NCBI GenBank assembly: GCA_949289155.1
Contig: CASEMX010000013.1
Location: forward strand, 39,065-103,064
Length of the DNA: 64,000 bases
Direction: 5' to 3'
From: an uncultured Parabacteroides sp.
GTDB taxonomy: Bacteria > Bacteroidota > Bacteroidia > Bacteroidales > Tannerellaceae
The notes under the pieces were generated by a model. The model saw only the letters and a list, made by a program, of their open reading frames with translations, made no database searches and was not told the DNA's origin. The translations under genes and the position numbers were made by a program. This document shows positions 1-64,000 of this stretch, piece by piece (positions within the stretch are counted from its first letter, which is position 1; each line of letters opens with the position of its first letter).

Positions 1-1
1 C

Positions 2-1183
2 CACCAGCTGTATGCCGAGTTGGGATATAAATGGATAAAGCTGAGCATCGGGAGCAAAGAGCGTTACCAATCGATGGTGGACCCGTTCCTCAGCAGCGGC
101 GATATGATTCTTTCCAATAATGCCCGGCCGATACCGGAAGTCAACCTGTCGGTCCCCGAATATACGACCATCCCCCGCACCAAAGGCTGGCTGCAGGTGA
201 AGGGAAACTTCAGTGTCGGGAAATCCATCGATACCGGCTATTTGGACGAGTTCTATTCCGACCGATATACCCTGATTAAGGATGTGCTCTGGCATCATAA
301 AGCCCTCTCTTTCCAAATAAAGGATACGGAGGGAGGCTTCCCGCTGTCGGCTACAGTCGGCGCACAGCATATCGCCCAATGGGGCGGGACATCGACTGAC
401 CCGAAGATAGGAGAGCAACCCCACTCCTTCGTCGATTTCCTGCGGATTGTCGTAGGAAGCCGGGGAGGCAGCAACGCTTCGGCATCCGACCAAGTCAACG
501 TGCTGGGCAGCCATCATATCTCTTTCGATTTCAGCCTTGCCTATGCCGCAAGCGACTGGTCGGTCAAAGGCTATTACCAGCACCTTTGCTACGACAAATC
601 CGGCACGGAGTTCCGCAACGGGACCGACGGACTATGGGGAATCCAGCTGGATTTCCCGAAGTTCCAATGGATGAACCGCATTGTCTTTGAATATATCACC
701 ACCCGCAACCAAAGCGGACCGTTCCATTATATCTGGTTCGACCGCGAGAACCATCCGGGACGCGGAGGCGGAGGAGACAACTATTATAATAATGAAGAAT
801 ATGTAACCGGGAACTCCTACTTCAACCGCGGAGTCGGCTCACCCCTGATTCTTTCGCCGGAATATAACGAGAACCGTATGCCGGGATTCCTGAATAACCG
901 CATCCGGGATTGGCATCTCGGCGTGCAAGGGAAACTATCCCCGCAGGTCAGCTACCGGATGAAGCTGACTGTCATGAACCTTTGGGGAACAGCCACACGC
1001 CCTTCGCTCCATAAACAAAAAGGCGTCTCGCTGATGGCTAATATCCAGTATGTCCATCCCAAACTGAAAGGCTGGCGATTCAGCGGAGCTATCGGTGCGG
1101 ATACCGGCGACGTATTCGGCAAAAAAAGTACCGGATTCGAACTAAAGGTAGCCAAATCCGGTATTATCAGTCGATATAAATAA
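2..1183 (+). CDS. Outer-membrane protein, probably capsule-assembly Wzi family (5'-partial, frame open to the window edge)
   Basis: No stop upstream of the TTG at 20 in this frame. Amphipathic beta-strand pattern; segments such as HHKALSFQI, HLCYDKSG..FRN..DGLWG and DNYYNN..Y..G.SY..R..GSPL resemble Bacteroidetes Wzi-like proteins (recognised from memory). Confidence 0.6.
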   Translation, partial: HQLYAELGYKWIKLSIGSKERYQSMVDPFLSSGDMILSNNARPIPEVNLSVPEYTTIPRTKGWLQVKGNFSVGKSIDTGYLDEFYSDRYTLIKDVLWHHKALSFQIKDTEGGFPLSATVGAQHIAQWGGTSTDPKIGEQPHSFVDFLRIVVGSRGGSNASASDQVNVLGSHHISFDFSLAYAASDWSVKGYYQHLCYDKSGTEFRNGTDGLWGIQLDFPKFQWMNRIVFEYITTRNQSGPFHYIWFDRENHPGRGGGGDNYYNNEEYVTGNSYFNRGVGSPLILSPEYNENRMPGFLNNRIRDWHLGVQGKLSPQVSYRMKLTVMNLWGTATRPSLHKQKGVSLMANIQYVHPKLKGWRFSGAIGADTGDVFGKKSTGFELKVAKSGIISRYK

Positions 1184-1203
1184 CAAGAATGTAATCTTAT
1201 TTC

Positions 1204-1941
1204 TTACTTGAACTCGTCCCACAACCCTTGTGCGATGACAGCCTGCGTCTGCTCGGCAATCTGTTGCAATCCCTTATGCGAGACATCCATGCCCTCAATG
1301 GAAATCGGGTCATGGATAACCATTTCCATCTTATGACGATGCAGATTCAATGACCCGATAGGCAGAACATAAAAAGGACCGTTCAAGGTAATCGGGACAA
1401 TCGGCAAATGCTGGTCGGCAGCCATCTGGAATGCCCCTTTCTTAAAACGCCTCATCTTGCCGGTCTCAGAACGGGAACCTTCCGGGAAAATGGCGATAGA
1501 CGCTCCCCGACGCAAGCATTTCTCCGCCTCTCCAAGCGAACGAGCCGCTGCTTTCGAAGTCGAATGGTCCACAAAAACAAATCCGGCAGCCCGGCATGCC
1601 GCTCCGACAAAAGGAATCTTCCCGATGCCCGCTTTCATCACCCATTTGATAGGAACCCCCAAGAAACCATATATAAGGAAAATATCGAATGCACCCTGAT
1701 GGTTTGCCGCAAAGATATAAGACTGTCCGCGCTTTATCTTCTCCCTACCGCGTACTTTTACAGGGCAAAGCGCCAAGTAGCAAGTGAGTCTCGACCAAAT
1801 CATCCCCGGATAATAAGAAAAGATACGTTCTCCACCCAAAAGACAGCCGACAATCGTTGTAAGTGCAGTTAAAAGTGTCAGAACCAAGAATATCGGCACA
1901 AAAATAATCCACGTGTACAAAATATAAAATAAACGCTGCAT
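1204..1941 (-). CDS. plsC: 1-acyl-sn-glycerol-3-phosphate acyltransferase
   Basis: NHQGAFD (HX4D) and FPEGSRS acyltransferase motifs; N-terminal TM segment. Confidence 0.9.
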   Translation of the reverse strand: MQRLFYILYTWIIFVPIFLVLTLLTALTTIVGCLLGGERIFSYYPGMIWSRLTCYLALCPVKVRGREKIKRGQSYIFAANHQGAFDIFLIYGFLGVPIKWVMKAGIGKIPFVGAACRAAGFVFVDHSTSKAAARSLGEAEKCLRRGASIAIFPEGSRSETGKMRRFKKGAFQMAADQHLPIVPITLNGPFYVLPIGSLNLHRHKMEMVIHDPISIEGMDVSHKGLQQIAEQTQAVIAQGLWDEFK

Positions 1942-2084
1942 AGCTGAAATGATTAATTACGGAACAAAGATAGGAGCTAATTTCACAGAATTCATCATTT
2001 TTCTCCTAAAATATTTTTACAATCGGGTTATTATTGCTTTATTTGCATAGAAATACGAATAATCAATAAAAGTCGTCTATAACC

Positions 2085-2255
2085 ATGAACGAGTTACTTA
2101 AAAATTTAGGAGTGATTGTCCTCCTTATCGGTGTAGTTATATTGGCTGTTCCTGCATTGACAGGCGGTATGACGAATGCAATTTTACTGACAGGTTTAGT
2201 TGTTATTGTAATCGGCTATTTAAGCCATATCGTTATCAACAAACGTGTTGAGTAA
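2085..2255 (+). CDS. Small 56-aa two-TM membrane protein (below the ORF-track cutoff)
   Basis: ATG at 2085 after an A-rich region, TAA at 2253-2255; MNELLKNLGVIVLLIGVVILAVPALTGGMTNAILLTGLVVIVIGYLSHIVINKRVE; fills the gap between plsC and the cobD-like gene. Confidence 0.75.
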   Translation: MNELLKNLGVIVLLIGVVILAVPALTGGMTNAILLTGLVVIVIGYLSHIVINKRVE

Positions 2256-2310
2256 ACGCTGTTAAATTAAGAGTTATGAAATCCGGCTTTGTCCGATTCA
2301 TAGCTCTTAA

Positions 2311-3351
2311 TTATTTTTTGCCTTCATCTTGGCTAAGATATTCCTGCAAGAGCTCCACGAATTGCCGGTTTTCTTCCGGTCTTTGCGTTGAAAGACGAAA
2401 GTAACGCTCGTCCAATCCTCGGAAATTAGACGCATCACGTATTAATATCCCCTGTCGGTCCAACAAAAACGTTTTCAAATCGCTTGCCTTTTTCCCTTCC
2501 GGCAAACGGCAAAGGAAAAAGGTCACAGACGAGGGCAATACCTCTATCCCCATCTTCCGAATTGCCTCCTGCAACCGGTGCGTATCCTCCAACCATTGCT
2601 GCAAAGGCAAAACGAATTGCTCCGGATGCGACAATGTATATTTCCCGACTTCCACTGCCAAGGCATTGACCGACCAAGGTATCAAATAATTCTCCAATCG
2701 TCGGATAATTTCTTTAGATGCCGCCACATAACCTATCCGGATGCCTGGAATCTTATGCAACTTGGAAATCGATTGGACCAAAATCAGATTCGGATACTCC
2801 TCCACATCCTTTATCTCCAATAATTTCTCAGGATAAAAATCAGAATAGACTTGGTCGATTACGAAAAATGTCCGAGGATTCTTCCGAATTAATTGAAGTA
2901 ATTCTTCCCGTGCTATCACATGTCCGTCCGGATTATTGGGATTGCAAAGCCAACAAACCGCCGTATCCTCCAAAGAAAGCTCCGATAACGGCAGGCTATT
3001 CGTGAAAAAAGAGAGCTGATGCTGATGCAAGCGGCACGCATCCTCATATTCTGCAAAAGAGGGAATAAAAATCGTAGACTTTGCCCCTCTCCAAGCCTCA
3101 GCAATCAAATAAAAAGCGGTAATCGAACCGTTCGTCACCAATAGATGCTCGGCAGATACATTATATATACCCGCCAATTTCTGCCTTAGCGAAGCCGCAT
3201 CGGGCTCCGGGTAACGTGCAACTTGAAAAAACGATTGATAGATATGTTCTCGAAGCGGAGCCAAATCCGCGCCATACCAAACATTCGAACTATAATTCAC
3301 TCTTATCTCTCGACTCGACCGATAATAATCATCCCCGTGTCCGAACAACAT
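2311..3351 (-). CDS. cobD: PLP-dependent class I/II aminotransferase, threonine-phosphate decarboxylase (CobD-like)
   Basis: YSSNV, RYPEP, LCNPNNPDG, IDQVY, QSISKLHKIPGIRIGY (PLP lysine) and LIRDASNFRGL motifs. Confidence 0.7.
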   Translation of the reverse strand: MLFGHGDDYYRSSREIRVNYSSNVWYGADLAPLREHIYQSFFQVARYPEPDAASLRQKLAGIYNVSAEHLLVTNGSITAFYLIAEAWRGAKSTIFIPSFAEYEDACRLHQHQLSFFTNSLPLSELSLEDTAVCWLCNPNNPDGHVIAREELLQLIRKNPRTFFVIDQVYSDFYPEKLLEIKDVEEYPNLILVQSISKLHKIPGIRIGYVAASKEIIRRLENYLIPWSVNALAVEVGKYTLSHPEQFVLPLQQWLEDTHRLQEAIRKMGIEVLPSSVTFFLCRLPEGKKASDLKTFLLDRQGILIRDASNFRGLDERYFRLSTQRPEENRQFVELLQEYLSQDEGKK

Positions 3352-3358
3352 AACCGTT

Positions 3359-6253
3359 TTAGTCTTTCAATGATTTATAAATCGTATCCTGTATGCGCGT
3401 CCGGATATTCAACGCGGACAATTTCTTATTATTCCGAGTAGGATAAACCCGATTGCATAAGAAAATATAGATTATCTGATGGTCCGGGTCAACCCAAAAG
3501 CAGGTTCCGGTAAATCCTGTATGTCCATAAACCGATGCCGGAGCCAACGCCCCACATGGCGAAACTTTACTTCCTACCTTCGGCCGGTCAAATCCCAATC
3601 CTCTGCGGCAAGTCGGACTCTTTGTTTTGGTAAATAACCGGACTGTCTCATCCGACAGATAGCGATCCCCGCCATATATACCATTATTTAATAGCAACTG
3701 AAGCACCTTTGCCAAGTCATTCGCATTTGAGAATAATCCTGCATTACCGGAAACTCCTCCCTGAAAAGCTGCCGCCTCATCATGTACATACCCGCGAATC
3801 AACTGATGCCGGACCGTTTTATCATATTCCGTAGGCACAATCAAAGAGGAATCCATTCGCGACAGCGGATTATAGGTCAAATGCCATGCCCCTAACGGTG
3901 CAAAGAAATTCTCTTGCAGGAATTGGTCCATCGGCTGATGCAGCAGGTTCTCCACCATCATCTTTAACAAGATAAAATTGACGCAACTATAACGATAGGC
4001 TTTGTTCCTCAGCTTCGAATCCTTTATCATTTGCATGATTGTATCCTGAAAAGAGCTTTTCAGATAGATATTTCTTGCCACTTGTGTCGGATAACCGGGC
4101 TTAGGCGTGGTAGAAACCAGCTCCGGTTTGAACTTTCCCTTTTCCATTGCCTTTGTATAAAAGTTAATAATCGGGACAATCCCGGACTGATGGAAGAGCA
4201 TTTCCTTAATCGTGACATTCTTTTTATTTGAATCTTTCAGTTCCGGGATGTAAGTTGCTATCTTATCCGTCAGCTTAAACTTCTTCTCGTCGTAAGCTTT
4301 CATGACGGCAAGCAATGTCCCGGCAGCTTTTGAGGCTGAAGCCAAATCATAAACCGATTCATTCGTTATCGGCTGGCGATGTTCGTAGTCATACCGTCCG
4401 AAAGAGCGGCTATACACCACCATTCCATCCTTAGCCACCAACAACTGGCAACCCGGATAGGCTTTCACCTTGATGCCCTCTTCTGCTATCCGGGAAATTT
4501 CCTCCAAACGTTCCGGATTCAGTCCGACCTCTTCCGGTTCATGATAGCCCAATCGGGTTTTCGGCGTAAAAATACCTGCGCCGGCAAAATACAATTCCGG
4601 AATCGACACCGGCAACTTCCCCTTTGCCGCAATTCCTCCGAAAATAGCTTGTGCGGCATACTGTTGCGCCAATGGCGTCCCTTCGTATGCCAATACCACC
4701 GCTTTCGCTTTAGCTATCGACTGCTTATAAGATTTGCAGAAATAGGGAATGGTGAAGAAAGTATAGACCAATTGCTTCTTTCCTGCCAATGCCCGTAGAG
4801 AAGCACTCTCCGGAATCCGTACCGTATGCACCGCGCAAAGAATCAAATCGTATTTATCCAATTTATTATAGACCTGCTGCACCTTCGCAGCGCTCATTGT
4901 CCGCGTAATCGTATAATTGTCTGCCTGAACATAGGCAGAAACAGTTTCTTCGAAGTCATCCGATACGGCATCTCCGATGGTCAGTACGGCAACTTTCGGT
5001 TGTTTCAAATCGGCAATGGGCAATATACGGTTTTCATTCTTCAAGACGGTAATTGCCTCTTCATTCAATTTGGCAGCCAACCATGCCGCATGCGCTGTGT
5101 TCAATCGTTCGGACAATCCCTTCAAGGCTATCGGCTGATAGTTATGGAGTCCGGCAATATATTTATACTTCAATATCTTCAGGCATTTGGCTTCGACATA
5201 CGACATCGGGATTGTCCCCTCCTCAACCGCTGCCTTTACTGCCCGATAGTCAGAAATCGGCGCACGTGGAGCCAGCAAGATATCATTACCCGCCAGCAAA
5301 GCCTGCACGCAGGGATTATCTGCTTTCTTCGCACTCGCCCCTTTCATCGCCAACGCATCGGTAAAGCAAAGCCCTTTGAAACCCAATTCCTTTTGCAGCA
5401 AATCGGTGACTATGGAATGAGAGAATGACGCCGCCCTGCCCTTCTGCTTCTCCAATGCCGGAACATACAAATGCCCCGTCATGACTCCTGCAAAACCCTG
5501 ACGGATATATTGGCGAAAAGGCAGCAACTCTACCGAATCCAACCGTGCCCGGTTATGATATATCGTCGGCAATGTCTCATGCGAATCGTCCGAAGTATCG
5601 CCATGTCCGGGGAAATGCTTGGCGACCGAGATGATTCCTGCCCCTTCCAATCCTTGCGAATAGGCAATTCCCTTTTCTGTCACGGCATAGGGGCTTTCAC
5701 CAAACGAGCGGATACCGATAACCGGGTTCTCTTCATTGCTATTCACATCCAAATCGGGCGCGAAGTTGATATGGATTCCCATCACATGGCACTGCCGCGC
5801 CACCTCCTCGCCATATTTCCGGATAAGCAATTTATCTTCTATCGCCCCCAGCATCATATTCTTCGGGAAACGGGTCGTCCCGCTCAGGCGCATCGACAAT
5901 CCCCATTCGCCATCCAGCGAGACAAACAACGGGATCCGTGCCTCCGCCTGCATCTGGTTTGTCAGGAACGCTTGGTCTTCCGGACGGCCTTTATGAAACA
6001 ATACCCCGCCAATCTTCTGCTCGCGCACATACCGTTTCAGTTTCTGCACATTCTGGGTACTTGTGCTCACGTCCGCCACCACCATAAACAACTGCCCTAT
6101 CCGCTCGTCCATGCTCATCGAGTCGAAGACGGAATCCGCCCAATGATTCATCGCCTCCTCATCCACATTCCGATAAAGAGTAGGCATCTGTTGGGCAGAC
6201 AAACCACTGACTGCCAACCAACAGCCAAGTAACATACCGATAATCTTATTCAT
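3359..6253 (-). CDS. GH3 beta-N-acetylglucosaminidase fused to a C-terminal serine hydrolase (beta-lactamase/AmpC-like) domain
   Basis: Signal peptide; GH3 motifs DGEWG, KHFPGHG(DT), FTDAL; C-terminal SASK (SxxK), YSCVN and GHTGFTG. Confidence 0.9.
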   Translation of the reverse strand: MNKIIGMLLGCWLAVSGLSAQQMPTLYRNVDEEAMNHWADSVFDSMSMDERIGQLFMVVADVSTSTQNVQKLKRYVREQKIGGVLFHKGRPEDQAFLTNQMQAEARIPLFVSLDGEWGLSMRLSGTTRFPKNMMLGAIEDKLLIRKYGEEVARQCHVMGIHINFAPDLDVNSNEENPVIGIRSFGESPYAVTEKGIAYSQGLEGAGIISVAKHFPGHGDTSDDSHETLPTIYHNRARLDSVELLPFRQYIRQGFAGVMTGHLYVPALEKQKGRAASFSHSIVTDLLQKELGFKGLCFTDALAMKGASAKKADNPCVQALLAGNDILLAPRAPISDYRAVKAAVEEGTIPMSYVEAKCLKILKYKYIAGLHNYQPIALKGLSERLNTAHAAWLAAKLNEEAITVLKNENRILPIADLKQPKVAVLTIGDAVSDDFEETVSAYVQADNYTITRTMSAAKVQQVYNKLDKYDLILCAVHTVRIPESASLRALAGKKQLVYTFFTIPYFCKSYKQSIAKAKAVVLAYEGTPLAQQYAAQAIFGGIAAKGKLPVSIPELYFAGAGIFTPKTRLGYHEPEEVGLNPERLEEISRIAEEGIKVKAYPGCQLLVAKDGMVVYSRSFGRYDYEHRQPITNESVYDLASASKAAGTLLAVMKAYDEKKFKLTDKIATYIPELKDSNKKNVTIKEMLFHQSGIVPIINFYTKAMEKGKFKPELVSTTPKPGYPTQVARNIYLKSSFQDTIMQMIKDSKLRNKAYRYSCVNFILLKMMVENLLHQPMDQFLQENFFAPLGAWHLTYNPLSRMDSSLIVPTEYDKTVRHQLIRGYVHDEAAAFQGGVSGNAGLFSNANDLAKVLQLLLNNGIYGGDRYLSDETVRLFTKTKSPTCRRGLGFDRPKVGSKVSPCGALAPASVYGHTGFTGTCFWVDPDHQIIYIFLCNRVYPTRNNKKLSALNIRTRIQDTIYKSLKD

Positions 6254-6438
6254 CCTTCATCTTATAAAACAGACTCAAAAGTAAAGAAAATAATTAATCC
6301 GGACAAGAAAATCTATCCGCTATTTGTTTATATCCCAAAGATTTCGTTACTTTGCAGCGCTTTACGCAACGCTGGCAGGACAAAGCAGCCTGTTTATTTG
6401 CGTAACTATTATCAACAATTTTAAATACAAATAACACA

Positions 6439-6786
6439 ATGGATTTAATTAAAGTTGCAGAAGAGGCTTTCGCTACAAAGAAAGAGCACCCTTCGTTCAA
6501 GAGCGGTGATACTGTTACTATCGCTTACCGTATCAAAGAAGGTAACAAGGAACGTATCCAGCAGTACCGCGGTGTCGTTATCCGTATCTCCGGACATGGC
6601 GACAAGAAGCGTTTCACCGTACGTAAGATGTCTGAGAATGTCGGCGTAGAAAGAATTTTCCCGATTGAATCACCGTTCATCGAAAGTATTACAGTAAACA
6701 AGGTAGGTCGTGTTCGTCGTGCTAAACTGTATTACTTGCGTGCTTTGACCGGAAAGAAAGCAAGAATCAAAGAAAAGAGAATGTAA
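6439..6786 (+). CDS. rplS: 50S ribosomal protein L19
   Basis: [24 protein letters not shown] and [10 protein letters not shown] motifs. Confidence 0.98.
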
Positions 6787-6810
6787 TCGATTCCACGATT
6801 CAATCATACA

Positions 6811-6846
6811 AAAAGCCATTCGGATTCCTCCGGATGGCTTTTTGTT
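6811..6846 (+). terminator. Intrinsic terminator after rplS
   Basis: AAAAGCCAT(T)CGGA-TTCC-TCCGGATGGCTTTT followed by a T-run. Confidence 0.8.
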
Positions 6847-6855
6847 TATCCCTCC

Positions 6856-6929
6856 CGACCGAGCCTACCTCACTCGGCGACCGAGGCTACCTCACCCGGC
6901 GACCGAGGTGACCTCAGTCGGCGACCGTG
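6856..6929. repeat. 22-bp tandem array, about 3.5 units (CGACCGAGgctACCTCAcyCGG)
   Basis: Units start at 6856, 6878, 6900 and 6922. Confidence 0.85.
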
Positions 6930-6939
6930 GTTAACACAA

Positions 6940-6969
6940 TCGCCACCCCGAGCGGACTCAGGATGGCGA
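6940..6969 (-). terminator. 3' hairpin of surface-protein paralog 1, shared with paralog 2
   Basis: Minus strand reads TCGCCATCCTGAG-TCCG-CTCGGGGTGGCGA; nearly identical to 63757-63786. Confidence 0.7.
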
Positions 6970-6995
6970 AATGTTGCATGTCTTAACGGCCTCTT

Positions 6996-9332
6996 TTATA
7001 ATCTTACTTTAAATCGCTGCTCGTCGATACATATAATATATATGCCGCGCTGCAGACCGGTGTATTGCTTCAATCCCACTTGCGTTTCGTTCTTCATGAC
7101 TGCGCCGCTGGCTGAGATTATCGTTACTTTCTCCTCAGTCGGAGTATATACATAGATGCTTCCATCCTTCGTATAGACCTTTGCACCTTCGATGTTCTCG
7201 ATGCCGGTTGGCACTGCACCTTCGGCACGGACATAAATATCGGTGTAGATATTCTCAATGATATATTCGTTCGGGTTTTCGGTCGGCGTCAATGTCAAAT
7301 CCTCCCAATACCCAAAGAGGCTACGCTTGAACGTCAGAGCCAAGTCCGTGGTATCAAATTCTTCATCTACCTTGATGGTCACAAGCACCGACTGTCCCTC
7401 TTTCACCACATCGCGACTGAACTCAACCGTCACGCCCTCGCAGATTTCCTCTTCGTAGATGTTGTAGTATTTGGGAGCGTCCGGAACGATGCCGCCCTGT
7501 TCGTCGTCGCCTTCGTCAGGGTCAGTTGGCTCTTCGTTTTTCGTAAATTGGGCAGTAACTGTTACATCTGCGTCCGGCATGGTAAATGTATAGATATTCT
7601 CGCCGGTTAATGTGGTTTCGATTGCCTCCGTACCCACAACCGACAATCCGCCGAACGTATAGCCTTCGCCAGTTGTAACCGTGAGTGTGATTGTTTCGCC
7701 GACAATTGCCGTAGTTTTATCAGATGCAACCGTTCCGCCTTCTGTATCAACGATGGTAATTGTGTGTGCCGTTTTCTTTTGAGCATACAAGGTTATATCT
7801 TCACTTATCGCTGATTCAGAAGTATAAAGATTGCCTTCGCCATCATACCAACCTGCATTCTCTTCCAATTCCGGCAAGTTCAGATAGCCGCTGTTTGCAT
7901 ATTGCTCTGCAGCTGCCGTTTCATCATAGCTTTCATAATTTAATGTCAATTTATAAACAGCATCATCTGGTGTGAAACATAATAAAGTAGGAGATTCGGC
8001 TGGCGTGTTGCTATGGAGGTCTTGCCCGTAATTGCCTCCTGCTTTTCTTAGTTCGTAGGCTACTGTGCCGTCTATGAATTCTTCTTCAGTAGCTTTCTCT
8101 ATTTCGCCTCCTTTGTTATTATAGCTATCGTTATTATTTCCTCCAACAGCATTCACTCCTTTTTGCTGTAAATAATAGTTATTGCTAAATTTTGTATTGT
8201 TAATGCTTCCTGAGATACTTCCAACATTTACAAACGAGAGAATACCCTCAGAAACTTTTACCGTTGATTCGATCGTTCCTACATTATAACAATTAGTAAT
8301 TTCATTGCCCATCTCGTTCGCATTAATACCACCAATATATATCGCACATGTGTTGTCCTGTCCTGATACTTTTATTTCACCAGTATTATAGCAGGATGTA
8401 ATAGTAGAAGGTTTATTTGGATTGTTTCCAATTCCACTAATATACAACGTATAAAGAATCAGTGGATTTTGATTTTTGTTTCCAAATTCATTTACTGACA
8501 CATTTATAGTCCCTGTATTATATGAATTCACAATATCAATATTGGCAGATGGTTTGTCTTTGCTATTAATATTAGATATTCCACTAATAAAAATTCCACA
8601 TTGGCCATATGATTCTCCATTGTACGAAATATCATCCATTGAAACATTTATATTCCCCATATTACAACAAGACTCTATTCTTTCGTTTTCATATAAACCA
8701 CATATTCCACCAACATTGAGACTTGTGATTTTTGCTTTATCTCCTTTTATATTTATCAGCCCATCAAAAGAACATTTAACTATACTTCCGAATCCATCTA
8801 CGTTTCCGGCAATACCTCCTATATTTTTTAATTTCTCGTTTATTGAAACATCTATATAGCTATTGTCTATATGCACATTTTGTATAGTTCCAGCTATAAG
8901 TCCAAACAATCCAAGATGCTCATATTCTGATTCTATGTTTGATTTTAAATAAAGTCCGCTAATTGTATGTCCATTCCCATCAAATGTGCCATTGAAATTA
9001 GAGACGACTGCATTCTCACTTATTGGCGTCCATTCTTTCGCCGTTCCCGTAAAAACATCAGTCTCGCTTGTTGCTTTTTTATTAAAAATAATTCCAGGGT
9101 TCAAATCTATATCATGAGTCAATATAATAGTTTTCCCCTTAAAACCATCTGTCTCTTCATTCACTAACTTCGCCAATCCCGCCAATTCTTCCGCCGTAGA
9201 TATTTCGAATGTGGTTCCATTTTCTTTATACCAATCTGTATTGGCATTATCAATCCAATTTTCCTGCCCCCAAACCGCACCACTAAGCGTTGCCAAGAAC
9301 GCCATCAATAAAGTAAAAATTCTTGTCTTCAT
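6996..9332 (-). CDS. Secreted surface protein (paralog 1): signal peptide, GLUG/beta-helix repeats, InlB-B-like/Ig repeats, C-terminal T9SS-type sorting-like (DUF6383-like) domain
   Basis: Real start is MKTRIFTLLMAFLATLSGAVWG|QE at 9332 (the track start at 9473 lies in the leader). ISTAEELAGLA, FDGNGHTISGLY, repeated CYNxGxI and GGIxG; ends PTGIENIEGAKVY..GIYII..RFKVRL. Domain names come from pattern recall, not a database search. Confidence 0.75.
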   Translation of the reverse strand: MKTRIFTLLMAFLATLSGAVWGQENWIDNANTDWYKENGTTFEISTAEELAGLAKLVNEETDGFKGKTIILTHDIDLNPGIIFNKKATSETDVFTGTAKEWTPISENAVVSNFNGTFDGNGHTISGLYLKSNIESEYEHLGLFGLIAGTIQNVHIDNSYIDVSINEKLKNIGGIAGNVDGFGSIVKCSFDGLINIKGDKAKITSLNVGGICGLYENERIESCCNMGNINVSMDDISYNGESYGQCGIFISGISNINSKDKPSANIDIVNSYNTGTINVSVNEFGNKNQNPLILYTLYISGIGNNPNKPSTITSCYNTGEIKVSGQDNTCAIYIGGINANEMGNEITNCYNVGTIESTVKVSEGILSFVNVGSISGSINNTKFSNNYYLQQKGVNAVGGNNNDSYNNKGGEIEKATEEEFIDGTVAYELRKAGGNYGQDLHSNTPAESPTLLCFTPDDAVYKLTLNYESYDETAAAEQYANSGYLNLPELEENAGWYDGEGNLYTSESAISEDITLYAQKKTAHTITIVDTEGGTVASDKTTAIVGETITLTVTTGEGYTFGGLSVVGTEAIETTLTGENIYTFTMPDADVTVTAQFTKNEEPTDPDEGDDEQGGIVPDAPKYYNIYEEEICEGVTVEFSRDVVKEGQSVLVTIKVDEEFDTTDLALTFKRSLFGYWEDLTLTPTENPNEYIIENIYTDIYVRAEGAVPTGIENIEGAKVYTKDGSIYVYTPTEEKVTIISASGAVMKNETQVGLKQYTGLQRGIYIICIDEQRFKVRL

Positions 9333-9749
9333 AATATTTATGTGTTTAGTTAGTAAATAATTTAATTCAGCCGTACCGCATTTACGACTAACTAACCAAC
9401 CACTATGAAAGACAAAAAGAAAGTGCGGGCGAGTTGTTTTATTATCAAGTTGGGGGCATCGGCAAACGCCCACTATGCAGATAATTAAACAACAGCCCGC
9501 ACTCTATGCTGCAGGATATACCTATTCCTTTCAGATAAGTGTACAGCATGAGTGCAAGCATTCTTTGTTTATTATTCCTGCATAGTAAAATTTTGCCGAT
9601 TTTCCAACTTGGAATAATATCGTAAATGCTAAAACTCAGTATGTCCTTCCGCAGGATTACCCCTAATCCTCACGGAATTGCGACAAAGGTAGGGAACGCA
9701 AACGAAAATGCAAAGAAAAAGTAAAAGATATTTCAAGATTTTTATCGGA
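9333..9749 (-). promoter_or_regulatory. Conserved upstream module 1: upstream box, promoter and ~345-nt structured 5' leader
   Basis: Its reverse complement aligns with 61330-61731. Promoter TTTG (9711-9714) - N19 - TACCTTTG (9684-9691) on the minus strand. Confidence 0.8.
9445..9561 (-). CDS. Candidate leader peptide/uORF, 38 aa (MLALMLYTYLKGIGISCSIECGLLFNYLHSGRLPMPPT)
   Basis: ATG preceded by A-rich AGGAATAATAAACAAAGA; same start and frame are intact in the paralogous leader (61517-61627). Confidence 0.4.
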   Translation of the reverse strand: MLALMLYTYLKGIGISCSIECGLLFNYLHSGRLPMPPT

Positions 9750-9812
9750 AAGGTTGATAGAGCGGCGGCGAAGCGGGGAAGGAGTTGCTCCGTACATTGC
9801 ACACAGCAGCTC

Positions 9813-10394
9813 TGTTCTTTTGCCTTGATGCAAAAGAACCAAAAAATCAAGTTGCTCCCTACTTTCTGGCTTGACCCAGAAAGTAGCAAAGAGGTCAAGG
9901 CTTACACTCCAGAGGCTACAAATTCGCATCGCTCCGCTAAAATTTCGGAAACTCGCTTCGCTCAAACAACCGAAATTTCTTCACGCTCCGCTCGGAATTT
10001 GCTTAACGCCTCTTGCGTTAGGCCAATCCTTTCCCTATTATATATATGGTATATATAACCCCTCAGTCTCGCTACGCGAGCCAGCTCCCCTAAAACAGTG
10101 GAGCTTTTCAGATAGAAGCTAAGAGGGAACCGATGCCGAAGGCGAGAGAAAGGAAAGGTCGAAGACGAGGCGGAAGGAGGAAGGGAGAAAGGATTGGCCT
10201 CGGCTGGTGAGCGTAAAGCGAACGACCGGAATGAAGCGTCCGGAAGCTCGGCTGTTTGAGCGCGAAGCGCGAGTTTCCGAGATTCCAGCGAAATGAAGGG
10301 AGAGAGTAGCGAAGCAGGCGCAGCCTTGACCTCTTTGCTACTTTCTGGGTCAAGCCAGAAAGTAGGGAACAATTTGGGTCAAGGCAAAAGAACA
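9813..10394. repeat. 582-bp imperfect palindromic intergenic element (REP/MITE-like)
   Basis: Perfect 47-bp inverted repeat at 9856-9902/10322-10368; outer 15-bp IR TGTTCTTTTGCCTTG at 9813-9827/10380-10394; inner IRs GGAAACTCGC..CTCAAAC and GGCCAATCCTTT. Confidence 0.8.
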
Positions 10395-10404
10395 AGAAAG
10401 AACT

Positions 10405-11460
10405 TTATTTAATCACCGGCACAAGCGCACTGTGCGAGGGCTGATGGTTTTCCACGTAGGGCCAGCCGGCTTCGTCCCACAACACCTGGTCTAACAGCAC
10501 CTGCCGCTGTGCACCGAGATTCGATAGCTCGAACGCATGATAGAGCATCCACGTATTCCCTTCGTCATCCAGCTGCAGCAGGGCGTTGTGTCCGGTCCCT
10601 ACGAACGCACTGTCTTTATGGAGCACCACCTCGTGCTTGTTCTCCAGCATCTTTCCGCCCGACTTATCGACATACGGACCGAAGAGGCTCTCCGAACGTC
10701 CTACGACCGTCGTATAGGTGCTCTTTTCGCCTTCGCAGCAGGAGCCTATCGAGCCGAACAGATAGTAATAGCCATCCCGCTTCCAAAGATTGATACCCTC
10801 GTACGCATTGCCGGCAATCTGCCGCTTCGTCTCCAGCTTCGGCGTAATAGTCACGTCGTCCGTAATATCCAGTTCCATAATATATATCCCAAAGAAGCTG
10901 CCCCACAGGACGTAATACTTCCCATCCTCTTCATAAAGGAACTGGTCGATAGAGTTCTCGACATTCACATCCCGGCTATTGAAAATCTTGCCCTTCGGCG
11001 TAAAAGGTCCCTCCGGCTTGTCGGCCACCGCATAGCCAATCGTACTAATCCAATGGTTTCCCCACTCCGCCAGCGAATAGGTCAGGACATACTTCCCTTT
11101 TATATATTGGATATCCGGAGCCCAAAGCGCCGCGTGCTTCCCTTCGGGGTTATTATCGACGAAGTCCGGGCGGGTCGCATCCGTAAAGGCCGTGCCTACC
11201 TCCTCCCAGTCCACCATATTCTTCGACTTGAATATCGGCAAGTTCCGGATATCCTCCGTCGCATACAAATAATAGGTCCCGTCAGCCAAGCGAATCGCCG
11301 TCGGGTCCGGAGCCGCAATCCGTATCACCGGGTTATGGTATTCCTTTGCGACGGAGGTTGAGTCTGACGACGCTGCGTCCACTCCCTTGCCGGACTCCTT
11401 GCCCCCACATGCCATGCAGAGGAACATCCCGGCCCATAATAAATATTTTACCTTATACAT
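10405..11460 (-). CDS. GH43 glycoside hydrolase lipoprotein (arabinanase/xylosidase-like)
   Basis: Lipobox LCMAC; APDP, LWAPD, SIDQF, YEG, SIGSCCEG and GTGHNA motifs. Confidence 0.88.
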   Translation of the reverse strand: MYKVKYLLWAGMFLCMACGGKESGKGVDAASSDSTSVAKEYHNPVIRIAAPDPTAIRLADGTYYLYATEDIRNLPIFKSKNMVDWEEVGTAFTDATRPDFVDNNPEGKHAALWAPDIQYIKGKYVLTYSLAEWGNHWISTIGYAVADKPEGPFTPKGKIFNSRDVNVENSIDQFLYEEDGKYYVLWGSFFGIYIMELDITDDVTITPKLETKRQIAGNAYEGINLWKRDGYYYLFGSIGSCCEGEKSTYTTVVGRSESLFGPYVDKSGGKMLENKHEVVLHKDSAFVGTGHNALLQLDDEGNTWMLYHAFELSNLGAQRQVLLDQVLWDEAGWPYVENHQPSHSALVPVIK

Positions 11461-11668
11461 AATGAAGATTTTTTATTGAACAACTGCACAAAGATAGCTA
11501 TACTTCCCATGAAATACAACCCTATTGCCCTCGCGACTCGCCCCATATCCAACACATCGCTATCCTATGGGGAACCTCGCCTCTCCCCCTCGAAGAAAAC
11601 TTTGACGCTTCGAAAGAAAAAGTTCTTCGCCTCGAAAGGAAAAGTTTCTCGCGTAGTAAGCAATTCTT

Positions 11669-11752
11669 AAAACGCCACAGGCGTTTATAAAAACGACACA
11701 GGCAATTGTAAAAACGCCACTGGCATTTATAGAAACGGCACAGGCGTTTTGA
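11669..11752. repeat. 21-bp tandem array x4 (AAAACGcCACaGGCrtTTaTA)
   Basis: Units at 11669, 11690, 11711 and 11732. Confidence 0.85.
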
Positions 11753-11971
11753 CTTTTCTTCCTAAGCTGAGCAACTTTTCCTTTCGACGCGACAAAGTTT
11801 TCTTTTGGGAGGAAACCAACTTTTCTTCGGGGAGCTAAGGACGGAAGTGCTTAGGGAGAGGTCCGGTTTCTGCTACGGCGCGTGTGCCGAAAGCCTATGG
11901 GGAGCGGGAGCCATGCCCGCCGCGCAAGCAATTCTTTCCGTGAAGAGTATCCTTTCTCTCTCTTTTTTTCG

Positions 11972-11979
11972 TACCTTTG
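11972..11979 (+). promoter_or_regulatory. Bacteroidetes -7 promoter element (TACCTTTG) for fabI
   Basis: Matches TAnnTTTG, 25 nt before the ATG at 12005. Confidence 0.65.
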
Positions 11980-12004
11980 CGCCCGAATTAATAAGGTAAA
12001 AGTT

Positions 12005-12862
12005 ATGAGTTACAATTTATTGAAAGGAAAGAAGGGAATCATCTTCGGTGCGCTGAACGATATGTCTATCGCGTGGAAAGTAGCTGAACGGGCTGCCGAA
12101 GAGGGCGCAACGATTACGCTCAGCAACACGCCGATGGCGCTCCGGATGGGACAGACAGACGAATTGGCCAAGAAGCTGAACGCTGAGGTTATTCCTGCCG
12201 ATGCCACAAGCGTGGAGGATTTGCAGCAGGTATTCACCCGCTCGATGGAGGTGCTGGGCGGTCCGGTCGATTTCGTCCTCCATTCTATCGGAATGAGCCC
12301 GAATGTCCGCAAGAAACGCACATACGATGATTTGGATTATAACTTCTTGGAGAAGACGTTGGATGTATCGGCTATTTCGTTCCACAAGATGCTTCAGACG
12401 GCAAAGAAGCTGGATGCGATTGCCGAGTATGGTTCGGTGGTTGCCCTGAGCTATGTAGCAGCGCAACGTACATTCTTCGGATACAACGATATGGCGGACG
12501 CAAAAAGCCTGTTGGAATCTATCGCCCGCAGCTTCGGATATATCTATGGCCGGGAAAAGAACGTCCGTATCAATACCATTTCGCAATCACCTACGCCGAC
12601 TACGGCAGGCAACGGGGTAAAAGGAATGGACCACCTGATGGACTTCGCCAACAAGATGAGTCCGCTGGGCAACGCGACGGCAGACGAATGCGCCGATTAC
12701 TGCGTGATGATGTTCTCTGACCTGACCCGGAAAGTGACGATGCAGAACCTGTACCACGACGGCGGCTTCTCCAGCATGGGTATGAGCCTGCGTGCCATGA
12801 ACCAGTACAGCAAGAGCTTGGAAGAATATACCGACGAGAACGGGCATATCATTTATGGTTAA
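12005..12862 (+). CDS. fabI: Enoyl-ACP reductase
   Basis: Start MSYNLLKGKKGIIFGALND.SIAW (the track's upstream extension is spurious); HSIGMS and YNDMADAKSLLES motifs. Confidence 0.92.
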   Translation: MSYNLLKGKKGIIFGALNDMSIAWKVAERAAEEGATITLSNTPMALRMGQTDELAKKLNAEVIPADATSVEDLQQVFTRSMEVLGGPVDFVLHSIGMSPNVRKKRTYDDLDYNFLEKTLDVSAISFHKMLQTAKKLDAIAEYGSVVALSYVAAQRTFFGYNDMADAKSLLESIARSFGYIYGREKNVRINTISQSPTPTTAGNGVKGMDHLMDFANKMSPLGNATADECADYCVMMFSDLTRKVTMQNLYHDGGFSSMGMSLRAMNQYSKSLEEYTDENGHIIYG

Positions 12863-12866
12863 TGAA

Positions 12867-12931
12867 GAATTACGAATTACGAATTACGAATTTCTATTTT
12901 GTCCGTAATTCGTAATTCATAATTCGCAATT
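12867..12931. repeat. Heptamer-repeat hairpin (GAATTAC)n ... (GTAATTC)n
   Basis: Direct 7-mers followed by their reverse complements, between fabI and the Sua5/YciO gene. Confidence 0.8.
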
Positions 12932-12940
12932 AAATAAATT

Positions 12941-13552
12941 ATGTTAGTCAAGATTTATGAAGAGAATCCGAATCCGAAGGAGATAGCCAAGGTGGTAAAG
13001 GTCCTTCAAGACGGAGGACTGGTCATCTACCCGACCGACACGGTCTATGCCCTCGGATGCGACGCATTGAATGTCCGTGCCGTGGAGAAGATATGCAAGA
13101 TAAAAGGGGTCAATCCACAAAAAAGCAACCTCTCCATCATCTGCTACGACCTATCCAACCTGAGCGAATATGCGAAAGTGAGCAATGCGGCGTTCAAATT
13201 GATGAAACGATACCTGCCCGGTCCTTATACCTTCATACTTCCTACGAGCAGCGAACTCCCTAAAATCTATAAGAACAGGAAAGAGGTCGGCATCCGTGTG
13301 CCGGACAACCAAATCGTCCGCACGATTGTACAGGAGCTGGGCAATCCGTTGCTCACGATGTCCGTACATGACGACGAAGATGAAGTGATGGAATACTCCA
13401 CCGACCCGGAACTTATCGACGAGAAATACGAAGGGAAAGTAGATATCGTCATCGACGGCGGATACGGAGGCATCGAACCCTCGACGGTAATCGACTGTAC
13501 CGGCGACGAGTTCAGCATCATCCGCCAAGGGAAAGGAGAAATCAATATTTAA
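12941..13552 (+). CDS. Sua5/YciO/YrdC family protein (threonylcarbamoyl-AMP synthase-like)
   Basis: YPTDTVYALGCD, LPGPYTFIL, VGIRVPD and PSTVID motifs. Confidence 0.88.
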   Translation: MLVKIYEENPNPKEIAKVVKVLQDGGLVIYPTDTVYALGCDALNVRAVEKICKIKGVNPQKSNLSIICYDLSNLSEYAKVSNAAFKLMKRYLPGPYTFILPTSSELPKIYKNRKEVGIRVPDNQIVRTIVQELGNPLLTMSVHDDEDEVMEYSTDPELIDEKYEGKVDIVIDGGYGGIEPSTVIDCTGDEFSIIRQGKGEINI

Positions 13553-13566
13553 AAGGATATATTATT

Positions 13567-14463
13567 ATGGTAAAGAATTTATTGGGCATAGCACTCTGCG
13601 CCCTGCTCCTTACGGCTTGCGGAGGAGGGAATAATGCCAAACAAGAGAACAAAGCAAATGCAACATCAGACCAGCCGGTGCAAATCGAATGGGCAACCTT
13701 CAATATGCGTTACGACAATCCGGGCGACAGCTTGAACAACTGGAAGTATCGCAAGGACACCATCTGCAAGTTCATTAAGATGAAGAACCTCGATATCATC
13801 GGTATGCAGGAGGTGTTGCACAATCAGATGGAGGATTTGAAAGCCGGGCTCCCGGAATTTGCCGCTATCGGCGTAGGCCGTGATGACGGGAAAGAGGCAG
13901 GAGAATATTCCCCGCTGTTCTATCGGAAAGACAAATACGAATTATTGGATGGGAATACGTTCTGGCTCTCGCAATATCCCGACAGCGCAGGCTTTATCGG
14001 CTGGGACGGAGCTTGTACCCGGATTGCCACGTGGGGAAAGTTCAAGGATAAAAAGACCGGCAAGGTATTCATGGCGGTAAATACCCACTTTGACCATGTC
14101 GGTGTCGAAGCAAGAAGACAAAGCGCCCTGCTGATTATCCAGAAGATTAAAGAAATCGTAGGAGACAATCCGGCAGTCGTAACCGGCGACTTCAATGTGA
14201 ATGACCAGTCGGAGGCTTATCAGACCATAACGACCAACGAGTTCGTGTTGAAAGACGCTTATAAGATGACCGATAAGAAGACGGGACCGAACTATACCTT
14301 CCACGACTTCGGAAGATACCCGGTGGAGAAACGGGAGAAGATTGATTTCATCTTCGTTACTCCGCAAATTAAAGTGCTGAATACGGAAATCGCCCAAAAC
14401 CCGGAATCGAAGACCGGATACTTGAGCGACCATAATCCGCACATGGCGTTGATTGAATTCTAA
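13567..14463 (+). CDS. Endonuclease/exonuclease/phosphatase family lipoprotein
   Basis: Lipobox LTAC; TFNMRYD, GMQEV, NTHFD, GDFN and SDHNP motifs. Confidence 0.88.
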   Translation: MVKNLLGIALCALLLTACGGGNNAKQENKANATSDQPVQIEWATFNMRYDNPGDSLNNWKYRKDTICKFIKMKNLDIIGMQEVLHNQMEDLKAGLPEFAAIGVGRDDGKEAGEYSPLFYRKDKYELLDGNTFWLSQYPDSAGFIGWDGACTRIATWGKFKDKKTGKVFMAVNTHFDHVGVEARRQSALLIIQKIKEIVGDNPAVVTGDFNVNDQSEAYQTITTNEFVLKDAYKMTDKKTGPNYTFHDFGRYPVEKREKIDFIFVTPQIKVLNTEIAQNPESKTGYLSDHNPHMALIEF

Positions 14464-14472
14464 ATCGAAATA

Positions 14473-14517
14473 AACGGCGAATGATGGAGAGATTAAAGGG
14501 GAACATCATTCGCCGTT
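14473..14517. terminator. Hairpin between convergent genes (probable bidirectional terminator)
   Basis: AACGGCGAATGATG ... CATCATTCGCCGTT, 14-bp perfect stem. Confidence 0.75.
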
Positions 14518-14523
14518 CTTCTT

Positions 14524-17166
14524 TTAATTCCACCTTTCAACCAAGACCTGAATCTCTTCCGGATTTAAATCCGATTTAAAGGAGAAAGTAACCGTCCGTT
14601 TTTCATTCGGCATCAGCGTAATGTAATTATCCGAATAATGTACCGGAAGAATGCGCTTGCCGGTTGTCCGATTAAATACCTTGATTCGGTTGAAGAAGCT
14701 GATGTGTCCGTCTGTTGCGAGAGTGACTGTCCCTTTATATTCGCCCTCTTGCTTTTCCAACTGCGTCTGTACATCCGTCTGCGACTTCGGCAATTCATTC
14801 AATGTGGAATAATCCTTCGGGATAGTCGTCAGCCAATAAATATTATCGGTCAGCTCCTCTCTCTTTGCGTCCAAGAGCGAAAGTTTCAGGAAATAAACGC
14901 CCGTTACCTCCTTTACCTCCGGAACGGCAAACAGGGTCTTTACATTATTGACCGGTGCATCCGTCTGCATATCCTTTTCCCAAAACATCTTGCCCTCCCG
15001 GTCGAACAATGCCGCCTTTACTGTCAGCGATTCATAGGCATTCACCGTCGTATTCATCAGTTCAATCTGTTTCGTGTGCATATTATAATAAGGATGTAAC
15101 GGTTCGCATCCCTTTTTCGTTCCATATAATGAGGCATTGACATCCAAATACCAATCATACATCTGACCTCGTAGGGCAGTCCATGGGTTCTGTGTCTTCC
15201 AGATAAGGATTCCGGTGTACCAATCCCAAATATGCGAAGCCCACCCCTCCATAAAGCTGCGGTACTGGTCATAATTTACGACTTGCGCATAGCGGCAATA
15301 ATCTTCGATGCTCTTTACTTCGCCGTACCGCTCCAAATGGTCGCGATAACCCAAGTCTTTATGATAGCGCCATGTCAGGTTCTTCGTGAAGCTCTTCCGC
15401 GGGAATTCTTCCAAATCCTTGGGCGACATAAATTCGCGGAAACTTTCTATCTCCGGCGAACCGACAGAACCTGCCTCCGGATTGAACGGATGCGAGCGGA
15501 ACGTGAAGAACCATTCCAATTCCTGAATGCCGTAAGGTCCGTCGCCATTATCGCCTAACAAATTACGGGTAAATACCGAGTCTGTCGAATAGCTGGCGAA
15601 CAAACGGTTGGGGTCCAAGCGAGGCAACAGGTCTGTGCGGAGCGCCTCATCGATATCTTTCGCCAAAGGCCACTCATTTGCGCCGCACCACAGGCACAAA
15701 CTCGGATGGTTACGAATCATTTTAATCTGGTCTTCTGCCGAACGGAGGAAAAGGTCATGATTGTCGGGATATTCCCAACGGCGTTCGCGCGAATCCAGCT
15801 TGGTGATGTCTTCCCATGCCCCATTGCAATCGCCGCTTCCCCACAAATCCTGAAAAACCAAGATGCCATATTTATCGCACGCCTGATAAAACTCCGGACG
15901 CTCCAACAAGGCGCCGCCCCATACGCGAATCATCCGCAAATTCATTTCCGCATGGAAACGCACCTCGTGGTCATACCGTTCCGGCGAAAGGCGAAGCAGC
16001 CAATCCGAATTGATATAATTGCCGCCGGTTATGTATATCTTCTGTCCATTGACATAAAATTCCCGTCCGCCATTCTGCGGGTTCTTCCTCGTCGTGATTT
16101 CCCGTATGCCAAATTGCACCTCTTCCGAATCACTCACCTGATTCCCTTGTGAAAAGGCGAAGCTAATCTGCTGCAACGGTTGCTCTCCTATGCCATTGGG
16201 CCACCATAATTGCGGATTCTCTATCGTTTGTTTCGGGAAGGCAATGAGCTGCTTTTCTTTGGGTTGCAAAGTAACCTCCCGACTGAATGTCGTGCCTTGA
16301 TATTTTGCCGAGACAATCCCCTTCTGGACTTGGTCGGTTACATTCTCCAGTTCGACTGAGGTTTCCAAATAGGCTTTCGCCTGCTTTTCCGCATTCGGTT
16401 CACGCACGCCCGGAACCTTTGTCACGACATAAGGATGCTGCAAAAGGACTGCGCCGGTCGTGGTTATCGATACCTCATCCCATATTCCCGTATTCCGGTC
16501 GCGCACCGGCTGAATCCAATCCCATCCCGGCGTATATTGCATGGTGCAATTGCGGGCAATCTGGGCATCCCCGCCCTGTCCGCCATTCGGATTCCCCACA
16601 TGGTCGGGCGGAAATACCAACACAGCCAACAGATTCGTGGAATCGCTACGCAGCAGGTCGGTAATGTCATACGATTGGCGCAGGAACATCCCCTCGTGCG
16701 TGTTCCGATTGACTCTTTTGCCATTCAAATAGATTTCTGCTTTGTAATTAATCCCGCGAAAGTTCAGCCAGATATGTTTCCCCGGCGTTTTCTGCACATC
16801 CGCAAGCGGACAGACAAACCAATAGGTATAAAAGTCGCGCCCTACCCGGTAAATATCCGGTATCCGTTCATTATTCAAACCCACTTCCGGCGCAGGATAG
16901 ACATTGTTTTCCAACAGAGTCGTCAGCACCGTGCCCGGAACACGCGCTTTCATCCAACCTACTGTCCGGAACGGTTGCGACGTTAACCGATTCCCATCTT
17001 CACCAATCTCGCTTGCCCGCCGAGCCCACCAGCCGTCGTGCAACAATACCTTATCGCCCGATTCAGGCAATACAATCTGCTTTGCGGTTTGTCCGATAGC
17101 CGGAGCTATCCAAAAAGCAACCAGCAACATACATACTTTAAAAAGTGTCTTCATCGTGTTTTCCAA
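14524..17166 (-). CDS. GH2 glycoside hydrolase (beta-mannosidase/exo-beta-glucosaminidase-like); start may be 17154
   Basis: Signal peptide; VPGTVLTTL, GWDW, FGIREI, NMIRVWGG-like RMIRVWGG, WCGANE motifs. Confidence 0.85.
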   Translation of the reverse strand: MENTMKTLFKVCMLLVAFWIAPAIGQTAKQIVLPESGDKVLLHDGWWARRASEIGEDGNRLTSQPFRTVGWMKARVPGTVLTTLLENNVYPAPEVGLNNERIPDIYRVGRDFYTYWFVCPLADVQKTPGKHIWLNFRGINYKAEIYLNGKRVNRNTHEGMFLRQSYDITDLLRSDSTNLLAVLVFPPDHVGNPNGGQGGDAQIARNCTMQYTPGWDWIQPVRDRNTGIWDEVSITTTGAVLLQHPYVVTKVPGVREPNAEKQAKAYLETSVELENVTDQVQKGIVSAKYQGTTFSREVTLQPKEKQLIAFPKQTIENPQLWWPNGIGEQPLQQISFAFSQGNQVSDSEEVQFGIREITTRKNPQNGGREFYVNGQKIYITGGNYINSDWLLRLSPERYDHEVRFHAEMNLRMIRVWGGALLERPEFYQACDKYGILVFQDLWGSGDCNGAWEDITKLDSRERRWEYPDNHDLFLRSAEDQIKMIRNHPSLCLWCGANEWPLAKDIDEALRTDLLPRLDPNRLFASYSTDSVFTRNLLGDNGDGPYGIQELEWFFTFRSHPFNPEAGSVGSPEIESFREFMSPKDLEEFPRKSFTKNLTWRYHKDLGYRDHLERYGEVKSIEDYCRYAQVVNYDQYRSFMEGWASHIWDWYTGILIWKTQNPWTALRGQMYDWYLDVNASLYGTKKGCEPLHPYYNMHTKQIELMNTTVNAYESLTVKAALFDREGKMFWEKDMQTDAPVNNVKTLFAVPEVKEVTGVYFLKLSLLDAKREELTDNIYWLTTIPKDYSTLNELPKSQTDVQTQLEKQEGEYKGTVTLATDGHISFFNRIKVFNRTTGKRILPVHYSDNYITLMPNEKRTVTFSFKSDLNPEEIQVLVERWN

Positions 17167-17588
17167 TTAAAATCATGCACTAAAGGTACGGATTTAATCG
17201 AGATATAAATGCACCCATGAGCATTTTTCAAGGCCTAAATTCCGGATATTTATAATTTGCAATTTTCAAATATAATCAATTGATGATATACAATACTTTG
17301 TAATTTGCAAATATATGAATATAATCTATCGATAATATTTGTATTTTTCTAAGTAATAGAAAAATTATATTTCTATAATTTGTACTTTACTAAGTAATAA
17401 TCAAATTATAATTATAATCTTTGTAAATTACAAAGCATAAACAACAAGAAAAATACGGTGGCACAAGAACTGTTTTTGTGTTTAATCCACATTCCTGCAT
17501 AAAATTATGCGTCCGGCTTCCAGAATATCAGTTGTAATCATTACTTTTGCAGCTTGAAATTAATTAATAAGATAGTAAGAGGCATAAA

Positions 17589-18023
17589 ATGACGAATAAG
17601 GTTGACAAACAACACGAGTTGGATAAACGTTATCTCCGGATGGCGGTAATCTGGGCGGAAAATTCGTACTGCGAACGCCGGAAAGTCGGTGCGTTAATCG
17701 TAAAAGACCAGATGATTATATCCGACGGGTACAACGGGACGCCCTCCGGATTCGAAAATATATGCGAAGACGAGCATAACATCACCAAACCTTATGTGCT
17801 CCATGCCGAAGCCAATGCAATCACTAAAGTGGCGGCTTCCTCAAATAGCAGCAAAGGGGCGACAATTTACATTACGGCGGCTCCATGCATCGAATGTGCG
17901 AAACTGATTATCCAATCGGGCATCGTAAGAGTCGTATATGCCGAGAAATATCGCACGGAAGAGGGCTGCGATTTATTGAAACGCGCCGGAGTTGAAGTGG
18001 ATTATATAGATTTAAACGAATAA
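17589..18023 (+). CDS. dCMP deaminase (ComEB-like)
   Basis: GYNGTPSG, HAEANAI and PCIECAK zinc-deaminase motifs. Confidence 0.92.
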   Translation: MTNKVDKQHELDKRYLRMAVIWAENSYCERRKVGALIVKDQMIISDGYNGTPSGFENICEDEHNITKPYVLHAEANAITKVAASSNSSKGATIYITAAPCIECAKLIIQSGIVRVVYAEKYRTEEGCDLLKRAGVEVDYIDLNE

Positions 18024-18032
18024 AAAAGTCTT

Positions 18033-19682
18033 ATGAGCAGAAACAAACGACTGGCTATTTGGTTGCCGGTTCTTATCGCGGCTTGTATTGCGCTGGGAAT
18101 CTTCATCGGGAATCATTATTGGTTCTTAAGTCAAGGCCGAAGCCGGAGTCTGTTCGGAGGGGGAACAGATAAAATCAGCGCTATCTTGGGGATTATCAAA
18201 GAACAATATGTGGATACGGTCAATATGACCGACTTGGTCGAAGGAGCCATCCCTAAAATATTCGGGGAGCTGGACCCGCACTCTGTGTATATCCCGGCAA
18301 AGGATGTAGCAAAGCGGGCGGAGGACTTAGAGGGTTCTTTCAGCGGAATAGGTGTCTCTTTCAATATGCAAACGGATACGATTCTGGTCATAGAAGTCGT
18401 ACCGGGCGGACCCTCTGAAAAGGCAGGGATTCAACCGTTCGACCGGATTGTCACAATTAACGATACGGTTTACGCCGGGAACAAAACGGATGACACAAAA
18501 ATCCAACAATTGCTCAGAGGGATGAAAAACAGTACCGTCCAGCTGGGCATCAAGCGCGACAATCATCCGGAACTGCTGAAAATCCAAGTAACGCGCGGCG
18601 ATGTTCCGGTAAATACGGTCGATGTCGCCTATAAAGTGAAAGAGGGCATCGGATATATAAAGGTAAGTAAGTTCGGACGGACAACGTATAATGAATTCAT
18701 TACGGCTATCGCCAAGTTAAAGCAAGAGGGCTGCCAAGCATTTATCATCGACTTGCGCGGAAATACAGGAGGATATATGGACGCAGCCATCAATATGATT
18801 AATGAATTCATGCCGGAAGGGAGACAAATCGTCTATGCAGAGGGCAAAGCTTTCCCAAGACAGGATTTCCACGCGAACGGGACGGGTACTTGCCAAGAAA
18901 GTCCCATGGTGGTGCTCACCGACGAGGGTTCGGCTTCCGCCAGCGAGATTTTCTCCGGCGCGATACAGGATAATGACCGCGGATTAATCATTGGCCGCCG
19001 CACATTCGGGAAAGGATTGGTGCAATCTCCTATCCAATTAACCGACGGCTCGGAATTATTGCTGACCGTTGCCCGCTACTATACGCCATCGGGCCGTTGC
19101 ATCCAGAAACAATACAAGCTGGGTGAAGCTGATGACTACGACCAAGATATTTATAACCGTTATTTGCACGGAGAATTTGATACGGCAGACAGCATTAAGG
19201 TGAATGATACGCTGAAATACCTCACCGTCGGCGGACGCACCGTATATGGCGGCGGAGGTATCATGCCGGATATTTTTATCCCTCGCGATACGGCAGGAAT
19301 CACCTCTTATTTTACAAGAGTTGCCAATTCCGGCATATTATATCGTTATACTTTGGAATATTCGGACGCACATAAAAAAGAATTCTTCAACTATAAAACG
19401 TATGAAGAACTGTGGAATTATTTGCAACAACAACCGTTAGTAAGCAATTTCACCAATTATGCGGCGAAAAAAGGAATCAAAAAACGTCCGAATCTGATTG
19501 CCATTTCACGCCATTTGCTCGAAAACCAATTGCAAGCCTATATCGTGCGCAACTTCTTCAAAGATGACGGATTCTATCCTATCTTTCTGAAAGATGACCC
19601 GACATTGCTGAAGGCAATTGAGGTAATAGAGGCAGGACGGGCGTTCCCCTTAGCGGATATGACACAGGAACAAGCACTATGA
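18033..19682 (+). CDS. S41 C-terminal processing protease
   Basis: LDPHS, PDZ domain, DLRGNTGG, SASASEI and TFGKGLVQ motifs. Confidence 0.92.
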   Translation: MSRNKRLAIWLPVLIAACIALGIFIGNHYWFLSQGRSRSLFGGGTDKISAILGIIKEQYVDTVNMTDLVEGAIPKIFGELDPHSVYIPAKDVAKRAEDLEGSFSGIGVSFNMQTDTILVIEVVPGGPSEKAGIQPFDRIVTINDTVYAGNKTDDTKIQQLLRGMKNSTVQLGIKRDNHPELLKIQVTRGDVPVNTVDVAYKVKEGIGYIKVSKFGRTTYNEFITAIAKLKQEGCQAFIIDLRGNTGGYMDAAINMINEFMPEGRQIVYAEGKAFPRQDFHANGTGTCQESPMVVLTDEGSASASEIFSGAIQDNDRGLIIGRRTFGKGLVQSPIQLTDGSELLLTVARYYTPSGRCIQKQYKLGEADDYDQDIYNRYLHGEFDTADSIKVNDTLKYLTVGGRTVYGGGGIMPDIFIPRDTAGITSYFTRVANSGILYRYTLEYSDAHKKEFFNYKTYEELWNYLQQQPLVSNFTNYAAKKGIKKRPNLIAISRHLLENQLQAYIVRNFFKDDGFYPIFLKDDPTLLKAIEVIEAGRAFPLADMTQEQAL

Positions 19683-20233
19683 ATGAAGAAAAACAAAAAT
19701 TGAGGCGGGAAATTGCCCTTCAAAAACGGCAATTTCCCGCTACATTATTAGACGAATGGTCCGGACTCATCTTCCGGAGATTGGAACAAACCGACCTGTT
19801 TCAAAAAGCACGTGCCATCGCCTGCTACCACGCCCTTCCGGGAGAAGTGCAAACCGTCAGTTTCTTGGAGCGATGGTATCAGGAAAAATTAATTGCCCTA
19901 CCTTTTGTAGAAAAAAACGAATTAAAATTGCTGCCTTATCAAGGAAAAGAATCGGTGCAACGCGGCACATTCGGAATTTGGGAGCCTATTGTTACGCCTG
20001 AAAGCGTTTCTGTAGAAAAAGAAATCGACCTGATTATCGTTCCGGGCGTTGCATTCGACCGCCAACTGAACCGATTAGGACGAGGGAAAGGTTTTTATGA
20101 CCGATTATTGACTCAATTGAACATACCGAAGCTCGGAGTAGGATTTTCATTCCAAGTCAGAGAACAAATACCCGTTGACCCCTTCGACCAAAAGTTGGAT
20201 ATGTTGATAACAGAGCAGGAAATTATCGAATAA
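19679..20233 (+). CDS. 5-formyltetrahydrofolate cyclo-ligase
   Basis: IDLIIVPGVAFD..RLGRGKGFYDR motif. Confidence 0.92.
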   Translation: MNEEKQKLRREIALQKRQFPATLLDEWSGLIFRRLEQTDLFQKARAIACYHALPGEVQTVSFLERWYQEKLIALPFVEKNELKLLPYQGKESVQRGTFGIWEPIVTPESVSVEKEIDLIIVPGVAFDRQLNRLGRGKGFYDRLLTQLNIPKLGVGFSFQVREQIPVDPFDQKLDMLITEQEIIE

Positions 20234-20516
20234 CCACGTCAAAAAGATAGGCTGACCCGATTTCTTTATTGAGACTCGCCTTCAGATGCTCCTTGCTCAG
20301 GAGCAATTCGCTCCGCAATACGGCTGAATTCAAATAAATATAAAGGATTCGGTCGCGAACATAGAGCTGCCGGGTATATTGATTAGACATCGGACCCAAC
20401 AGCCGGCTCCAAATGCGGGAAATACGCACTTCCATTATCTTTTCATACAGTTCGGTATTATCTTCGAAGAAGTCTCTTAATATTTCTCCTATGGACTGCG
20501 TATTGTTTCGCTTCAT
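20223..20516 (-). CDS. DUF721/DciA family protein
   Basis: 97 aa directly after recF; W...LG....YT..LYV....L.....SAVLRSELL pattern. Confidence 0.8.
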   Translation of the reverse strand: MKRNNTQSIGEILRDFFEDNTELYEKIMEVRISRIWSRLLGPMSNQYTRQLYVRDRILYIYLNSAVLRSELLLSKEHLKASLNKEIGSAYLFDVVIR

Positions 20517-21616
20517 CTTTCTTCACTTTTCATGGGAGTAATCCGTCCCTGTTCCACTTCAAACAGCGCATAATCCTGATTTATTGTCATAAGTATCTCA
20601 TCCAAATATTTGCGGTTGGTATCCGTGATAAATATTTGTCCGAATTGCGCATCACCGACCAAACGGATAATCTGAGCGACCCGTTGCGCATCCAATTTAT
20701 CGAAGATATCATCCAAAAGCAATAAAGGAATCGTGCCACTTTGCTTCAAGAAAGAAAATTGCGCCAGCTTCAACGCGATAAGAAAACTTTTCCGTTGCCC
20801 CTGCGAACCGATTCGGCGAATCAATGCCCCGTTCAATGTCATCTCCAAATCATCCTTATGGATACCGGAAGAGGTATATCCCAAAATATAATCCCGTTCC
20901 CGATTGGTTTTCAAGCGTACTTCCAGCGATTCTTCCTCCAGTTGTGAAAGATAACGCAATCCCACGTCCTCACTTGAGCAACATATTTGCTGATGATACC
21001 GATTAAAAAGCGGAATTAACTCATCAACGGTCTGCTTTCTCTTGGAATAAATCATCTCACCGTACATTTGTAACTGCATTTCAAGGACATCTAAGAGAGA
21101 ATAATCCCGATTTTGTTCTTTTAATAGGATATTTCGCTGTAAAAGTGCCTTATTATATTGTATCAATGAGTGAAGATAATTTTTATCCTGCTGCGAAATG
21201 ATTAAATCGAGGAATCGGCGGCGTTCATCACTTCCTTCTTGGATTAAATCTGCGTCTGCCGGAGAAATCATAACCAACGGAAGCAATCCGATATGCTCCG
21301 ACAATTTGCCGTACTCCTTTTTATTCCGCTTAAATAACTTACGTTGCTTTTTACGAATCGCACAAAACAACTCTTCTTCCCTTCCGTCGAAATCATATAA
21401 GCCTTGAAGCACACACATATCCTCGCCATTACGTATAATTTGACTGTCAGGCGTGTTTAAATGACTTTTACAAAATGACAAATAATAAATCGCATCCATA
21501 AAATTCGTTTTCCCCATGCCGTTATTCCCAAAGAAGCAATTAATCTTCGGAGAGAAATCCGCCTCCGCTTGGATGATATTCTTGTAATTAAGGACAGAAA
21601 GTTTCTTTAGTATCAT
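20513..21616 (-). CDS. recF: DNA replication/repair protein RecF
   Basis: GNNGMGKTN Walker A, GSQGQ and LLLDDIFDKLD motifs. Confidence 0.96.
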   Translation of the reverse strand: MILKKLSVLNYKNIIQAEADFSPKINCFFGNNGMGKTNFMDAIYYLSFCKSHLNTPDSQIIRNGEDMCVLQGLYDFDGREEELFCAIRKKQRKLFKRNKKEYGKLSEHIGLLPLVMISPADADLIQEGSDERRRFLDLIISQQDKNYLHSLIQYNKALLQRNILLKEQNRDYSLLDVLEMQLQMYGEMIYSKRKQTVDELIPLFNRYHQQICCSSEDVGLRYLSQLEEESLEVRLKTNRERDYILGYTSSGIHKDDLEMTLNGALIRRIGSQGQRKSFLIALKLAQFSFLKQSGTIPLLLLDDIFDKLDAQRVAQIIRLVGDAQFGQIFITDTNRKYLDEILMTINQDYALFEVEQGRITPMKSEER

Positions 21617-21760
21617 TCGTTCATTCGTTATATCCCCGCAAAAGTAAAAAATATACCGACTTAATGCAGATTATTCAGCAAAAAAAACTACTTTTGCGCC
21701 TTGAAGCGGAAAATTGCTTCCTGAGAGAAAGAAGATTAATAAAATAACTATAAATAAATT

Positions 21761-22438
21761 ATGGCTACTAAAGAAAAGGAAACCGTAGAAGTAGAAGAAC
21801 TTGTTTCGAAATCGGAACTATTTATTGAACAAAATTCCAAGAAAATCTTGCTCGGCATTGTTGCTTTAGCAGTAATTGTGGGCGCATTTTTCGGTTATCG
21901 GCACGGATATCTGATGCCGTTACAGGAAAAAGCCAATGTTGCAATATTTAAAGGCGAGCAATATTTCCTAAAAGACTCTTTCCAATTGGCATTGAACGGA
22001 AATGGCGCGGATTATGATGGATTCGAAGCGATTATTGACCAATATGGCAATACGAATGCTGGCAATTTGGCAAAGGCTTATGCCGGAATTTGCTATTACA
22101 AATTGGGCGAAACAGAAAAAGCGTTGGAAAAGCTGAAAGCATTCGACCCAAAAGACAATATGATTTCTCCAGCTATTATCGGATTAATCGGTGATTGCTA
22201 TGTAAACATGGACAACGCACAGGAAGGAGTTACCTATTTCGAGAAGGCAGCAACCGCAGCCAATAACGAAGTAATTAGTCCTATTTATTTAAAGAAAGCA
22301 GGTTTTGCATACGAAAGCCTGCAACAATACGATAATGCTGTAAAAGCTTACACTACAATCAAAGAAAAATATTTCAATTCAGTAGAAGCTGCCGATATTG
22401 ACAAATATATTGCACGTGCTACTGCATTGGCAAAATAA
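21761..22438 (+). CDS. Membrane-anchored TPR protein (YfgM-like)
   Basis: N-terminal TM helix followed by TPR-like helical repeats; upstream of ribH. Confidence 0.75.
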   Translation: MATKEKETVEVEELVSKSELFIEQNSKKILLGIVALAVIVGAFFGYRHGYLMPLQEKANVAIFKGEQYFLKDSFQLALNGNGADYDGFEAIIDQYGNTNAGNLAKAYAGICYYKLGETEKALEKLKAFDPKDNMISPAIIGLIGDCYVNMDNAQEGVTYFEKAATAANNEVISPIYLKKAGFAYESLQQYDNAVKAYTTIKEKYFNSVEAADIDKYIARATALAK

Positions 22439-22519
22439 ATTATTTGCATGAGGCTTCAGAACAATCGACGTTTGTCGGATTTGTCTCCTGAAGCCTCATC
22501 TTTTTATAAAGATTAAATT

Positions 22520-23008
22520 ATGGCTACCGCTTATCAGAATTTATCAGACTACGATTTTAACAGCGTACCGGACGCTTCCGATATGAACATCGGTATTGTT
22601 GTTGCCGAATGGAATAGAAACATTACAGAAAAGCTGTTGGAAGGAGCTTGCAATACGTTAGAAAAACATGGCGTAAAGCCAGAAAACATTATCGTCCGAC
22701 GAGTTCCTGGAAGTTTTGAATTAACTTTTGCCGCAAGAAGGTTAGCCGATACAAGAGATATCGACGCGGTTATTGCTTTAGGCTGCGTAGTGAAAGGAGA
22801 AACCCCTCATTTCGATTACGTATGCTCCAGTGTCACACAAGGACTGACTGAATTAAATTCAATGTACGATATTCCTTTCATCTTTGGTCTATTAACTACT
22901 GATAATATGCAGCAAGCCGAAGACAGAGCCGGAGGAAAATATGGCAACAAAGGGGATGAAGCTGCAATAACCGCAATAAAAATGATTGATTTTTCTTGCA
23001 AGTTATAA
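22520..23008 (+). CDS. ribH: 6,7-dimethyl-8-ribityllumazine synthase
   Basis: [21 protein letters not shown] and GNKGDEAA motifs. Confidence 0.96.
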
Positions 23009-23018
23009 AAATAATCCA

Positions 23019-23026
23019 TACCTTTG
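23019..23026 (+). promoter_or_regulatory. -7 promoter element for the tRNA-Tyr/Gly pair
   Basis: TACCTTTG about 20 nt before tRNA-Tyr. Confidence 0.65.
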
Positions 23027-23047
23027 CACCGCAATTGAGAAACAGAG

Positions 23048-23130
23048 GGGCAGTTACCAGAGTGGCCAAATGGGGCTGACTGTAACTCAGCTGGCTTACG
23101 CCTTCGGTGGTTCGAATCCATCACTGCCCA
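23048..23130 (+). tRNA. tRNA-Tyr(GTA)
   Basis: GGGCAGT/ACTGCCC acceptor, GTA anticodon, long variable arm, TTCGAAT T-loop. Confidence 0.97.
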
Positions 23131-23163
23131 CTCTTTTTTAATTGTAATGCTTACAAAAATAAC

Positions 23164-23236
23164 GCGGAAGTAGCTCAGTCGATAGAGCACTAGCCTTCCA
23201 AGCTGGGGGTCGCGGGTTTGAGCCCCGTCTTCCGCT
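23164..23236 (+). tRNA. tRNA-Gly(TCC) with non-canonical A19 and U56
   Basis: GCGGAAG/CTTCCGC acceptor, TCC anticodon, U73; T-loop TTTGAGC, D-loop AGTCGATA. Confidence 0.93.
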
Positions 23237-23516
23237 CATAAAAGAGAAGCCATTTCTAAGCGAGAAAAGGATTCTCTTTTTTTGTTTTATAGCCGTTTCA
23301 TTGAAATTGTCGAAGGGCATTCGAACGCGAATACAAGATTCAGCCCAAAGGATGATTCTTTAAAATAAGACGTTTAGGTTTATCGAAAATAACGGATAAT
23401 GGGAGGAAATATATCGGTTCTTTTTCCAAAATTAACCGATATTTCTCAACAACAACCGCTATTTTTTACACATATCCGAAGAAGATTGTTTAGGTTAATG
23501 ATATAAAAAGAAAAAA

Positions 23517-25616
23517 ATGGAAACGAATGCTTTACTTGCACCTTTATTTTTCGTAGTAATCTGTTTGGTTGTTGGTGCAATTCTCAAATCCGTTTTAAAG
23601 AAAACGAGTTTTCCCTATACGGTTGGGTTATTTGTATTAGGTATAGGATTAGGACTGTTCGACCGATTCGGTCTTTTGCAGGATGCCGGAATATTAAAAT
23701 CAGCAGTTGACTTTGCCGGGAACATGGATCCGGATTTAATTCTCTATATCTTCCTTCCTTTACTGATATTCGACGGTGCTTACGAATTAGATTTGCACGT
23801 TTTCCGAAAATCTCTATTAAATTCTACCCTACTCGCCGGTCCCGGAATGGTTATTTCGATGTTTTTAATCGGAGCTTTGATAATGGGACTCGCTTATTTC
23901 GTCCCAGAGTGCAGTGGTTGGAATTGGAGCTACGCATTAATGTTCGGTGCACTGATAAGTGCTACAGACCCGGTCGCAGTCGTGGCTTTATTGAAAGAAC
24001 TCGGCACGAGTAAACGATTTTCTACGTTAGTCGATGCCGAATCAATGCTAAACGACGGGACAGGTATCGTATTATTCATGATTTTCTTCGGTGTTTATTC
24101 TGCAACGGGAGCCACAGAAATGTCACCTGTCTTGAATTTTCTTTTAGTTGTATTCGGCGGAGTTTTATTAGGCTGGATTATTGCCCGGTTTACTATCTGG
24201 TTCTTGGCAAAAGTCGGCGGCGATGAATCCGTGCAAAACAGTGTAATCATCGTATCCTCTTATATTACATTCATCTTAGCCCAAAGTTTTTTGGATGTAT
24301 CCGGCGTAATTGCATTAGTAGCTTTTGGTTTGACAATAACATACGTCGGTCGTCCGCGTCTGAAACCGGAAGTCAATAAGTTCATGGGGCAATTTTGGGA
24401 GCTTATGGCTTATATGGCAAATACGCTCATATTTATTATAGTAGGCGTAGTGATTGCGCTAAAAGTAGATATGACATGGAGCAGTTTCTTGTTGTTAATT
24501 GGTGTTTACATCGGAGTCAATATCGCCCGAATGTTGATGATTGTGATTCTATATCCATTTATGAAGAAAACCGGATATGGATTGACTATGAGAGAATCGT
24601 TCATTTTAGGCTGGGGCGGCTTACGCGGCGCATTAGGTCTAACATTGGCGCTCATGGTTTCCTATACGCTTGCCATTCCAGAGGATATTCGTCGTCAGAT
24701 ACTGCTTTTCACCGGAGGAATCGTGACTTTGACTTTAGGAGTAAACGCTACTACGATGCGTTGGTTCCTATTGAAGTTAGGATTAACCAAGGTCCCTTCA
24801 GCCAAAATGCTATTGGATTACAGTATTAAAAAACAAATCGCAGACAGCACTGAGAAATATTTAGAAAAGCTCAAGAAACGTGAAGCATTGGAGGTATCCA
24901 ATTGGAAATTGGTCGAGAAATTCATGCCAGAGCCCGAACAAGCTCCGGATGTTTCCATATTAACTCCCGACGTGCTTGCCGACGTCCGGTTGCGTGTCTT
25001 GAAGAAAGAAAAAAGAGCATGCTGGGATTTGTATAATGAAGGAATTATATCGAATGTTTCACTCCGGATTCTATTAGGTGCATTAGATGAACAGTACGAT
25101 CGAGACGGACGTCTTCCACTTTCGAAACGGAAATGGATTTTCAATTACTACAATCAGCCCTTCTATATCCGTTGGTTCAAACAAATCCCTGCCATAAAAG
25201 ATTGGTGCGATAAGTTTTCGCACGAATGGGTTATCAATGGTTACGATTTAGGACGCGGTTTTATCATCACACAAAAAGAGGCTTTGAAGCTGATTGAAGA
25301 ATTTTCTCAGTCGGATGTCTTATCGGAAGCAGAGAAAAACGCATTGAGCGAATTGAGAACCGAAGTAGAAGAGAATATCAACCACATCGGAGAGGTATTG
25401 AACTCGCTCTCGAAAGAATATCCTATCTCTTATCGCTGCGGAGTAACCCGTAAATCTATCCGAATGTTATTGGCGAACGAAAAACGTATCGTGAACCAGT
25501 TCCAAAAAGAGGGCATATTATCAGAAAATGATGCCAAAGGGCTGACCGATGATTTGGACGAGCGTTACCAAAGCTTGACGACTTATCACATAAATCAATT
25601 ATTAGATAAAGTTTAA
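23517..25616 (+). CDS. CPA1 Na+/H+ antiporter (NhaP-like) with a large C-terminal soluble domain
   Basis: ATDPVAVVA, ESMLNDG and GGLRGAL motifs; many TM helices. Confidence 0.9.
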   Translation: METNALLAPLFFVVICLVVGAILKSVLKKTSFPYTVGLFVLGIGLGLFDRFGLLQDAGILKSAVDFAGNMDPDLILYIFLPLLIFDGAYELDLHVFRKSLLNSTLLAGPGMVISMFLIGALIMGLAYFVPECSGWNWSYALMFGALISATDPVAVVALLKELGTSKRFSTLVDAESMLNDGTGIVLFMIFFGVYSATGATEMSPVLNFLLVVFGGVLLGWIIARFTIWFLAKVGGDESVQNSVIIVSSYITFILAQSFLDVSGVIALVAFGLTITYVGRPRLKPEVNKFMGQFWELMAYMANTLIFIIVGVVIALKVDMTWSSFLLLIGVYIGVNIARMLMIVILYPFMKKTGYGLTMRESFILGWGGLRGALGLTLALMVSYTLAIPEDIRRQILLFTGGIVTLTLGVNATTMRWFLLKLGLTKVPSAKMLLDYSIKKQIADSTEKYLEKLKKREALEVSNWKLVEKFMPEPEQAPDVSILTPDVLADVRLRVLKKEKRACWDLYNEGIISNVSLRILLGALDEQYDRDGRLPLSKRKWIFNYYNQPFYIRWFKQIPAIKDWCDKFSHEWVINGYDLGRGFIITQKEALKLIEEFSQSDVLSEAEKNALSELRTEVEENINHIGEVLNSLSKEYPISYRCGVTRKSIRMLLANEKRIVNQFQKEGILSENDAKGLTDDLDERYQSLTTYHINQLLDKV

Positions 25617-25739
25617 GTTGAGCAAATAATAAAAAGTGGTGTTAAAAATTTTCCTCTTTCAACTCTTTTATAGAGAGAAATGAAAAATAAATCACTACTT
25701 TTGTGTTCTCGAATTTTTAACATAAAGGAATTGTATAAG

Positions 25740-27263
25740 ATGACTGCAACAAAACGAATTAAGCGTGCACTTGTTTCAGTGTACCATAAGGATGGTTTAG
25801 ATGAAATTTTAAGAAAACTTCATGAAGAAGGGGTTTCGTTTGTATCAACAGGCGGAACAAAAGCGTTTATCGAATCGTTAGGAATCCCTTGCGATGCGGT
25901 AGAAGATTTAACTGGTTATCCGTCTATTTTAGGCGGACGTGTCAAAACTTTGCACCCGAAGGTTTTCGGCGGTATTCTGGCGCGTCGTGAGAATGAAAGT
26001 GACCAAGAACAATTGGCAAAATATGAAATCCCTGAAATTGATTTAGTGATTGTTGATTTATATCCCTTCGAAGAAACAGTAGCTTCAGGGGCAGATGAAC
26101 AGGCAATCATCGAGAAAATTGATATAGGCGGCATATCTTTGATTCGCGCAGCCGCAAAAAATTTCAAAGATGTTGTTATCGTCGCCTCCAAACATCAATA
26201 TGCTCCGCTGATGAATTTATTAAACGAGAAGGGAGCTGAAACAACTTTAGATGACCGCAAATGGTTTGCGAAAGAAGCCTTTGCCGTTTCTTCAGGATAT
26301 GATACGGCTATCTTTAACTATTTCGACAACCGATCAGGTTCTTACTTCCGTGTAGCTGTAGATCAACCGATGCATCTTCGTTATGGAGAGAATCCTCATC
26401 AAACAGGGCATTTCTATGGCAAATTCAACGATATGTTCGAACAATTGCATGGGAAAGAAATCTCTTACAATAATTTATTAGACATTGATGCTGCCGTTAA
26501 TTTAATCGACGAATTCGATGAATTGACATTTGCAGTCCTGAAACATAACAACGCTTGCGGTGTTGCTTCTCGTTCTACCGTATTGGAAGCATGGAAAGAT
26601 GCATTAGCTGGCGACCCTGTTTCTGCTTTCGGTGGTATTTTAATCACCAATACAACAATTAATAAGGAAGTGGCAGAGGAAATTCATAAGATTTTCTTCG
26701 AAGTGATTATTGCTCCTGCTTATGATGAAGAGGCATTAGCCATATTGGAACAGAAGAAAAATCGCATTATCCTGCTTCGTAAAGAGTGCAAAACTTGTCC
26801 GATGCAGTTCCGTTCGCTATTAAATGGTGTATTGATGCAGGAAAAAGACTTGAGTATCCAGACAGAAGTCGATTTGGAACCAATGTCGAACAAACAACCT
26901 TCCGAACCGGAAATCGAAGATTTGTTATTTGCGAACAAAATTGTAAAGAATAGCAAGTCCAATGCCATCACATTGGTAAAAAATAAACAGTTGTGTGCAA
27001 GTGGTATCGGACAAACATCTCGCGTTGATGCACTGAAACAGGCAATTGAAAAGGCAAAATCGTTCAACTTCGACTTGAATGGTGCAGTAATGGCCTCTGA
27101 TGCTTTCTTCCCATTCCCTGATTGTGTAGAAATAGCGGATAAAGCCGGCATCACAGCCGTTATCCAGCCGGGCGGTTCTATTAAAGATGATTTATCGATA
27201 GCTTATTGCAACGAACACAACATTGCAATGGTTAAAACCGGGGTTCGCCACTTTAGACATTAA
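25740..27263 (+). CDS. purH: Bifunctional AICAR transformylase/IMP cyclohydrolase
   Basis: Start MTATKRIKRALVSV; RVKTLHP, IDIGG, LRYGENPHQ, KHNNACG and SDAFFPF motifs. Confidence 0.96.
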   Translation: MTATKRIKRALVSVYHKDGLDEILRKLHEEGVSFVSTGGTKAFIESLGIPCDAVEDLTGYPSILGGRVKTLHPKVFGGILARRENESDQEQLAKYEIPEIDLVIVDLYPFEETVASGADEQAIIEKIDIGGISLIRAAAKNFKDVVIVASKHQYAPLMNLLNEKGAETTLDDRKWFAKEAFAVSSGYDTAIFNYFDNRSGSYFRVAVDQPMHLRYGENPHQTGHFYGKFNDMFEQLHGKEISYNNLLDIDAAVNLIDEFDELTFAVLKHNNACGVASRSTVLEAWKDALAGDPVSAFGGILITNTTINKEVAEEIHKIFFEVIIAPAYDEEALAILEQKKNRIILLRKECKTCPMQFRSLLNGVLMQEKDLSIQTEVDLEPMSNKQPSEPEIEDLLFANKIVKNSKSNAITLVKNKQLCASGIGQTSRVDALKQAIEKAKSFNFDLNGAVMASDAFFPFPDCVEIADKAGITAVIQPGGSIKDDLSIAYCNEHNIAMVKTGVRHFRH

Positions 27264-27464
27264 TAGGAATATTCTGAATCAATAGGTAGCAGATATGTTT
27301 TGCAGTTCAGTTGAGCTTATATATTTTGCTGCCGAACAATAAATCGTACCACTTGTGTATTCTCATCAGATTACACAAGTGGTTTAATCAAACTTAAATG
27401 CGGTACGATTTGTTTGATTCAAGAAAAACTGAAATACAGAGTTCAAATTCGTAATAAATAAAGA

Positions 27465-28484
27465 ATGGGTTTATTTTCATTTACTCAAGAAGTCGCAATG
27501 GACTTGGGAACTGCCAATACAATTGTGATATGCAATGGTAAAATGGTAGTTGATGAACCTTCCATGATTGCATTGGACCGTCGAACAGACAAAGTACTGG
27601 CAATCGGGAAAGTGGCTCGTGAAATGGCAGGAAAGGAAAATGATAACATCCTTACGATTCGCCCATTACGTGAAGGCGTTATTGCCGATTTCAACGCAGC
27701 AGAGCAGATGATACGCGGATTAGTAAAGATGGCAAGCAATAAAAGCCGCTGGTTCACCCCATCTTTACGTATGGTTATTGGTATTCCTTCCGGTAGTACC
27801 GAGGTAGAAATCCGTGCCGTGCGCGATTCTGCCGAACATGCTGGCGGACGGGATGTATATATGATATTCGAACCTATGGCAGCTGCGTTGGGTATCGGTA
27901 TTGATGTGCAGGCGCCTGAGGGAAATATGATTGTAGATATAGGCGGAGGAACGACAGAAATTGCCGTAATTTCATTAGGAGGTATTGTTACCAATAAGTC
28001 TATCCGCATTGCAGGAGATGATTTAACCGATGATATTGTGGAATATATGCGTCGGCAACATAATGTAAAAGTAGGAGAACGCACAGCAGAACAGATAAAA
28101 ATTCATGTAGGCTCGGCATTAACGACATTGGATAACCCACCAGAGGATTATGTTGTATATGGTCCGAATCAAATGACTTCTCTGCCGATGGAAGTTGCTG
28201 TTTCCTACCAGGAAATCGCCCATTGTCTAGACCGGACCATCTCGAAGATGGAAACAGCCATCCTAAGCGCATTGGAACAAACTCCACCGGAATTGTATGC
28301 AGACATTGTTCATAATGGCATTTACCTGACTGGAGGTGGAGCTTTAATACGTGGATTGGATAAACGTTTATCTGATAAAATGAATATAGCGTTCCATGTT
28401 TCGGAAGATCCATTACGTGCCGTTGCCCGGGGAACAGGTGTTGCTCTGAAAAACATCGACAAATTCAATTTTTTGATTCGATAA
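27465..28484 (+). CDS. mreB: Rod shape-determining protein MreB
   Basis: DLGTANT, DIGGGTT and LTGGGAL actin-like motifs. Confidence 0.97.
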   Translation: MGLFSFTQEVAMDLGTANTIVICNGKMVVDEPSMIALDRRTDKVLAIGKVAREMAGKENDNILTIRPLREGVIADFNAAEQMIRGLVKMASNKSRWFTPSLRMVIGIPSGSTEVEIRAVRDSAEHAGGRDVYMIFEPMAAALGIGIDVQAPEGNMIVDIGGGTTEIAVISLGGIVTNKSIRIAGDDLTDDIVEYMRRQHNVKVGERTAEQIKIHVGSALTTLDNPPEDYVVYGPNQMTSLPMEVAVSYQEIAHCLDRTISKMETAILSALEQTPPELYADIVHNGIYLTGGGALIRGLDKRLSDKMNIAFHVSEDPLRAVARGTGVALKNIDKFNFLIR

Positions 28485-28551
28485 AAACTAATGCGGGTTG
28501 GATATTAAGTAAAAAATACTTGATATCCAGCTCTTATTTATAGAAGACGAT

Positions 28552-29409
28552 ATGAGAAAATTGCTCGATTTCCTGTTAGGGAAAAAGCATTGGTTCTTAT
28601 TTATTCTGTTTGAAGTCCTATCGGTCACTTTAATTTATCGGAATAACTCTTACCAACGGAGTGTTATTCTAAATTCATCAAATGTTGTTTCAGGTTATCT
28701 GCTTTCGCTCTCAGGCAATATCCAATCCTATTTCAATCTGCGCGAAATCAACAAGAACTTGCAAGAACAAAATGGGCAAATGGAATTAAAACTGCTGGAA
28801 CTACAAGAGCAAATAGAATCTATGCAGGCAGACACAGTGACATTTAAAGGAGCAGTAGCCGACTCAACAACCATGCCTTTCCCTTATCGGTTTATCGTAG
28901 CGGATGTCGTAAACAATAGCATTGTTCATTTATCCAATTATATCACTATCAACAAAGGAAAGTACGATGGCATAAAACCGGATATGGGCGTAGTAAGCGA
29001 AACAGGAGTCGTAGGTATTGTTTCAAATGTTTCCGAACATTTCTCAGTGATTATTCCTTTACTGAATCCCAAGTCAAAGATTAGTTGCAAAGTTTTTAGA
29101 AGTAACTATTTCGGATATCTTGCATGGGATGGCAAAGATGCCGCATATGCGACTCTGGAAGAAATTCCCCGCCATTCCGAGTTCCAACAAGGTGATACCA
29201 TCGTGACGAGCGGTTATTCAGCTATATTCCCTCCGGGATTAATTGTTGGCACGATTGAAGGATTCAGTAAAGAGCATGATGACAACTTCTATGCCTTACG
29301 GATTAAATTAGCTACCTCATTTGCTTCGTTACATCATGTACGAGTCATAACGAATTCTTTGCAAAACGAACAGATTAATATAGAAAAGGAAGCCAAAAAG
29401 AATGATTAA
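28552..29409 (+). CDS. mreC: Rod shape-determining protein MreC
   Basis: TM segment, coiled coil, ITINKG..G...MGV, GDTIVTSG; operon position. Confidence 0.93.
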   Translation: MRKLLDFLLGKKHWFLFILFEVLSVTLIYRNNSYQRSVILNSSNVVSGYLLSLSGNIQSYFNLREINKNLQEQNGQMELKLLELQEQIESMQADTVTFKGAVADSTTMPFPYRFIVADVVNNSIVHLSNYITINKGKYDGIKPDMGVVSETGVVGIVSNVSEHFSVIIPLLNPKSKISCKVFRSNYFGYLAWDGKDAAYATLEEIPRHSEFQQGDTIVTSGYSAIFPPGLIVGTIEGFSKEHDDNFYALRIKLATSFASLHHVRVITNSLQNEQINIEKEAKKND

Positions 29410-29917
29410 CAACATACTTCGCACATTCATCTATTTTTTGATATTTGTCCTGCTGCAAGTAATGGTTCTGAACAATATCCATTTCTTACGGGTAGCCACT
29501 CCGTTTTTATATCTGTACTGCCTACTAAAGATGCCGGTCGGTATTTCGCGTAGTACATTATTAATATTCTCCTTCTTTGTCGGATGTACTATTGATATGT
29601 TTTCCAATACTCCGGGGATGCATGCTGCGGCTTGTTCATTAGTCGGATTTACTCGTGAACCGTTAATCCGTTTCCTGCAAGGAGAAGAACTGCCGCCAGA
29701 ACTTTATCCTTCATACCATTCATTTGGGAACGGAGGTTTCATCCGGTATGTTACCCTGTTTGTCCTCATCCATCATGTCGCATTATTCTTTATCGAGGCG
29801 TTGACACTCTTCGATCCTTTATTCTTACTGATACGTATCGGAGCCAGTGTCATTACCACCGTTCTTTTGATTTGCATCGTCGAACTATTCAACTTTGAAT
29901 CCCCCAAGGCCCAGTGA
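29402..29917 (+). CDS. mreD: Rod shape-determining protein MreD
   Basis: Hydrophobic 171 aa between mreC and mrdA. Confidence 0.88.
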   Translation: MINNILRTFIYFLIFVLLQVMVLNNIHFLRVATPFLYLYCLLKMPVGISRSTLLIFSFFVGCTIDMFSNTPGMHAAACSLVGFTREPLIRFLQGEELPPELYPSYHSFGNGGFIRYVTLFVLIHHVALFFIEALTLFDPLFLLIRIGASVITTVLLICIVELFNFESPKAQ

Positions 29918-31776
29918 ATAAGCTCAAATATAAATATGAGAACCGACGGTTCGTGGTTGGAGGGATAGTGATTACATTGATTGCTTTGTTCATTGTCCGA
30001 TTGTTCTATCTGCAAATTATCGACAACGATTATAAACTACGGGCAGAGAGCAATGCTTTCTTAAAGCGGACGATTTATCCTTCGCGTGGCATCCTTTATG
30101 ACCGGAACGACAAACTACTGGTCTATAACCAACCGGCTTACGATGTGATGCTGACCATGCGCGAAGTACAACCCTTCGACACATTGGACTTTTGTTCTAT
30201 CTTAGGGATTACCAAAGAGCAATTCATCAAGCGGATTGCCGATATAAAGAACCGTCGCCTGAATCCGGGATACTCGTCCTATACTCCGCAGGTATTCATG
30301 ACCCAGCTTTCTGCGCAGGAATGCGGTATCTTACAAGAGAAGCTCTATAAGTTCCCTGGCTTTTATGTACAGAACCGCACCATTCGCGAGTATGCTTACC
30401 CTAACGCGGCACTGCTGTTGGGGAACGTAGGGGAAGTCAATAAGAAGGACATAGAGCAAGACGACTACTACGTGGCTGGTGATAACTCGGGGCGCACGGG
30501 TATAGAGCAATCCTATGAGACTTATTTACGCGGAGTGAAAGGCGTGGAAATCCTACTCCGGGATGCGCATGGGCGTATTCAGGGGAGGTACGAGGAGGGG
30601 AAATACGATATCGCGCCCATTTCCGGGAAGAACCTGAAACTCTCTATCGATATTGAGTTGCAATCATACGGCGAGAAGCTGATGCAGAATAAGCTGGGGG
30701 GCATTGTCATGATTGAACCGGAGAGCGGGGAGGTCCTTTGTATGGTTTCGGCTCCGACGTATGACCCAAGCTTGTTGGTAGGGCGTATTCGTGGGAGGAA
30801 TTACAGTAAGCTGCAAAGGGACCCCCTGAAGCCGCTGTTTAACCGCCCCTTGATGGCGCAGTATCCGCCGGGGTCTACCTTTAAGCCTACGCAGGGGCTC
30901 ATCTTCCTGCAGGAGGGGGTGATTACTCCGGATACGAAGTTCACTTGCGCTCATGGATATACGTTCCGCGGAGGGAAGCCTGCATGTCATGGGCATCCCT
31001 CGCCGCTTCCGCTGGTCGGCGCATTGGCTACCTCGTGCAACTCCTTCTTCCCATGGGGGCTCCACTATATGCTGGATGACCGCTCCCGCTATCCTTCCGT
31101 GCAGCAGGCCTTCGACTGCTGGAAGGACTATATGGTATCTATGGGCTATGGGTATAGGCTGGGTATCGACTTACCGGGGGAGAAGAGAGGCTATATTCCC
31201 AATAGCAAGGTATATGACAAGATATACCGCGGACATTGGAACTCCAGCACTATCATCTCTATCGCCATAGGGCAGGGGGAGATATTGGCTACCCCGCTAC
31301 AGATATGCAACCTTGCCGCTACTGTGGCTAACCGGGGATACTATGTCACCCCCCACGTGGTGAAGGAGATTCAGGATACGCCGTTGGATACCTTATATAC
31401 CCGGCGGCATTACACGAAGGTGGATACGCACTATTACGACTATATCGCCGAAGGAATGAGGGGGGCGGTCGTAGGCAGTGCGTGGGGGGCTACCTGCAGG
31501 GGCGCGAACCTGCCCGACATAGAGGTGTGTGGGAAGACAGGGACTGCCGAGAACCCGCATGGCAAGGACCACTCTATCTTCATGGGGTTCGCTCCTTATA
31601 AACAGCCTAAGGTGGCTATCGCTGTATTCGTGGAGAATGCTGGCTTTGGGGCGACATACGCTGTGCCTATCGGACGCCTGATGCTGGAGAAGTACCTCCG
31701 CGGGCATATCCTCCCCGAAAGCCAGCCTATAGAGGATTATATTATCAATGCATCTATCTTACCTAATGGACTATAA
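29914..31776 (+). CDS. mrdA: Penicillin-binding protein 2
   Basis: RGILYDRN, GSTFK (SxxK), SCN (SxN) and KTGT motifs. Confidence 0.95.
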   Translation: MNKLKYKYENRRFVVGGIVITLIALFIVRLFYLQIIDNDYKLRAESNAFLKRTIYPSRGILYDRNDKLLVYNQPAYDVMLTMREVQPFDTLDFCSILGITKEQFIKRIADIKNRRLNPGYSSYTPQVFMTQLSAQECGILQEKLYKFPGFYVQNRTIREYAYPNAALLLGNVGEVNKKDIEQDDYYVAGDNSGRTGIEQSYETYLRGVKGVEILLRDAHGRIQGRYEEGKYDIAPISGKNLKLSIDIELQSYGEKLMQNKLGGIVMIEPESGEVLCMVSAPTYDPSLLVGRIRGRNYSKLQRDPLKPLFNRPLMAQYPPGSTFKPTQGLIFLQEGVITPDTKFTCAHGYTFRGGKPACHGHPSPLPLVGALATSCNSFFPWGLHYMLDDRSRYPSVQQAFDCWKDYMVSMGYGYRLGIDLPGEKRGYIPNSKVYDKIYRGHWNSSTIISIAIGQGEILATPLQICNLAATVANRGYYVTPHVVKEIQDTPLDTLYTRRHYTKVDTHYYDYIAEGMRGAVVGSAWGATCRGANLPDIEVCGKTGTAENPHGKDHSIFMGFAPYKQPKVAIAVFVENAGFGATYAVPIGRLMLEKYLRGHILPESQPIEDYIINASILPNGL

Positions 31777-33214
31777 CACAAGAAATAACTGGACGAAGGT
31801 GGACTGGTTTACGGTGCTGCTCTACCTCGTCATGATAATAGCCGGTTGGCTCACTATTTGCGGGGCGAGCTATGAGTTCGATATCGATAAGCTGTTCGAC
31901 CCTTCGGGGCGTCCGATGAACCAATTGGTATGGATGGGGATATCCACTGCCGTGGCATGTAGTATCCTCATCGTAGAGCGCGATTTCTATGAGGTATTCG
32001 CGTACCTGATATATGGGGCAGTCATTCTGCTGCTGGTGGCTACCATCTTTTTGGCTCCTGACATTAAGGGTTCGCACTCGTGGCTGGTGCTGGGTCCTAT
32101 CCGTCTGCAGCCTGCCGAGTTTGCCAAGTTCGCTACCGCACTTGCGGTCGCTCGTCTGATGGGTACATACGGGTTCATGCCGATGCGCCCCAAGAACTTT
32201 ATGATGATAGTGGGGCTGATAGTCCTGCCGATGCTCTGCATTCTGCTGCAGCAGGAGACCGGTTCGGCGCTGGTCTATTTCGCCTTTTTCCTGATGCTCT
32301 ACCGCGAGGGCATGTCGGGCTACTTCCTGCTGGCTGGCGTATGTGCGGTGGCCTACTTTGTCATTGGGATGAAGTACGCCGAAGTGACGGTACTGGGGTG
32401 CACCAACTTGGGCATCCTGCTGGTCTCCCTTGCTGTATTGGTCATCACCACGGTATTGGTCTATGTGGAACGCAAGAATGTGCTCGCGGTCAAGGTCATC
32501 GCTGCCGTGTCGGGCGGGGTGCTGCTCATCGGCGGGGTGGTTGCCTACTTCTTCCCGTTCGACCTGAATATCGTTGTACTCTCCCTGCTGGGCGCGGTTG
32601 TCCTGTACCTCATAGGGCTGTCTGTCAAGGAGTGGGTATGGCACTATGTCCTGATAGCGGTCTTCACGCTTTGCTCGATGGGGTTCCTCTTCTCGGTCAA
32701 CTATGTGTTCAATGATATACTCGAACCGCACCAGCAGGTACGCATCAAGGTATCCTTAGGGTTAAAGGACGACCCCAGTGGCGCGGGATATAACGTCAAC
32801 CAGTCCAAGATTGCCATAGGGTCCGGGGGCTTTCTGGGGAAAGGGTTCCTCAACGGTACGCAGACGAAGTTGAAGTATGTTCCGGAGCAGGATACCGACT
32901 TTATCTTTTGTACGATTGGGGAGGAAGAGGGCTTCATAGGGTCGGCGGCAGTGCTTATCCTCTTCGGGGTGTTCATCCTTCGGCTGGTACATCTGGCAGA
33001 GAGGCAGGATACGACCTTCGCACGTGTGTACGGGTATTCGGTCGCCTCCATATTCATCTTCCACCTCGCCATCAATATCGGGATGGTACTCGGCATGACG
33101 CCCGTCATCGGCATACCCCTCCCCTTCTTCAGTTATGGTGGTTCCTCCTTGTTGGGCTTTACCATCCTTCTCTTTATCTTCCTGAAGCTGGATGCAGCGC
33201 GACGCGACAGATAG
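31766..33214 (+). CDS. rodA: SEDS protein RodA
   Basis: Likely start MDYN at 31766; QPAEFAK, GYNVNQSKIAIGSGG, TDFIF and PLPFFSYGGSS motifs. Confidence 0.95.
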   Translation: MDYNTRNNWTKVDWFTVLLYLVMIIAGWLTICGASYEFDIDKLFDPSGRPMNQLVWMGISTAVACSILIVERDFYEVFAYLIYGAVILLLVATIFLAPDIKGSHSWLVLGPIRLQPAEFAKFATALAVARLMGTYGFMPMRPKNFMMIVGLIVLPMLCILLQQETGSALVYFAFFLMLYREGMSGYFLLAGVCAVAYFVIGMKYAEVTVLGCTNLGILLVSLAVLVITTVLVYVERKNVLAVKVIAAVSGGVLLIGGVVAYFFPFDLNIVVLSLLGAVVLYLIGLSVKEWVWHYVLIAVFTLCSMGFLFSVNYVFNDILEPHQQVRIKVSLGLKDDPSGAGYNVNQSKIAIGSGGFLGKGFLNGTQTKLKYVPEQDTDFIFCTIGEEEGFIGSAAVLILFGVFILRLVHLAERQDTTFARVYGYSVASIFIFHLAINIGMVLGMTPVIGIPLPFFSYGGSSLLGFTILLFIFLKLDAARRDR

Positions 33215-33232
33215 TCCTGACGCAGCAATATA

Positions 33233-33352
33233 CCCTCCCATATAGGCATGGGCTGACCCTCCCATAGAGGCAGGGGAGACCCCTCCCCTATACCTATGGG
33301 AGACCCCTCCCATGCACCTATGGGAGGATCGCCCCATGCCTGTATGGGAGGG
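33233..33352. repeat. 24-bp tandem array x5 of CTCCCAT..ATGGGAG mini-hairpins; the array as a whole is palindromic
   Basis: CCCTCCC recurs at 33233, 33257, 33281 and 33305; the last unit is close to the reverse complement of the first. Confidence 0.75.
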
Positions 33353-33402
33353 TGGGATGGATTATTATAACATGTAGTGTAGGATATGAGTAATATTATA
33401 TA

Positions 33403-33410
33403 TACCTTTG
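33403..33410 (+). promoter_or_regulatory. -7 promoter element for dcp
   Basis: TACCTTTG 23 nt upstream of the ATG. Confidence 0.65.
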
Positions 33411-33433
33411 CGAGGTAACTATATAAACACATT

Positions 33434-35533
33434 ATGAACAGAGTATTAGTAACAGTATTATTAGTAGTAGGTATGAATAATATGATACAAGCGGAGTCGA
33501 ATCCATTGCTTGGGAAGTGGTCAACCCCTCATGGCACTGTGCCGTTTGACCAAATCAAAGTAGAGCACTATGAACCTGCCTTCAAGGAGGGTATCGCGTC
33601 ATTGAAGCGGGAGGTGGATGCGATTGCCGATAACGGGGATGCGCCCACGTTCGAGAATACCATCGTCGCCTTGGAGCGGAGTGGTCAGTTACTCAGCCGG
33701 GTGAGTGGGGCATTCTTCAATGTATTGAGTGCGGATGCATCGGATGCGATGATGGAGGTCTCCCAGCGGGTGTCTCCTGAACTGACGGAGAGTTCGAACT
33801 ACATCTACCTGAATGATAAGCTCTTTGCCCGCGTGAAAGCGGTGTACGACCAGCGTGCGTCATTGGGCTTGGACAAGGAGGATGCCAAGTTGTTGGAGGA
33901 GACCTACCGTGCCTTTAAGGAGCAGGGGGCGACACTCAGCAAGGAGGATAAGGAGAGATATCGCGAACTGTCTACCGAGATGAGCCTGTTATCCCTACAG
34001 TTCGACCAGAATGCCCTCAAAGACCAGAATCGGTATGAACTGCTCCTGACGGATGAGAAGGAGGTGGCTGGGCTTCCGGAGAGTATCCGTGAGGCAGCAT
34101 CGCAGTTAGCTAAGGAGAGGGGGAAAGAGGGATGGTTGTTCACGCTGGACGCTCCAAGTTATGTCCCCTTCATGCGTTATGCCGATGACCGTACCCTGCG
34201 GGAAAAGTTGTATCGCGCGTATATGAGTATCGGCAATAAGGGGGATGAGTATGATAATAAGGAGATTGTGCGTAAGCTCGTGAATGACCGTCTGGCATTG
34301 GCACAGCTGATGGGGTATAAGGATTACGCGGAAATGGAGCTGTCTCATAAGATGGCAAAGAGTGCAGAGAATGTCTATAACCTGCTGAACCAACTGCTCG
34401 CTGACTACAAGCCGGTAGCAATCAATGAGTACAATGCGGTGCAAGGGTTTGCCATCGGGATGGAACAAGAGAATATAGCCATTCAGCCGTGGGACTGGAG
34501 CTATTACTCTGAGAAGCTCAAGGATATACGTTTCAAGGTAAACGATGAGATGACCCGCCCCTATTTCCAGTTGGACAGTGTAAAGAAAGGGGTGTTTGGG
34601 CTGGCAACTCGTCTCTATGGCATTACCTTTAGGGAGAACGCGGATATTCCTGTGTATAATAAAGAGGTGCAGGCGTATGAGGTATATGACGAGGAGGGGA
34701 AGTTCCTTGCCGTGCTCTATACGGACTTCTTTCCCCGTGAGGGCAAGCAGTCGGGTGCGTGGATGAATGGGATTAAGTCGCAGTACCATGACGAGAAGGG
34801 GAAGGATAGCCGTCCGCATATCATTATCGTGATGAACTTTACCCGCCCGACGGAGACCAAGCCCTCCCTGCTGACATTCGATGAGGTGGAAACGCTGCTG
34901 CACGAGTTCGGCCATGCGCTGCATGGGATATTTGCCGATGGGAAGTATGCGAGCCTGTCGGGTACGAACGTGTATCAGGACTTCGTAGAGTTGCCTTCGC
35001 AGATTATGGAGAACTGGCTGACTGAGAAGGAGTACTTGGACCAGATTGCGGTGCACTACCAGACGGGGGAGCGGATACCCCAAGACTTGGTACAGAAGCT
35101 GATAGATGCGGCTAACTTCAATGCAGGGTATATGTGTTGCCGGCAGGTGAGTTTCGGGCTGTTGGACATGGCATGGCATACGCTTACGCAACCCTTCACC
35201 GGTGATGTGATTGCGTTCGAGAAAGCTGCATGGGAGCCGGCAGTGGTTGTACCGGATGTGCCTGGCACGTGTATGAGCACCAGCTTTGGCCACCTCTTTG
35301 CCGGAGGGTATGCCGCGGGATACTATGGCTACAAGTGGGCGGAAGTACTCGATGCGGATGCCTTTTCTCTATTCAAGGAGCGGGGCATATTCAACAGGGA
35401 AGTGGCTAAGTCGTTCCATGACAACATCCTGAGCAAGGGTGGAACGGAGGACCCTGACGTGTTATACAAACGATTCCGTGGGCAGGAGCCGACTATCGAT
35501 GCCCTGCTGAAGCGAAATGGCATTACTAAGTGA
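33434..35533 (+). CDS. dcp: M3 family peptidase (peptidyl-dipeptidase Dcp)
   Basis: NPLL..W.TP.GTVPFD, GAWM, HEFGHALH, DFVELPSQ and GYYGYKWAE motifs. Confidence 0.9.
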   Translation: MNRVLVTVLLVVGMNNMIQAESNPLLGKWSTPHGTVPFDQIKVEHYEPAFKEGIASLKREVDAIADNGDAPTFENTIVALERSGQLLSRVSGAFFNVLSADASDAMMEVSQRVSPELTESSNYIYLNDKLFARVKAVYDQRASLGLDKEDAKLLEETYRAFKEQGATLSKEDKERYRELSTEMSLLSLQFDQNALKDQNRYELLLTDEKEVAGLPESIREAASQLAKERGKEGWLFTLDAPSYVPFMRYADDRTLREKLYRAYMSIGNKGDEYDNKEIVRKLVNDRLALAQLMGYKDYAEMELSHKMAKSAENVYNLLNQLLADYKPVAINEYNAVQGFAIGMEQENIAIQPWDWSYYSEKLKDIRFKVNDEMTRPYFQLDSVKKGVFGLATRLYGITFRENADIPVYNKEVQAYEVYDEEGKFLAVLYTDFFPREGKQSGAWMNGIKSQYHDEKGKDSRPHIIIVMNFTRPTETKPSLLTFDEVETLLHEFGHALHGIFADGKYASLSGTNVYQDFVELPSQIMENWLTEKEYLDQIAVHYQTGERIPQDLVQKLIDAANFNAGYMCCRQVSFGLLDMAWHTLTQPFTGDVIAFEKAAWEPAVVVPDVPGTCMSTSFGHLFAGGYAAGYYGYKWAEVLDADAFSLFKERGIFNREVAKSFHDNILSKGGTEDPDVLYKRFRGQEPTIDALLKRNGITK

Positions 35534-35546
35534 TAGAAGTGTAAGT

Positions 35547-36674
35547 ATGAAGGGATTGATAAAGCTGGTAGGGGTATTCCTCCTTGGGATAGCTGTTGGG
35601 TGCATAGGCATCTGGCTGGTGATATGGCTCTTTAGCGATAAGAGCATGGCGGAGATAATGGAAAAGGCACAAAGCCGCGATATCCTGACGATATTGCGGG
35701 ATATGGTGGTGAACTTGGTGCTCATATTCATTACGCTGTATATGCAAATCCTGTTGCATGAAGGGGGGCACTGGCTGTTCGGGAGGCTATCCGGTTACCG
35801 GCTTGTATCGTTCCGTATCCTACAATTCACGATTATACGCGAAGGTACGAAGCTGCGTATCAAACGCTTCGACATCGCTGGGACAGGCGGACAATGCCTG
35901 CTCTCCCCACCCGACCGACCGGCAGAGGATGTACCGGTATTCTGGTATAATGCGGGGGGTGTATTGATGAACCTGATGACGGGTGCAGTGGCGTTCGCAC
36001 TGTGGATGCAGTACGGGGGAAATCTATGGCTGTTCCTCGCGCTGTTCGGGCTGTTCTTCGCCCTTGCCAATGGGATACCCATGAAGATAAGTGGGATAGG
36101 CAATGACGGATACAACCAACTGCTCCTGCGACGGAACCCGCAAAGCAGGGTAGCCCTCATTATGGGTCTGCGCATCAATGCCCATATCCAAGCCGGCTCA
36201 CGCCCCAAGGAATTACCCGCAGCATGGTTCATGGACAAAGAGCCAACCGACTATACTGATACACTGCAGGTAGGATATTGGTTCATGACCCTCTCCCGCC
36301 TCCAAGACAACCGCGAATGGGACGCCGCCTATACCCTCCTGACCCGGGCATTAGCCCACCGGCAGGAGATAATCGGCATATACGTAAAGGAGATGGATGC
36401 AGAACTACTCTATACCGCCCTCATCTTAGGAAGAATAGAGGAGGCAACCCGCATCTGCACAGACGAGTTAAAGCAATACCTGCAACAATACAGCAAGTAC
36501 AGCTCAGCCAAGCAGAGACAATTAGCGGGCATAGCCCTATATATAGAAAAGGATAGAAACAAGGCACGAAGCATCTACGAAGAGGTACTCGCCAAACAAC
36601 CGGAATACCTGATGCAAGGCGAAGTAAGGATGGACATCGCCCTCATCCATGATATGCTCCCCACAGGAGCATAA
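35547..36674 (+). CDS. M50-family membrane metallopeptidase with C-terminal helical/TPR-like region
   Basis: TM helices, HEGGH zinc motif, AGGVLMN and NDG motifs. Confidence 0.7.
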   Translation: MKGLIKLVGVFLLGIAVGCIGIWLVIWLFSDKSMAEIMEKAQSRDILTILRDMVVNLVLIFITLYMQILLHEGGHWLFGRLSGYRLVSFRILQFTIIREGTKLRIKRFDIAGTGGQCLLSPPDRPAEDVPVFWYNAGGVLMNLMTGAVAFALWMQYGGNLWLFLALFGLFFALANGIPMKISGIGNDGYNQLLLRRNPQSRVALIMGLRINAHIQAGSRPKELPAAWFMDKEPTDYTDTLQVGYWFMTLSRLQDNREWDAAYTLLTRALAHRQEIIGIYVKEMDAELLYTALILGRIEEATRICTDELKQYLQQYSKYSSAKQRQLAGIALYIEKDRNKARSIYEEVLAKQPEYLMQGEVRMDIALIHDMLPTGA

Positions 36675-36677
36675 AAA

Positions 36678-36709
36678 TATCGGTCACTCCACAAGGGGGA
36701 TGACCGATA
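36678..36709. terminator. Hairpin between convergent genes
   Basis: TATCGGTCA ... TGACCGATA. Confidence 0.65.
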
Positions 36710-36731
36710 CTATCAAATAGTGCAACTACAC

Positions 36732-37706
36732 TCACTTAATATACGCCTCCATGAACTTAGCCTTAGGGGCCGGTGTCAATGTAACCGCTTTCGCTGTAGT
36801 CGGTATCAATACAGTCTGTCCCTGATGAACCGAAATCTCATACCCATTATTATCGCACAGCGTTGCCTTCCCTTCCATGCAAATATACACTACGAACGAA
36901 TCCAAATCAGCAAAGTCGCGCGTCATCTGCGCATCCATATCAATCAGATTCGTTGTGAAATACTTACAATCCGCCAAATTCACCGTGGCATTAGAATGTG
37001 CTTTGTAATGCGTCCGGTAATCCGGATACAACGTATAATCGATAGCATCCTTAGCCAACTCGGTATGCAACTCACGCGTGTTACCATTCTTATCCTTGCG
37101 GTTATAATCATAAATGCGATAAGTAATATTGCTGGTCTGCTGGATTTCAGCAATAAAGCAACCTGCGCCGATAGCATGCACACGGCCTGCCGGGAGGAAG
37201 AATACGTCACCCGCATTCACATCATAGCGTTGCAACACGTCCATAATCGTATTATTCTTCACGCGCTCCACATATTCTTCCGCATTAATCTGCTGAGAGA
37301 AGCCGGAATAGAGCGATGCGCCCTTATCTGCCTTGATTACATACCACATCTCCGTCTTTCCGAAAGAATTGTGCCGCTTTTGTGCCAATTCGTCGTTCGG
37401 ATGCACCTGAATAGAGAGATTATCGCGGGCATCGATGAACTTTATCAACAACGGGAAGCGCGTTCCGAAACGTTCCATTACATGCGCGCCCAATAAATCC
37501 TTACCGTATGCCTTGATTAAGTCATCTAAGGACTTATTTGCCAATTCGCCTTCTGCGACAATCGAATAATCGCCGTCAACATGCGACAATTCCCAACTTT
37601 CTCCTATACCCTCTTGTACCGGAGATATGCCCTTAAACGGACAAATTTCTGAGCCGCCCCAAATAACACTCTTCAGAATCGGCTTAAAAGTCAATGGATA
37701 CAACAT
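36732..37706 (-). CDS. manA: Mannose-6-phosphate isomerase, type I
   Basis: IWGG, GESWE, FPLLIKFIDA..LSIQVHP, KTEMWY, HAIGAG and EIQQTS motifs. Confidence 0.93.
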   Translation of the reverse strand: MLYPLTFKPILKSVIWGGSEICPFKGISPVQEGIGESWELSHVDGDYSIVAEGELANKSLDDLIKAYGKDLLGAHVMERFGTRFPLLIKFIDARDNLSIQVHPNDELAQKRHNSFGKTEMWYVIKADKGASLYSGFSQQINAEEYVERVKNNTIMDVLQRYDVNAGDVFFLPAGRVHAIGAGCFIAEIQQTSNITYRIYDYNRKDKNGNTRELHTELAKDAIDYTLYPDYRTHYKAHSNATVNLADCKYFTTNLIDMDAQMTRDFADLDSFVVYICMEGKATLCDNNGYEISVHQGQTVLIPTTAKAVTLTPAPKAKFMEAYIK

Positions 37707-37715
37707 GGTTATCTA

Positions 37716-39833
37716 TTATTTCTGTTTTTTAGTTGTTTTACTTGTACTCTTTTTCGTCTTTGCTGTTTTCGAAGCTACCGTCTTTTCTTTCGGAGCCTCC
37801 GCCGCAGCTTTTGTTTTCTTGGGTTCTTTGACTTTTCGCAGAACCAAAGCGGAACGCGCCGGAACATACAGTTTCAGCCATTCCTTCTTTTCCTTTTTAT
37901 ACAATGGGTCGAACTGCGTCAAGTGCTGGACGGAATCGTCATTCAAGCCAAATCCGCCGAAGCGCGGCGAGTCGGTATCCAACACGACCTCATATTTTCC
38001 GAGCGGAACCAAGAAGCCATAGTCCGTGAAGGACTTATTCGGGCTGAAGTTGAACACAAACACCAAATCCTTGCGCATATAGGCCAGAATCTGGTCTCCG
38101 TCGTTGTCCCAAACCTTCTGGAGCGGCGTCTTCTGGAAATCCTTCACGCTCCGAATCAGATGAACCATCTCGCGGTCGAAATCGCCCAAGAAATGATACT
38201 TCAAATCCAAGTTATCGACCAGATTCCATTGCCGGCGGGCATATTTATACGACCAACCATTCCCTTCGCGCGGGAAATCTATCCATTCCGGATGCCCGAA
38301 CTCATTGCCCATGAAATTCAAGTAACCGCCATTTATCGTCGAAGCCGTGACCAGACGAATCATCTTGTGGAGCGCCATTCCGCGTTCAACCATGAAGTTG
38401 TGGTCATCCTTCTGCATGTGCCAATACATATCCGCATCAATGAGGCGGAAAATGATGGTCTTGTCGCCTACCAACGCTTGGTCGTGGCTTTCCGCATAGC
38501 TGATGGTCTTCTCATCGGCACGGCGGTTGGTCGTTTCCCACCAAATAGCCGACGGATGCCAGTCCTCGTCTTTCTTTTCCTTTATCGTCTTAATCCAGAA
38601 GTCCGGAATATTCATCGCCATACGGTAATCGAAGCCATAGCCGCCATCTTCTATCTTAGCCGCCAAGCCCGGCATACCACTCACCTCTTCCGCTATCGTA
38701 ATCGCATTCGGGTTGACCTCATGAATCAGCTTGTTTGCCAGCGTCAGATAGGCAATCGCGTCGCCATCCTGATGTCCGTTGTAATAATCTCCGTAATTGC
38801 AGAACGCCTCTCCCAATCCGTGGCTATAATACAGCATCGACGTCACGCCATCGAAGCGGAACCCGTCGAATTTGTATTCCTCCATCCAGAACTTGCAGTT
38901 GGAGAGCAAGAAATGGAGCACTTCGTTTTTGCCATAATCGAAGCATAAAGAGTCCCACGCCGGATGCTCGCGGCGGTCGTTCCCATGGAAGTACAAATCG
39001 TACGAGCCGTCGAAACGGCCTAAGCCTTCCACTTCGTTCTTCACCGCATGGCTGTGGACAATATCCATAATCACTGCCAGCCCCAGCTTGTGTGCTTCGT
39101 CGATGAGCTGCTTCAATTCGTCCGGCGTACCGAAACGGGACGAAGCCGCAAAGAAACTGCTGACATGATAGCCGAACGAGCCGTAATAGGGATGCTCCTG
39201 TATCGCCATAATCTGCACGGCATTGTAGCCCTCCTCGACGATACGCGGCAGGACATGCTCGCGGAATTCATTATAGGTTCCGACCTTCTCCTCGTTGGTC
39301 GCCATCCCGATGTGGCACTCATAAATCATCAGCGGAGAAGTATTGGGTTTGAACTTCTTGGTTTTGAAGACATAGGGTTTGTCCGGGTTCCACACCTGCG
39401 CACTGAAGATTTTCGTCTCATTGTCCTGCACTACGCGGCGAATCCACGCCGGAATGCGTTCGCCGCATCCGCCGTCCCATTCAACCCAGAGCTTAAACAA
39501 ATCCTGATGATGCAATTTATCCAGAGGGAGTGTGATTTCCCATACGCCGTTATCGCCGCGCGTCAGCCGATAGTCCTCCGACTTTTGCCAGCCGTTGAAT
39601 GTGCCTACCATGTAAATAGCAGTAGCATGCGGCGCCCACTCGCGGAAAATCCAACCTTTCGCAGTTTTATGCAATCCGAAATACAAATAACCGGAAGCAA
39701 AATCGGACAAAGACAGCTTTCCGCCGTTCGTCAAGCTCTTCTCTTTGTCCTGCACATACTGATAACGTCCTTCTATGGCTGCTTTATAAGGTTCCAACCA
39801 CGGGTCATTTTTTATTAGATTTAGAGACTCCAT
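37716..39833 (-). CDS. glgB: 1,4-alpha-glucan branching enzyme (GH13) with a Lys-rich C-terminal tail
   Basis: FREWAP, YECHIG, EHPYYGSFGYHV, FRFDGVTSM, AEEVSG and YAESHDQA motifs. Confidence 0.95.
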   Translation of the reverse strand: MESLNLIKNDPWLEPYKAAIEGRYQYVQDKEKSLTNGGKLSLSDFASGYLYFGLHKTAKGWIFREWAPHATAIYMVGTFNGWQKSEDYRLTRGDNGVWEITLPLDKLHHQDLFKLWVEWDGGCGERIPAWIRRVVQDNETKIFSAQVWNPDKPYVFKTKKFKPNTSPLMIYECHIGMATNEEKVGTYNEFREHVLPRIVEEGYNAVQIMAIQEHPYYGSFGYHVSSFFAASSRFGTPDELKQLIDEAHKLGLAVIMDIVHSHAVKNEVEGLGRFDGSYDLYFHGNDRREHPAWDSLCFDYGKNEVLHFLLSNCKFWMEEYKFDGFRFDGVTSMLYYSHGLGEAFCNYGDYYNGHQDGDAIAYLTLANKLIHEVNPNAITIAEEVSGMPGLAAKIEDGGYGFDYRMAMNIPDFWIKTIKEKKDEDWHPSAIWWETTNRRADEKTISYAESHDQALVGDKTIIFRLIDADMYWHMQKDDHNFMVERGMALHKMIRLVTASTINGGYLNFMGNEFGHPEWIDFPREGNGWSYKYARRQWNLVDNLDLKYHFLGDFDREMVHLIRSVKDFQKTPLQKVWDNDGDQILAYMRKDLVFVFNFSPNKSFTDYGFLVPLGKYEVVLDTDSPRFGGFGLNDDSVQHLTQFDPLYKKEKKEWLKLYVPARSALVLRKVKEPKKTKAAAEAPKEKTVASKTAKTKKSTSKTTKKQK

Positions 39834-40020
39834 TTTCTATTTCTATTAATTGGTTCTATGGGCAAAGGTAAACAAAAAAACAGTAGGCAGGTGATTTCTA
39901 ACGGAAAAGTTGCGGGATAGAGCGGGAAAATGCCTATTCTGCCCGGCAAAACAACGGAAAACAGCCCCCCGCACCCACACGCCGAAGGTTTGTATCGGTC
40001 GCATGGTTCGCGTATTAGTA

Positions 40021-40252
40021 CGCCGACGTGATGTACCGGTACATGAGCTCGGCGTACTACTTCGCTGACGTAATGCACCGGTGCATGGGCTCCGCGTACT
40101 ACTTCGCCGACGTGATGCACCGGCACATGGGCTCGGCGAACTACTTCGCCGACGTGTTGCACCGGTGCATAGGCTTGGCGAACTACTTCGCCGATGTGAT
40201 GCACCGGTGCATGGGCTCCGCGTACTACTTCGCCGGTGTTGCACCGGTGCAT
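40021..40252. repeat. 42-bp tandem array, 5.5 units, each with a 14-bp palindrome ATGCACCGGTGCAT or a variant
   Basis: Units at 40021, 40063, 40105, 40147, 40189 and 40231 (partial); no unique spacers. Confidence 0.9.
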
Positions 40253-40357
40253 AGCAAGTGAATTAAATAAAAAATGTTATTATTGCACCGTAACAAGAAA
40301 AGGGTGTACCGAAACGATACGCTCGGCACACCCCCTTCACGGAAAAATAATAACGGT

Positions 40358-41548
40358 TTATTTCAACCGCGCCAACGCCTCCTTGATGCGGCGCATGGCT
40401 TCGATAATATTCTCATCGGACGTCGCATAACTCATGCGGATGCAATCCGGCGCACCGAACGCACCGCCGCCCACGCAAGCCACGTGGCCCACTTCGAGCA
40501 GATACATCGCCATATCCGCCGCGTTGTTAATCTGACGGTCGCCATCCCGTTTTCCGAAATAGGAGCTGCATTTCGGGAACAGATAGAACGCGCCCTGCGG
40601 CATATTCACTTCGAAGCCGGGGATTTCCTTAGCCAGCTTCACAATCAAGTCGCGACGGCGCTGGAAAGCCTGCCGCATCGCTTCCACCGGAGCCTGCGTG
40701 CCGGTATAAGCCGCCTCTGCCGCTTTCTGGGAAACCGAGCAGGGTCCCGACGTATATTGCCCCTGCAATTTGTTCACCGCCTTGACAATCCATTCCGGAC
40801 CCGCGATGAAGCCGATACGCCAACCCGTCATCGCATAGGCTTTCGATACGCCGTTGACAATCACCACGCGGTCGCGGATTTCTTCGAACTGCGCAATGCT
40901 CTCATGCTTCCCGACATAATTGATATGCTCATAAATCTCATCAGCAATGACATAAACCTGCGGATGCTTAGCCAAGACATCAGCCAATCCCTTCAGCTCC
41001 TCCCGGCTATACACCGAACCCGTCGGATTCGACGGCGAGCAAAGAATCAACAACTTCGTCTTCGGCGTGATGGCCTGCTCCAACTGCTCCGGCGTAATCT
41101 TGAAATCCTGTTCGATGCCGGCATAAATCGAGACCGGCGTGCCGTCAGCCAGCTTCACCATCTCCGGATAGCTTACCCAATAAGGCGCCGGGATAATCAC
41201 CTCGTCGCCCGCATTGACCAACGCCATAATCGTATTGCAAACCGACTGCTTGGCTCCGTTCGCACACGAGATTTGCGCCGCAGTATATTCCAATCCGTTT
41301 TCATTCTTCAGCTTCGCCACAATCGCATTGCGCAACGCCGGATAGCCGGCCACCGGAGAATAACGCGAATAGTTCTCGTCGATAGCTTTCTTAGCTGCTT
41401 CTTTGATATGGTCAGGCGTATCGAAATCCGGTTCACCCACACTCAGATTGATGACATCGATACCCTGAGCTTTCAACTCGCCGCTTTTCTGCGACATCGC
41501 CAGCGTCTCCGACGGAGACAGCCGCTGTAATCTTAAAGATGTTTCCAT
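40358..41548 (-). CDS. aspC: Aspartate aminotransferase (class I/II)
   Basis: LSVGEPDF, GAKQS, SPSNPTG, DEIYE and SKAYAMTGWRIG motifs. Confidence 0.88.
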   Translation of the reverse strand: METSLRLQRLSPSETLAMSQKSGELKAQGIDVINLSVGEPDFDTPDHIKEAAKKAIDENYSRYSPVAGYPALRNAIVAKLKNENGLEYTAAQISCANGAKQSVCNTIMALVNAGDEVIIPAPYWVSYPEMVKLADGTPVSIYAGIEQDFKITPEQLEQAITPKTKLLILCSPSNPTGSVYSREELKGLADVLAKHPQVYVIADEIYEHINYVGKHESIAQFEEIRDRVVIVNGVSKAYAMTGWRIGFIAGPEWIVKAVNKLQGQYTSGPCSVSQKAAEAAYTGTQAPVEAMRQAFQRRRDLIVKLAKEIPGFEVNMPQGAFYLFPKCSSYFGKRDGDRQINNAADMAMYLLEVGHVACVGGGAFGAPDCIRMSYATSDENIIEAMRRIKEALARLK

Positions 41549-41560
41549 ATAGATAGACTT

Positions 41561-42775
41561 TTATTTTACATTATGCAAAGTATGTCCCATACGCTCTTTC
41601 TTCGTTCTCAGATAGAACTCGTTGTATTGGTTCGGCGTGACCTCAATCGGCACATTCTCGACCACCGACAAGCCATACGCCTCCAAACCGACACGTTTCA
41701 CCGGATTGTTGGTCATCAGCCTCATCTTCGTAACGCCAATATGTTGGAGAATCTGCGCCCCTACTCCATAATCGCGCTCGTCCGCCTGATGCCCTAAGCA
41801 GATATTCGCCTCGATAGTATCCATGCCGTTCTCCTGCAACTTGTAGGCTTTCATCTTTTCCATCAAGCCAATGCCGCGGCCCTCCTGATTCAAATAAATG
41901 ACAGCCCCCCTGCCCTCTTTTTCAATCATACAAAGCGCCTTATGGAGCTGCTCGCCGCAATCGCAACGCAAAGAACCGAAAATATCCCCCGTCATGCAAG
42001 ATGAATGCACACGAACCAGCACCGGCTCCTCGCCTTTGAGATTCCCTTTTATAATCGCCACATGCTCCAGCCCATTGCTCTTCTGGCGGAAAGGAATAAG
42101 CCGGAAATGCCCGAACTCCGTCGGCAAGTCCACCTCTTCCCCTTGCTCCACGATGGATTCCTGTCTCAATCGGTAAGCAATCAAATCGGCAATGGAAATC
42201 AACTTGATATCATATTCATCGGCAAAACGGCGCAACTCCGGCAAACGAGCCATCGTCCCGTCATCGCTCATGATTTCCATCAAAGCCGCAGCAGGATAAA
42301 GCCCGGCAAGGCGGCACATGTCCACACAAGCCTCAGTATGCCCCGCGCGACGCAGAACGCCCTTTTCTTGTGCATATAATGGATTGATATGTCCCGGACG
42401 GCCGAATGTTTCCGGAGTCGAAGCCGGGTCCGCCAACGCCAATATCGTTGCTGCACGGTCGGCTGCCGATACGCCCGTAGAGCAACCTTCCAGTTTATCA
42501 ATTGTTACCGTAAAAGGAGTCCCTAATACAGAAGTATTATTCATCACCTGATGCGGAAGATTCAACTCTTCGCACCGGGAAATCGTAATCGGTGCACAAA
42601 GCACACCTCTGGCATGCTTCAACATAAAGTTAATTTTCTCGGGAGTAACTTTTTCCGCGGCAATAATCAGGTCGCCTTCGTTCTCACGATCCTCATCATC
42701 TACGACGATAACGAACTTCCCGTCACGGAAATCCTCGATTGCTTCCTCAATCGTGTTTAATTTGTAATCGCTCAT
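41561..42775 (-). CDS. ribBA: 3,4-dihydroxy-2-butanone-4-phosphate synthase/GTP cyclohydrolase II
   Basis: [30 protein letters not shown] and QEGRGIGL motifs. Confidence 0.96.
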
Positions 42776-44733
42776 ACTTTATTTTCTTTATCTGAATGTT
42801 TACACAAATGTAATGAATATATAATAGAAATAACCTCTTCGCTCACTTTTTGTACCGTCTTTATATCTTGCAGCAACAACTTGCGCTGATAAACCGCCAA
42901 CAGGTAAATCGGGAATCCGAATGGGAAGAAGATGCCAATCGCTACCGCTAAACGTGGATTGATATTCGCATTCAACTGATGATAATTTCCGATAATGGGA
43001 TAATCCATCAACTTGTTCAACAGTAAATTTTGGTCTGAATTTGCTAACTCCTCGACAATGGCTTCCATCTCTTGGGCCAAGGCTTCAGCTGTCCGGTCTT
43101 TTCCTCCGGATTTCCAATAATTGAAATAATTAATCCAACGGCGATGATTCGATATATACTGTTTCGCCTCCATTTGCAAACGCTCTAATCGAGGAACAAG
43201 ACTATCATAATCCGGCGCATAAATAATTACCTCCTTACGCTCAATCTTACGGCCGGCACGCTTCCCAATTAAATTTTTCAGTGCATTCAAATAGGTATCG
43301 GCGTTCAATATTACAGAATCATTTGCCGCTTTATAAGTGAGAAAAGCCCCCAACGGCGTCAATACTGCCGTACTAAGCCACATTCCTTCCCACGCTTCCC
43401 AAATTCCATTTCGCGCCATTTTGTAACCAATATTATCAATAATATAATAGAAGATAAAAAGGAACACGGAAATGACGACCGGCATTCCCAAACCTCCTTT
43501 ACGAATAATGGCGCCCAACGGCGCTCCGATAAAAAAGAACACCAGACAAGCTACAGAAAGCGTGAATTTCTTATGCCATTCGGTTTTATGCAGGCGCATC
43601 CTTTGCGATTCATCGCCGATTGTCGATGCTTTGAATATTAGCTCCGAACGCATATTATCTATCTTCGTTTTCGTTTTGTTTAAAACCGATGATTGTTTAC
43701 CGGGAGACAATGCATTATATATACTGTCTATATTTACATCGATATGCTGCGCTATCAATTCCAATGAATCTACTTTACTAACCTGAATAACCGTATCTTT
43801 TACCGATTTATACTCCGTAAATTGCTGCAGATAGGACTGCCGAATGGCCACCTTGGCATTATCATTGCGAAGGCTGTCCAATCTTATTCCCATCGAATCG
43901 ATAGAGGTTTGTAAACTCTGGAGATTTTTCCCCATATATTGGTTCTGCATAAACGATTCGTCGGTTCGGTTGAAATTTGCATCGAAAGCAATCAAGATAT
44001 CTTTCGTTTCAAATGACTCCCGACGATACGGAACCGCCGATTTAACCTTTCCCCGCTGGCTCTGGCTCTTTAGATTTTCGAATGACTCTCCATTAAAAAG
44101 CGACAATATCAAATACAATTTATCTGCCGACGTTTTCAAACGACCGGAATCCGCCACAATGACTCGCGCATTATTGAATCCCTCAGAATAATCATAAATC
44201 ATCATGTCTTTTAATAGACCTATTTGATTATTCTTTTCTTTTACATACACATTAAATCCGGTAATTTCTTTGTAAAAGACCCCTTCCGGTATTTCCAATT
44301 CTGGAGATTTCTGCTTTATAGAGAATAAAAGGGTAGAAAGCTTGACTTGTGCCACAGGCATGACATAATTCTGGAAAAAAAATGCGCCAATACTCACCAT
44401 ACCAATAAATATAATCAGCGGACGCATAATATGAATCAATGAAACACCCGCCGACTTCATTGCAAGCAATTCGAGACGTTCACCCAAATTACCAAACGTC
44501 ATTAGCGAAGCCAGCAGAATAGCCAACGGCAAAGCCATCGGTACTAAAAACAATGCCGCATAAAAAAACATTTCCGCCAATACAGGAATCGCTAAACCCT
44601 TGCCGACCAAGTCGTCAATGTATCTCCATAGAAACTGCATCAATACAATAAAGAGACAGATTCCGAATGTCATCAAGAATAGCGGCAGAAAAGTCTGCAG
44701 CATAAAAGTATATAATCGTTTTATTTTCAACAT
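42772..44733 (-). CDS. LptF/LptG (YjgP/YjgQ) family permease
   Basis: [26 protein letters not shown] and [12 protein letters not shown] motifs. Confidence 0.88.
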
Positions 44734-44811
44734 TACCCTTATCCTTGCGATTGGTCGGACAAAAGTAGTGCAAAAAAACGATAATATCCGCTTTTTATCT
44801 GTAAAACATGC

Positions 44812-45195
44812 CTAAATTCCCAATGTGCGCTTAAGCGTATCTACTTGCGAATCCCAAAGACCTATGGCATCTTCCTTCTCATCCGGCTCGGCAAAGTCGG
44901 TTATCTGAAGCGATGTGGTCCCCGTCAGTTCAAGTGTATGGATTAAAAATTCAAAATAGGTGAAAGGCTCCGGGTCTTCTATCCAACGATACCGGATACA
45001 AACCTCAGGCGTTATAAGAATGGCTCGTGCTTTTTGCTCCTCTTTATGCCACATAAACGTATATTCATTGTTCTTTACTGTCACCTTATCCGCAAACCAA
45101 GCTGCCAATCCTAAAGGGGTCGTCAATTGGTTCCACAGGCTAACCAACGAAACGTTGTTAAGGACATACTCAACAGAGAATCTTTCTTTTTTCAT
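44812..45195 (-). CDS. START/SRPBCC-like domain protein
   Basis: LW..LTTP.GLA.WFAD.V and FEF.I...ELT..T.L.ITDFAE pattern. Confidence 0.75.
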   Translation of the reverse strand: MKKERFSVEYVLNNVSLVSLWNQLTTPLGLAAWFADKVTVKNNEYTFMWHKEEQKARAILITPEVCIRYRWIEDPEPFTYFEFLIHTLELTGTTSLQITDFAEPDEKEDAIGLWDSQVDTLKRTLGI

Positions 45196-45397
45196 GATAG
45201 ATTGTAATTAATAACGGCGCAATTTAGGAAAAAGGTTTGATATTATCAAAAAAATATCAGAAAAAAGTTTCTCATAATTAATTATTTACTATTCCCTCTC
45301 AGAAAAAAGGATGAAAAAACTTACTAAAACGCTTGCGTAGTTCAAAAATAACCTCTACTTTTGCAGCGTCAATCAGAAATGATAACGACAAAACGAT

Positions 45398-45471
45398 GGC
45401 GAGATAGCTCAGCTGGTTAGAGCGCATGATTCATAATCATGAGGTCCCCGGTTCAATCCCGGGTCTCGCTA
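45398..45471 (+). tRNA. tRNA with CAT anticodon, probably elongator tRNA-Met
   Basis: GGCGAGA/TCTCGCT acceptor, CATGA-TTCATAA-TCATG anticodon arm; lacks initiator features. Ile2 not formally excluded. Confidence 0.93.
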
Positions 45472-45734
45472 CTAAAAAAGGCAAGCCGCTGCGAATTTCG
45501 CAACGGCTTTTTCTTTGTTCCAATCCGCAAAAGAAATGAAATGTAGGACAGGACAAAAAAAGAGAATTGCATTAAACAATTGACGGCACATAAGAAAAGA
45601 TAAAACAAAGAACTTTATTCTCTCTTCTTTTTGGTAATTTATCCGATATTTCATATATTTGCAACCGATAGTGAGGTTTAAGGAGGGGGCGAATAGTCCC
45701 TTTTTTTATACAAAAATTAAAAAAGCTACGAAGT

Positions 45735-46202
45735 ATGATAGACAAGAATGTAATTGTACAATTGGCAGAAGAAAAATTAGCTTCATCTTCCAACTATTTA
45801 GTGAGTGTAGATGTGCAGCCTGGGAATATAATTATAGTAGAAATTGATAATGATGAAGCTGTTTCAATTGACGATTGTGTAGAGCTAAGCCATTATATAG
45901 AAGATCACTTAGACCGAGACGCTGATGATTTTGAATTAGAAGTAGGCTCTGCCGGAATAACTTCTCCGTTTAAAGTACTTCGCCAATATCTAAAGAATAT
46001 AGGGAACGAAGTAGAAGTCCTGACTAAAAATGGTGTCAAATTGACCGGCATATTAAAATCTGCTAATGAAAATAGCTTTATTATAACGGTAGAAAAACAG
46101 GTTAAGCCTGAAGGGGCTAAGCGTAAAATCACCATCGAAGAGGATTTATCTTTCACTTATAATGAAATAAAATACACAAAATATTTAATTAGATTCAAGT
46201 AA
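45735..46202 (+). CDS. rimP: Ribosome maturation factor RimP
   Basis: SIDDC..LS and FELEVGSAG motifs; upstream of nusA. Confidence 0.94.
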   Translation: MIDKNVIVQLAEEKLASSSNYLVSVDVQPGNIIIVEIDNDEAVSIDDCVELSHYIEDHLDRDADDFELEVGSAGITSPFKVLRQYLKNIGNEVEVLTKNGVKLTGILKSANENSFIITVEKQVKPEGAKRKITIEEDLSFTYNEIKYTKYLIRFK

Positions 46203-46204
46203 TT

Positions 46205-47470
46205 ATGGCCAGAAAAGAGGAAACTGTCAGTATGATTGATACCCTTGCGGAGTTCAAGGAGTTGAAAAATATCGATAAGGATACGATGATTAGCGTATTG
46301 GAAGAATCTTTCCGCAACGTAATCGCTAAAATGTTCGGAACAGATGAAAATTACGATGTAATCATCAATCCGGAGAAAGGAGATTTTGAAATTTGGAGAA
46401 ATCGAAAAGTCGTAGCTGATAATGAAGTTGAAGATACGAATTTACAGATTTCATTGAGTGCTGCCCGCCAAATTGATCCGGATTGTGAAGTGGGCGAAGA
46501 TTTGACTGACGAAGTAAACTTTGCAGATTTCGGTCGTCGTGCTATTTTGAATCTGCGTCAAACACTGGCTTCCAAGATTCTTGAACTACAAAAAGATAGT
46601 TTATTTGCTAAATACAAAGATAAAATAGGCACAATCGTTGCTGCTGATGTTTATCAAGTATGGAAAAAAGAAATGTTACTGCTCGATGATGAAGGAAATG
46701 AGTTGCTATTACCGAAGCAGGAACAAATTCCGGGCGATTACTACCGCAAAGGAGAAACAGCCCGTGCCATCGTATTACGAGTAGATAACATCAATAACAA
46801 TCCGAAAATTATTCTTTCTCGTACAGATAAAATGTTCTTGCAACGTTTGTTCGAATTAGAAGTGCCTGAAATCAATGACGGATTAATTACCATTCGCGCT
46901 ATTGCCCGCATTCCGGGTGAACGAGCAAAGGTTGCCGTCGAATCGTATGATGATCGTATTGATCCGGTAGGAGCATGTGTCGGCATGAAAGGTTCTCGTA
47001 TCCACGGAATCGTACGCGAGCTAAGAAATGAAAATATCGACGTAATCAACTATACGTCGAATGTTTCCTTATTTATCCAGCGAGCATTGGCCCCTGCTAA
47101 AATTTCTTATATACGTATAAATGAAGAAGAAAAACGCGCTGAAGTCTATTTGCAACCTGAAGAAGTATCGCTGGCGATTGGAAAAGGAGGATTGAATATA
47201 AAGTTAGCTTGTATGCTAACAGAATATGCAATTGATGTATTCCGTGATATTGACGATACAGATGAAGAAGATATTTATCTGGATGAGTTTGCAGACGAAA
47301 TAGACGGATGGGTAATTGACGCGCTGAAAAATATCGGATGCTATACAGCAAAGAATGTATTAGCAATACCAAGAGATGAGCTTGTTGAGCGTGCTGACTT
47401 AGAGGAATCGACAGTAGATGACGTATTGCACATTTTAGCTGCCGAGTTTGAGGATAATAATAATAAATAA
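46205..47470 (+). CDS. nusA: Transcription factor NusA
   Basis: S1 and KH domains; [13 protein letters not shown] and DPVGACVG motifs. Confidence 0.97.
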
Positions 47471-47490
47471 GTTTTACGACAAAGTTTGAT

Positions 47491-50361
47491 ATGCCTATAA
47501 GATTAAGAGATGTATTAAAGAAAATGAACGTAGGAATCAACACTGCGGTTGAATTCCTACACCGGAAAGGTTTTACAGAAATAGAAGCAAATCCAAATAC
47601 CCGGTTAGATGATGCTCAATATGCTTTGCTCGTAAAGGAATTCGGCAAAAATGCTCCTTCTTTGCAATCCAAAGAATCACAAGCACAAAAACTCGAAAAG
47701 AGAAAAGAAATATCAGCCCAGAAAAATGAAACGGGAGCTGCTATTATCAAAACTGAAATTCCTGAAGAATTCCGTCCAAAAATCATAATGAAGGGACATA
47801 TTGATTTAGATAATAATAAGAAAAAGGGAGAACCTGATGTTCAACTACAGGATACTGATGCTAAAGAGGCGAAGTCTGTAGAGTCACCAAAAGTACCTGA
47901 CGCAACAGAAACGGTTGAACAAAGTATTGAGATAAAAGAAAAAGATAGTATTGTGGATAAAAAAGAATCCGAAGATATACAACCAGAAATGGTCAATCTG
48001 GAAAAGGAAAATAATCAGGCAACAGAACCGGAAAAATTAACATCTAATGAAGATGAAAATAATGAACTTTTCCGATTGAGTACTCCAAGATTTGAGTCAA
48101 ATATCAAGATAACCGGCAAAATCGATTTGGATGCATTAAACCAATCGACTCGCCCGAATCCCAAAAAGAAAAAAGACGACAGACGGAAAGAACGCGATGA
48201 CAAGTCAAATAGTAATCGACAAGGGCTGTCTAATTTCAAAACAGGCAAAGAGGGACTGAAAGTTGCAAGTTTTAATCCAAACAAAGGAATTGAAACAGAA
48301 GACGTAGATGGGAAGAAAAAACGTAAACGCATAAAAAAAGATCGCATCAATGTAGATAACATTGCTAATCAAAGCAATAATATTCGTAAGGATAAAGATC
48401 GTCGCGATGACCGTAAGCCTCGTTTAAAAAAGCCTGTAAAAACGGAGGTCAGCGAAGAAGATGTTCAGAAACAAATCAAAGAGACATTAGCTCGCTTGAC
48501 AAATAAAGGAAATAAGGCAAATAAAGGAGCTAAATATCGTCGCGATAAACGTGATGCTATCCAGAAACGTGAACATGAATTGCAAGAGCAGGAAGAAAAG
48601 GAAAGCAAAATCTTGAAATTGACAGAGTTTGTGACGGCAAACGACTTGGCAAATATGATGGATGTTCCTGTTACAAAAGTTATTGCAACTTGCATGAGCA
48701 TCGGCATTATGGTTTCTATCAACCAACGTTTGGATGCAGAAACGATTAATATCGTAGCCGAAGAATTCGGTTTCCAAACGGAGTATGTAAGTGCTGACGT
48801 AGTAGAAGCTATTAAAGCGGATGAAGAAGAAGATAATGAAGAAGATTGGGTTCCGCGTCCACCAATTGTAACGGTAATGGGACACGTTGACCATGGTAAA
48901 ACTTCGTTATTAGACAATATTCGAAATGCGAACGTTATTGCCGGAGAAGCAGGTGGTATCACACAACATATCGGAGCATATAATGTAACTTTATCGAACG
49001 GACGTCATATCACTTTCTTGGATACGCCTGGACACGAAGCCTTCACTGCCATGCGTGCTCGTGGGGCTAAAGTTACCGATATTGCAATTATCATCGTTGC
49101 TGCTGACGACGCCGTAATGCCTCAAACAGTGGAAGCCATTAACCATGCTTCTGCAGCAGGTGTTCCAATAGTATTTGCCATTAATAAAATTGATAAACCT
49201 CATGCCAATCCCGATAAGATTAAGGAAGAATTGGCTAATATGAATTACTTGGTTGAAGATTGGGGTGGTAAATATCAATGTCAAGAAATTTCTGCTAAAA
49301 AAGGAATCGGTGTAGATGACTTATTAGAAAAAGTACTGTTAGAAGCTGATTTGCTTGACTTGAAAGCAAACCCGAAGCGCCGGGCAACCGGTTCTATCAT
49401 CGAATCATCGTTAGATAAAGGACGAGGATATATTTCAACGGTCTTGGTTGAAAATGGAACATTGAAAATGGGTGATATCGTATTGGCGGGAACACATTAT
49501 GGACGTATCAAAGCAATGTTCAACGAACGTAATCAGCGCGTACAGCAGGCAGGACCATCCGAGCCTGTATTGATTCTGGGTTTGAACGGTGCTCCACAAG
49601 CAGGCGATACATTCCATGTATTAGAGACAGAACAGGAAGCACGAGAAATAGCAAATCGCCGTGAACAATTACAGCGAGAATTAGGCTTACGAACACAGAA
49701 GATGCTGACTTTGGACGATATTGGTCGCCGTATTGCTGTTGGTAGTTTCCAAGAATTGAATGTAATTGTAAAAGGTGACGTGGACGGTTCAGTAGAAGCT
49801 CTATCCGACGCTTTAATTCGTTTATCTACAGAAGAGATACAAGTAAATGTTATCCACAAGGCTGTTGGTCAGATTTCTGAATCAGATGTTACCTTGGCTG
49901 CTGCATCTAATGCAATTATTATCGGATTCCAAGTACGCCCGTCTCAACTTGCGCGTCGTAGTGCGGAAAAAGAGGGTGTGGAAATCCGCTTATATTCGAT
50001 TATCTACGATGCCATCAACGAGGTAAAGAGTGCAATGGAAGGTATGCTTTCTCCTGAAATCCGCGAAGAGATTACTGCAAATGTCGAAGTACTGCAAGTC
50101 TTCAAGATTTCAAAAGTTGGAACAGTTGCCGGCTGTATAGTGAAAGAAGGTAAGATTAAACGTACGAACAAGATTCGCTTGATTCGTGATGGTATTGTTA
50201 TCTATTCTGGAGAACTCGGTTCACTGAAACGTTTTAAAGATGATGCTAAAGAAGTTGTAGCTGGACAGGACTGTGGTCTGAATATTACTAATTTCAATGA
50301 TATCCAGGTAGGCGACATTATTGAAGCATACGAAGAAACCGAAATTAAGAAGACGCTATAA
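47491..50361 (+). CDS. infB: Translation initiation factor IF-2
   Basis: [24 protein letters not shown] and NKID motifs. Confidence 0.98.
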
Positions 50362-50368
50362 ATAAACT

Positions 50369-50442
50369 GAAGAATGAAGGGTTAAGAATGAAGAAGCATT
50401 ATTCTCATTCTTGATTCTTCATTTTGAATTCTTCATTTTGAA
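50369..50442. repeat. Heptamer-repeat hairpin (AGAATGA)n/(TTCTTCA)n
   Basis: Degenerate 7-mers followed by their complements, after infB. Confidence 0.7.
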
Positions 50443-50444
50443 AG

Positions 50445-50981
50445 ATGCATTGGTTAGACATTCTCCTGCTGTGTCTGGCTGGATTCGGGTTTGTGAAAGG
50501 CCTGTTTGATGGAGTCATCAGGCAGGTTGTTTCGCTTATAGCCCTAGTAGCAGCTATCTTTTGCTGCGCTCAAGTAGCCGATTGGCTGCGCGGCTATATT
50601 TTGGAATTAGGTTGGTTCCCGGAATACGGAGTTACGGTATTGAGTTATATTTTAGGATTCATGCTGATAATCGGTGTACTGAAATTAGTTGGAGACGCCA
50701 TGAGCAAGCTGATCGGCGTGACACCATTAAGTCTCCTCAACCATTTACTGGGTGGCGTATTTGGTCTCATGTTCATGATGTTTTTCCTGAGTTTAACACT
50801 GAATGTTTTAGAGTATATCGATCGAGGTTCGCTACTGATTCCTCGAGAAGCAAAAGTAGAATCGAAATTTTACACCTCCGTTAAACAAATCGTCCCAACC
50901 ATTTTTCCATCCAACTTGTTTAGTGATATACAAGCAGACGAGCAAATAAAAGAACAGGTAGATAAGCTGGTTCAGCCATAA
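50445..50981 (+). CDS. cvpA: CvpA (colicin V production) family membrane protein
   Basis: LDILLL..G..KGLFDG and LNHLLGGVFG motifs; follows infB. Confidence 0.8.
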   Translation: MHWLDILLLCLAGFGFVKGLFDGVIRQVVSLIALVAAIFCCAQVADWLRGYILELGWFPEYGVTVLSYILGFMLIIGVLKLVGDAMSKLIGVTPLSLLNHLLGGVFGLMFMMFFLSLTLNVLEYIDRGSLLIPREAKVESKFYTSVKQIVPTIFPSNLFSDIQADEQIKEQVDKLVQP

Positions 50982-51034
50982 ATGCCGTCGGCTTGTCTGT
51001 TTGTTGATAACCTATTATAAAATTATTAATAGAA

Positions 51035-52480
51035 ATGCAAGATTCAAGAAATGTATTAGACGAAGTCACGAAAGGCGACTACAAGTACGGTTTCGTGACG
51101 GATATAGATACCGATGTCATCCATCGGGGGCTGGACGAAGAGACCATCCGCCTCATCTCTGCCAAAAAGAACGAGCCGGCATGGCTTTTGGAATTCCGCC
51201 TCAAGGCGTTCCGCTATTGGCAGACGATGGAGATGCCGGATTGGGCGCTCCTTCGGATTCCCCCAATCGATTACCAGGACATCATCTATTATGCCGCCCC
51301 TAAAAAGAAAGAAGGGCCGAAGAGCATGGACGAGGTGGACCCCGAATTGCTCAAGACGTTCGACAAGCTGGGCATTCCGCTCGAAGAGCAGAAGGTACTG
51401 AGCGGCATGGCGGTCGATGCCGTCATGGACAGCGTCTCCGTCAAGACGACCTTCAAAGAGAACCTGGCCGAAAAGGGCATCATCTTCTGCTCTTTCAGCG
51501 AGGCGGTGCAACATCATCCCGATTTGGTGCAGAAGTACTTGGGGAGCGTCGTCAGCTACCGCGACAACTTCTTCGCGGCGCTCAACTCGGCAGTCTTCTC
51601 CGACGGTTCGTTCATCTACATCCCGAAGGGCGTGCGTTGCCCCATGGAGCTTTCGACCTATTTCCGCATCAATGCGCAGAACACGGGGCAGTTCGAGCGG
51701 ACGCTCATCGTGGCAGACGACGAATCGTACGTCTCGTACCTCGAAGGGTGCACCGCGCCGATGCGCGACGAGAACCAGCTCCATGCTGCCATCGTCGAAA
51801 TCATCGCCCACGACCATGCCGAAGTGAAATACTCGACCGTGCAGAACTGGTATCCGGGAGACAAGGACGGCAAGGGCGGCATTTACAACTTCGTCACGAA
51901 ACGCGGCCTCTGCAAGGGCGAAGGCAGCAAGATTTCGTGGACGCAGGTGGAGACCGGCTCGGCCATTACGTGGAAATATCCGAGCTGTATCCTCGCAGGC
52001 GACAATTCCGTCGGCGAGTTCTACTCCGTCGCCGTGACGAACAATTACCAGCAAGCCGATACGGGCACGAAGATGATTCATTTGGGAAAAAATACGCGCA
52101 GTACGATTGTTTCGAAGGGCATCTCCGCCGGGCATAGCCAGAACAGCTACCGCGGGTTGGTGAAGGTGTCGCCCCGTGCGGAAGGCGCGCGCAACCACAG
52201 CCAGTGCGACAGCCTCCTGCTCAGCCCCACGTGCGGTGCGCACACGTTCCCGTATGCCGACATCCAAAACGAGACGGCAATCGTAGAACACGAGGCGACA
52301 ACCAGTAAAATCAGTGAAGAGCAGCTCTTTTACTGTCAGCAACGCGGCATCTCGACCGAAGAGGCCGTGGGGTTGATTGTCAACGGTTATGCCCGCGAGG
52401 TAATGAACAAGCTCCCGATGGAATTTGCGGTCGAGGCGCAGAAGCTCCTCAGCATCTCGCTCGAAGGAAGTGTAGGATAA
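51035..52480 (+). CDS. sufB: Fe-S cluster assembly protein SufB
   Basis: [27 protein letters not shown] and EHEATTSKI motifs. Confidence 0.97.
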
Positions 52481-52492
52481 TCTTGCTGGTAG

Positions 52493-52680
52493 GAAATTAG
52501 CTCCCCGCAACGAGAGGAACAAATTTCCGAGCAGAAATTAGCTCCCCGCAACGAGAGGAACAAATTTCCGAGCAGAAATTGCCTCCCCGCAACGAGAGGA
52601 ACAAATTTCCGAGCAGAAATTGCCTCCCCGCAACGAGAGGGAAATTGCCTCCCCGCAACAAGAGGAATAAATTTCCGGCT
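52493..52680. repeat. 41-bp tandem array (~4.5 units) between sufB and sufC
   Basis: GAAATTagCTCCCCGCAACGAGAGGAACAAATTTCCGAGCA at 52493, 52534, 52575, 52616 (truncated to 25 bp) and 52641. Confidence 0.9.
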
Positions 52681-52799
52681 CTTTGAGTTTTTGCTGGATA
52701 TGTGGGACGAAAGTCTCGACCGGCGATTGAACGAACGGACATTATATCCGTAGAAAGAAAGGAATAAAAGGACAAAAACAATATAGGTTAAAGAATAGT

Positions 52800-53549
52800 A
52801 TGTTAGAGATAAAGAACTTACATGCCAGCATCAATGGCAAGGAGATATTGAAAGGCATCGACCTCTCGGTGAAAGCAGGCGAGGTGCATGCCATCATGGG
52901 GCCGAACGGCTCGGGGAAAAGCACGCTCAGCAGCGTGTTGGTAGGTAATCCGGCCTTTACGGTGACGGAAGGCGAGGTGACGTTCAACGGCAAAGACCTG
53001 CTCGCGCTCTCGCCCGAAGACCGCAGCCGCGAAGGGCTCTTCCTGAGTTTCCAATACCCGGTCGAGATTCCGGGCGTGAGCATGGTGAACTTCATGCGCG
53101 CGGCGGTGAATGCCCATCGCGAGTACAAGGGTCTCCCACCCGTCTCGGCCACGGACTTCCTGAAGCTGATGCGCGAGAAGCGGGCTATCGTCGAATTGGA
53201 CAACAAATTGGCAAGCCGCAGCGTGAACGAAGGATTCTCAGGCGGGGAAAAGAAGCGCAACGAAATCTTCCAGATGGCCATGCTCGAACCGAAGCTCTCC
53301 ATCTTGGACGAAACAGACTCCGGACTGGACATCGACGCCCTCCGCATCGTGGCCAGCGGCGTGAACAAACTGAAGCGTGCCGACAACGCGACCATCGTCA
53401 TCACGCACTACCAGCGCCTCCTGGATTACATCAAGCCGGACATCGTGCACGTATTATATAAAGGTAGAATCGTAAAGACCGCCGGGCCGGAACTCGCCCT
53501 CGAGCTGGAAGAACGCGGCTACGATTGGATTAAGAAGGAATTTGAATAA
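52800..53549 (+). CDS. sufC: Fe-S cluster assembly ATPase SufC
   Basis: GPNGSGKS, FSGGEKKRNE and LDETDSGLDID motifs. Confidence 0.97.
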   Translation: MLEIKNLHASINGKEILKGIDLSVKAGEVHAIMGPNGSGKSTLSSVLVGNPAFTVTEGEVTFNGKDLLALSPEDRSREGLFLSFQYPVEIPGVSMVNFMRAAVNAHREYKGLPPVSATDFLKLMREKRAIVELDNKLASRSVNEGFSGGEKKRNEIFQMAMLEPKLSILDETDSGLDIDALRIVASGVNKLKRADNATIVITHYQRLLDYIKPDIVHVLYKGRIVKTAGPELALELEERGYDWIKKEFE

Positions 53550-53551
53550 GT

Positions 53552-54895
53552 ATGAAAGCTGAACAACAATACATAGACCTATTCTCCCAATGCGAGGATT
53601 TGATTTGCCGTAAGAGCGCGCCGGCGCTGAATGCACTCCGGGCAGAGGCATTTGCCGATTTCGAGCGGCTGGGATTTCCTTCGCTCAAAGGGGAAGATTA
53701 TAAATACACCGACGTGGCGAGGGCGTTTGCTCCCGACTACGGACTGAACCTGAACCGGCTGGAGATTCCGGTGAATCCCTACGACGTATTCCGGTGCGAC
53801 GTGCCGAACCTCAGCACTTCGTTGTATTTCGTGGTGAACGATATGTTCTATAATAAAGAACTTCCGAAGGCGCATCTGCCGGAAGGCGTATATGCCGGAG
53901 GACTGGCTGACTTCGCCACAGCCTATCCGGAAGTGGCTGCCCGCTATTATGGCAAAGCGGCCGCGATGCAGGGAAATGCAATGGTCGCCCTCAACACGAT
54001 GCTGGCGCAAGACGGCTTTGTGCTTTACGTCCCGAAAGACACAACAGTGGAGCGTCCCATCCAGCTGGTGAATATCTTCCGGAGCGATGTCGACACGATG
54101 GCCAACCGCCGCATCCTTTTCATCGTGGAAGAGAATGCCGAAGCGAAGCTCCTCGTCTGCGACCATAGCATCGACGATGTGAAGTTCCTTGCAAACCAAG
54201 TCATCGAGATTTTCGCCGAAGCCAATGCACACGTAGATTATTACGACTTGGAGGAGAGCAGCGTATCGACCACCCGCTTCTCTTCGCTTTACGTCAAGCA
54301 GGCGGCGGGCTCGAACGTAGTGGTCAATGGCATTACCCTGACAAACGGACTGACGCGCAACAACTATCATGTCTCGTTGGAAGGCGAAGGGGCAGAGATT
54401 TCGCTCTGCGGCATGTCCGTATTGGACAAAGAGCAGCAGCTGGATACCTATTCGCTCGTAACGCACCACGTCCCGCGCTGCACCTGCAACGAACTCTTCA
54501 AGAATGTCCTGAACGACCATGCCGTCGGTGCATTCAGCGGACGCATCCTCGTAAAGCAGGGAGCCGACAAGACGGAGGCTTATCAAACAAACCGCAACCT
54601 CTGTGCAACGCGCGAATGCCGCATGTATAGCAAGCCGCAGTTGGAAATCTATGCCGACGACGTCAAATGCTCGCACGGCATGACGACAGGCCAGCTGGAC
54701 GAAAACGCCTTGTTCTACATGCAAAGCCGAGGAATCCCGCGTGACGAGGCGCAGATGTTGCTGAGCGTGGCATTTACATCCGACGTCATCGACCATATCC
54801 GCGTAGAGGCGTTGAAAGACCGCCTGCATAAGTTGGTCGAGAAACGTTTCCGTGGAGAATTGGCCAAATGCGCCGGTTGCCGAATCTGCAACTAA
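53552..54895 (+). CDS. sufD: Fe-S cluster assembly protein SufD
   Basis: KPQLEIYADDVKCSHG and LFYMQSRGI motifs; follows sufC. Confidence 0.95.
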   Translation: MKAEQQYIDLFSQCEDLICRKSAPALNALRAEAFADFERLGFPSLKGEDYKYTDVARAFAPDYGLNLNRLEIPVNPYDVFRCDVPNLSTSLYFVVNDMFYNKELPKAHLPEGVYAGGLADFATAYPEVAARYYGKAAAMQGNAMVALNTMLAQDGFVLYVPKDTTVERPIQLVNIFRSDVDTMANRRILFIVEENAEAKLLVCDHSIDDVKFLANQVIEIFAEANAHVDYYDLEESSVSTTRFSSLYVKQAAGSNVVVNGITLTNGLTRNNYHVSLEGEGAEISLCGMSVLDKEQQLDTYSLVTHHVPRCTCNELFKNVLNDHAVGAFSGRILVKQGADKTEAYQTNRNLCATRECRMYSKPQLEIYADDVKCSHGMTTGQLDENALFYMQSRGIPRDEAQMLLSVAFTSDVIDHIRVEALKDRLHKLVEKRFRGELAKCAGCRICN

Positions 54896-54945
54896 TTGTG
54901 ACAAAAACGAAACGCCGCTGTCATACGATTGTAACATCGGTCATC

Positions 54946-55042
54946 TATTTTTGCATCGAACAAGTTTAAGGAAGTTTTCCTTTAATATTTCTAATCTAAG
55001 GAGCCATTATCTCGAAAGCGTAGTAGAGGTAATGGCTTTTTT
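54946..55042 (+). ncRNA. Candidate small RNA (promoter -7 element plus ~85-nt transcript and terminator); alternatively just the suf terminator
   Basis: TATTTTTG at 54946-54953, hairpin TTAAGGAA-GTT-TTCCTTTAA, then AGCCATTATCTC..GAGGTAATGGCT and T6. Confidence 0.35.
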
Positions 55043-55190
55043 CATGCCTTCCTCTTGCCTCCTATCCCCGTTCCAAACATTCCACTTCCGGCAGATAAGC
55101 GTCCAAATGTTAGGCTGCCTCAGAGTAATCTGAGTGTGAGCAGATTGGATAAAATCAGCACATAGGGGACGCCGACTCAGCTCAAAGGAT

Positions 55191-55339
55191 AGGAATCAGT
55201 GCCAGTGATTATAGGAATCACTGGCACTGATTATAGGAATAGGTAGTACTGATTGTGGGAATAGGTAGTACTGATTGTAGGAATAGGTAGTACTGATTGT
55301 AGGAATAGGTAGTACCGATTGTGGGAATAGGTACTACCT
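55191..55339. repeat. 22-bp tandem array x7 (rGGAAT-core-ATTrT) with inverted cores
   Basis: rGGAAT at 55191, 55213, 55235, 55257, 55279, 55301 and 55323. Confidence 0.9.
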
Positions 55340-55573
55340 TTTCTTTATCAATGTAGCTGCATCCCCTCTCTTTGTCCGTTGTTTCATAGGATAAGCCTGC
55401 TCTCAACATCTGCTTAACGTTTGCAATATGCCGACCTTCGGGAGTTTATCTTGGAAGATTCCCTCTATCTGTCAGATTCGTTTTATTATTTATAGGATTA
55501 TTTTTGTTCTAACTCAATTCATAAATACTTATTTATTTCTACCTTTGCGTTGACAGATTAGTTTTTATAATAT

Positions 55574-56470
55574 ATGAAGAAGATTAGAGCTGCCATCGTT
55601 GGTTATGGCAATATCGGAAAGTATGTATTGGAGGCATTGGAGACAGCGCCAGATTTTGAAGTTGCAGGTGTAATTCGTCGCGACCCGACCAATGTTCCTG
55701 CTGAATTAAAGGATATTCCTGTGGTAGATAGCATCACAAAATTGGAAAATGTGGATGTGGCTGTACTGGCTACGCCGACGCGCCAAGTAGAACACTTCGC
55801 AAAAGAAATCCTTGCGTTGGGTATTAATACGGTAGATAGCTTCGATATCCACGGCGGAATCGCTGACTTGCGCAATTCATTGGATGCCGTTGCGAAAGCA
55901 CACAACGCTGTATCGGTTATCTCTGCAGGCTGGGACCCGGGAAGTGACTCGGTAGTACGCGCATTATTGGAAGCAATGGTTCCGAAAGGAATCACTTATA
56001 CCAATTTCGGACCGGGCATGAGCATGGGACATACCGTAGCCGTAAAAGCAATCGAAGGAGTAAAGGCGGCATTGAGCATGACGATTCCTTTAGGCACAGG
56101 TGTTCATCGCCGCATGGTATATATCGAAGTAAAGGAGGGATACGATTTCAAACAGGTAGCCGCAGCCATCAAAGCCGACGATTACTTTGCCCATGACGAG
56201 ACGCACGTCATCCAGGTAGAATCGGTAGATGCCCTGAAAGATATGGGACATGGCGTGAACTTAGTGCGCAAAGGCGTGTCAGGAAAGACGCAAAATCAGC
56301 TGATTGAGTTCGATATGAAGATTAATAATCCGGCTCTGACTGCCCAGATTCTGGTATCTGTCGCTCGCGCCAGCATGAAGCAACAGCCGGGTGCTTATAC
56401 GATGATTGAATTGCCGATTATCGATATGCTGTACGGCGAACGCGACGCGCTTATTCGGAGATTGGTTTAA
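55574..56470 (+). CDS. ddh: meso-Diaminopimelate D-dehydrogenase
   Basis: GYGNIG, NTVDSFDIH, AGWDPG and FGPGMSMGH motifs; TACCTTTG promoter at 55540-55547. Confidence 0.93.
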   Translation: MKKIRAAIVGYGNIGKYVLEALETAPDFEVAGVIRRDPTNVPAELKDIPVVDSITKLENVDVAVLATPTRQVEHFAKEILALGINTVDSFDIHGGIADLRNSLDAVAKAHNAVSVISAGWDPGSDSVVRALLEAMVPKGITYTNFGPGMSMGHTVAVKAIEGVKAALSMTIPLGTGVHRRMVYIEVKEGYDFKQVAAAIKADDYFAHDETHVIQVESVDALKDMGHGVNLVRKGVSGKTQNQLIEFDMKINNPALTAQILVSVARASMKQQPGAYTMIELPIIDMLYGERDALIRRLV

Positions 56471-56473
56471 CTT

Positions 56474-56550
56474 AATTGAAAATTGAAAGTTGAGAATTGA
56501 AAATTAAAGTAATGTTTCCCTTTTCAACTTTCAATTTTCAATTTTCAATT
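56474..56550. repeat. Heptamer-repeat hairpin (AATTGAA)n/(TTCAATT)n
   Basis: About four direct 7-mers followed by about four complementary ones, between ddh and lgt. Confidence 0.85.
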
Positions 56551-56558
56551 TAAGAAGT

Positions 56559-57383
56559 ATGTTGGATTTTATCACTTGGACGGCCGACCCTGAGCTGTTT
56601 CATATTGGCCCGCGTGAAATCCGCTGGTATGGTTTGGCTTTTGTGTTAGGTTTCTGGATAGGTTACCTGATTGTCCAGAAAATGTGGAAGCAGGAAAAGC
56701 TGAATCCGGAATGGATTGACTCGCTTTTAATCTATACATTATTAGGAACAGCCATCGGTGCGCGATTAGGACACTGTCTGTTTTATGCGCCGGATTATTA
56801 TTTAGCTAATCCAATTGAAATCCTGAAGATATGGGAAGGCGGACTTGCCAGCCATGGGGGGACATTGGGTATCATCATTGCCATTTACATTTATTCCAAA
56901 CGGGTTACGCATAAAAGTATGCTTTGGACATTCGACAAGCTGGTCGTTCCGACCGGATTGGTTGCGGCGATGATTCGTTTGGGCAATCTGATGAACCACG
57001 AGATTTACGGACATCCGACAGATTTGCCTTGGGCTTTCCGATTCATTACGAACCTTCATCAATGGAAAGCCGGAGCCGAGCCGATATTCTCTGCACCAAG
57101 TCATCCGACGCAACTCTATGAAGCCGGATGCTATTTGCTGACTTTCTTCCTTTGTTCGTGGCTTTATTTCAAGAAAGAGGCTTGGAAGAAAGAGGGATTC
57201 ATTTTCGGCATCTTTATGATTTGTATATTCACAGCCCGATTCTTTATTGAGTTCTTAAAGAACGACCAAGAGGCATTCGAGGCGAATATGATATTAAATA
57301 TGGGCCAGCTTTTAAGCATTCCGTTCGTATTGGCGGGAATTTATTTCGTTTGGCGGGCACAAAAAAGAAGAATTGAAAACTAA
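56559..57383 (+). CDS. lgt: Prolipoprotein diacylglyceryl transferase
   Basis: IRWYG, GARLGHCLFY, GGLASHGG, RLGNLMNHE and HPTQLYE motifs. Confidence 0.95.
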   Translation: MLDFITWTADPELFHIGPREIRWYGLAFVLGFWIGYLIVQKMWKQEKLNPEWIDSLLIYTLLGTAIGARLGHCLFYAPDYYLANPIEILKIWEGGLASHGGTLGIIIAIYIYSKRVTHKSMLWTFDKLVVPTGLVAAMIRLGNLMNHEIYGHPTDLPWAFRFITNLHQWKAGAEPIFSAPSHPTQLYEAGCYLLTFFLCSWLYFKKEAWKKEGFIFGIFMICIFTARFFIEFLKNDQEAFEANMILNMGQLLSIPFVLAGIYFVWRAQKRRIEN

Positions 57384-57469
57384 AAATTGAAAATCAAAAA
57401 TTAAGAACCGAGAGTAAAGATAACGCGCTTATTCTTTATTCTTCCTTCTTAATTCTTCATTCATAATTC
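57371..57469. repeat. Degenerate heptamer repeats at the lgt/fprA junction
   Basis: AATTGAA-like units followed by TTCTTxA-like units. Confidence 0.55.
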
Positions 57470-57476
57470 GAAGATT

Positions 57477-58670
57477 ATGTATAGACTAAAAGAAATTGCA
57501 GACAAAGTTTATTACGTTGGCGTGAACGACCGCCAGAAGGTTTTGTTCGAAAATATGTGGCCTTTGCCTTATGGCGTTTCTTATAACTCTTATCTAATAG
57601 CGGACGAGAAAACGGTATTGGTGGATACAGTCGATGTTTGCTATGCGGATATTTACCTGAAGAAGATAGAGGATGCGCTAAAGGGCCGTCCGTTGGATTA
57701 TTTAATCGTAAACCATATGGAACCGGACCATTCGGGGAGCATTCGTCTGCTGCGCCAGCAATATCCTAATGTACAAATCGTCGGGAATAAACGTACCTTT
57801 GATATGCTGGAGGGATATCATGGGATTACGACCGGACTGTTAGAGGTAAAGGATGGAGACATCCTTGAAATCGGTCACCATAAGCTGGCCTTTTATTTGG
57901 CTCCAATGGTCCATTGGCCGGAAGTAATGGTGACTTATGATATGACAGATAAGATTTTATTCTCTGCCGATGCCTTCGGTACATTCGGCACATTAGACGG
58001 AGGAGTCATCGATACAGAACTGAACTTGGACCATTTCTGGGAAGAGATGCGTCGCTACTACTCCAATATCGTAGGCAAATACGGAAATCCAGTTCAAAAA
58101 GCATTGCAGAAACTGTCCGGTTTGGATATTCAAACGATTTGTTCGACACACGGACCGGTATGGACTGCCCATATTCCGGAGGTCATCAAGATTTATGACG
58201 AATTAAGTCGTTACGAAGGGCAGGATGGTGTCGTCATCGTTTACGGAAGCATGTACGGAAATACGGAACAAATGGCAGAGGCTATCGCATCTTCGCTTTC
58301 GGCGCATGGCGTAAAGAACATCGTTATGCACAACGCCAGCAAAAGTCATTCGTCCTATATCATTAAAGATATGTTCAAATACAAAGCCGTAATCATCGGT
58401 TGCCCGACCTATTGCAATCAGCTTTATCCGGAAATCGATTCGCTCTTACAGAAAATCGAAATACGCGAGTTGAAGAACCGTCTGTTCGGTTACTTCGGTT
58501 CATTCTCGTGGGCAGGCGCTGCCGTAAAACGTCTGGCTGCATTCGCAGAAAAAATGAACTGGACCGTCGTAGGCGAGCCGGTCGAGCAGAAACAGGGACT
58601 GAAGCAGGACAAATACGAAGCGTGCTGGGCTTTGGGCAAAGCAATGGCTGAGCAATTGAACAGCAAATAA
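57477..58670 (+). CDS. fprA: Flavodiiron protein (FprA-type)
   Basis: NHMEPDHSG, HWPE, SADAFG, HGP and YGSMYGNTE (flavodoxin) motifs. Confidence 0.92.
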   Translation: MYRLKEIADKVYYVGVNDRQKVLFENMWPLPYGVSYNSYLIADEKTVLVDTVDVCYADIYLKKIEDALKGRPLDYLIVNHMEPDHSGSIRLLRQQYPNVQIVGNKRTFDMLEGYHGITTGLLEVKDGDILEIGHHKLAFYLAPMVHWPEVMVTYDMTDKILFSADAFGTFGTLDGGVIDTELNLDHFWEEMRRYYSNIVGKYGNPVQKALQKLSGLDIQTICSTHGPVWTAHIPEVIKIYDELSRYEGQDGVVIVYGSMYGNTEQMAEAIASSLSAHGVKNIVMHNASKSHSSYIIKDMFKYKAVIIGCPTYCNQLYPEIDSLLQKIEIRELKNRLFGYFGSFSWAGAAVKRLAAFAEKMNWTVVGEPVEQKQGLKQDKYEACWALGKAMAEQLNSK

Positions 58671-58756
58671 CAAGCATTTAATAACCTCGAAGGATTATGG
58701 ATAGAAAAACAAAGCTTGGTAATCCTGTCCGAATCCTTCCTTAAACTATTATACTT

Positions 58757-59569
58757 ATGAGATTAATTATCGAACCGAATTACGAGCAGTTGTCTCAATG
58801 GGCAGCCAATTATGTTGCCGCCAAAATTAAAGCAGCCAATCCGACTGCCGAGAAACCTTTTATCTTAGGATTGCCCACCGGCTCATCGCCTTTAGGAATG
58901 TATAAGGCGTTAATCGAGCTGAATAAGAAAGGTGTCGTATCTTTCCAGAATGTTATTACCTTCAACATGGACGAATATGTAGGATTACCCAAAGAACATC
59001 CGGAAAGCTACCATTCTTTCATGTGGAATAACTTCTTCAGCCACATCGATATCAAGCCGGAGAACGTAAATATCCTGAATGGAAATGCTGAAGATATCGA
59101 GGCTGAATGTGCTGCATACGAAGCAAAAATGAAAGCTGTCGGAGGTGTCGATTTGTTCTTGGGCGGAATCGGGCCGGACGGACACATTGCGTTCAACGAA
59201 CCGGGCTCTTCGCTGGCTTCGCGTACCCGTATGAAGACATTGACAACAGATACAATCATTGCAAACTCTCGTTTCTTCGACAATGACGTCAACAAAGTTC
59301 CGAAAACTGCGGTTACTGTCGGCGTAGGTACGGTTTTGGATGCGAAAGAGGTGCTGATTATGGTGAACGGACATAACAAAGCACGCGCTTTGCAGCAAGC
59401 GGTCGAAGGCGCTGTCAATCAGATGTGGACAATCACTGCTCTGCAGCTCCATCCGAAAGGCATTATCGTTTGCGATGACGCAGCTTGTGCAGAATTGAAG
59501 GTTGGAACGTACAATTATTTCAAAGATATCGAGAAAGACCATCTTTGTCCTTGCTCGCTGCTGAAATAA
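58757..59569 (+). CDS. nagB: Glucosamine-6-phosphate deaminase
   Basis: [15 protein letters not shown] and [14 protein letters not shown] motifs. Confidence 0.97.
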
Positions 59570-59598
59570 ATCGGAAATAAAACGGATTTAAAGTCGTT

Positions 59599-59656
59599 CG
59601 GCACAGATTGCACTTACCCGGAAAGGCAGTGCAGTTTGTGCCGGACTTTTTTTATT
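59599..59656 (+). terminator. Hairpin/terminator between convergent nagB and the NamZ-like gene
   Basis: CGGCACAGATTGCACT ... AGTGCAGTTTGTGCCG followed by a T-run. Confidence 0.65.
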
Positions 59657-59676
59657 TACAGGCTTTCTACTCTTTT

Positions 59677-60852
59677 CTATTCTTCATACAGTAAATACTT
59701 TTTCCGCATGGCCTTATACGCATCCAAGTCCGATTGCCAGGAAGCGCGAATCTCCTCTTCGCTCAATCCTTCGATAATCTGCTTCCGAAGCTGGTCAGTC
59801 CCTGCCAACAAATCAAACCATTTTTCGCGGGAAAAGAAGAACTTGGCGTCGTTGCCCGATTTATGATAGAAATCCAACACAAACCGCAACGTCAATCCGC
59901 CTTCAAAAGGATATTCCTGCAGGTTCACCCCGTAACAGCATTTGTTCTTCTGCTGCGGATTCATATCGAAGCCCGGCAAAGAGGTCGGGGTAAAGGTATA
60001 ATCGCCGAACTTCTCGTCCGGATAACCAATCATCTGGAAAGGATGGTACGTCCCGCGGCCTATGCTGAAAGGAGTTGCCTCGAAAAAGCACAGCGAAGGA
60101 TACAGGCGGACGGACTGGTCGTTCGGAAGGTTAGGCGAAGGCTTGACCGGTAACCAATAAGGGTCGCCATGCTTCCAATTCAACATCGTCACAACCTGCA
60201 GCTTACAAGAATTCGCCCCGCTTTTCAGCCAGCCCTCTCCATTAATCATCCGGGCTAACTCGCCTACCGTCAGTCCATGCAGCAGCGGTATCGGGTCGGT
60301 CCCGACAAACGAACGGAATCCCGGCTTGCGTACCGGTCCATCCACAAAGTCGTTTGGGTTCGGGCGGTCCAATACGATAAACTCTTTCCCATTCTCGGCA
60401 CACGATTCCATCACATAGTGCATCGTACTGATATATGTGTAAAAGCGCGCGCCTACGTCCTGAATATCAAAGACAACTACGTCGATATTCTTCAGTTGCT
60501 TTGCCGTCGGAGCCTTCTGTTTTCCATAAATCGAGACTATCGGGACACCCGTACGCACATCCTTGCTGTCCGCTATCTCTGCTCCGGCATCTGCTGTCCC
60601 ACGAAAACCATGCTCCGGCGCAAATACACATTCGACCCGAATGCCCGCTTCTACCAAAGCATCCAACAAATGAAGCTGACGGTCATGCAAAACAGAGGTT
60701 TGATTGACCACCAATCCTACCCTCTTCCCTTCGAGCAGCGCCGTAACCTCATCCAACCGCTCTGCGCCCAATACAATCTCGGCACTCTTCTGCGCGACGG
60801 CCATCCCGACAAGGCAAAGCATAAAGCCAATAAATAAAACAATCTTTCTCAT
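59677..60852 (-). CDS. DUF1343 / exo-beta-N-acetylmuramidase NamZ family
   Basis: Signal peptide; FAPEHGFRG, DIQDVGARFYTY, LDRPNP, HGLTVGELA and PSPNLP motifs. Confidence 0.9.
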   Translation of the reverse strand: MRKIVLFIGFMLCLVGMAVAQKSAEIVLGAERLDEVTALLEGKRVGLVVNQTSVLHDRQLHLLDALVEAGIRVECVFAPEHGFRGTADAGAEIADSKDVRTGVPIVSIYGKQKAPTAKQLKNIDVVVFDIQDVGARFYTYISTMHYVMESCAENGKEFIVLDRPNPNDFVDGPVRKPGFRSFVGTDPIPLLHGLTVGELARMINGEGWLKSGANSCKLQVVTMLNWKHGDPYWLPVKPSPNLPNDQSVRLYPSLCFFEATPFSIGRGTYHPFQMIGYPDEKFGDYTFTPTSLPGFDMNPQQKNKCCYGVNLQEYPFEGGLTLRFVLDFYHKSGNDAKFFFSREKWFDLLAGTDQLRKQIIEGLSEEEIRASWQSDLDAYKAMRKKYLLYEE

Positions 60853-60919
60853 GGTTCATTGTAAATAGATGATTAAGACAAAGGTAATACTTTCTGATTT
60901 ACTTCGCTCTTTTCTCTTG

Positions 60920-60991
60920 AAAGAAAAGAACCAAAAGTTCCCTACTTTCTGGCTTGCACCTTTTGGTTCTTTTGCATCAAGGCAAAAGAAC
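60920..60991. repeat. Fragment of the same palindromic family as 9813-10394
   Basis: GTTCCCTACTTTCTGGCTTG (60937-60956) and GGTTCTTTTGCATCAAGGCAAAAGAAC (60965-60991, reverse complement of 9814-9840). Confidence 0.75.
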
Positions 60992-61145
60992 GAAGGAATA
61001 TAGGTAGGAAATTACTTCCTAAGCAACCGGAAAACTACTTACTAAGTAGTACCCCCCTCAACTTAGTAAGCTGACGAACGACAGCTTACCGACGTGACAA
61101 GCGACTACTTAGTAAGCAGTTTTCAGACAGAGCCTGAAAGTTGCC

Positions 61146-61229
61146 TATCGTAGCGACCGACAAGTCTATATCGTAGCGACTAACCTCTCTATATCGTAGC
61201 GTCGGACCTCGCTACGATATAGACTTGTC
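61146..61229. repeat. 23-bp tandem array x3 (TATCGTAGCG) plus one inverted 20-bp copy
   Basis: Units at 61146, 61169 and 61192; 61210-61229 is the exact reverse complement of 61159-61178. Confidence 0.8.
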
Positions 61230-61329
61230 AGCCTCTACGTATGCATTTGCCGAACTCCACGAGGGGGAAAGGAGAACTTCTATACGGAGCCGTTTGGGGT
61301 TGCTTCGGGAAGGCCGCGGAGCGGTCTCT

Positions 61330-61731
61330 CCAATAAAAATCTTGAAATATCTTTTACATTTCCTTTGCTTTTAGCTTTTAGATGTTTACCTTTGTCGCAA
61401 TTCCGTGAGGATTAGGGGTAATCCTGCGGGAGGACATACTGAGTTTTAGCATTTACGATATTATTCCTACAACTAAAAATCGGCAAAATTTTTATCACAG
61501 AGGAATAATAAACAGGATGCTTGCACTCGTGCTGTACACTTATCTGAAAGGAGAAGGTATATCCTACAGCATAGAGTGCGGGCTGTTGTTTCTTTATCTC
61601 TGTGATGGGCGTTTGCCGATGCCTTAGTTGTAGATAATAAGCAACTTGCCCGCACTTTCTTTTTGTCTTTCATAGTGATTGGTTAGTTAGTCGTAGATGC
61701 GGCACGGCTGAATTATTTACTAACTAAACAC
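61330..61731 (+). promoter_or_regulatory. Conserved upstream module 2: upstream box, promoter and structured leader
   Basis: TTTG (61364-61367) - N19 - TACCTTTG (61387-61394); aligns with the reverse complement of 9343-9749. Confidence 0.8.
61517..61627 (+). CDS. Candidate leader peptide/uORF, 36 aa (MLALVLYTYLKGEGISYSIECGLLFLYLCDGRLPMP)
   Basis: 30/36 residues identical to the uORF at 9445-9561; same ATG position. Confidence 0.4.
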   Translation: MLALVLYTYLKGEGISYSIECGLLFLYLCDGRLPMP

Positions 61732-63727
61732 TGGTCGGGAATGCGGTTTGGGGCAGGAAACCACGACAACTCCAGAAACAGAAACTATCGACGGCAAAAC
61801 TTTCTACTTATTGGGCACTAAAGAGGATTTGAAATGGTTTCAAGAACATGTAAGCGAATCTGAAGATAATGCCAGTGCTTGTGCGAAGCTGACGGATAAT
61901 ATTGATTTGGGGAATGAGGAATGGGAGCCGATAATGTATAAAGAAACTGCTTCAACAGGAATTAGTGTAAATGTAAAATATACAGGTACGTTCGATGGTA
62001 ATGGGAAAACTATAAAGGGGCTTTATATTAAGAAAGAAATAAGTGGTTTAGATCCTTCAACTATATTAGAAGTTCTTTCTTCCCTATATAATGGCTTGTT
62101 TGGAGTTGTAGGAGATTTAAATGCCACGGCTTTTCCCTCTGATGGTGAAGTAAAGAATTTAACTGTCGAAGGGAAAATGGAATGTTCTACTCCAGTAATG
62201 GGAATGGGTGGAATATGTGGATTAAATAAAGGCACAATCCAGAATTGTATAAATAAAATTACTTTAGTAGGCACAGGCTCAACCAAAGGTGCGACCTCTA
62301 CGAACTATATAGGTGGAATCTGTAATTTAAATCAAGGTATTATAAACAATTGCACTAATGAAGGAAGTATTACCACGTCTGTTTACGCTGCTGGAGGGAT
62401 ATGTGGTGCAAATAACGGTGTTATCGAAAAATGTTACAATAAAGGAGCAATTACAGAGTCCGAATCTGGCCTTGCTGCACTTGGCGGAATATGTGGAGTT
62501 ATAGCCGGGGACGAGAATGAGAATAAAGATTTTAAAATCAATAATTGTTTTAACACAGGCGTACTAACCGCAAATGAAGGAAGAGCTTCAGGAATTTGTA
62601 ACCTTACCACCGATGCTATAAAAACGATAGTTCTGACTAATTGCCATAACTATGGAAATATAAAAGGGCAGTCTGAAAAGAAAGCAGGAATTTGTGTATT
62701 TAATAATAGCAATTATGCTATAGATGAAGAAAAAACAACTATATCAAACAATTATTATTTAGAGAGCACTGTAGAAACAGGTTGGTTATATAGCTATGAA
62801 GCAAGCGTAACTCCCAACGACCAGCCTGGGCAAGTCGAAGCTAAGTCAGAAGATGCCTTTGCCAACGGCGAAGTCCTCTATCTCTTGCAGCAAAACAATG
62901 CCGGGGTTTGGGAGCAAACCATAGGCACAGATGATTATCCGGTATTCGAAGCGACGAGCACACCATCTACTGTTTATCAAGTCACCTTCGACTACAACTA
63001 CGAAGGCAGTCCCGAAGCAATTATATATTATGTAGAAGAAAGCGAATCGGTAACGGTTCCGACAATGACTCGCGAGGGCTATACCTTTACGAATTGGTCA
63101 ACCGATGCCGCCGGTGAAAACGTAGTTGAAATATCCGGCTCGATTACTCCGGATGCAAGTGTTACCTACTACGCCCAGTGGCAAGCCGAGCAGACAGAAG
63201 AACCCGGTGACGACGACGACAATCCGGGCGGCATCGTTCCGGACGCTCCCAAATACTATAATATATATGAAGAGGAAATCTGCGAGGGCGTAACGGTTGA
63301 GTTCAGCCGCGATGTGGTGAAAGAGGGACAATCGGTGCTGGTAACCGTGAAGGTCGATGAGGAATTTGATGCAACGAAGATGACGCTGAAGTTCAAACGC
63401 AGCCTGTTTGGATACTGAGAGGATTTGACATTGACGCCGACCGAGAACCCGAATGAATATATCATCCAGAATATCTATACCGATATTTACGTCCGCGCGG
63501 AGGGAGCCGTGCCAACCGGCATCGAACAAATCGCCGGCGCGAAGGTTTATACGAAAGACGGCAACATCTATGTACAAACCCCAACGCAAGAGCAGGTGCA
63601 GATTATCTCAGTCTCTGGCGCAGTGCTGAAGAACGAGCAGCAAATCGGACTGAAACAGTACACCGGACTGCAGCGCGGTATATATATTATAGGTATAGGC
63701 GAGCAGCGGTTTAAAGTAAGATTATAA
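61732..63727 (+). pseudogene. Surface-protein paralog 2, lacking start codon and most of the signal peptide, with in-frame TGA at 63416-63418
   Basis: The leader joins directly to CTGGTCGGGAATGCGGTTTGGGGCAG (signal-peptide tail, G4 instead of G5). The 63227-63727 C-terminus matches paralog 1 except FGY-TGA-EDL versus FGY-W-EDL. Confidence 0.75.
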
Positions 63728-63756
63728 AAGAGGATTAAGTTAAGACATGCAACATT

Positions 63757-63798
63757 TCGCCATCCTGAGTTCGCTCGGGGTGGCGATTTGTGTTTTTT
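63757..63798 (+). terminator. Intrinsic terminator of paralog 2
   Basis: TCGCCATCCTGAG-TTCG-CTCGGGGTGGCGA followed by TTTGTGTTTTTT. Confidence 0.8.
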
Positions 63799-63799
63799 A

Positions 63800-63887
63800 T
63801 AGTAGTTGGTAGTTAGGAGTTAGTAGTTGGTAGTTGGCAGTTCAATTCTTCATTCTTTATTCTTCATTCTTCATTCTTCTTCATTTT
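63800..63887. repeat. Heptamer tandem repeats (TAGTTGG/TAGTTAG)n then (TTCTTCA)n
   Basis: Direct 7-mer runs read from the sequence. Confidence 0.75.
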
Positions 63888-63918
63888 GCCAAGGGTTTTC
63901 CACCCCTGGAAACCTCGT

Positions 63919-64000
63919 CAGAAATTTCCGGAATGCTCCCGACCCCCCGGAAAATGTCGCCAGAAGTTTCTGGAATGCTCCCGACCCCATGGAAAATGTC
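63919..64000. repeat. 42-bp tandem array (2 units visible, runs off the window)
   Basis: CAGAArTTTCyGGAATGCTCCCGACCCCmyGGAAAATGTC at 63919 and 63961. Confidence 0.8.

Follow-up and report, generated by a model that had tools for sequence, protein, structure and literature searches.

A dispersed family of adhesin-like, predicted T9SS cargo genes with passengers probably exchanged between shared ends in an uncultured Parabacteroides-like gut bacterium

Introduction

The rgpA, kgp and hagA genes of Porphyromonas gingivalis encode T9SS cargo and are mosaics formed via recombination or gene conversion over long identical segments. Gene conversion also produces antigenic variation at pilE/pilS of Neisseria, vlsE of Borrelia and tprK of Treponema, and vsa of Mycoplasma pulmonis is an inversion locus. 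Tannerella and Parabacteroides are usually assigned to one family. The KLIKK proteases of Tannerella forsythia are T9SS cargo in which unrelated central domains are combined with a conserved region and a nearly identical C-terminal sorting domain (CTD) (Ksiazek et al. 2015, PMC4404884); each is encoded downstream of a lipoprotein gene (PMC9890683).

Here we describe a family of about 21 genes for adhesin-like surface proteins, with predicted Sec and T9SS export and predicted display, from an uncultured Parabacteroides-like gut bacterium whose source genome is a MAG of 75 contigs. Two of its members, copies A and B, lie in the window, the stretch of 64,000 nt that was analysed as a whole. Like the KLIKK genes, those described here (21 in one genome) join unrelated central domains to a shared C-terminal extension and CTD, and at one locus, G, a lipoprotein ORF precedes the cargo gene, sitting between it and the leader. 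However, the passengers are adhesin-like (GLUG, InlB-B-repeat, LRR) instead of proteases, the family is dispersed and numbers about 21 against six KLIKK genes, allelic replacement among strains is documented, and a structured leader of ~345 nt is found where an A/T-rich 50-bp tract alone is reported for KLIKK (PMC4404884). Membership in the KLIKK proteases was rejected, because Pfam finds no peptidase domain in proteins of the family and because these end in RFKVRL, RFKVRI or RFKVRN (FKVR[LIN]) instead of KLIKK. With rgpA, kgp and hagA the family would share recombination between paralogous T9SS cargo genes, but there the shared adhesin domains are exchanged, whereas here shared ends frame unrelated passengers and a 5′ non-coding leader belongs to the shared module. 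While surface-gene variability of such kind is already known, the leader RNA family is previously undescribed.

Results

The initial annotation had described copies A and B as a family of two loci in inverted orientation (Table 1), and all the similarities that it reported are present. The 501-nt C-terminal blocks (6996-7496 and 63227-63727) are of equal length and 83.4% identical, and the inverted-repeat arms at 6990-7536 / 63187-63733 extend over 547 nt with 82% complementarity. The upstream modules share three arms within 9363-9752 / 61326-61715 (89-94% identical), the signal-peptide tail GCGGTTTGGGG(G)CAGGAA is found in both copies, and the 3′ tails (6938-6987 / 63739-63788) are 98% identical. 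The dispersed relatedness stands, but the pair does not: in a whole-genome census, the C-terminal block (166 aa) was found in 21 genes and the ~440-nt upstream module at 10 loci, and there is a third full copy, C. With far more than two copies, the objection that only two exist fails. The 21 blocks are 53-92% identical to that of copy A in the own-genome rows of the alignment, the conserved 3′ tail (6938-6995 in A) is 96-98% identical among copies A, B, C and G, and promoter and leader are present in 10 out of 10 copies having the upstream module.

Table 1. Coordinates of features in copies A, B and C (window positions unless a contig is given)
Feature	Position	Strand	Basis or remark
Copy A, intact gene	6996-9332	minus	
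Copy A, terminator-like hairpin after stop codon	6940..6969	-	13 pairs, 8 G-C, then T-rich tail; hairpin scan
Copy A, C-terminal sorting domain, 75 aa	6999..7223	-	T9SS type A-like fold; sub-threshold HMM matches and AF2 model
Copy A, pre-CTD Ig/FN3-like domain, 91 aa	7224..7496	-	AF2 model; with CTD forms the 501-nt constant block
Copy A, semi-conserved C-terminal part of passenger, InlB B-repeat / Flg_new_2 region	7497..7994	-	Pfam PF18998 at residues 523-599
Copy A, hypervariable N-terminal part of passenger, GLUG-like repeats	7995..9260	-	34% GC, GC3 27%; at least 6 allele classes in 10 strains
Copy A, signal peptide MKTRIFTLLMAFLATLSGAVWG/Q	9264..9332	-	3′ end of 5′ homology arm; common to at least 8 paralogs
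Copy A, long covarying hairpin of 5′ leader	9378..9630	-	Read as antiterminator conformation; RNAalifold
Copy A, terminator-like hairpin and U-tract within leader	9412..9504	-	Overlaps 3′ arm of long hairpin
Copy A, Bacteroidetes-type promoter: TTTG, 19 nt, TACCTTTG	9684..9714	-	Read from sequence; kept in 10/10 paralogs
Copy B, promoter (61364-61394) and complete leader	61364..61731	+	85-87% identical to A module
Copy B, signal-peptide-tail remnant	61732..61759	+	Deletion junction 61731/61732; G4 run 61750-61753
Copy B, passenger, GLUG and Listeria-Bacteroides repeat, open frame	61760..63226	+	ORF and Pfam
Copy B, constant C-terminal block	63227..63727	+	In-frame TGA at 63416-63418
Copy B, 3′ tail and terminator hairpin	63739..63788	+	Inverted repeat, 98% complementary to 6938-6987
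Copy C, full third copy	G000:C13:35971-38216	inverted relative to A	850 nt left of window

Each gene would comprise, in order, a Bacteroidetes promoter, a structured leader RNA, a signal peptide, a variable passenger, an Ig-like domain, a T9SS sorting domain and a terminator. The promoter is named after the consensus of Bacteroides promoters. The N-terminus of copy A, judged by eye only, consists of MKTR, a hydrophobic core and then AVWG/Q, a putative signal peptidase I site that agrees with the Bacteroidetes Q-rule (PMC5837995).

The passengers of A and B are 27% identical at the protein level, and across the family passengers are unrelated or 25-51% identical, with GLUG, InlB-B-repeat, BspA-LRR, He_PIG, Fn3_assoc or no known domains; for the C passenger, similarity to those of A and B was detected in the B-repeat alone. 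Their GC content (34% at 7995-9260 and 40% at 61760-63226) is lower than that of the C-terminal block (45-50%) and of the genome (47%), and GC3 is 27% in the variable passenger versus 59% in the constant block.

The C-terminal block consists of an Ig-like domain and a T9SS-type sorting domain. The HMM matches anticipated in the initial annotation (T9SS CTD, DUF6383, GLUG) do exist, but most lie below the curated cut-offs: TIGR04183 gives 17.0 bits for the A block and 14.1 bits for B (cut-off 23), PF18962 14.5 bits and, in paralog F, 21.1 bits (cut-off 27), and DUF6383 15-18 bits (cut-off 23.7). An AF2 model of the block (pLDDT 87) has two beta-sandwich domains, with tandem FN3/Ig domains and the RgpB CTD entry 5ag8 as best fold matches. 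Modelled separately, the last 82 aa form a compact Ig-like beta-sandwich at the protein end (core pLDDT 88-94), for which Foldseek against the PDB returned the RgpB CTD entries 7pq4 (TMq 0.57), 5ag8 (rmsd 2.9, 65 columns) and 5hfs (TMt 0.66) and the T9SS-bound CTDs of RemA and NucA (8gl6_D, 8glk_D), with the weak E-values (0.004-0.04) that small sandwiches commonly give. Furthermore, the same genome encodes SprA (TIGR04189, 3019 bits, C25:46237-53433) and the PorU sortase (NF033707, 1177 bits, C9:45676-48978). The presence of this machinery and the resemblance to solved T9SS CTDs are consistent with the proposed reading of the proteins as T9SS cargo.

Within the genome, neighbouring segments of the same genes have different closest relatives. 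Copy J is 97% identical to H in the CTD and 61% in the pre-CTD domain, whereas it is 86-90% identical to A, B and C in the pre-CTD domain and 63-67% in the CTD; D and A are 83% identical in the CTD and 56% in the pre-CTD domain. The J/H conversion tract begins precisely at the boundary between the two domains, covers ~300 nt and takes in the stop codon and part of the 3′ UTR. The pre-CTD and CTD trees conflict, and AU tests, with groups picked after the identity matrix was seen, reject shared clades between neighbouring segments (p 1e-7 to 1e-79). Significantly incongruent segment trees thus remove the second objection raised in the initial annotation, that the parts might have congruent histories.

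Next we compared the A locus with its syntenic counterparts in 10 sister strains, all of them metagenome assemblies. The flanks are 96.2-99.7% identical to the window and all genes are intact (653-778 aa), and between these conserved flanks lie at least six passenger classes with 25-55% protein identity. Allele break-points, among them those at the edges of the signal peptide and of the C-terminal block, are found at 9257-9265, 7514/7535 and 7994/8078: the 5′ break-points of seven strain alleles fall at 9257-9265, the signal-peptide border, and the semi-conserved C-terminal part of the A passenger is shared up to 7994 by four sister-strain alleles and up to 8078 by that of L031. At the B locus, L024 and L025 have the C passenger behind a signal peptide that is intact, 100% identical over at least 800 nt where the flanks are 98.6% identical. 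Its joins at this locus were seen in three samples, with a B-type leader (98.6-100%) in L025 and L026; in L024, a complex mosaic, and L025 the B downstream flank is present and the CTD types differ. Collectively, the copy number, the incongruent trees, the A-locus classes and the identical C passenger at different loci in different strains support the initial proposal of a dispersed family with passengers exchanged between conserved flanks. An inversion of the ~52-kb segment between A and B, which had also been suggested, finds no support in 11 contigs (10 for the A locus and one that spans the C, A and B loci), none inverted and all collinear with the window.

In the present lineage, copy B has become a decaying pseudogene, which the initial annotation overlooked. 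Compared with the intact ortholog in L027, a 52-nt deletion has taken away the ATG together with most of the signal peptide; furthermore, G4 replaces G5 at 61750-61753, which puts the passenger out of frame with the signal-peptide tail, and TGG has become TGA at 63416-63418. The G4 variant is also present in L068 and the TGA stop in P0094, P0215, P0216 and P0219. Intact B orthologs of 679 aa and intact C orthologs with a full signal peptide occur in other strains, and copies B and C here are disabled alleles, not dedicated silent cassettes.

The upstream module consists of the Bacteroidetes promoter and the ~345-nt structured leader. RNAalifold on nine paralogs predicts a long hairpin of 97 pairs, with compensatory changes at 25; across 54 non-redundant copies, 91 pairs are paired in 87.9% of cells versus 36-42% in slid controls, and 47 show double changes. 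An internal terminator hairpin (-41.7 kcal/mol) is followed by TTTCTTTTTGT, and its stem is paired in 81.5% of cells in the same 54 copies versus 38-61% in slid controls; at one pair, 25 copies have TA and 27 have CG. The leader thus has two mutually exclusive conserved folds, one of them an intrinsic terminator and both backed by covariation, with competing energies of -99 and -90 kcal/mol. In relatives, all occurrences of the leader precede cargo genes and share their orientation, and one relative has four tandem copies. Most likely, the leader acts as a transcription attenuator in which the long hairpin serves as antiterminator against the internal terminator.

Mutually exclusive long-hairpin and terminator folds, three-way covariation and a 5′ UTR position are also features of riboswitches and of ANTAR and T-box attenuators, and the tandem copies recall tandem riboswitch arrangements. 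In contrast to known terminator/antiterminator leaders, this one has no match in Rfam 15, either at the gathering threshold or at E <= 1, forms one long interrupted hairpin of ~250 nt, and would regulate genes for secreted surface proteins instead of metabolic genes.

Discussion

We propose that these genes are probably a recombination-driven hypervariable cargo family whose passengers are swapped between loci and strains, with the shared ends as homology arms. The 5′ module (~500 nt) and the 3′ module (~560 nt or more) would be retained for their functions in co-regulation, export and anchoring and would at the same time provide the homology. Ordinary homologous recombination or gene conversion, presumably of a RecA type, between paralogs, or between strains after DNA transfer, would then replace passengers wholly or partly, so that fixed loci come to bear very different AT-rich passengers across strains. 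The constant segments are themselves reshuffled as well, and copies are often silenced by lesions. The process is likely driven by diversifying selection, be it from phage, from host immunity or from the targets that are bound.

A rival account is programmed antigenic or phase variation, with A as the expression locus and the start-less B and C as silent donors or OFF states that gene conversion or inversion at the shared signal-peptide tail would activate, as in pilE/pilS, vlsE or the vsa locus of Mycoplasma pulmonis. In its favour, B and C have no ATG although their passenger frames stay open, and both lie in the opposite orientation to A; 38 nt of signal-peptide tail are identical between A and C, an intact A locus is present in all 11 strains while lesions are frequent at the B and C loci, and the signal-peptide segment has taken five independent lesions. 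Those systems likewise have variable surface-protein segments between constant stretches at which recombination can act, and there too some copies are start-less. We nevertheless regard this account as unlikely. The start-less state results from strain-specific lesions, and in other strains the same genes are intact, with full signal peptide; B and C retain promoter and leader (with an internal deletion in the C leader), and B additionally has a stop in its constant block. A single expression site with promoter-less cassettes of the pilE/pilS type was rejected on these grounds, each of the 10 copies with the upstream module having its own promoter and leader. An inversion shufflon of the vsa or Bacteroides type was likewise rejected, given the collinear contigs and, among the neighbouring ORFs annotated, just a PDDEXK_2 gene beside copy C and no site-specific recombinase beside the loci.

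Recombination-driven passenger exchange also has to be weighed against a simple old duplication, in which passengers drift faster than the constrained ends and no exchange occurs, and against artefacts of metagenome assembly. It is plausible that leader structure, signal peptide and sorting domain are under constraint, but this would leave unexplained a C passenger whose detectable similarity to A and B is limited to the B-repeat, the sharp identity steps at domain borders, a non-coding 3′ tail that is nearly invariant, the compositional break between passenger and constant block, and a cassette that differs less between strains than the flanking DNA does. With the segment mosaicism and AU tests, the A-locus allele classes and break-points, and the C passenger at the B locus also against it, duplication without exchange was rejected as highly improbable. 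Chimeric joins, collapsed paralogs and consensus errors might instead account for much of the mosaicism and the lesions, the genome being a many-contig MAG, many sister contigs stopping inside the leader or CTD, and L024 being so complex; where repeats are 80-100% identical, an assembler could have made chimeric joins, and the C passenger at the B locus might be one of them. Such artefacts seem rather improbable as a general explanation, since in 10 samples the entire A-locus gene lies on one contig between two unique flanks, independent assemblies show both the G4 and the TGA lesion of B, and the C-passenger joins come from more than one sample.

The clustering of the five lesions within 70 nt of the signal-peptide segment is not predicted by plain homologous recombination. 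There is a small chance that the shared 5′ module is both a reversible switch and a homology arm, where start-segment lesions silence a locus and gene conversion from the ~10 paralogous leader and signal-peptide copies restores it, giving RecA-based ON/OFF control and cassette choice. If true, loci would be silenced reversibly and without damage to the passenger, under a common attenuator RNA that senses some signal. Two of the five lesions share the same left end, AAACAC.

A dispersed family with constant ends and exchangeable passengers

We found by BLAST that the upstream module is present at 10 loci of the window's own genome (2.88 Mb in 75 contigs, the window being C13:39065-103064): A, B and C on contig C13, and D to J spread over seven further ones. 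Furthermore, the 166-aa C-terminal block is encoded in about 21 genes of this genome, so that the family is not confined to the two copies from which the initial annotation had proposed it. The passengers carry varied domains, namely GLUG with InlB-B-repeat, Fn3_assoc, He_PIG, BspA-type LRR, or none known, and one member, on contig C58, is without an evident signal peptide. The relatives retrieved via the CTD are uncultured Parabacteroides MAGs.

The similarities listed in that annotation for copies A and B are present in the C-terminal block (501 nt in both, 83.4% identity), the 3′ tail and the upstream module. Its description of the passengers as AT-rich and distantly similar is likewise borne out, with a GC content of 34-40% in the A and B passengers versus 45-50% in the C-terminal block and 47% in the genome, and a protein identity of 27% between the two passengers. 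Within copy A, the variable passenger has a GC3 of 27%, compared with 59% for the block. The tandem array 3′ of copy B, one of four intergenic arrays in the window, is part of a repeated 3′ flank common to the C locus.

Coordinates of features and lesions (window positions unless a contig or strain sequence is named; G000 is the window's own genome)
Feature	Location	Strand	Remarks
Copy A	6996-9332	minus	intact gene, 778 aa; signal peptide MKTRIFTLLMAFLATLSGAVWG/Q
Copy C	C13:35971-38216	plus	850 nt left of the window
Inverted repeat at both gene ends, A / B	6990-7536 / 63187-63733		547 nt, 82% complementary
3′ tails, A / B	6938-6987 / 63739-63788		98% identity; terminator-like hairpin inside
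Upstream module, A / B	9363-9752 / 61326-61715		three arms, 89-94% identity
Promoter, copy A	9714-9684	minus	Bacteroidetes-type: TTTG, 19 nt, TACCTTTG
Internal terminator-like fold	9504-9412	minus	21-bp hairpin, then TTTCTTTTTGT; mutually exclusive with the long hairpin
Intergenic tandem arrays	40010-40235, 52452-52640, 55170-55345, 63903-63986		periods 42, 41, 22 and 42 nt
PD-(D/E)XK gene	G000:C13:34633-35566	minus	flanked by copy C and a further cargo gene; also L021:6637-7566
Second secreted family	G000:C13:30943-34122	minus	diverged leader at C13:34210-34449
Locus G	G000:C25:30819-38168
Lesion, own B	junction 61731/61732		clean 52-nt deletion, left end AAACAC as in own C
Lesion, own B and L068	61750-61753 (B)		G5>G4
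Lesion, own B	63416-63418		TGG to TGA
Lesion, own C			36-nt deletion, left end AAACAC
Lesion, L028 C locus			39-nt deletion beginning at the ATG
Lesion, L069			in-frame 63-nt deletion, hydrophobic core lost
Frameshift-split members	G000:C22:~180-1926 and G000:C6:~37400-39249

The 3′ module is predicted to fold into two beta-sandwich domains (pLDDT 87), and the predicted fold of its last 82 residues matches those of solved T9SS CTDs (RgpB, RemA, NucA, 5hfs). The T9SS assignment of the initial annotation is thus upheld by fold, but not by HMM search, in which the CTD scores stay under the curated cut-offs. When PDB sequences were searched with a profile of the C-terminal block, nothing relevant came up, and the link to T9SS CTDs comes only from the fold comparison. 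SprA and PorU are encoded in the genome.

Mosaicism and allele exchange

Identity matrices of adjacent segments are strongly discordant. Copies J and H share 61% identity in the pre-CTD domain and 97% in the CTD, J shares 86-90% and 63-67%, respectively, with A, B and C, and the values for D and A are 56% and 83%. The corresponding shared clades were rejected by AU tests (p 1e-7 to 1e-79, for groups picked after viewing the identity matrix), so that the tree incongruence expected under passenger exchange was found between neighbouring segments. The tract common to J and H starts exactly at the pre-CTD/CTD border and runs for ~300 nt, past the stop codon into non-coding DNA. As the leader tree has one group of A, B and C, another of E, G and I, and J apart from both, J is a three-way mosaic.

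For the A locus, we searched for exact matches to the neighbouring L19 protein and obtained 10 contigs from other samples. In their flanks these contigs match the window at 96.2-99.7% identity, and the gene is intact in all 10 (653-778 aa), with at least six passenger classes of 25-55% mutual identity. In seven strains homology to the window ends at the signal-peptidase site (9257-9265). The break-points at the opposite end of the passenger are 7514/7535, where the constant block starts, or 7994/8078, ahead of the B-repeat. All strain sequences are metagenome assemblies, in which joins within repeats could be chimeric, and the A-locus result is the most robust because its contigs carry unique flanks on both sides.

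The C passenger is 98-100% identical across strains; behind an intact signal peptide, it occupies the C locus in some of them and the B locus in others. In one strain sequence (L025) the B leader (99.5-100%) is followed by the C cassette, the C CTD, 500 nt of C 3′ flank and the B downstream flank. The C cassette is 100% identical over at least 800 nt, against 98.6% for its flanks, which suggests a recent transfer. The C locus of strain ERZ16268106 (L032 300-1100) is occupied by another gene, which is frameshifted, has a weakly related leader of its own and encodes another signal peptide, MKKLFLLFLLIANMGFAQ, so this locus can house members of other cargo families.

Inversion of the segment between A and B, which the initial annotation had also raised, is not borne out: none of 11 contigs (ten A-locus contigs and one scaffold across C, A and B) has the inverted arrangement, and all are collinear with the window. 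No site-specific recombinase was found beside the loci. A nuclease-family ‘transposase’ gene (PDDEXK_2, Rpn/YhgA-like, PF12784, E = 4e-59) adjoins copy C. The PF12784 family has been described as recombination-promoting; that this gene is connected with cassette exchange is pure speculation.

Collectively, we read these sequence comparisons as pointing to a recombination-driven hypervariable T9SS surface-protein family, in which the proposed passenger exchange between conserved flanks holds on evolutionary and population time scales, given the incongruent trees and the number of A-locus classes. The closest described architecture is that of the KLIKK proteases of Tannerella forsythia (PMC4404884). 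At locus G, a leader precedes a 396-aa lipoprotein-like ORF, other ORFs and a cargo gene of 1550 aa that has the signal peptide of the family, an order that recalls the lipoprotein (potempin) genes upstream of KLIKK proteases. The closest described process is the recombination of T9SS cargo genes in P. gingivalis; programmed pilE/pilS or vsa systems follow the same logic, but differ from this family in defining features.

The known means of surface variation in gut Bacteroidales are chiefly the invertible promoters of capsule and S-layer loci. Our family points to a second such route, in a Parabacteroides-like lineage, by which the exposed parts of T9SS-anchored adhesin-like proteins would be swapped wholesale between constant export and regulation modules. 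The resulting strain-level differences at fixed loci matter for strain tracking, for phage and IgA targeting and for colonisation.

Inactivating lesions

Compared with the intact ortholog of a sister strain (L027), copy B has lost the ATG and most of its signal peptide to the 52-nt deletion, and through the G5>G4 change the passenger no longer shares the reading frame of the signal-peptide tail. B-type proteins are intact at 679 aa in other assemblies (P0214), four or more further assemblies have the same TGA, and one has the G4; such intact alleles and partly shared lesions indicate that copy B is a progressively decaying allele in the window's lineage. Recoding of the TGA was ruled out, as intact alleles read TGG there (P0214). 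In copy C the deletion takes out the ATG, and the leader also has an internal deletion.

The inactivating lesions concentrate in a 70-nt segment bearing the start codon and signal peptide. Among the deletion junctions, microhomology was seen in L069 (a 3-nt repeat, ATT) and at no other. No inactivating lesions were seen within passengers among the strain and A, B and C alleles examined. The clustering may result from error-prone recombination at the 5′ junction, from selection for silencing with the cassette spared, or from a reversible switch with repair from paralogs. Including two further paralogs (C22_1717 and C6_39040), whose frameshifts lie within or immediately 5′ of the pre-CTD block, at least four of the ~21 members are disabled, although MAG consensus errors are an alternative explanation for the frameshifts of these two.

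A covarying leader RNA

The most novel component is the attenuator-like, co-conserved leader of ~345 nt, which follows the promoter. For nine paralogs, RNAalifold predicted 97 pairs, 25 of them with compensatory double changes, and in two helices the sequence varies entirely while pairing is kept. We extended the comparison across the genus to 54 non-redundant copies, using nhmmer and our own pair counts. The element is present in 11 of 18 same-genus genomes, the window's own not counted, and was absent from all 12 genomes that represent other families of the order. Among the 54 copies, the long hairpin is 87.9% paired versus 36-42% in slid controls, with double changes in 47 of 91 pairs, and the terminator fold is 81.5% paired versus 38-61%, one of its pairs being TA in 25 copies and CG in 27. 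With two mutually exclusive conserved folds, one of them a terminator, the leader looks like a terminator/antiterminator attenuator.

An Rfam search of the window and leader region returned three tRNAs and one chance match, none for the leader, which we consider a candidate for a large, strongly covarying, undescribed cis-regulatory RNA. A conserved uORF in the leader was rejected: its ATG is kept, but its length ranges from 4 to >53 aa and its stops vary among the 54 copies, so that conservation of the ATG is better accounted for by the surrounding stem.

In relatives the leader is always 5′ of, and co-oriented with, genes of secreted CTD proteins, a second CTD family included. This second secreted family, found in the own genome and in L017 and L020 of a relative (G018), differs in its signal peptide, and its CTD ends in ...VSVDGESFKVAVK. 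Since a diverged leader precedes it, the leader marks a regulon broader than the window's family, apparently one of secreted proteins. The leader makes the control signal of T9SS cargo in gut Bacteroidales a directly testable question.

One same-genus genome has four tandem leaders, ~330 nt apart, before a single 1143-aa cargo gene (L016, G005:C158, 2041-3391), an array that resembles tandem riboswitch or attenuator arrangements. In 4 of the 10 sister strains, GH43 and the A leader are separated by an ECF-type sigma factor gene (199 aa); the same place in the window (9760-10400) is instead a ~640-nt non-coding stretch, within which one segment is bounded by a 55-nt inverted repeat (9848-9902 / 10322-10376, 96% complementary).

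Follow-up and report, generated by a model that had tools for sequence, protein, structure and literature searches.

Background

In Bacteroidota, DNA inversion and NusG-like factors are credited with most of the regulation of surface proteins, and to our knowledge few cis-regulatory RNAs that act through termination are known in this phylum and few attenuators have been described in it. ColE1 RNA I/RNA II and hok mRNA exemplify kissing-loop pairs that proceed to an extended duplex, and folds that are metastable. Phase variation by inversion is common in the Bacteroidales (PMC12118408, PMC7641763), and one of these accounts cites the work of Chatzidaki-Livanis et al. (2009) on UpxY, a NusG-like protein that acts in antitermination within 5' UTRs at the capsule loci of Bacteroides (PMC12118408). 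The FopS RNAs, multi-copy sRNAs of Bacteroides found in Bacteroidaceae, are 65-70 nt long and act in trans via a conserved 5' seed, R1' (PMC11697453).

Here we analyze a window of 64,000 nucleotides (contig C13:39065-103064) from the 2.88 Mb, 75-contig genome assembly of an uncultured Parabacteroides sp. It contains two copies of a leader, at 9333-9749 on the minus strand (copy 1) and at 61330-61735 on the plus strand (copy 2), which represent a real, previously undescribed, genus-restricted family of ~270-nt two-state 5' leader RNAs. Like FopS and GibS, these are multi-copy Bacteroidales non-coding RNAs tied to the control of outer-surface proteins and provided with canonical sigma-ABfr promoters, but at ~265 nt they have another architecture and, going by the published description of FopS, resemble it in neither sequence nor structure (PMC11697453). 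With the capsule 5' UTRs the leader has in common the bacterial order, a location in long 5' UTRs of surface-structure genes, a (proposed) control of premature termination and membership of a multi-locus family.

Leader copies and their anatomy

The promoter, the stems P1 to P4 and the T-run that a preliminary description had placed in the two copies were all found in place, and its statement that the leader is better conserved than its passengers is borne out: the copies are 85% identical over ~410 nt and the mature parts of the encoded proteins cannot be aligned. Nor, unlike the leader itself, can the DNA upstream of the two copies. The promoter pattern TTTG-N19-TACCTTTG has four matches in the window against 1.3 expected, two of them being the leader copies, and the promoter is kept in all leader copies of this genome. 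In copy 1 the folding energy of the sense RNA is -99.6 kcal/mol (z = -7.0 relative to dinucleotide shuffles), better by 12 kcal/mol than that of the antisense strand (-87.4 kcal/mol). The leader is indeed duplicated, as had been proposed, but the two copies are not simply a pair: in this genome 14 copies are clear, of which 10 belong to subfamily A and 4 to subfamily B, and 3 more are weak.

What had been called P2 is the local fold of an element designated here X, and the former P4 is composed of region 3, an element Y and region 4. The elements of copy 1 are the following.

9684-9714, minus strand: promoter of the Bacteroidota type, with TTTG at -33 and TACCTTTG at -7 (pattern match)
9645-9677, minus strand: 5'-terminal hairpin, P0 (UUCCG/CGGAA) around P1 (AGGAUUA-GGGG-UAAUCCU), with covariation in P1
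9620-9629, minus strand: region 0, GCAUUUACGA, whose partners are AAAUGC at the start of region 2, or region 5
9565-9619, minus strand: element X (formerly P2), consisting of a, v1 (9604-9610), the c core (9592-9600), v2 (9578-9586) and a'
9550-9562, minus strand: region 2, AAUGCUUGCACUC, the antiterminator strand, which pairs with region 3 and holds a non-conserved uORF start
9506-9549, minus strand: P3 hairpin, the tip of the long hairpin, with an apical part of variable length
9495-9504, minus strand: region 3, GAGUGCGGGC, common to antiterminator and terminator (three-way covariation)
9433-9494, minus strand: element Y (within the former P4), consisting of a'', v2' (9472-9480), the c' core (9458-9466), v1' (9447-9453) and a'''
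9422-9430, minus strand: region 4, GCCCGCACU, the 3' arm of the terminator, in a paired and covarying helix with region 3
9408-9421, minus strand: U-run, the terminator tail, present in all 73 alignment rows
9344-9397, minus strand: P5 hairpin, GGUUAGUUAG/CUAACUAAAC, just 5' of the start codon
9378-9387, minus strand: region 5, UCGUAAAUGC, inside P5, which pairs with region 0
9332-9330, minus strand: start codon of the copy 1 gene
6996-9332, minus strand: copy 1 gene, for a secreted protein of 778 aa with a signal peptide (...VWG/QE) and an InlB B-repeat; its C-terminal domain is weakly DUF6383-like

The corresponding elements of copy 2 are these.

61364-61394, plus strand: promoter TTTG-N19-TACCTTTG (pattern match)
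61401-61433, plus strand: P0/P1 5' hairpin, P1 itself at 61408-61425
61449-61458, plus strand: region 0
61459-61514, plus strand: element X, with v1 at 61467-61476 and v2 at 61494-61502 (P2 of the preliminary description, 61459-61510)
61516-61528, plus strand: region 2
61529-61572, plus strand: P3 hairpin (formerly given as 61531-61570)
61574-61583, plus strand: region 3
61584-61645, plus strand: element Y, with v2' at 61598-61606 and v1' at 61624-61633
61648-61656, plus strand: region 4, which ends the former P4 (61575-61656)
61657-61670, plus strand: U-run; the sequence directly after P4 is TTCTTTTTGTCTTT
61681-61729, plus strand: P5 hairpin, with region 5 at 61691-61700
61748-63727, plus strand: remnant of the copy 2 gene, with no ATG, no signal peptide and an in-frame stop at 63416-63418

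Two conserved, competing folds

Together, X and Y make up an inverted repeat of ~60 nt, part of which was detected in copy 1, and nothing in copy 2, by an ungapped inverted-repeat finder. The segments v1 and v2 are unrelated between the two copies, yet each is exactly complementary to v1' or v2' of its own copy, and the same complementarity is present in both window copies and in 70 other members of the family. The differences between the copies had been thought to lie in loops or to preserve pairing; they do preserve pairing, but the loops do not vary freely, since the variable stretches of P2 are complementary to stretches of P4. The X:Y duplex has a mean predicted energy of -41 kcal/mol for cognate partners and -21 kcal/mol when X is combined with the Y of another copy. 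Presented with the alignment and left unaided, RNAalifold selects this long-range fold, in which region 2 (GCUUGCRCUC) pairs with region 3 (GAGYGCGGGC) over 10 bp, with 98.6% of the pairs formed and two invariant U·G wobbles.

Strong covariation is found on an alignment of 73 sequences (A2), from which all covariation counts are taken. In the refined long-range structure 92.5% of the cells are paired, compared to 77% in shuffled alignments and 36-46% when the partner columns are slid, and 687 cells are changed on both sides against 203 +/- 17 in the shuffles, statistics that the MAFFT alignment of related paralogues inflates and that the slid-partner control and the counts of pair types correct in part. 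On four measures none of 500 shuffles reaches the observed value, and these include the pair-type count, which is rarely inflated by relatedness alone. The P1 stem is 96% paired; each of its five pairs has changes in both strands, and as many as 6 pair types are seen.

The structure given in the preliminary description, P2, P3 and P4, is thus one of two conserved folds, and the antiterminator fold was missed. With the U-run, these three stems constitute the terminator fold. Its local stem a:a' within X (P2) is 99% paired; the terminator base formed by regions 3 and 4 (AGYGCGGGC/GCCCGCRCU) is 94% paired and covaries, and the U-run comes next in 73 of 73 sequences, 80-100 nt ahead of the ATG and between the promoter and the start codon. 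The local c' stem, which is possible in the terminator fold alone, covaries as well (C:G in 52 sequences, U:A in 18). Over the whole fold 82.8% of the cells are paired and 302 are changed on both sides, versus 116 in shuffles. A simple terminator scan misses P4 in the window because its "loop" is a substructure of 65 nt, the limit of the scan being 8 nt.

The two folds are mutually exclusive, and both are conserved and covary, with region 3 common to the two. Regions 2, 3 and 4 covary three ways at two positions: at columns 171/272/355, 41 sequences have G-C-G, 30 have A-U-A and 2 have G-U-A, and at columns 169/274/353, 69 have G-C-G and 3 have A-U-A. The four a segments and regions 0, 2, 3 and 4, each of which can choose between two partners, are nearly invariant, and the segments that vary freely with compensation (v1, v2 and the P1 stem) are those with a single partner, a pattern of conservation that a two-state RNA would produce. 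The apparent hypervariability of v1 and v2 is explained by their single-partner status, so that no diversifying mechanism is needed; active diversification is also unlikely given that the same v sequences recur at apparently orthologous loci in several species and that the P1 stem, which is unrelated to X and Y, is equally variable.

Cells with G·U outnumber those with A·C by 10-30 to 1: the counts are 460:34 for the long-range helices, 195:6 for the helices of the local and terminator fold and 47:4 for P1. Such a bias points to an RNA of the sense strand, as it would not be given by a DNA inverted repeat or an antisense transcript. It bears directly on the notion that X and Y act at the DNA level, as the inverted repeats of an invertible segment or as a cruciform or recombination site, which would be in keeping with an inverted repeat 60 nt long, with a family of surface-protein genes that have constant ends and variable middles, and with the frequency of inversional phase variation in the order noted above. 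A DNA repeat would not be expected to carry mismatches of the G·U kind on the sense strand (460 versus 34); the promoter (9684-9714) precedes X as well as Y, with no match to TTTG..TAnnTTTG between the two; and no recombinase is present among the Pfam-scanned genes adjoining the two window copies. Moreover, in the assemblies of 79 species there are no true inversions against ~150 elements in the normal orientation, all four matches to the inverted-state pattern being the reverse strand of normal elements. A DNA-level role is hardly credible on these data.

Nearly all conserved columns are assigned one or two pairing partners, the sole recurrent unpaired motif being the P1 loop AGNG, and a conserved unpaired pocket was not found in the 73-sequence alignment. 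The preliminary description had suggested an attenuator, a riboswitch or an antiterminator-controlled leader. Structural features of an attenuator are there, namely a conserved and covarying P4, a U-run in 73 of 73 sequences and a competing pairing, whereas a metabolite riboswitch is the least likely of the three because base pairing accounts for nearly all conserved nucleotides.

Region 2 also includes an invariant AUG in an A-rich context, from which a uORF (MLAL...) stays open for 36-38 codons in both window copies and runs into Y, such that a ribosome translating it might choose the fold, as in leader-peptide attenuation. Across 70+ members, however, the uORF varies in length between 4 and 80 codons and indels do not preserve its frame, the AUG is base-paired in both folds, and its invariance is already explained by the pairing with region 0. 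With no conserved ORF found on either strand of the leader, attenuation of this type is highly improbable.

Energetics and folding order

With the 2:3 helix enforced, the predicted energy of the ON-constrained fold averages -95.7 kcal/mol across members; with the 3:4 helix enforced, that of the OFF-constrained fold averages -90.8 kcal/mol. For RNAs of this length such energies are approximate thermodynamic predictions and not measurements, and a gap of 4.9 +/- 6.8 kcal/mol, on a scale of ~95 kcal/mol, indicates that the two folds are predicted to be nearly isoenergetic. In the minimum free energy (MFE) structures of growing transcripts, P2 appears first, the 2:3 helix forms once region 3 is out, and P2 then opens and X:Y zips up after v2' has emerged. 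In some copies it is only with the emergence of region 4 that the MFE structure switches over to the terminator.

For 55 of the 73 members the predicted MFE structure is the long and almost perfect duplex, and duplexes of the ~95-bp class are typical substrates of RNase III. It might accordingly be supposed that the X:Y hairpin forms constitutively and serves as a nuclease (e.g. RNase III) site or as a stabilizer of the 5' end, the terminator-like fold being functionless, and the covarying hairpin at the extreme 5' end is of a sort typical of stabilizers. This explanation does not account for the compatibility of a, a', a'' and a''' with local hairpins, for the covariation of the local c' stem, or for the retention of the U-run and of region 4, all Watson-Crick with respect to region 3, in 73 of 73 sequences together with the three-way covariation. 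We consider a purely processing or stabilizing element very unlikely.

Distribution and downstream genes

No named family corresponds to the leader, as had been surmised: Rfam 15 gave it no match, at gathering thresholds or at E <= 10, in the window or at seven further loci. Three tRNAs were all that passed in the window, and the best sub-threshold matches scored 15-23 bits where thresholds are 40-100. No published description of the leader was found in the literature searched. In a scan with a strict core pattern, covering one genome per prokaryotic species, 49 loci matched, 47 of them in Parabacteroides, where the carriers include P. gordonii, P. segnis, sp. An277, sp. ASD2025 and many MAGs. 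The leader is present in 28 of 79 Parabacteroides species, in ~150 copies in total and up to 23 per genome, and a BLAST comparison with 24 other families of the order, each represented by one genome, returned nothing beyond one 25-nt match.

In the present genome, 12 of the 14 clear copies have an intact ATG ~80-100 nt downstream. The products of 11 of these 12 genes are large (516-1345 aa) and have a signal peptide and a common C-terminal domain; that of the remaining gene, on contig C25, is a lipoprotein of 384 aa without a Pfam match. The C-terminal domain is DUF6383 (PF19910) in subfamily B (E = 1e-25), and in subfamily A it matches DUF6383 weakly (E = 0.003, below the cut-off); the middle parts contain GLUG or InlB B-repeat domains, or no known domains. 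By eye the C-terminal domains resembled sorting domains of T9SS cargo, a reading that was dropped when NCBIfam gave no match. The genome has 32 ORFs with the C-terminal domain, and the leader immediately precedes 12 of them, or 13 if the broken gene of copy 2 is counted; others have different leaders, in which the last part alone is shared; DUF6383 itself occurs in 72 of the 79 Parabacteroides species, compared to 28 for the leader. In the Pfam scan of neighboring genes, GH43 was found beside copy 1, and NamZ and a gene of the glucosamine-6-phosphate isomerase family beside copy 2.

The earlier assignment of the leader to surface-protein genes is correct in that it precedes large surface proteins, but too narrow. 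A divergent subgroup, which is without region 5, is located ahead of genes for BspA-type LRR proteins and also ahead of genes for dynamin-family GTPases and further proteins that have no signal peptide. The leader module is thus a portable regulatory cassette and not strictly a surface-protein leader.

Conserved structure continues past the terminator. Region 5, located 30-45 nt after the U-run, can pair with region 0, to which it is complementary, and the variable tails of the two covary between subgroups (ACGA/UCGU, ACGAAG/CUUCGU, ACGGAG/CUCCGU); the 0:5 helix has a mean predicted energy of -11.0 kcal/mol for cognate partners versus -6.3 when shuffled. An alternative helix of region 0 (0:J1) is present in the terminator-constrained fold. 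This stretch, up to the start codon, is itself structured (mean z -2.2), and P5 ends 10-20 nt ahead of the AUG. The covariation of 0:5 and the structured segment imply that the read-through RNA is a selected product, which argues against the leader being purely an sRNA gene.

The latter proposition, that the promoter-to-terminator unit is mainly a gene for a ~265-nt trans-acting sRNA to which downstream read-through is secondary, takes its appeal from the fact that the unit has a promoter and a terminator of its own and from the existence of multi-copy sRNA families in Bacteroidales such as FopS (PMC11697453). In addition, a related MAG contains four complete promoter-leader-terminator units in tandem, three of which have no gene behind them and are predicted to be locked in the terminator fold by 10-14 kcal/mol. 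The X and Y of these three are mismatched, however, which makes them resemble decaying duplicates. Pairing in trans within the array was considered and rejected, as no correspondence was seen by eye between the mismatched loops of the three units without a gene and the loops of the fourth. Copies of the present genome and most others lie at a fixed distance ahead of an ORF, conservation extends past P5 as far as the start codon and the signal peptide, the covarying 0:5 helix is possible in the read-through RNA alone, and no conserved single-stranded seed is apparent. A principal function as an sRNA gene is quite unlikely in view of this evidence, though the unit may have a second function of this kind.

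Proposed mechanism

The reading that we favor, with a probability of roughly 70%, is that the leader is a cis-acting, two-state transcription attenuator with its own housekeeping-type promoter, most likely serving as an on/off switch ahead of genes for large surface proteins. It is built on two folds that are conserved, covary, share a strand, belong to the sense RNA and are, in prediction, nearly isoenergetic.

In the OFF state, X would fold on itself (P2), closed by GCAUUU:AAAUGC, and P3 would form; region 3 (GAGYGCGGGC) and Y would pair with region 4 (GCCCGCRCU), giving a long hairpin on a GC-rich base which, with the U-run, would act as an intrinsic terminator. Transcription would then end after ~265 nt, presumably at the U-run. 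In the ON state, region 2 (GCUUGCRCUC) would capture region 3, and Y would pair over its full length with X (a:a''', v1:v1', c:c', v2:v2', a':a''), merging everything into one hairpin of ~95 bp; region 4 would stay single-stranded and the polymerase would enter the gene. In the read-through RNA, region 0 could subsequently pair with region 5, beside the hairpin that precedes the start codon.

The choice between the folds would probably be made during the transcription of Y. The unpaired v2 and v1 loops of the X hairpin may serve as toeholds for invasion by Y, which would make read-through the kinetic default; a factor that closes X or masks its loops, be it a protein, another RNA or the rate of elongation, would then be expected to switch the gene off. 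Neither a conserved leader peptide nor a regulator gene linked to the locus was found as a candidate sensor among the features examined, and of the two NusG-family genes in the genome (contigs C36 and C53) neither adjoins a leader.

A more speculative and, in our estimation, unlikely extension of the attenuator model is that v1 and v2 function as "addresses" of the locus, that is, toeholds by which each of 10-23 co-expressed leaders would know its own partner strand. If this were the case, the addresses would insulate the paralogues from each other, and terminated leader RNAs could exert a feedback in trans that reaches nascent transcripts of their own locus and no other. The leader would then be a ligand-free strand-invasion riboregulator of programmable specificity, controlling a whole family of surface-protein genes.

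Comparison with known systems

The family would give the regulation of surface proteins in Bacteroidota a further and different level, that of an RNA switch of which a genome of gut Parabacteroides has up to 23 copies and which precedes large, variable surface proteins of the DUF6383, InlB-repeat and BspA types, which likely shape the interplay with the host, phage and neighboring bacteria. Its many natural compensatory variants offer a ready system for studying co-transcriptional strand invasion, and the leader could become a template for orthogonal synthetic switches in Bacteroidales.

The organization of the leader is akin to that of classical intrinsic-terminator attenuators and antiterminator leaders of the trp, pyr and bgl/sac type. 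In these, a promoter-proximal leader carries a GC-rich hairpin and U-run before the gene, the 5' arm of this terminator is contested by a strand that lies upstream of it, and a strand still further upstream can sequester the competitor; this four-region logic is matched by regions 0/a, 2, 3 and 4. Unlike those systems, the leader has no conserved leader peptide and no recognizable protein site of the RAT, TRAP or PyrR type, its competing fold is a ~95-bp hairpin formed from two complementary hairpins of ~60 nt with copy-specific segments, and it belongs to Bacteroidota, where a genome may have as many as 23 copies of it. With the expression platforms of riboswitches it shares bistable terminator and antiterminator folds that are close to isoenergetic and, as proposed, a co-transcriptional decision, but it contains no evident aptamer, its conserved nucleotides being almost all helical, and has no match among Rfam riboswitches. 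The UpxY capsule loci each encode their own UpxY first, whereas the leader loci, at least 14 in this genome, are accompanied by two NusG-family genes, none of them linked; the leader differs, too, in that the RNA itself offers an antiterminator fold.

ColE1 RNA I/RNA II and hok may provide the nearest parallel in mechanism, in that complementary loops (here c:c') and internal segments would join into one long duplex and the order of transcription would set the first fold, a resemblance that is one of mechanism only and is drawn from general knowledge. In the leader, by contrast, both partners are in cis on one RNA and the proposed output is termination. As modeled, the design is unusual: two complementary hairpins that would form a terminator when apart and an antiterminator when merged.

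Leader copies with damaged genes and tandem leader units

Behind copy 2 of the structured 5' leader, and at a third copy that lies just outside the window, about 3 kb upstream of its start on contig C13 (CASEMX010000013.1), the downstream reading frames are damaged.

window 61728–63727: remnant of the gene downstream of copy 2
C13:35891–36433: third leader copy

The remnant, interrupted by an in-frame TGA at 63416–63418, lacks the ATG and most of the signal peptide; the copy 2 leader is nevertheless intact, with its elements X and Y still complementary. In the third copy X has an internal deletion and the ATG is likewise lost; copies 2 and 3 share the same v2, the copy-specific stretch of X that pairs with v2' in Y. 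They could represent two independently disabled copies, or else silent cassettes.

The leader is repeated in L034 and L053, leader loci on a metagenome-assembled genome (MAG) contig, where complete promoter-leader-terminator units recur at intervals of about 330 nt.

CALVFH010000158.1, about 2000–3400 in L053: four units in tandem

Only unit 4 is followed by a gene. The X and Y segments of units 1–3 are mismatched, and the prediction for these three is a locked terminator fold. Tandems of two units occur at L022, L023 and L030.

Variation beyond the terminator and in the downstream genes

At L021, L025 and L038, the leader's own terminator is separated from region 5 by an inserted second terminator-like hairpin of canonical form (GCAGACCG...CGGTCTGC and then a T-run); region 5 is still present about 110 nt downstream. 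The dynamin-family GTPase genes at L022 and L089, one of which lies in a MAG labelled Phocaeicola vulgatus, and further genes lacking signal peptides at L020, L023 and L030 follow divergent leaders, which have purine-rich GGAGG-like stretches in place of region 5 and the P5 hairpin.

Genomic surroundings and exported products

Several leader copies have a REP-like palindrome (GTTCTTTT-N10-AAAAGAAC, centre TCAAG-type; 26 occurrences in the genome) within a few hundred bases upstream, and a second palindrome, CTTTCTGG..CCAGAAAG, occurs eight times in the genome.

window 9814–9839 and 60966–60991: REP-like palindrome
window 9850–10000: further palindromes

The Rfam search of the window matched nothing except three tRNA genes.

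window 23048–23130, 23164–23236 and 45398–45471: tRNA genes

Cell-wall sugar recycling functions are encoded beside both surface-protein loci.

window 3359–6253, − strand: GH3 and beta-lactamase-type domain fusion, 964 aa
window 58757–59569, + strand: glucosamine-6-phosphate-isomerase-like gene
window 59677–60852, − strand: exo-beta-N-acetylmuramidase (NamZ) gene

In the copy 1 gene (window 9264–9332, − strand) and its paralogues, the signal peptide ends ...VWG|QE or similar, so that the mature proteins begin with Gln. This predicted N-terminus agrees with the 'Q-rule' described for proteins exported by Bacteroidetes (PMC10653852).
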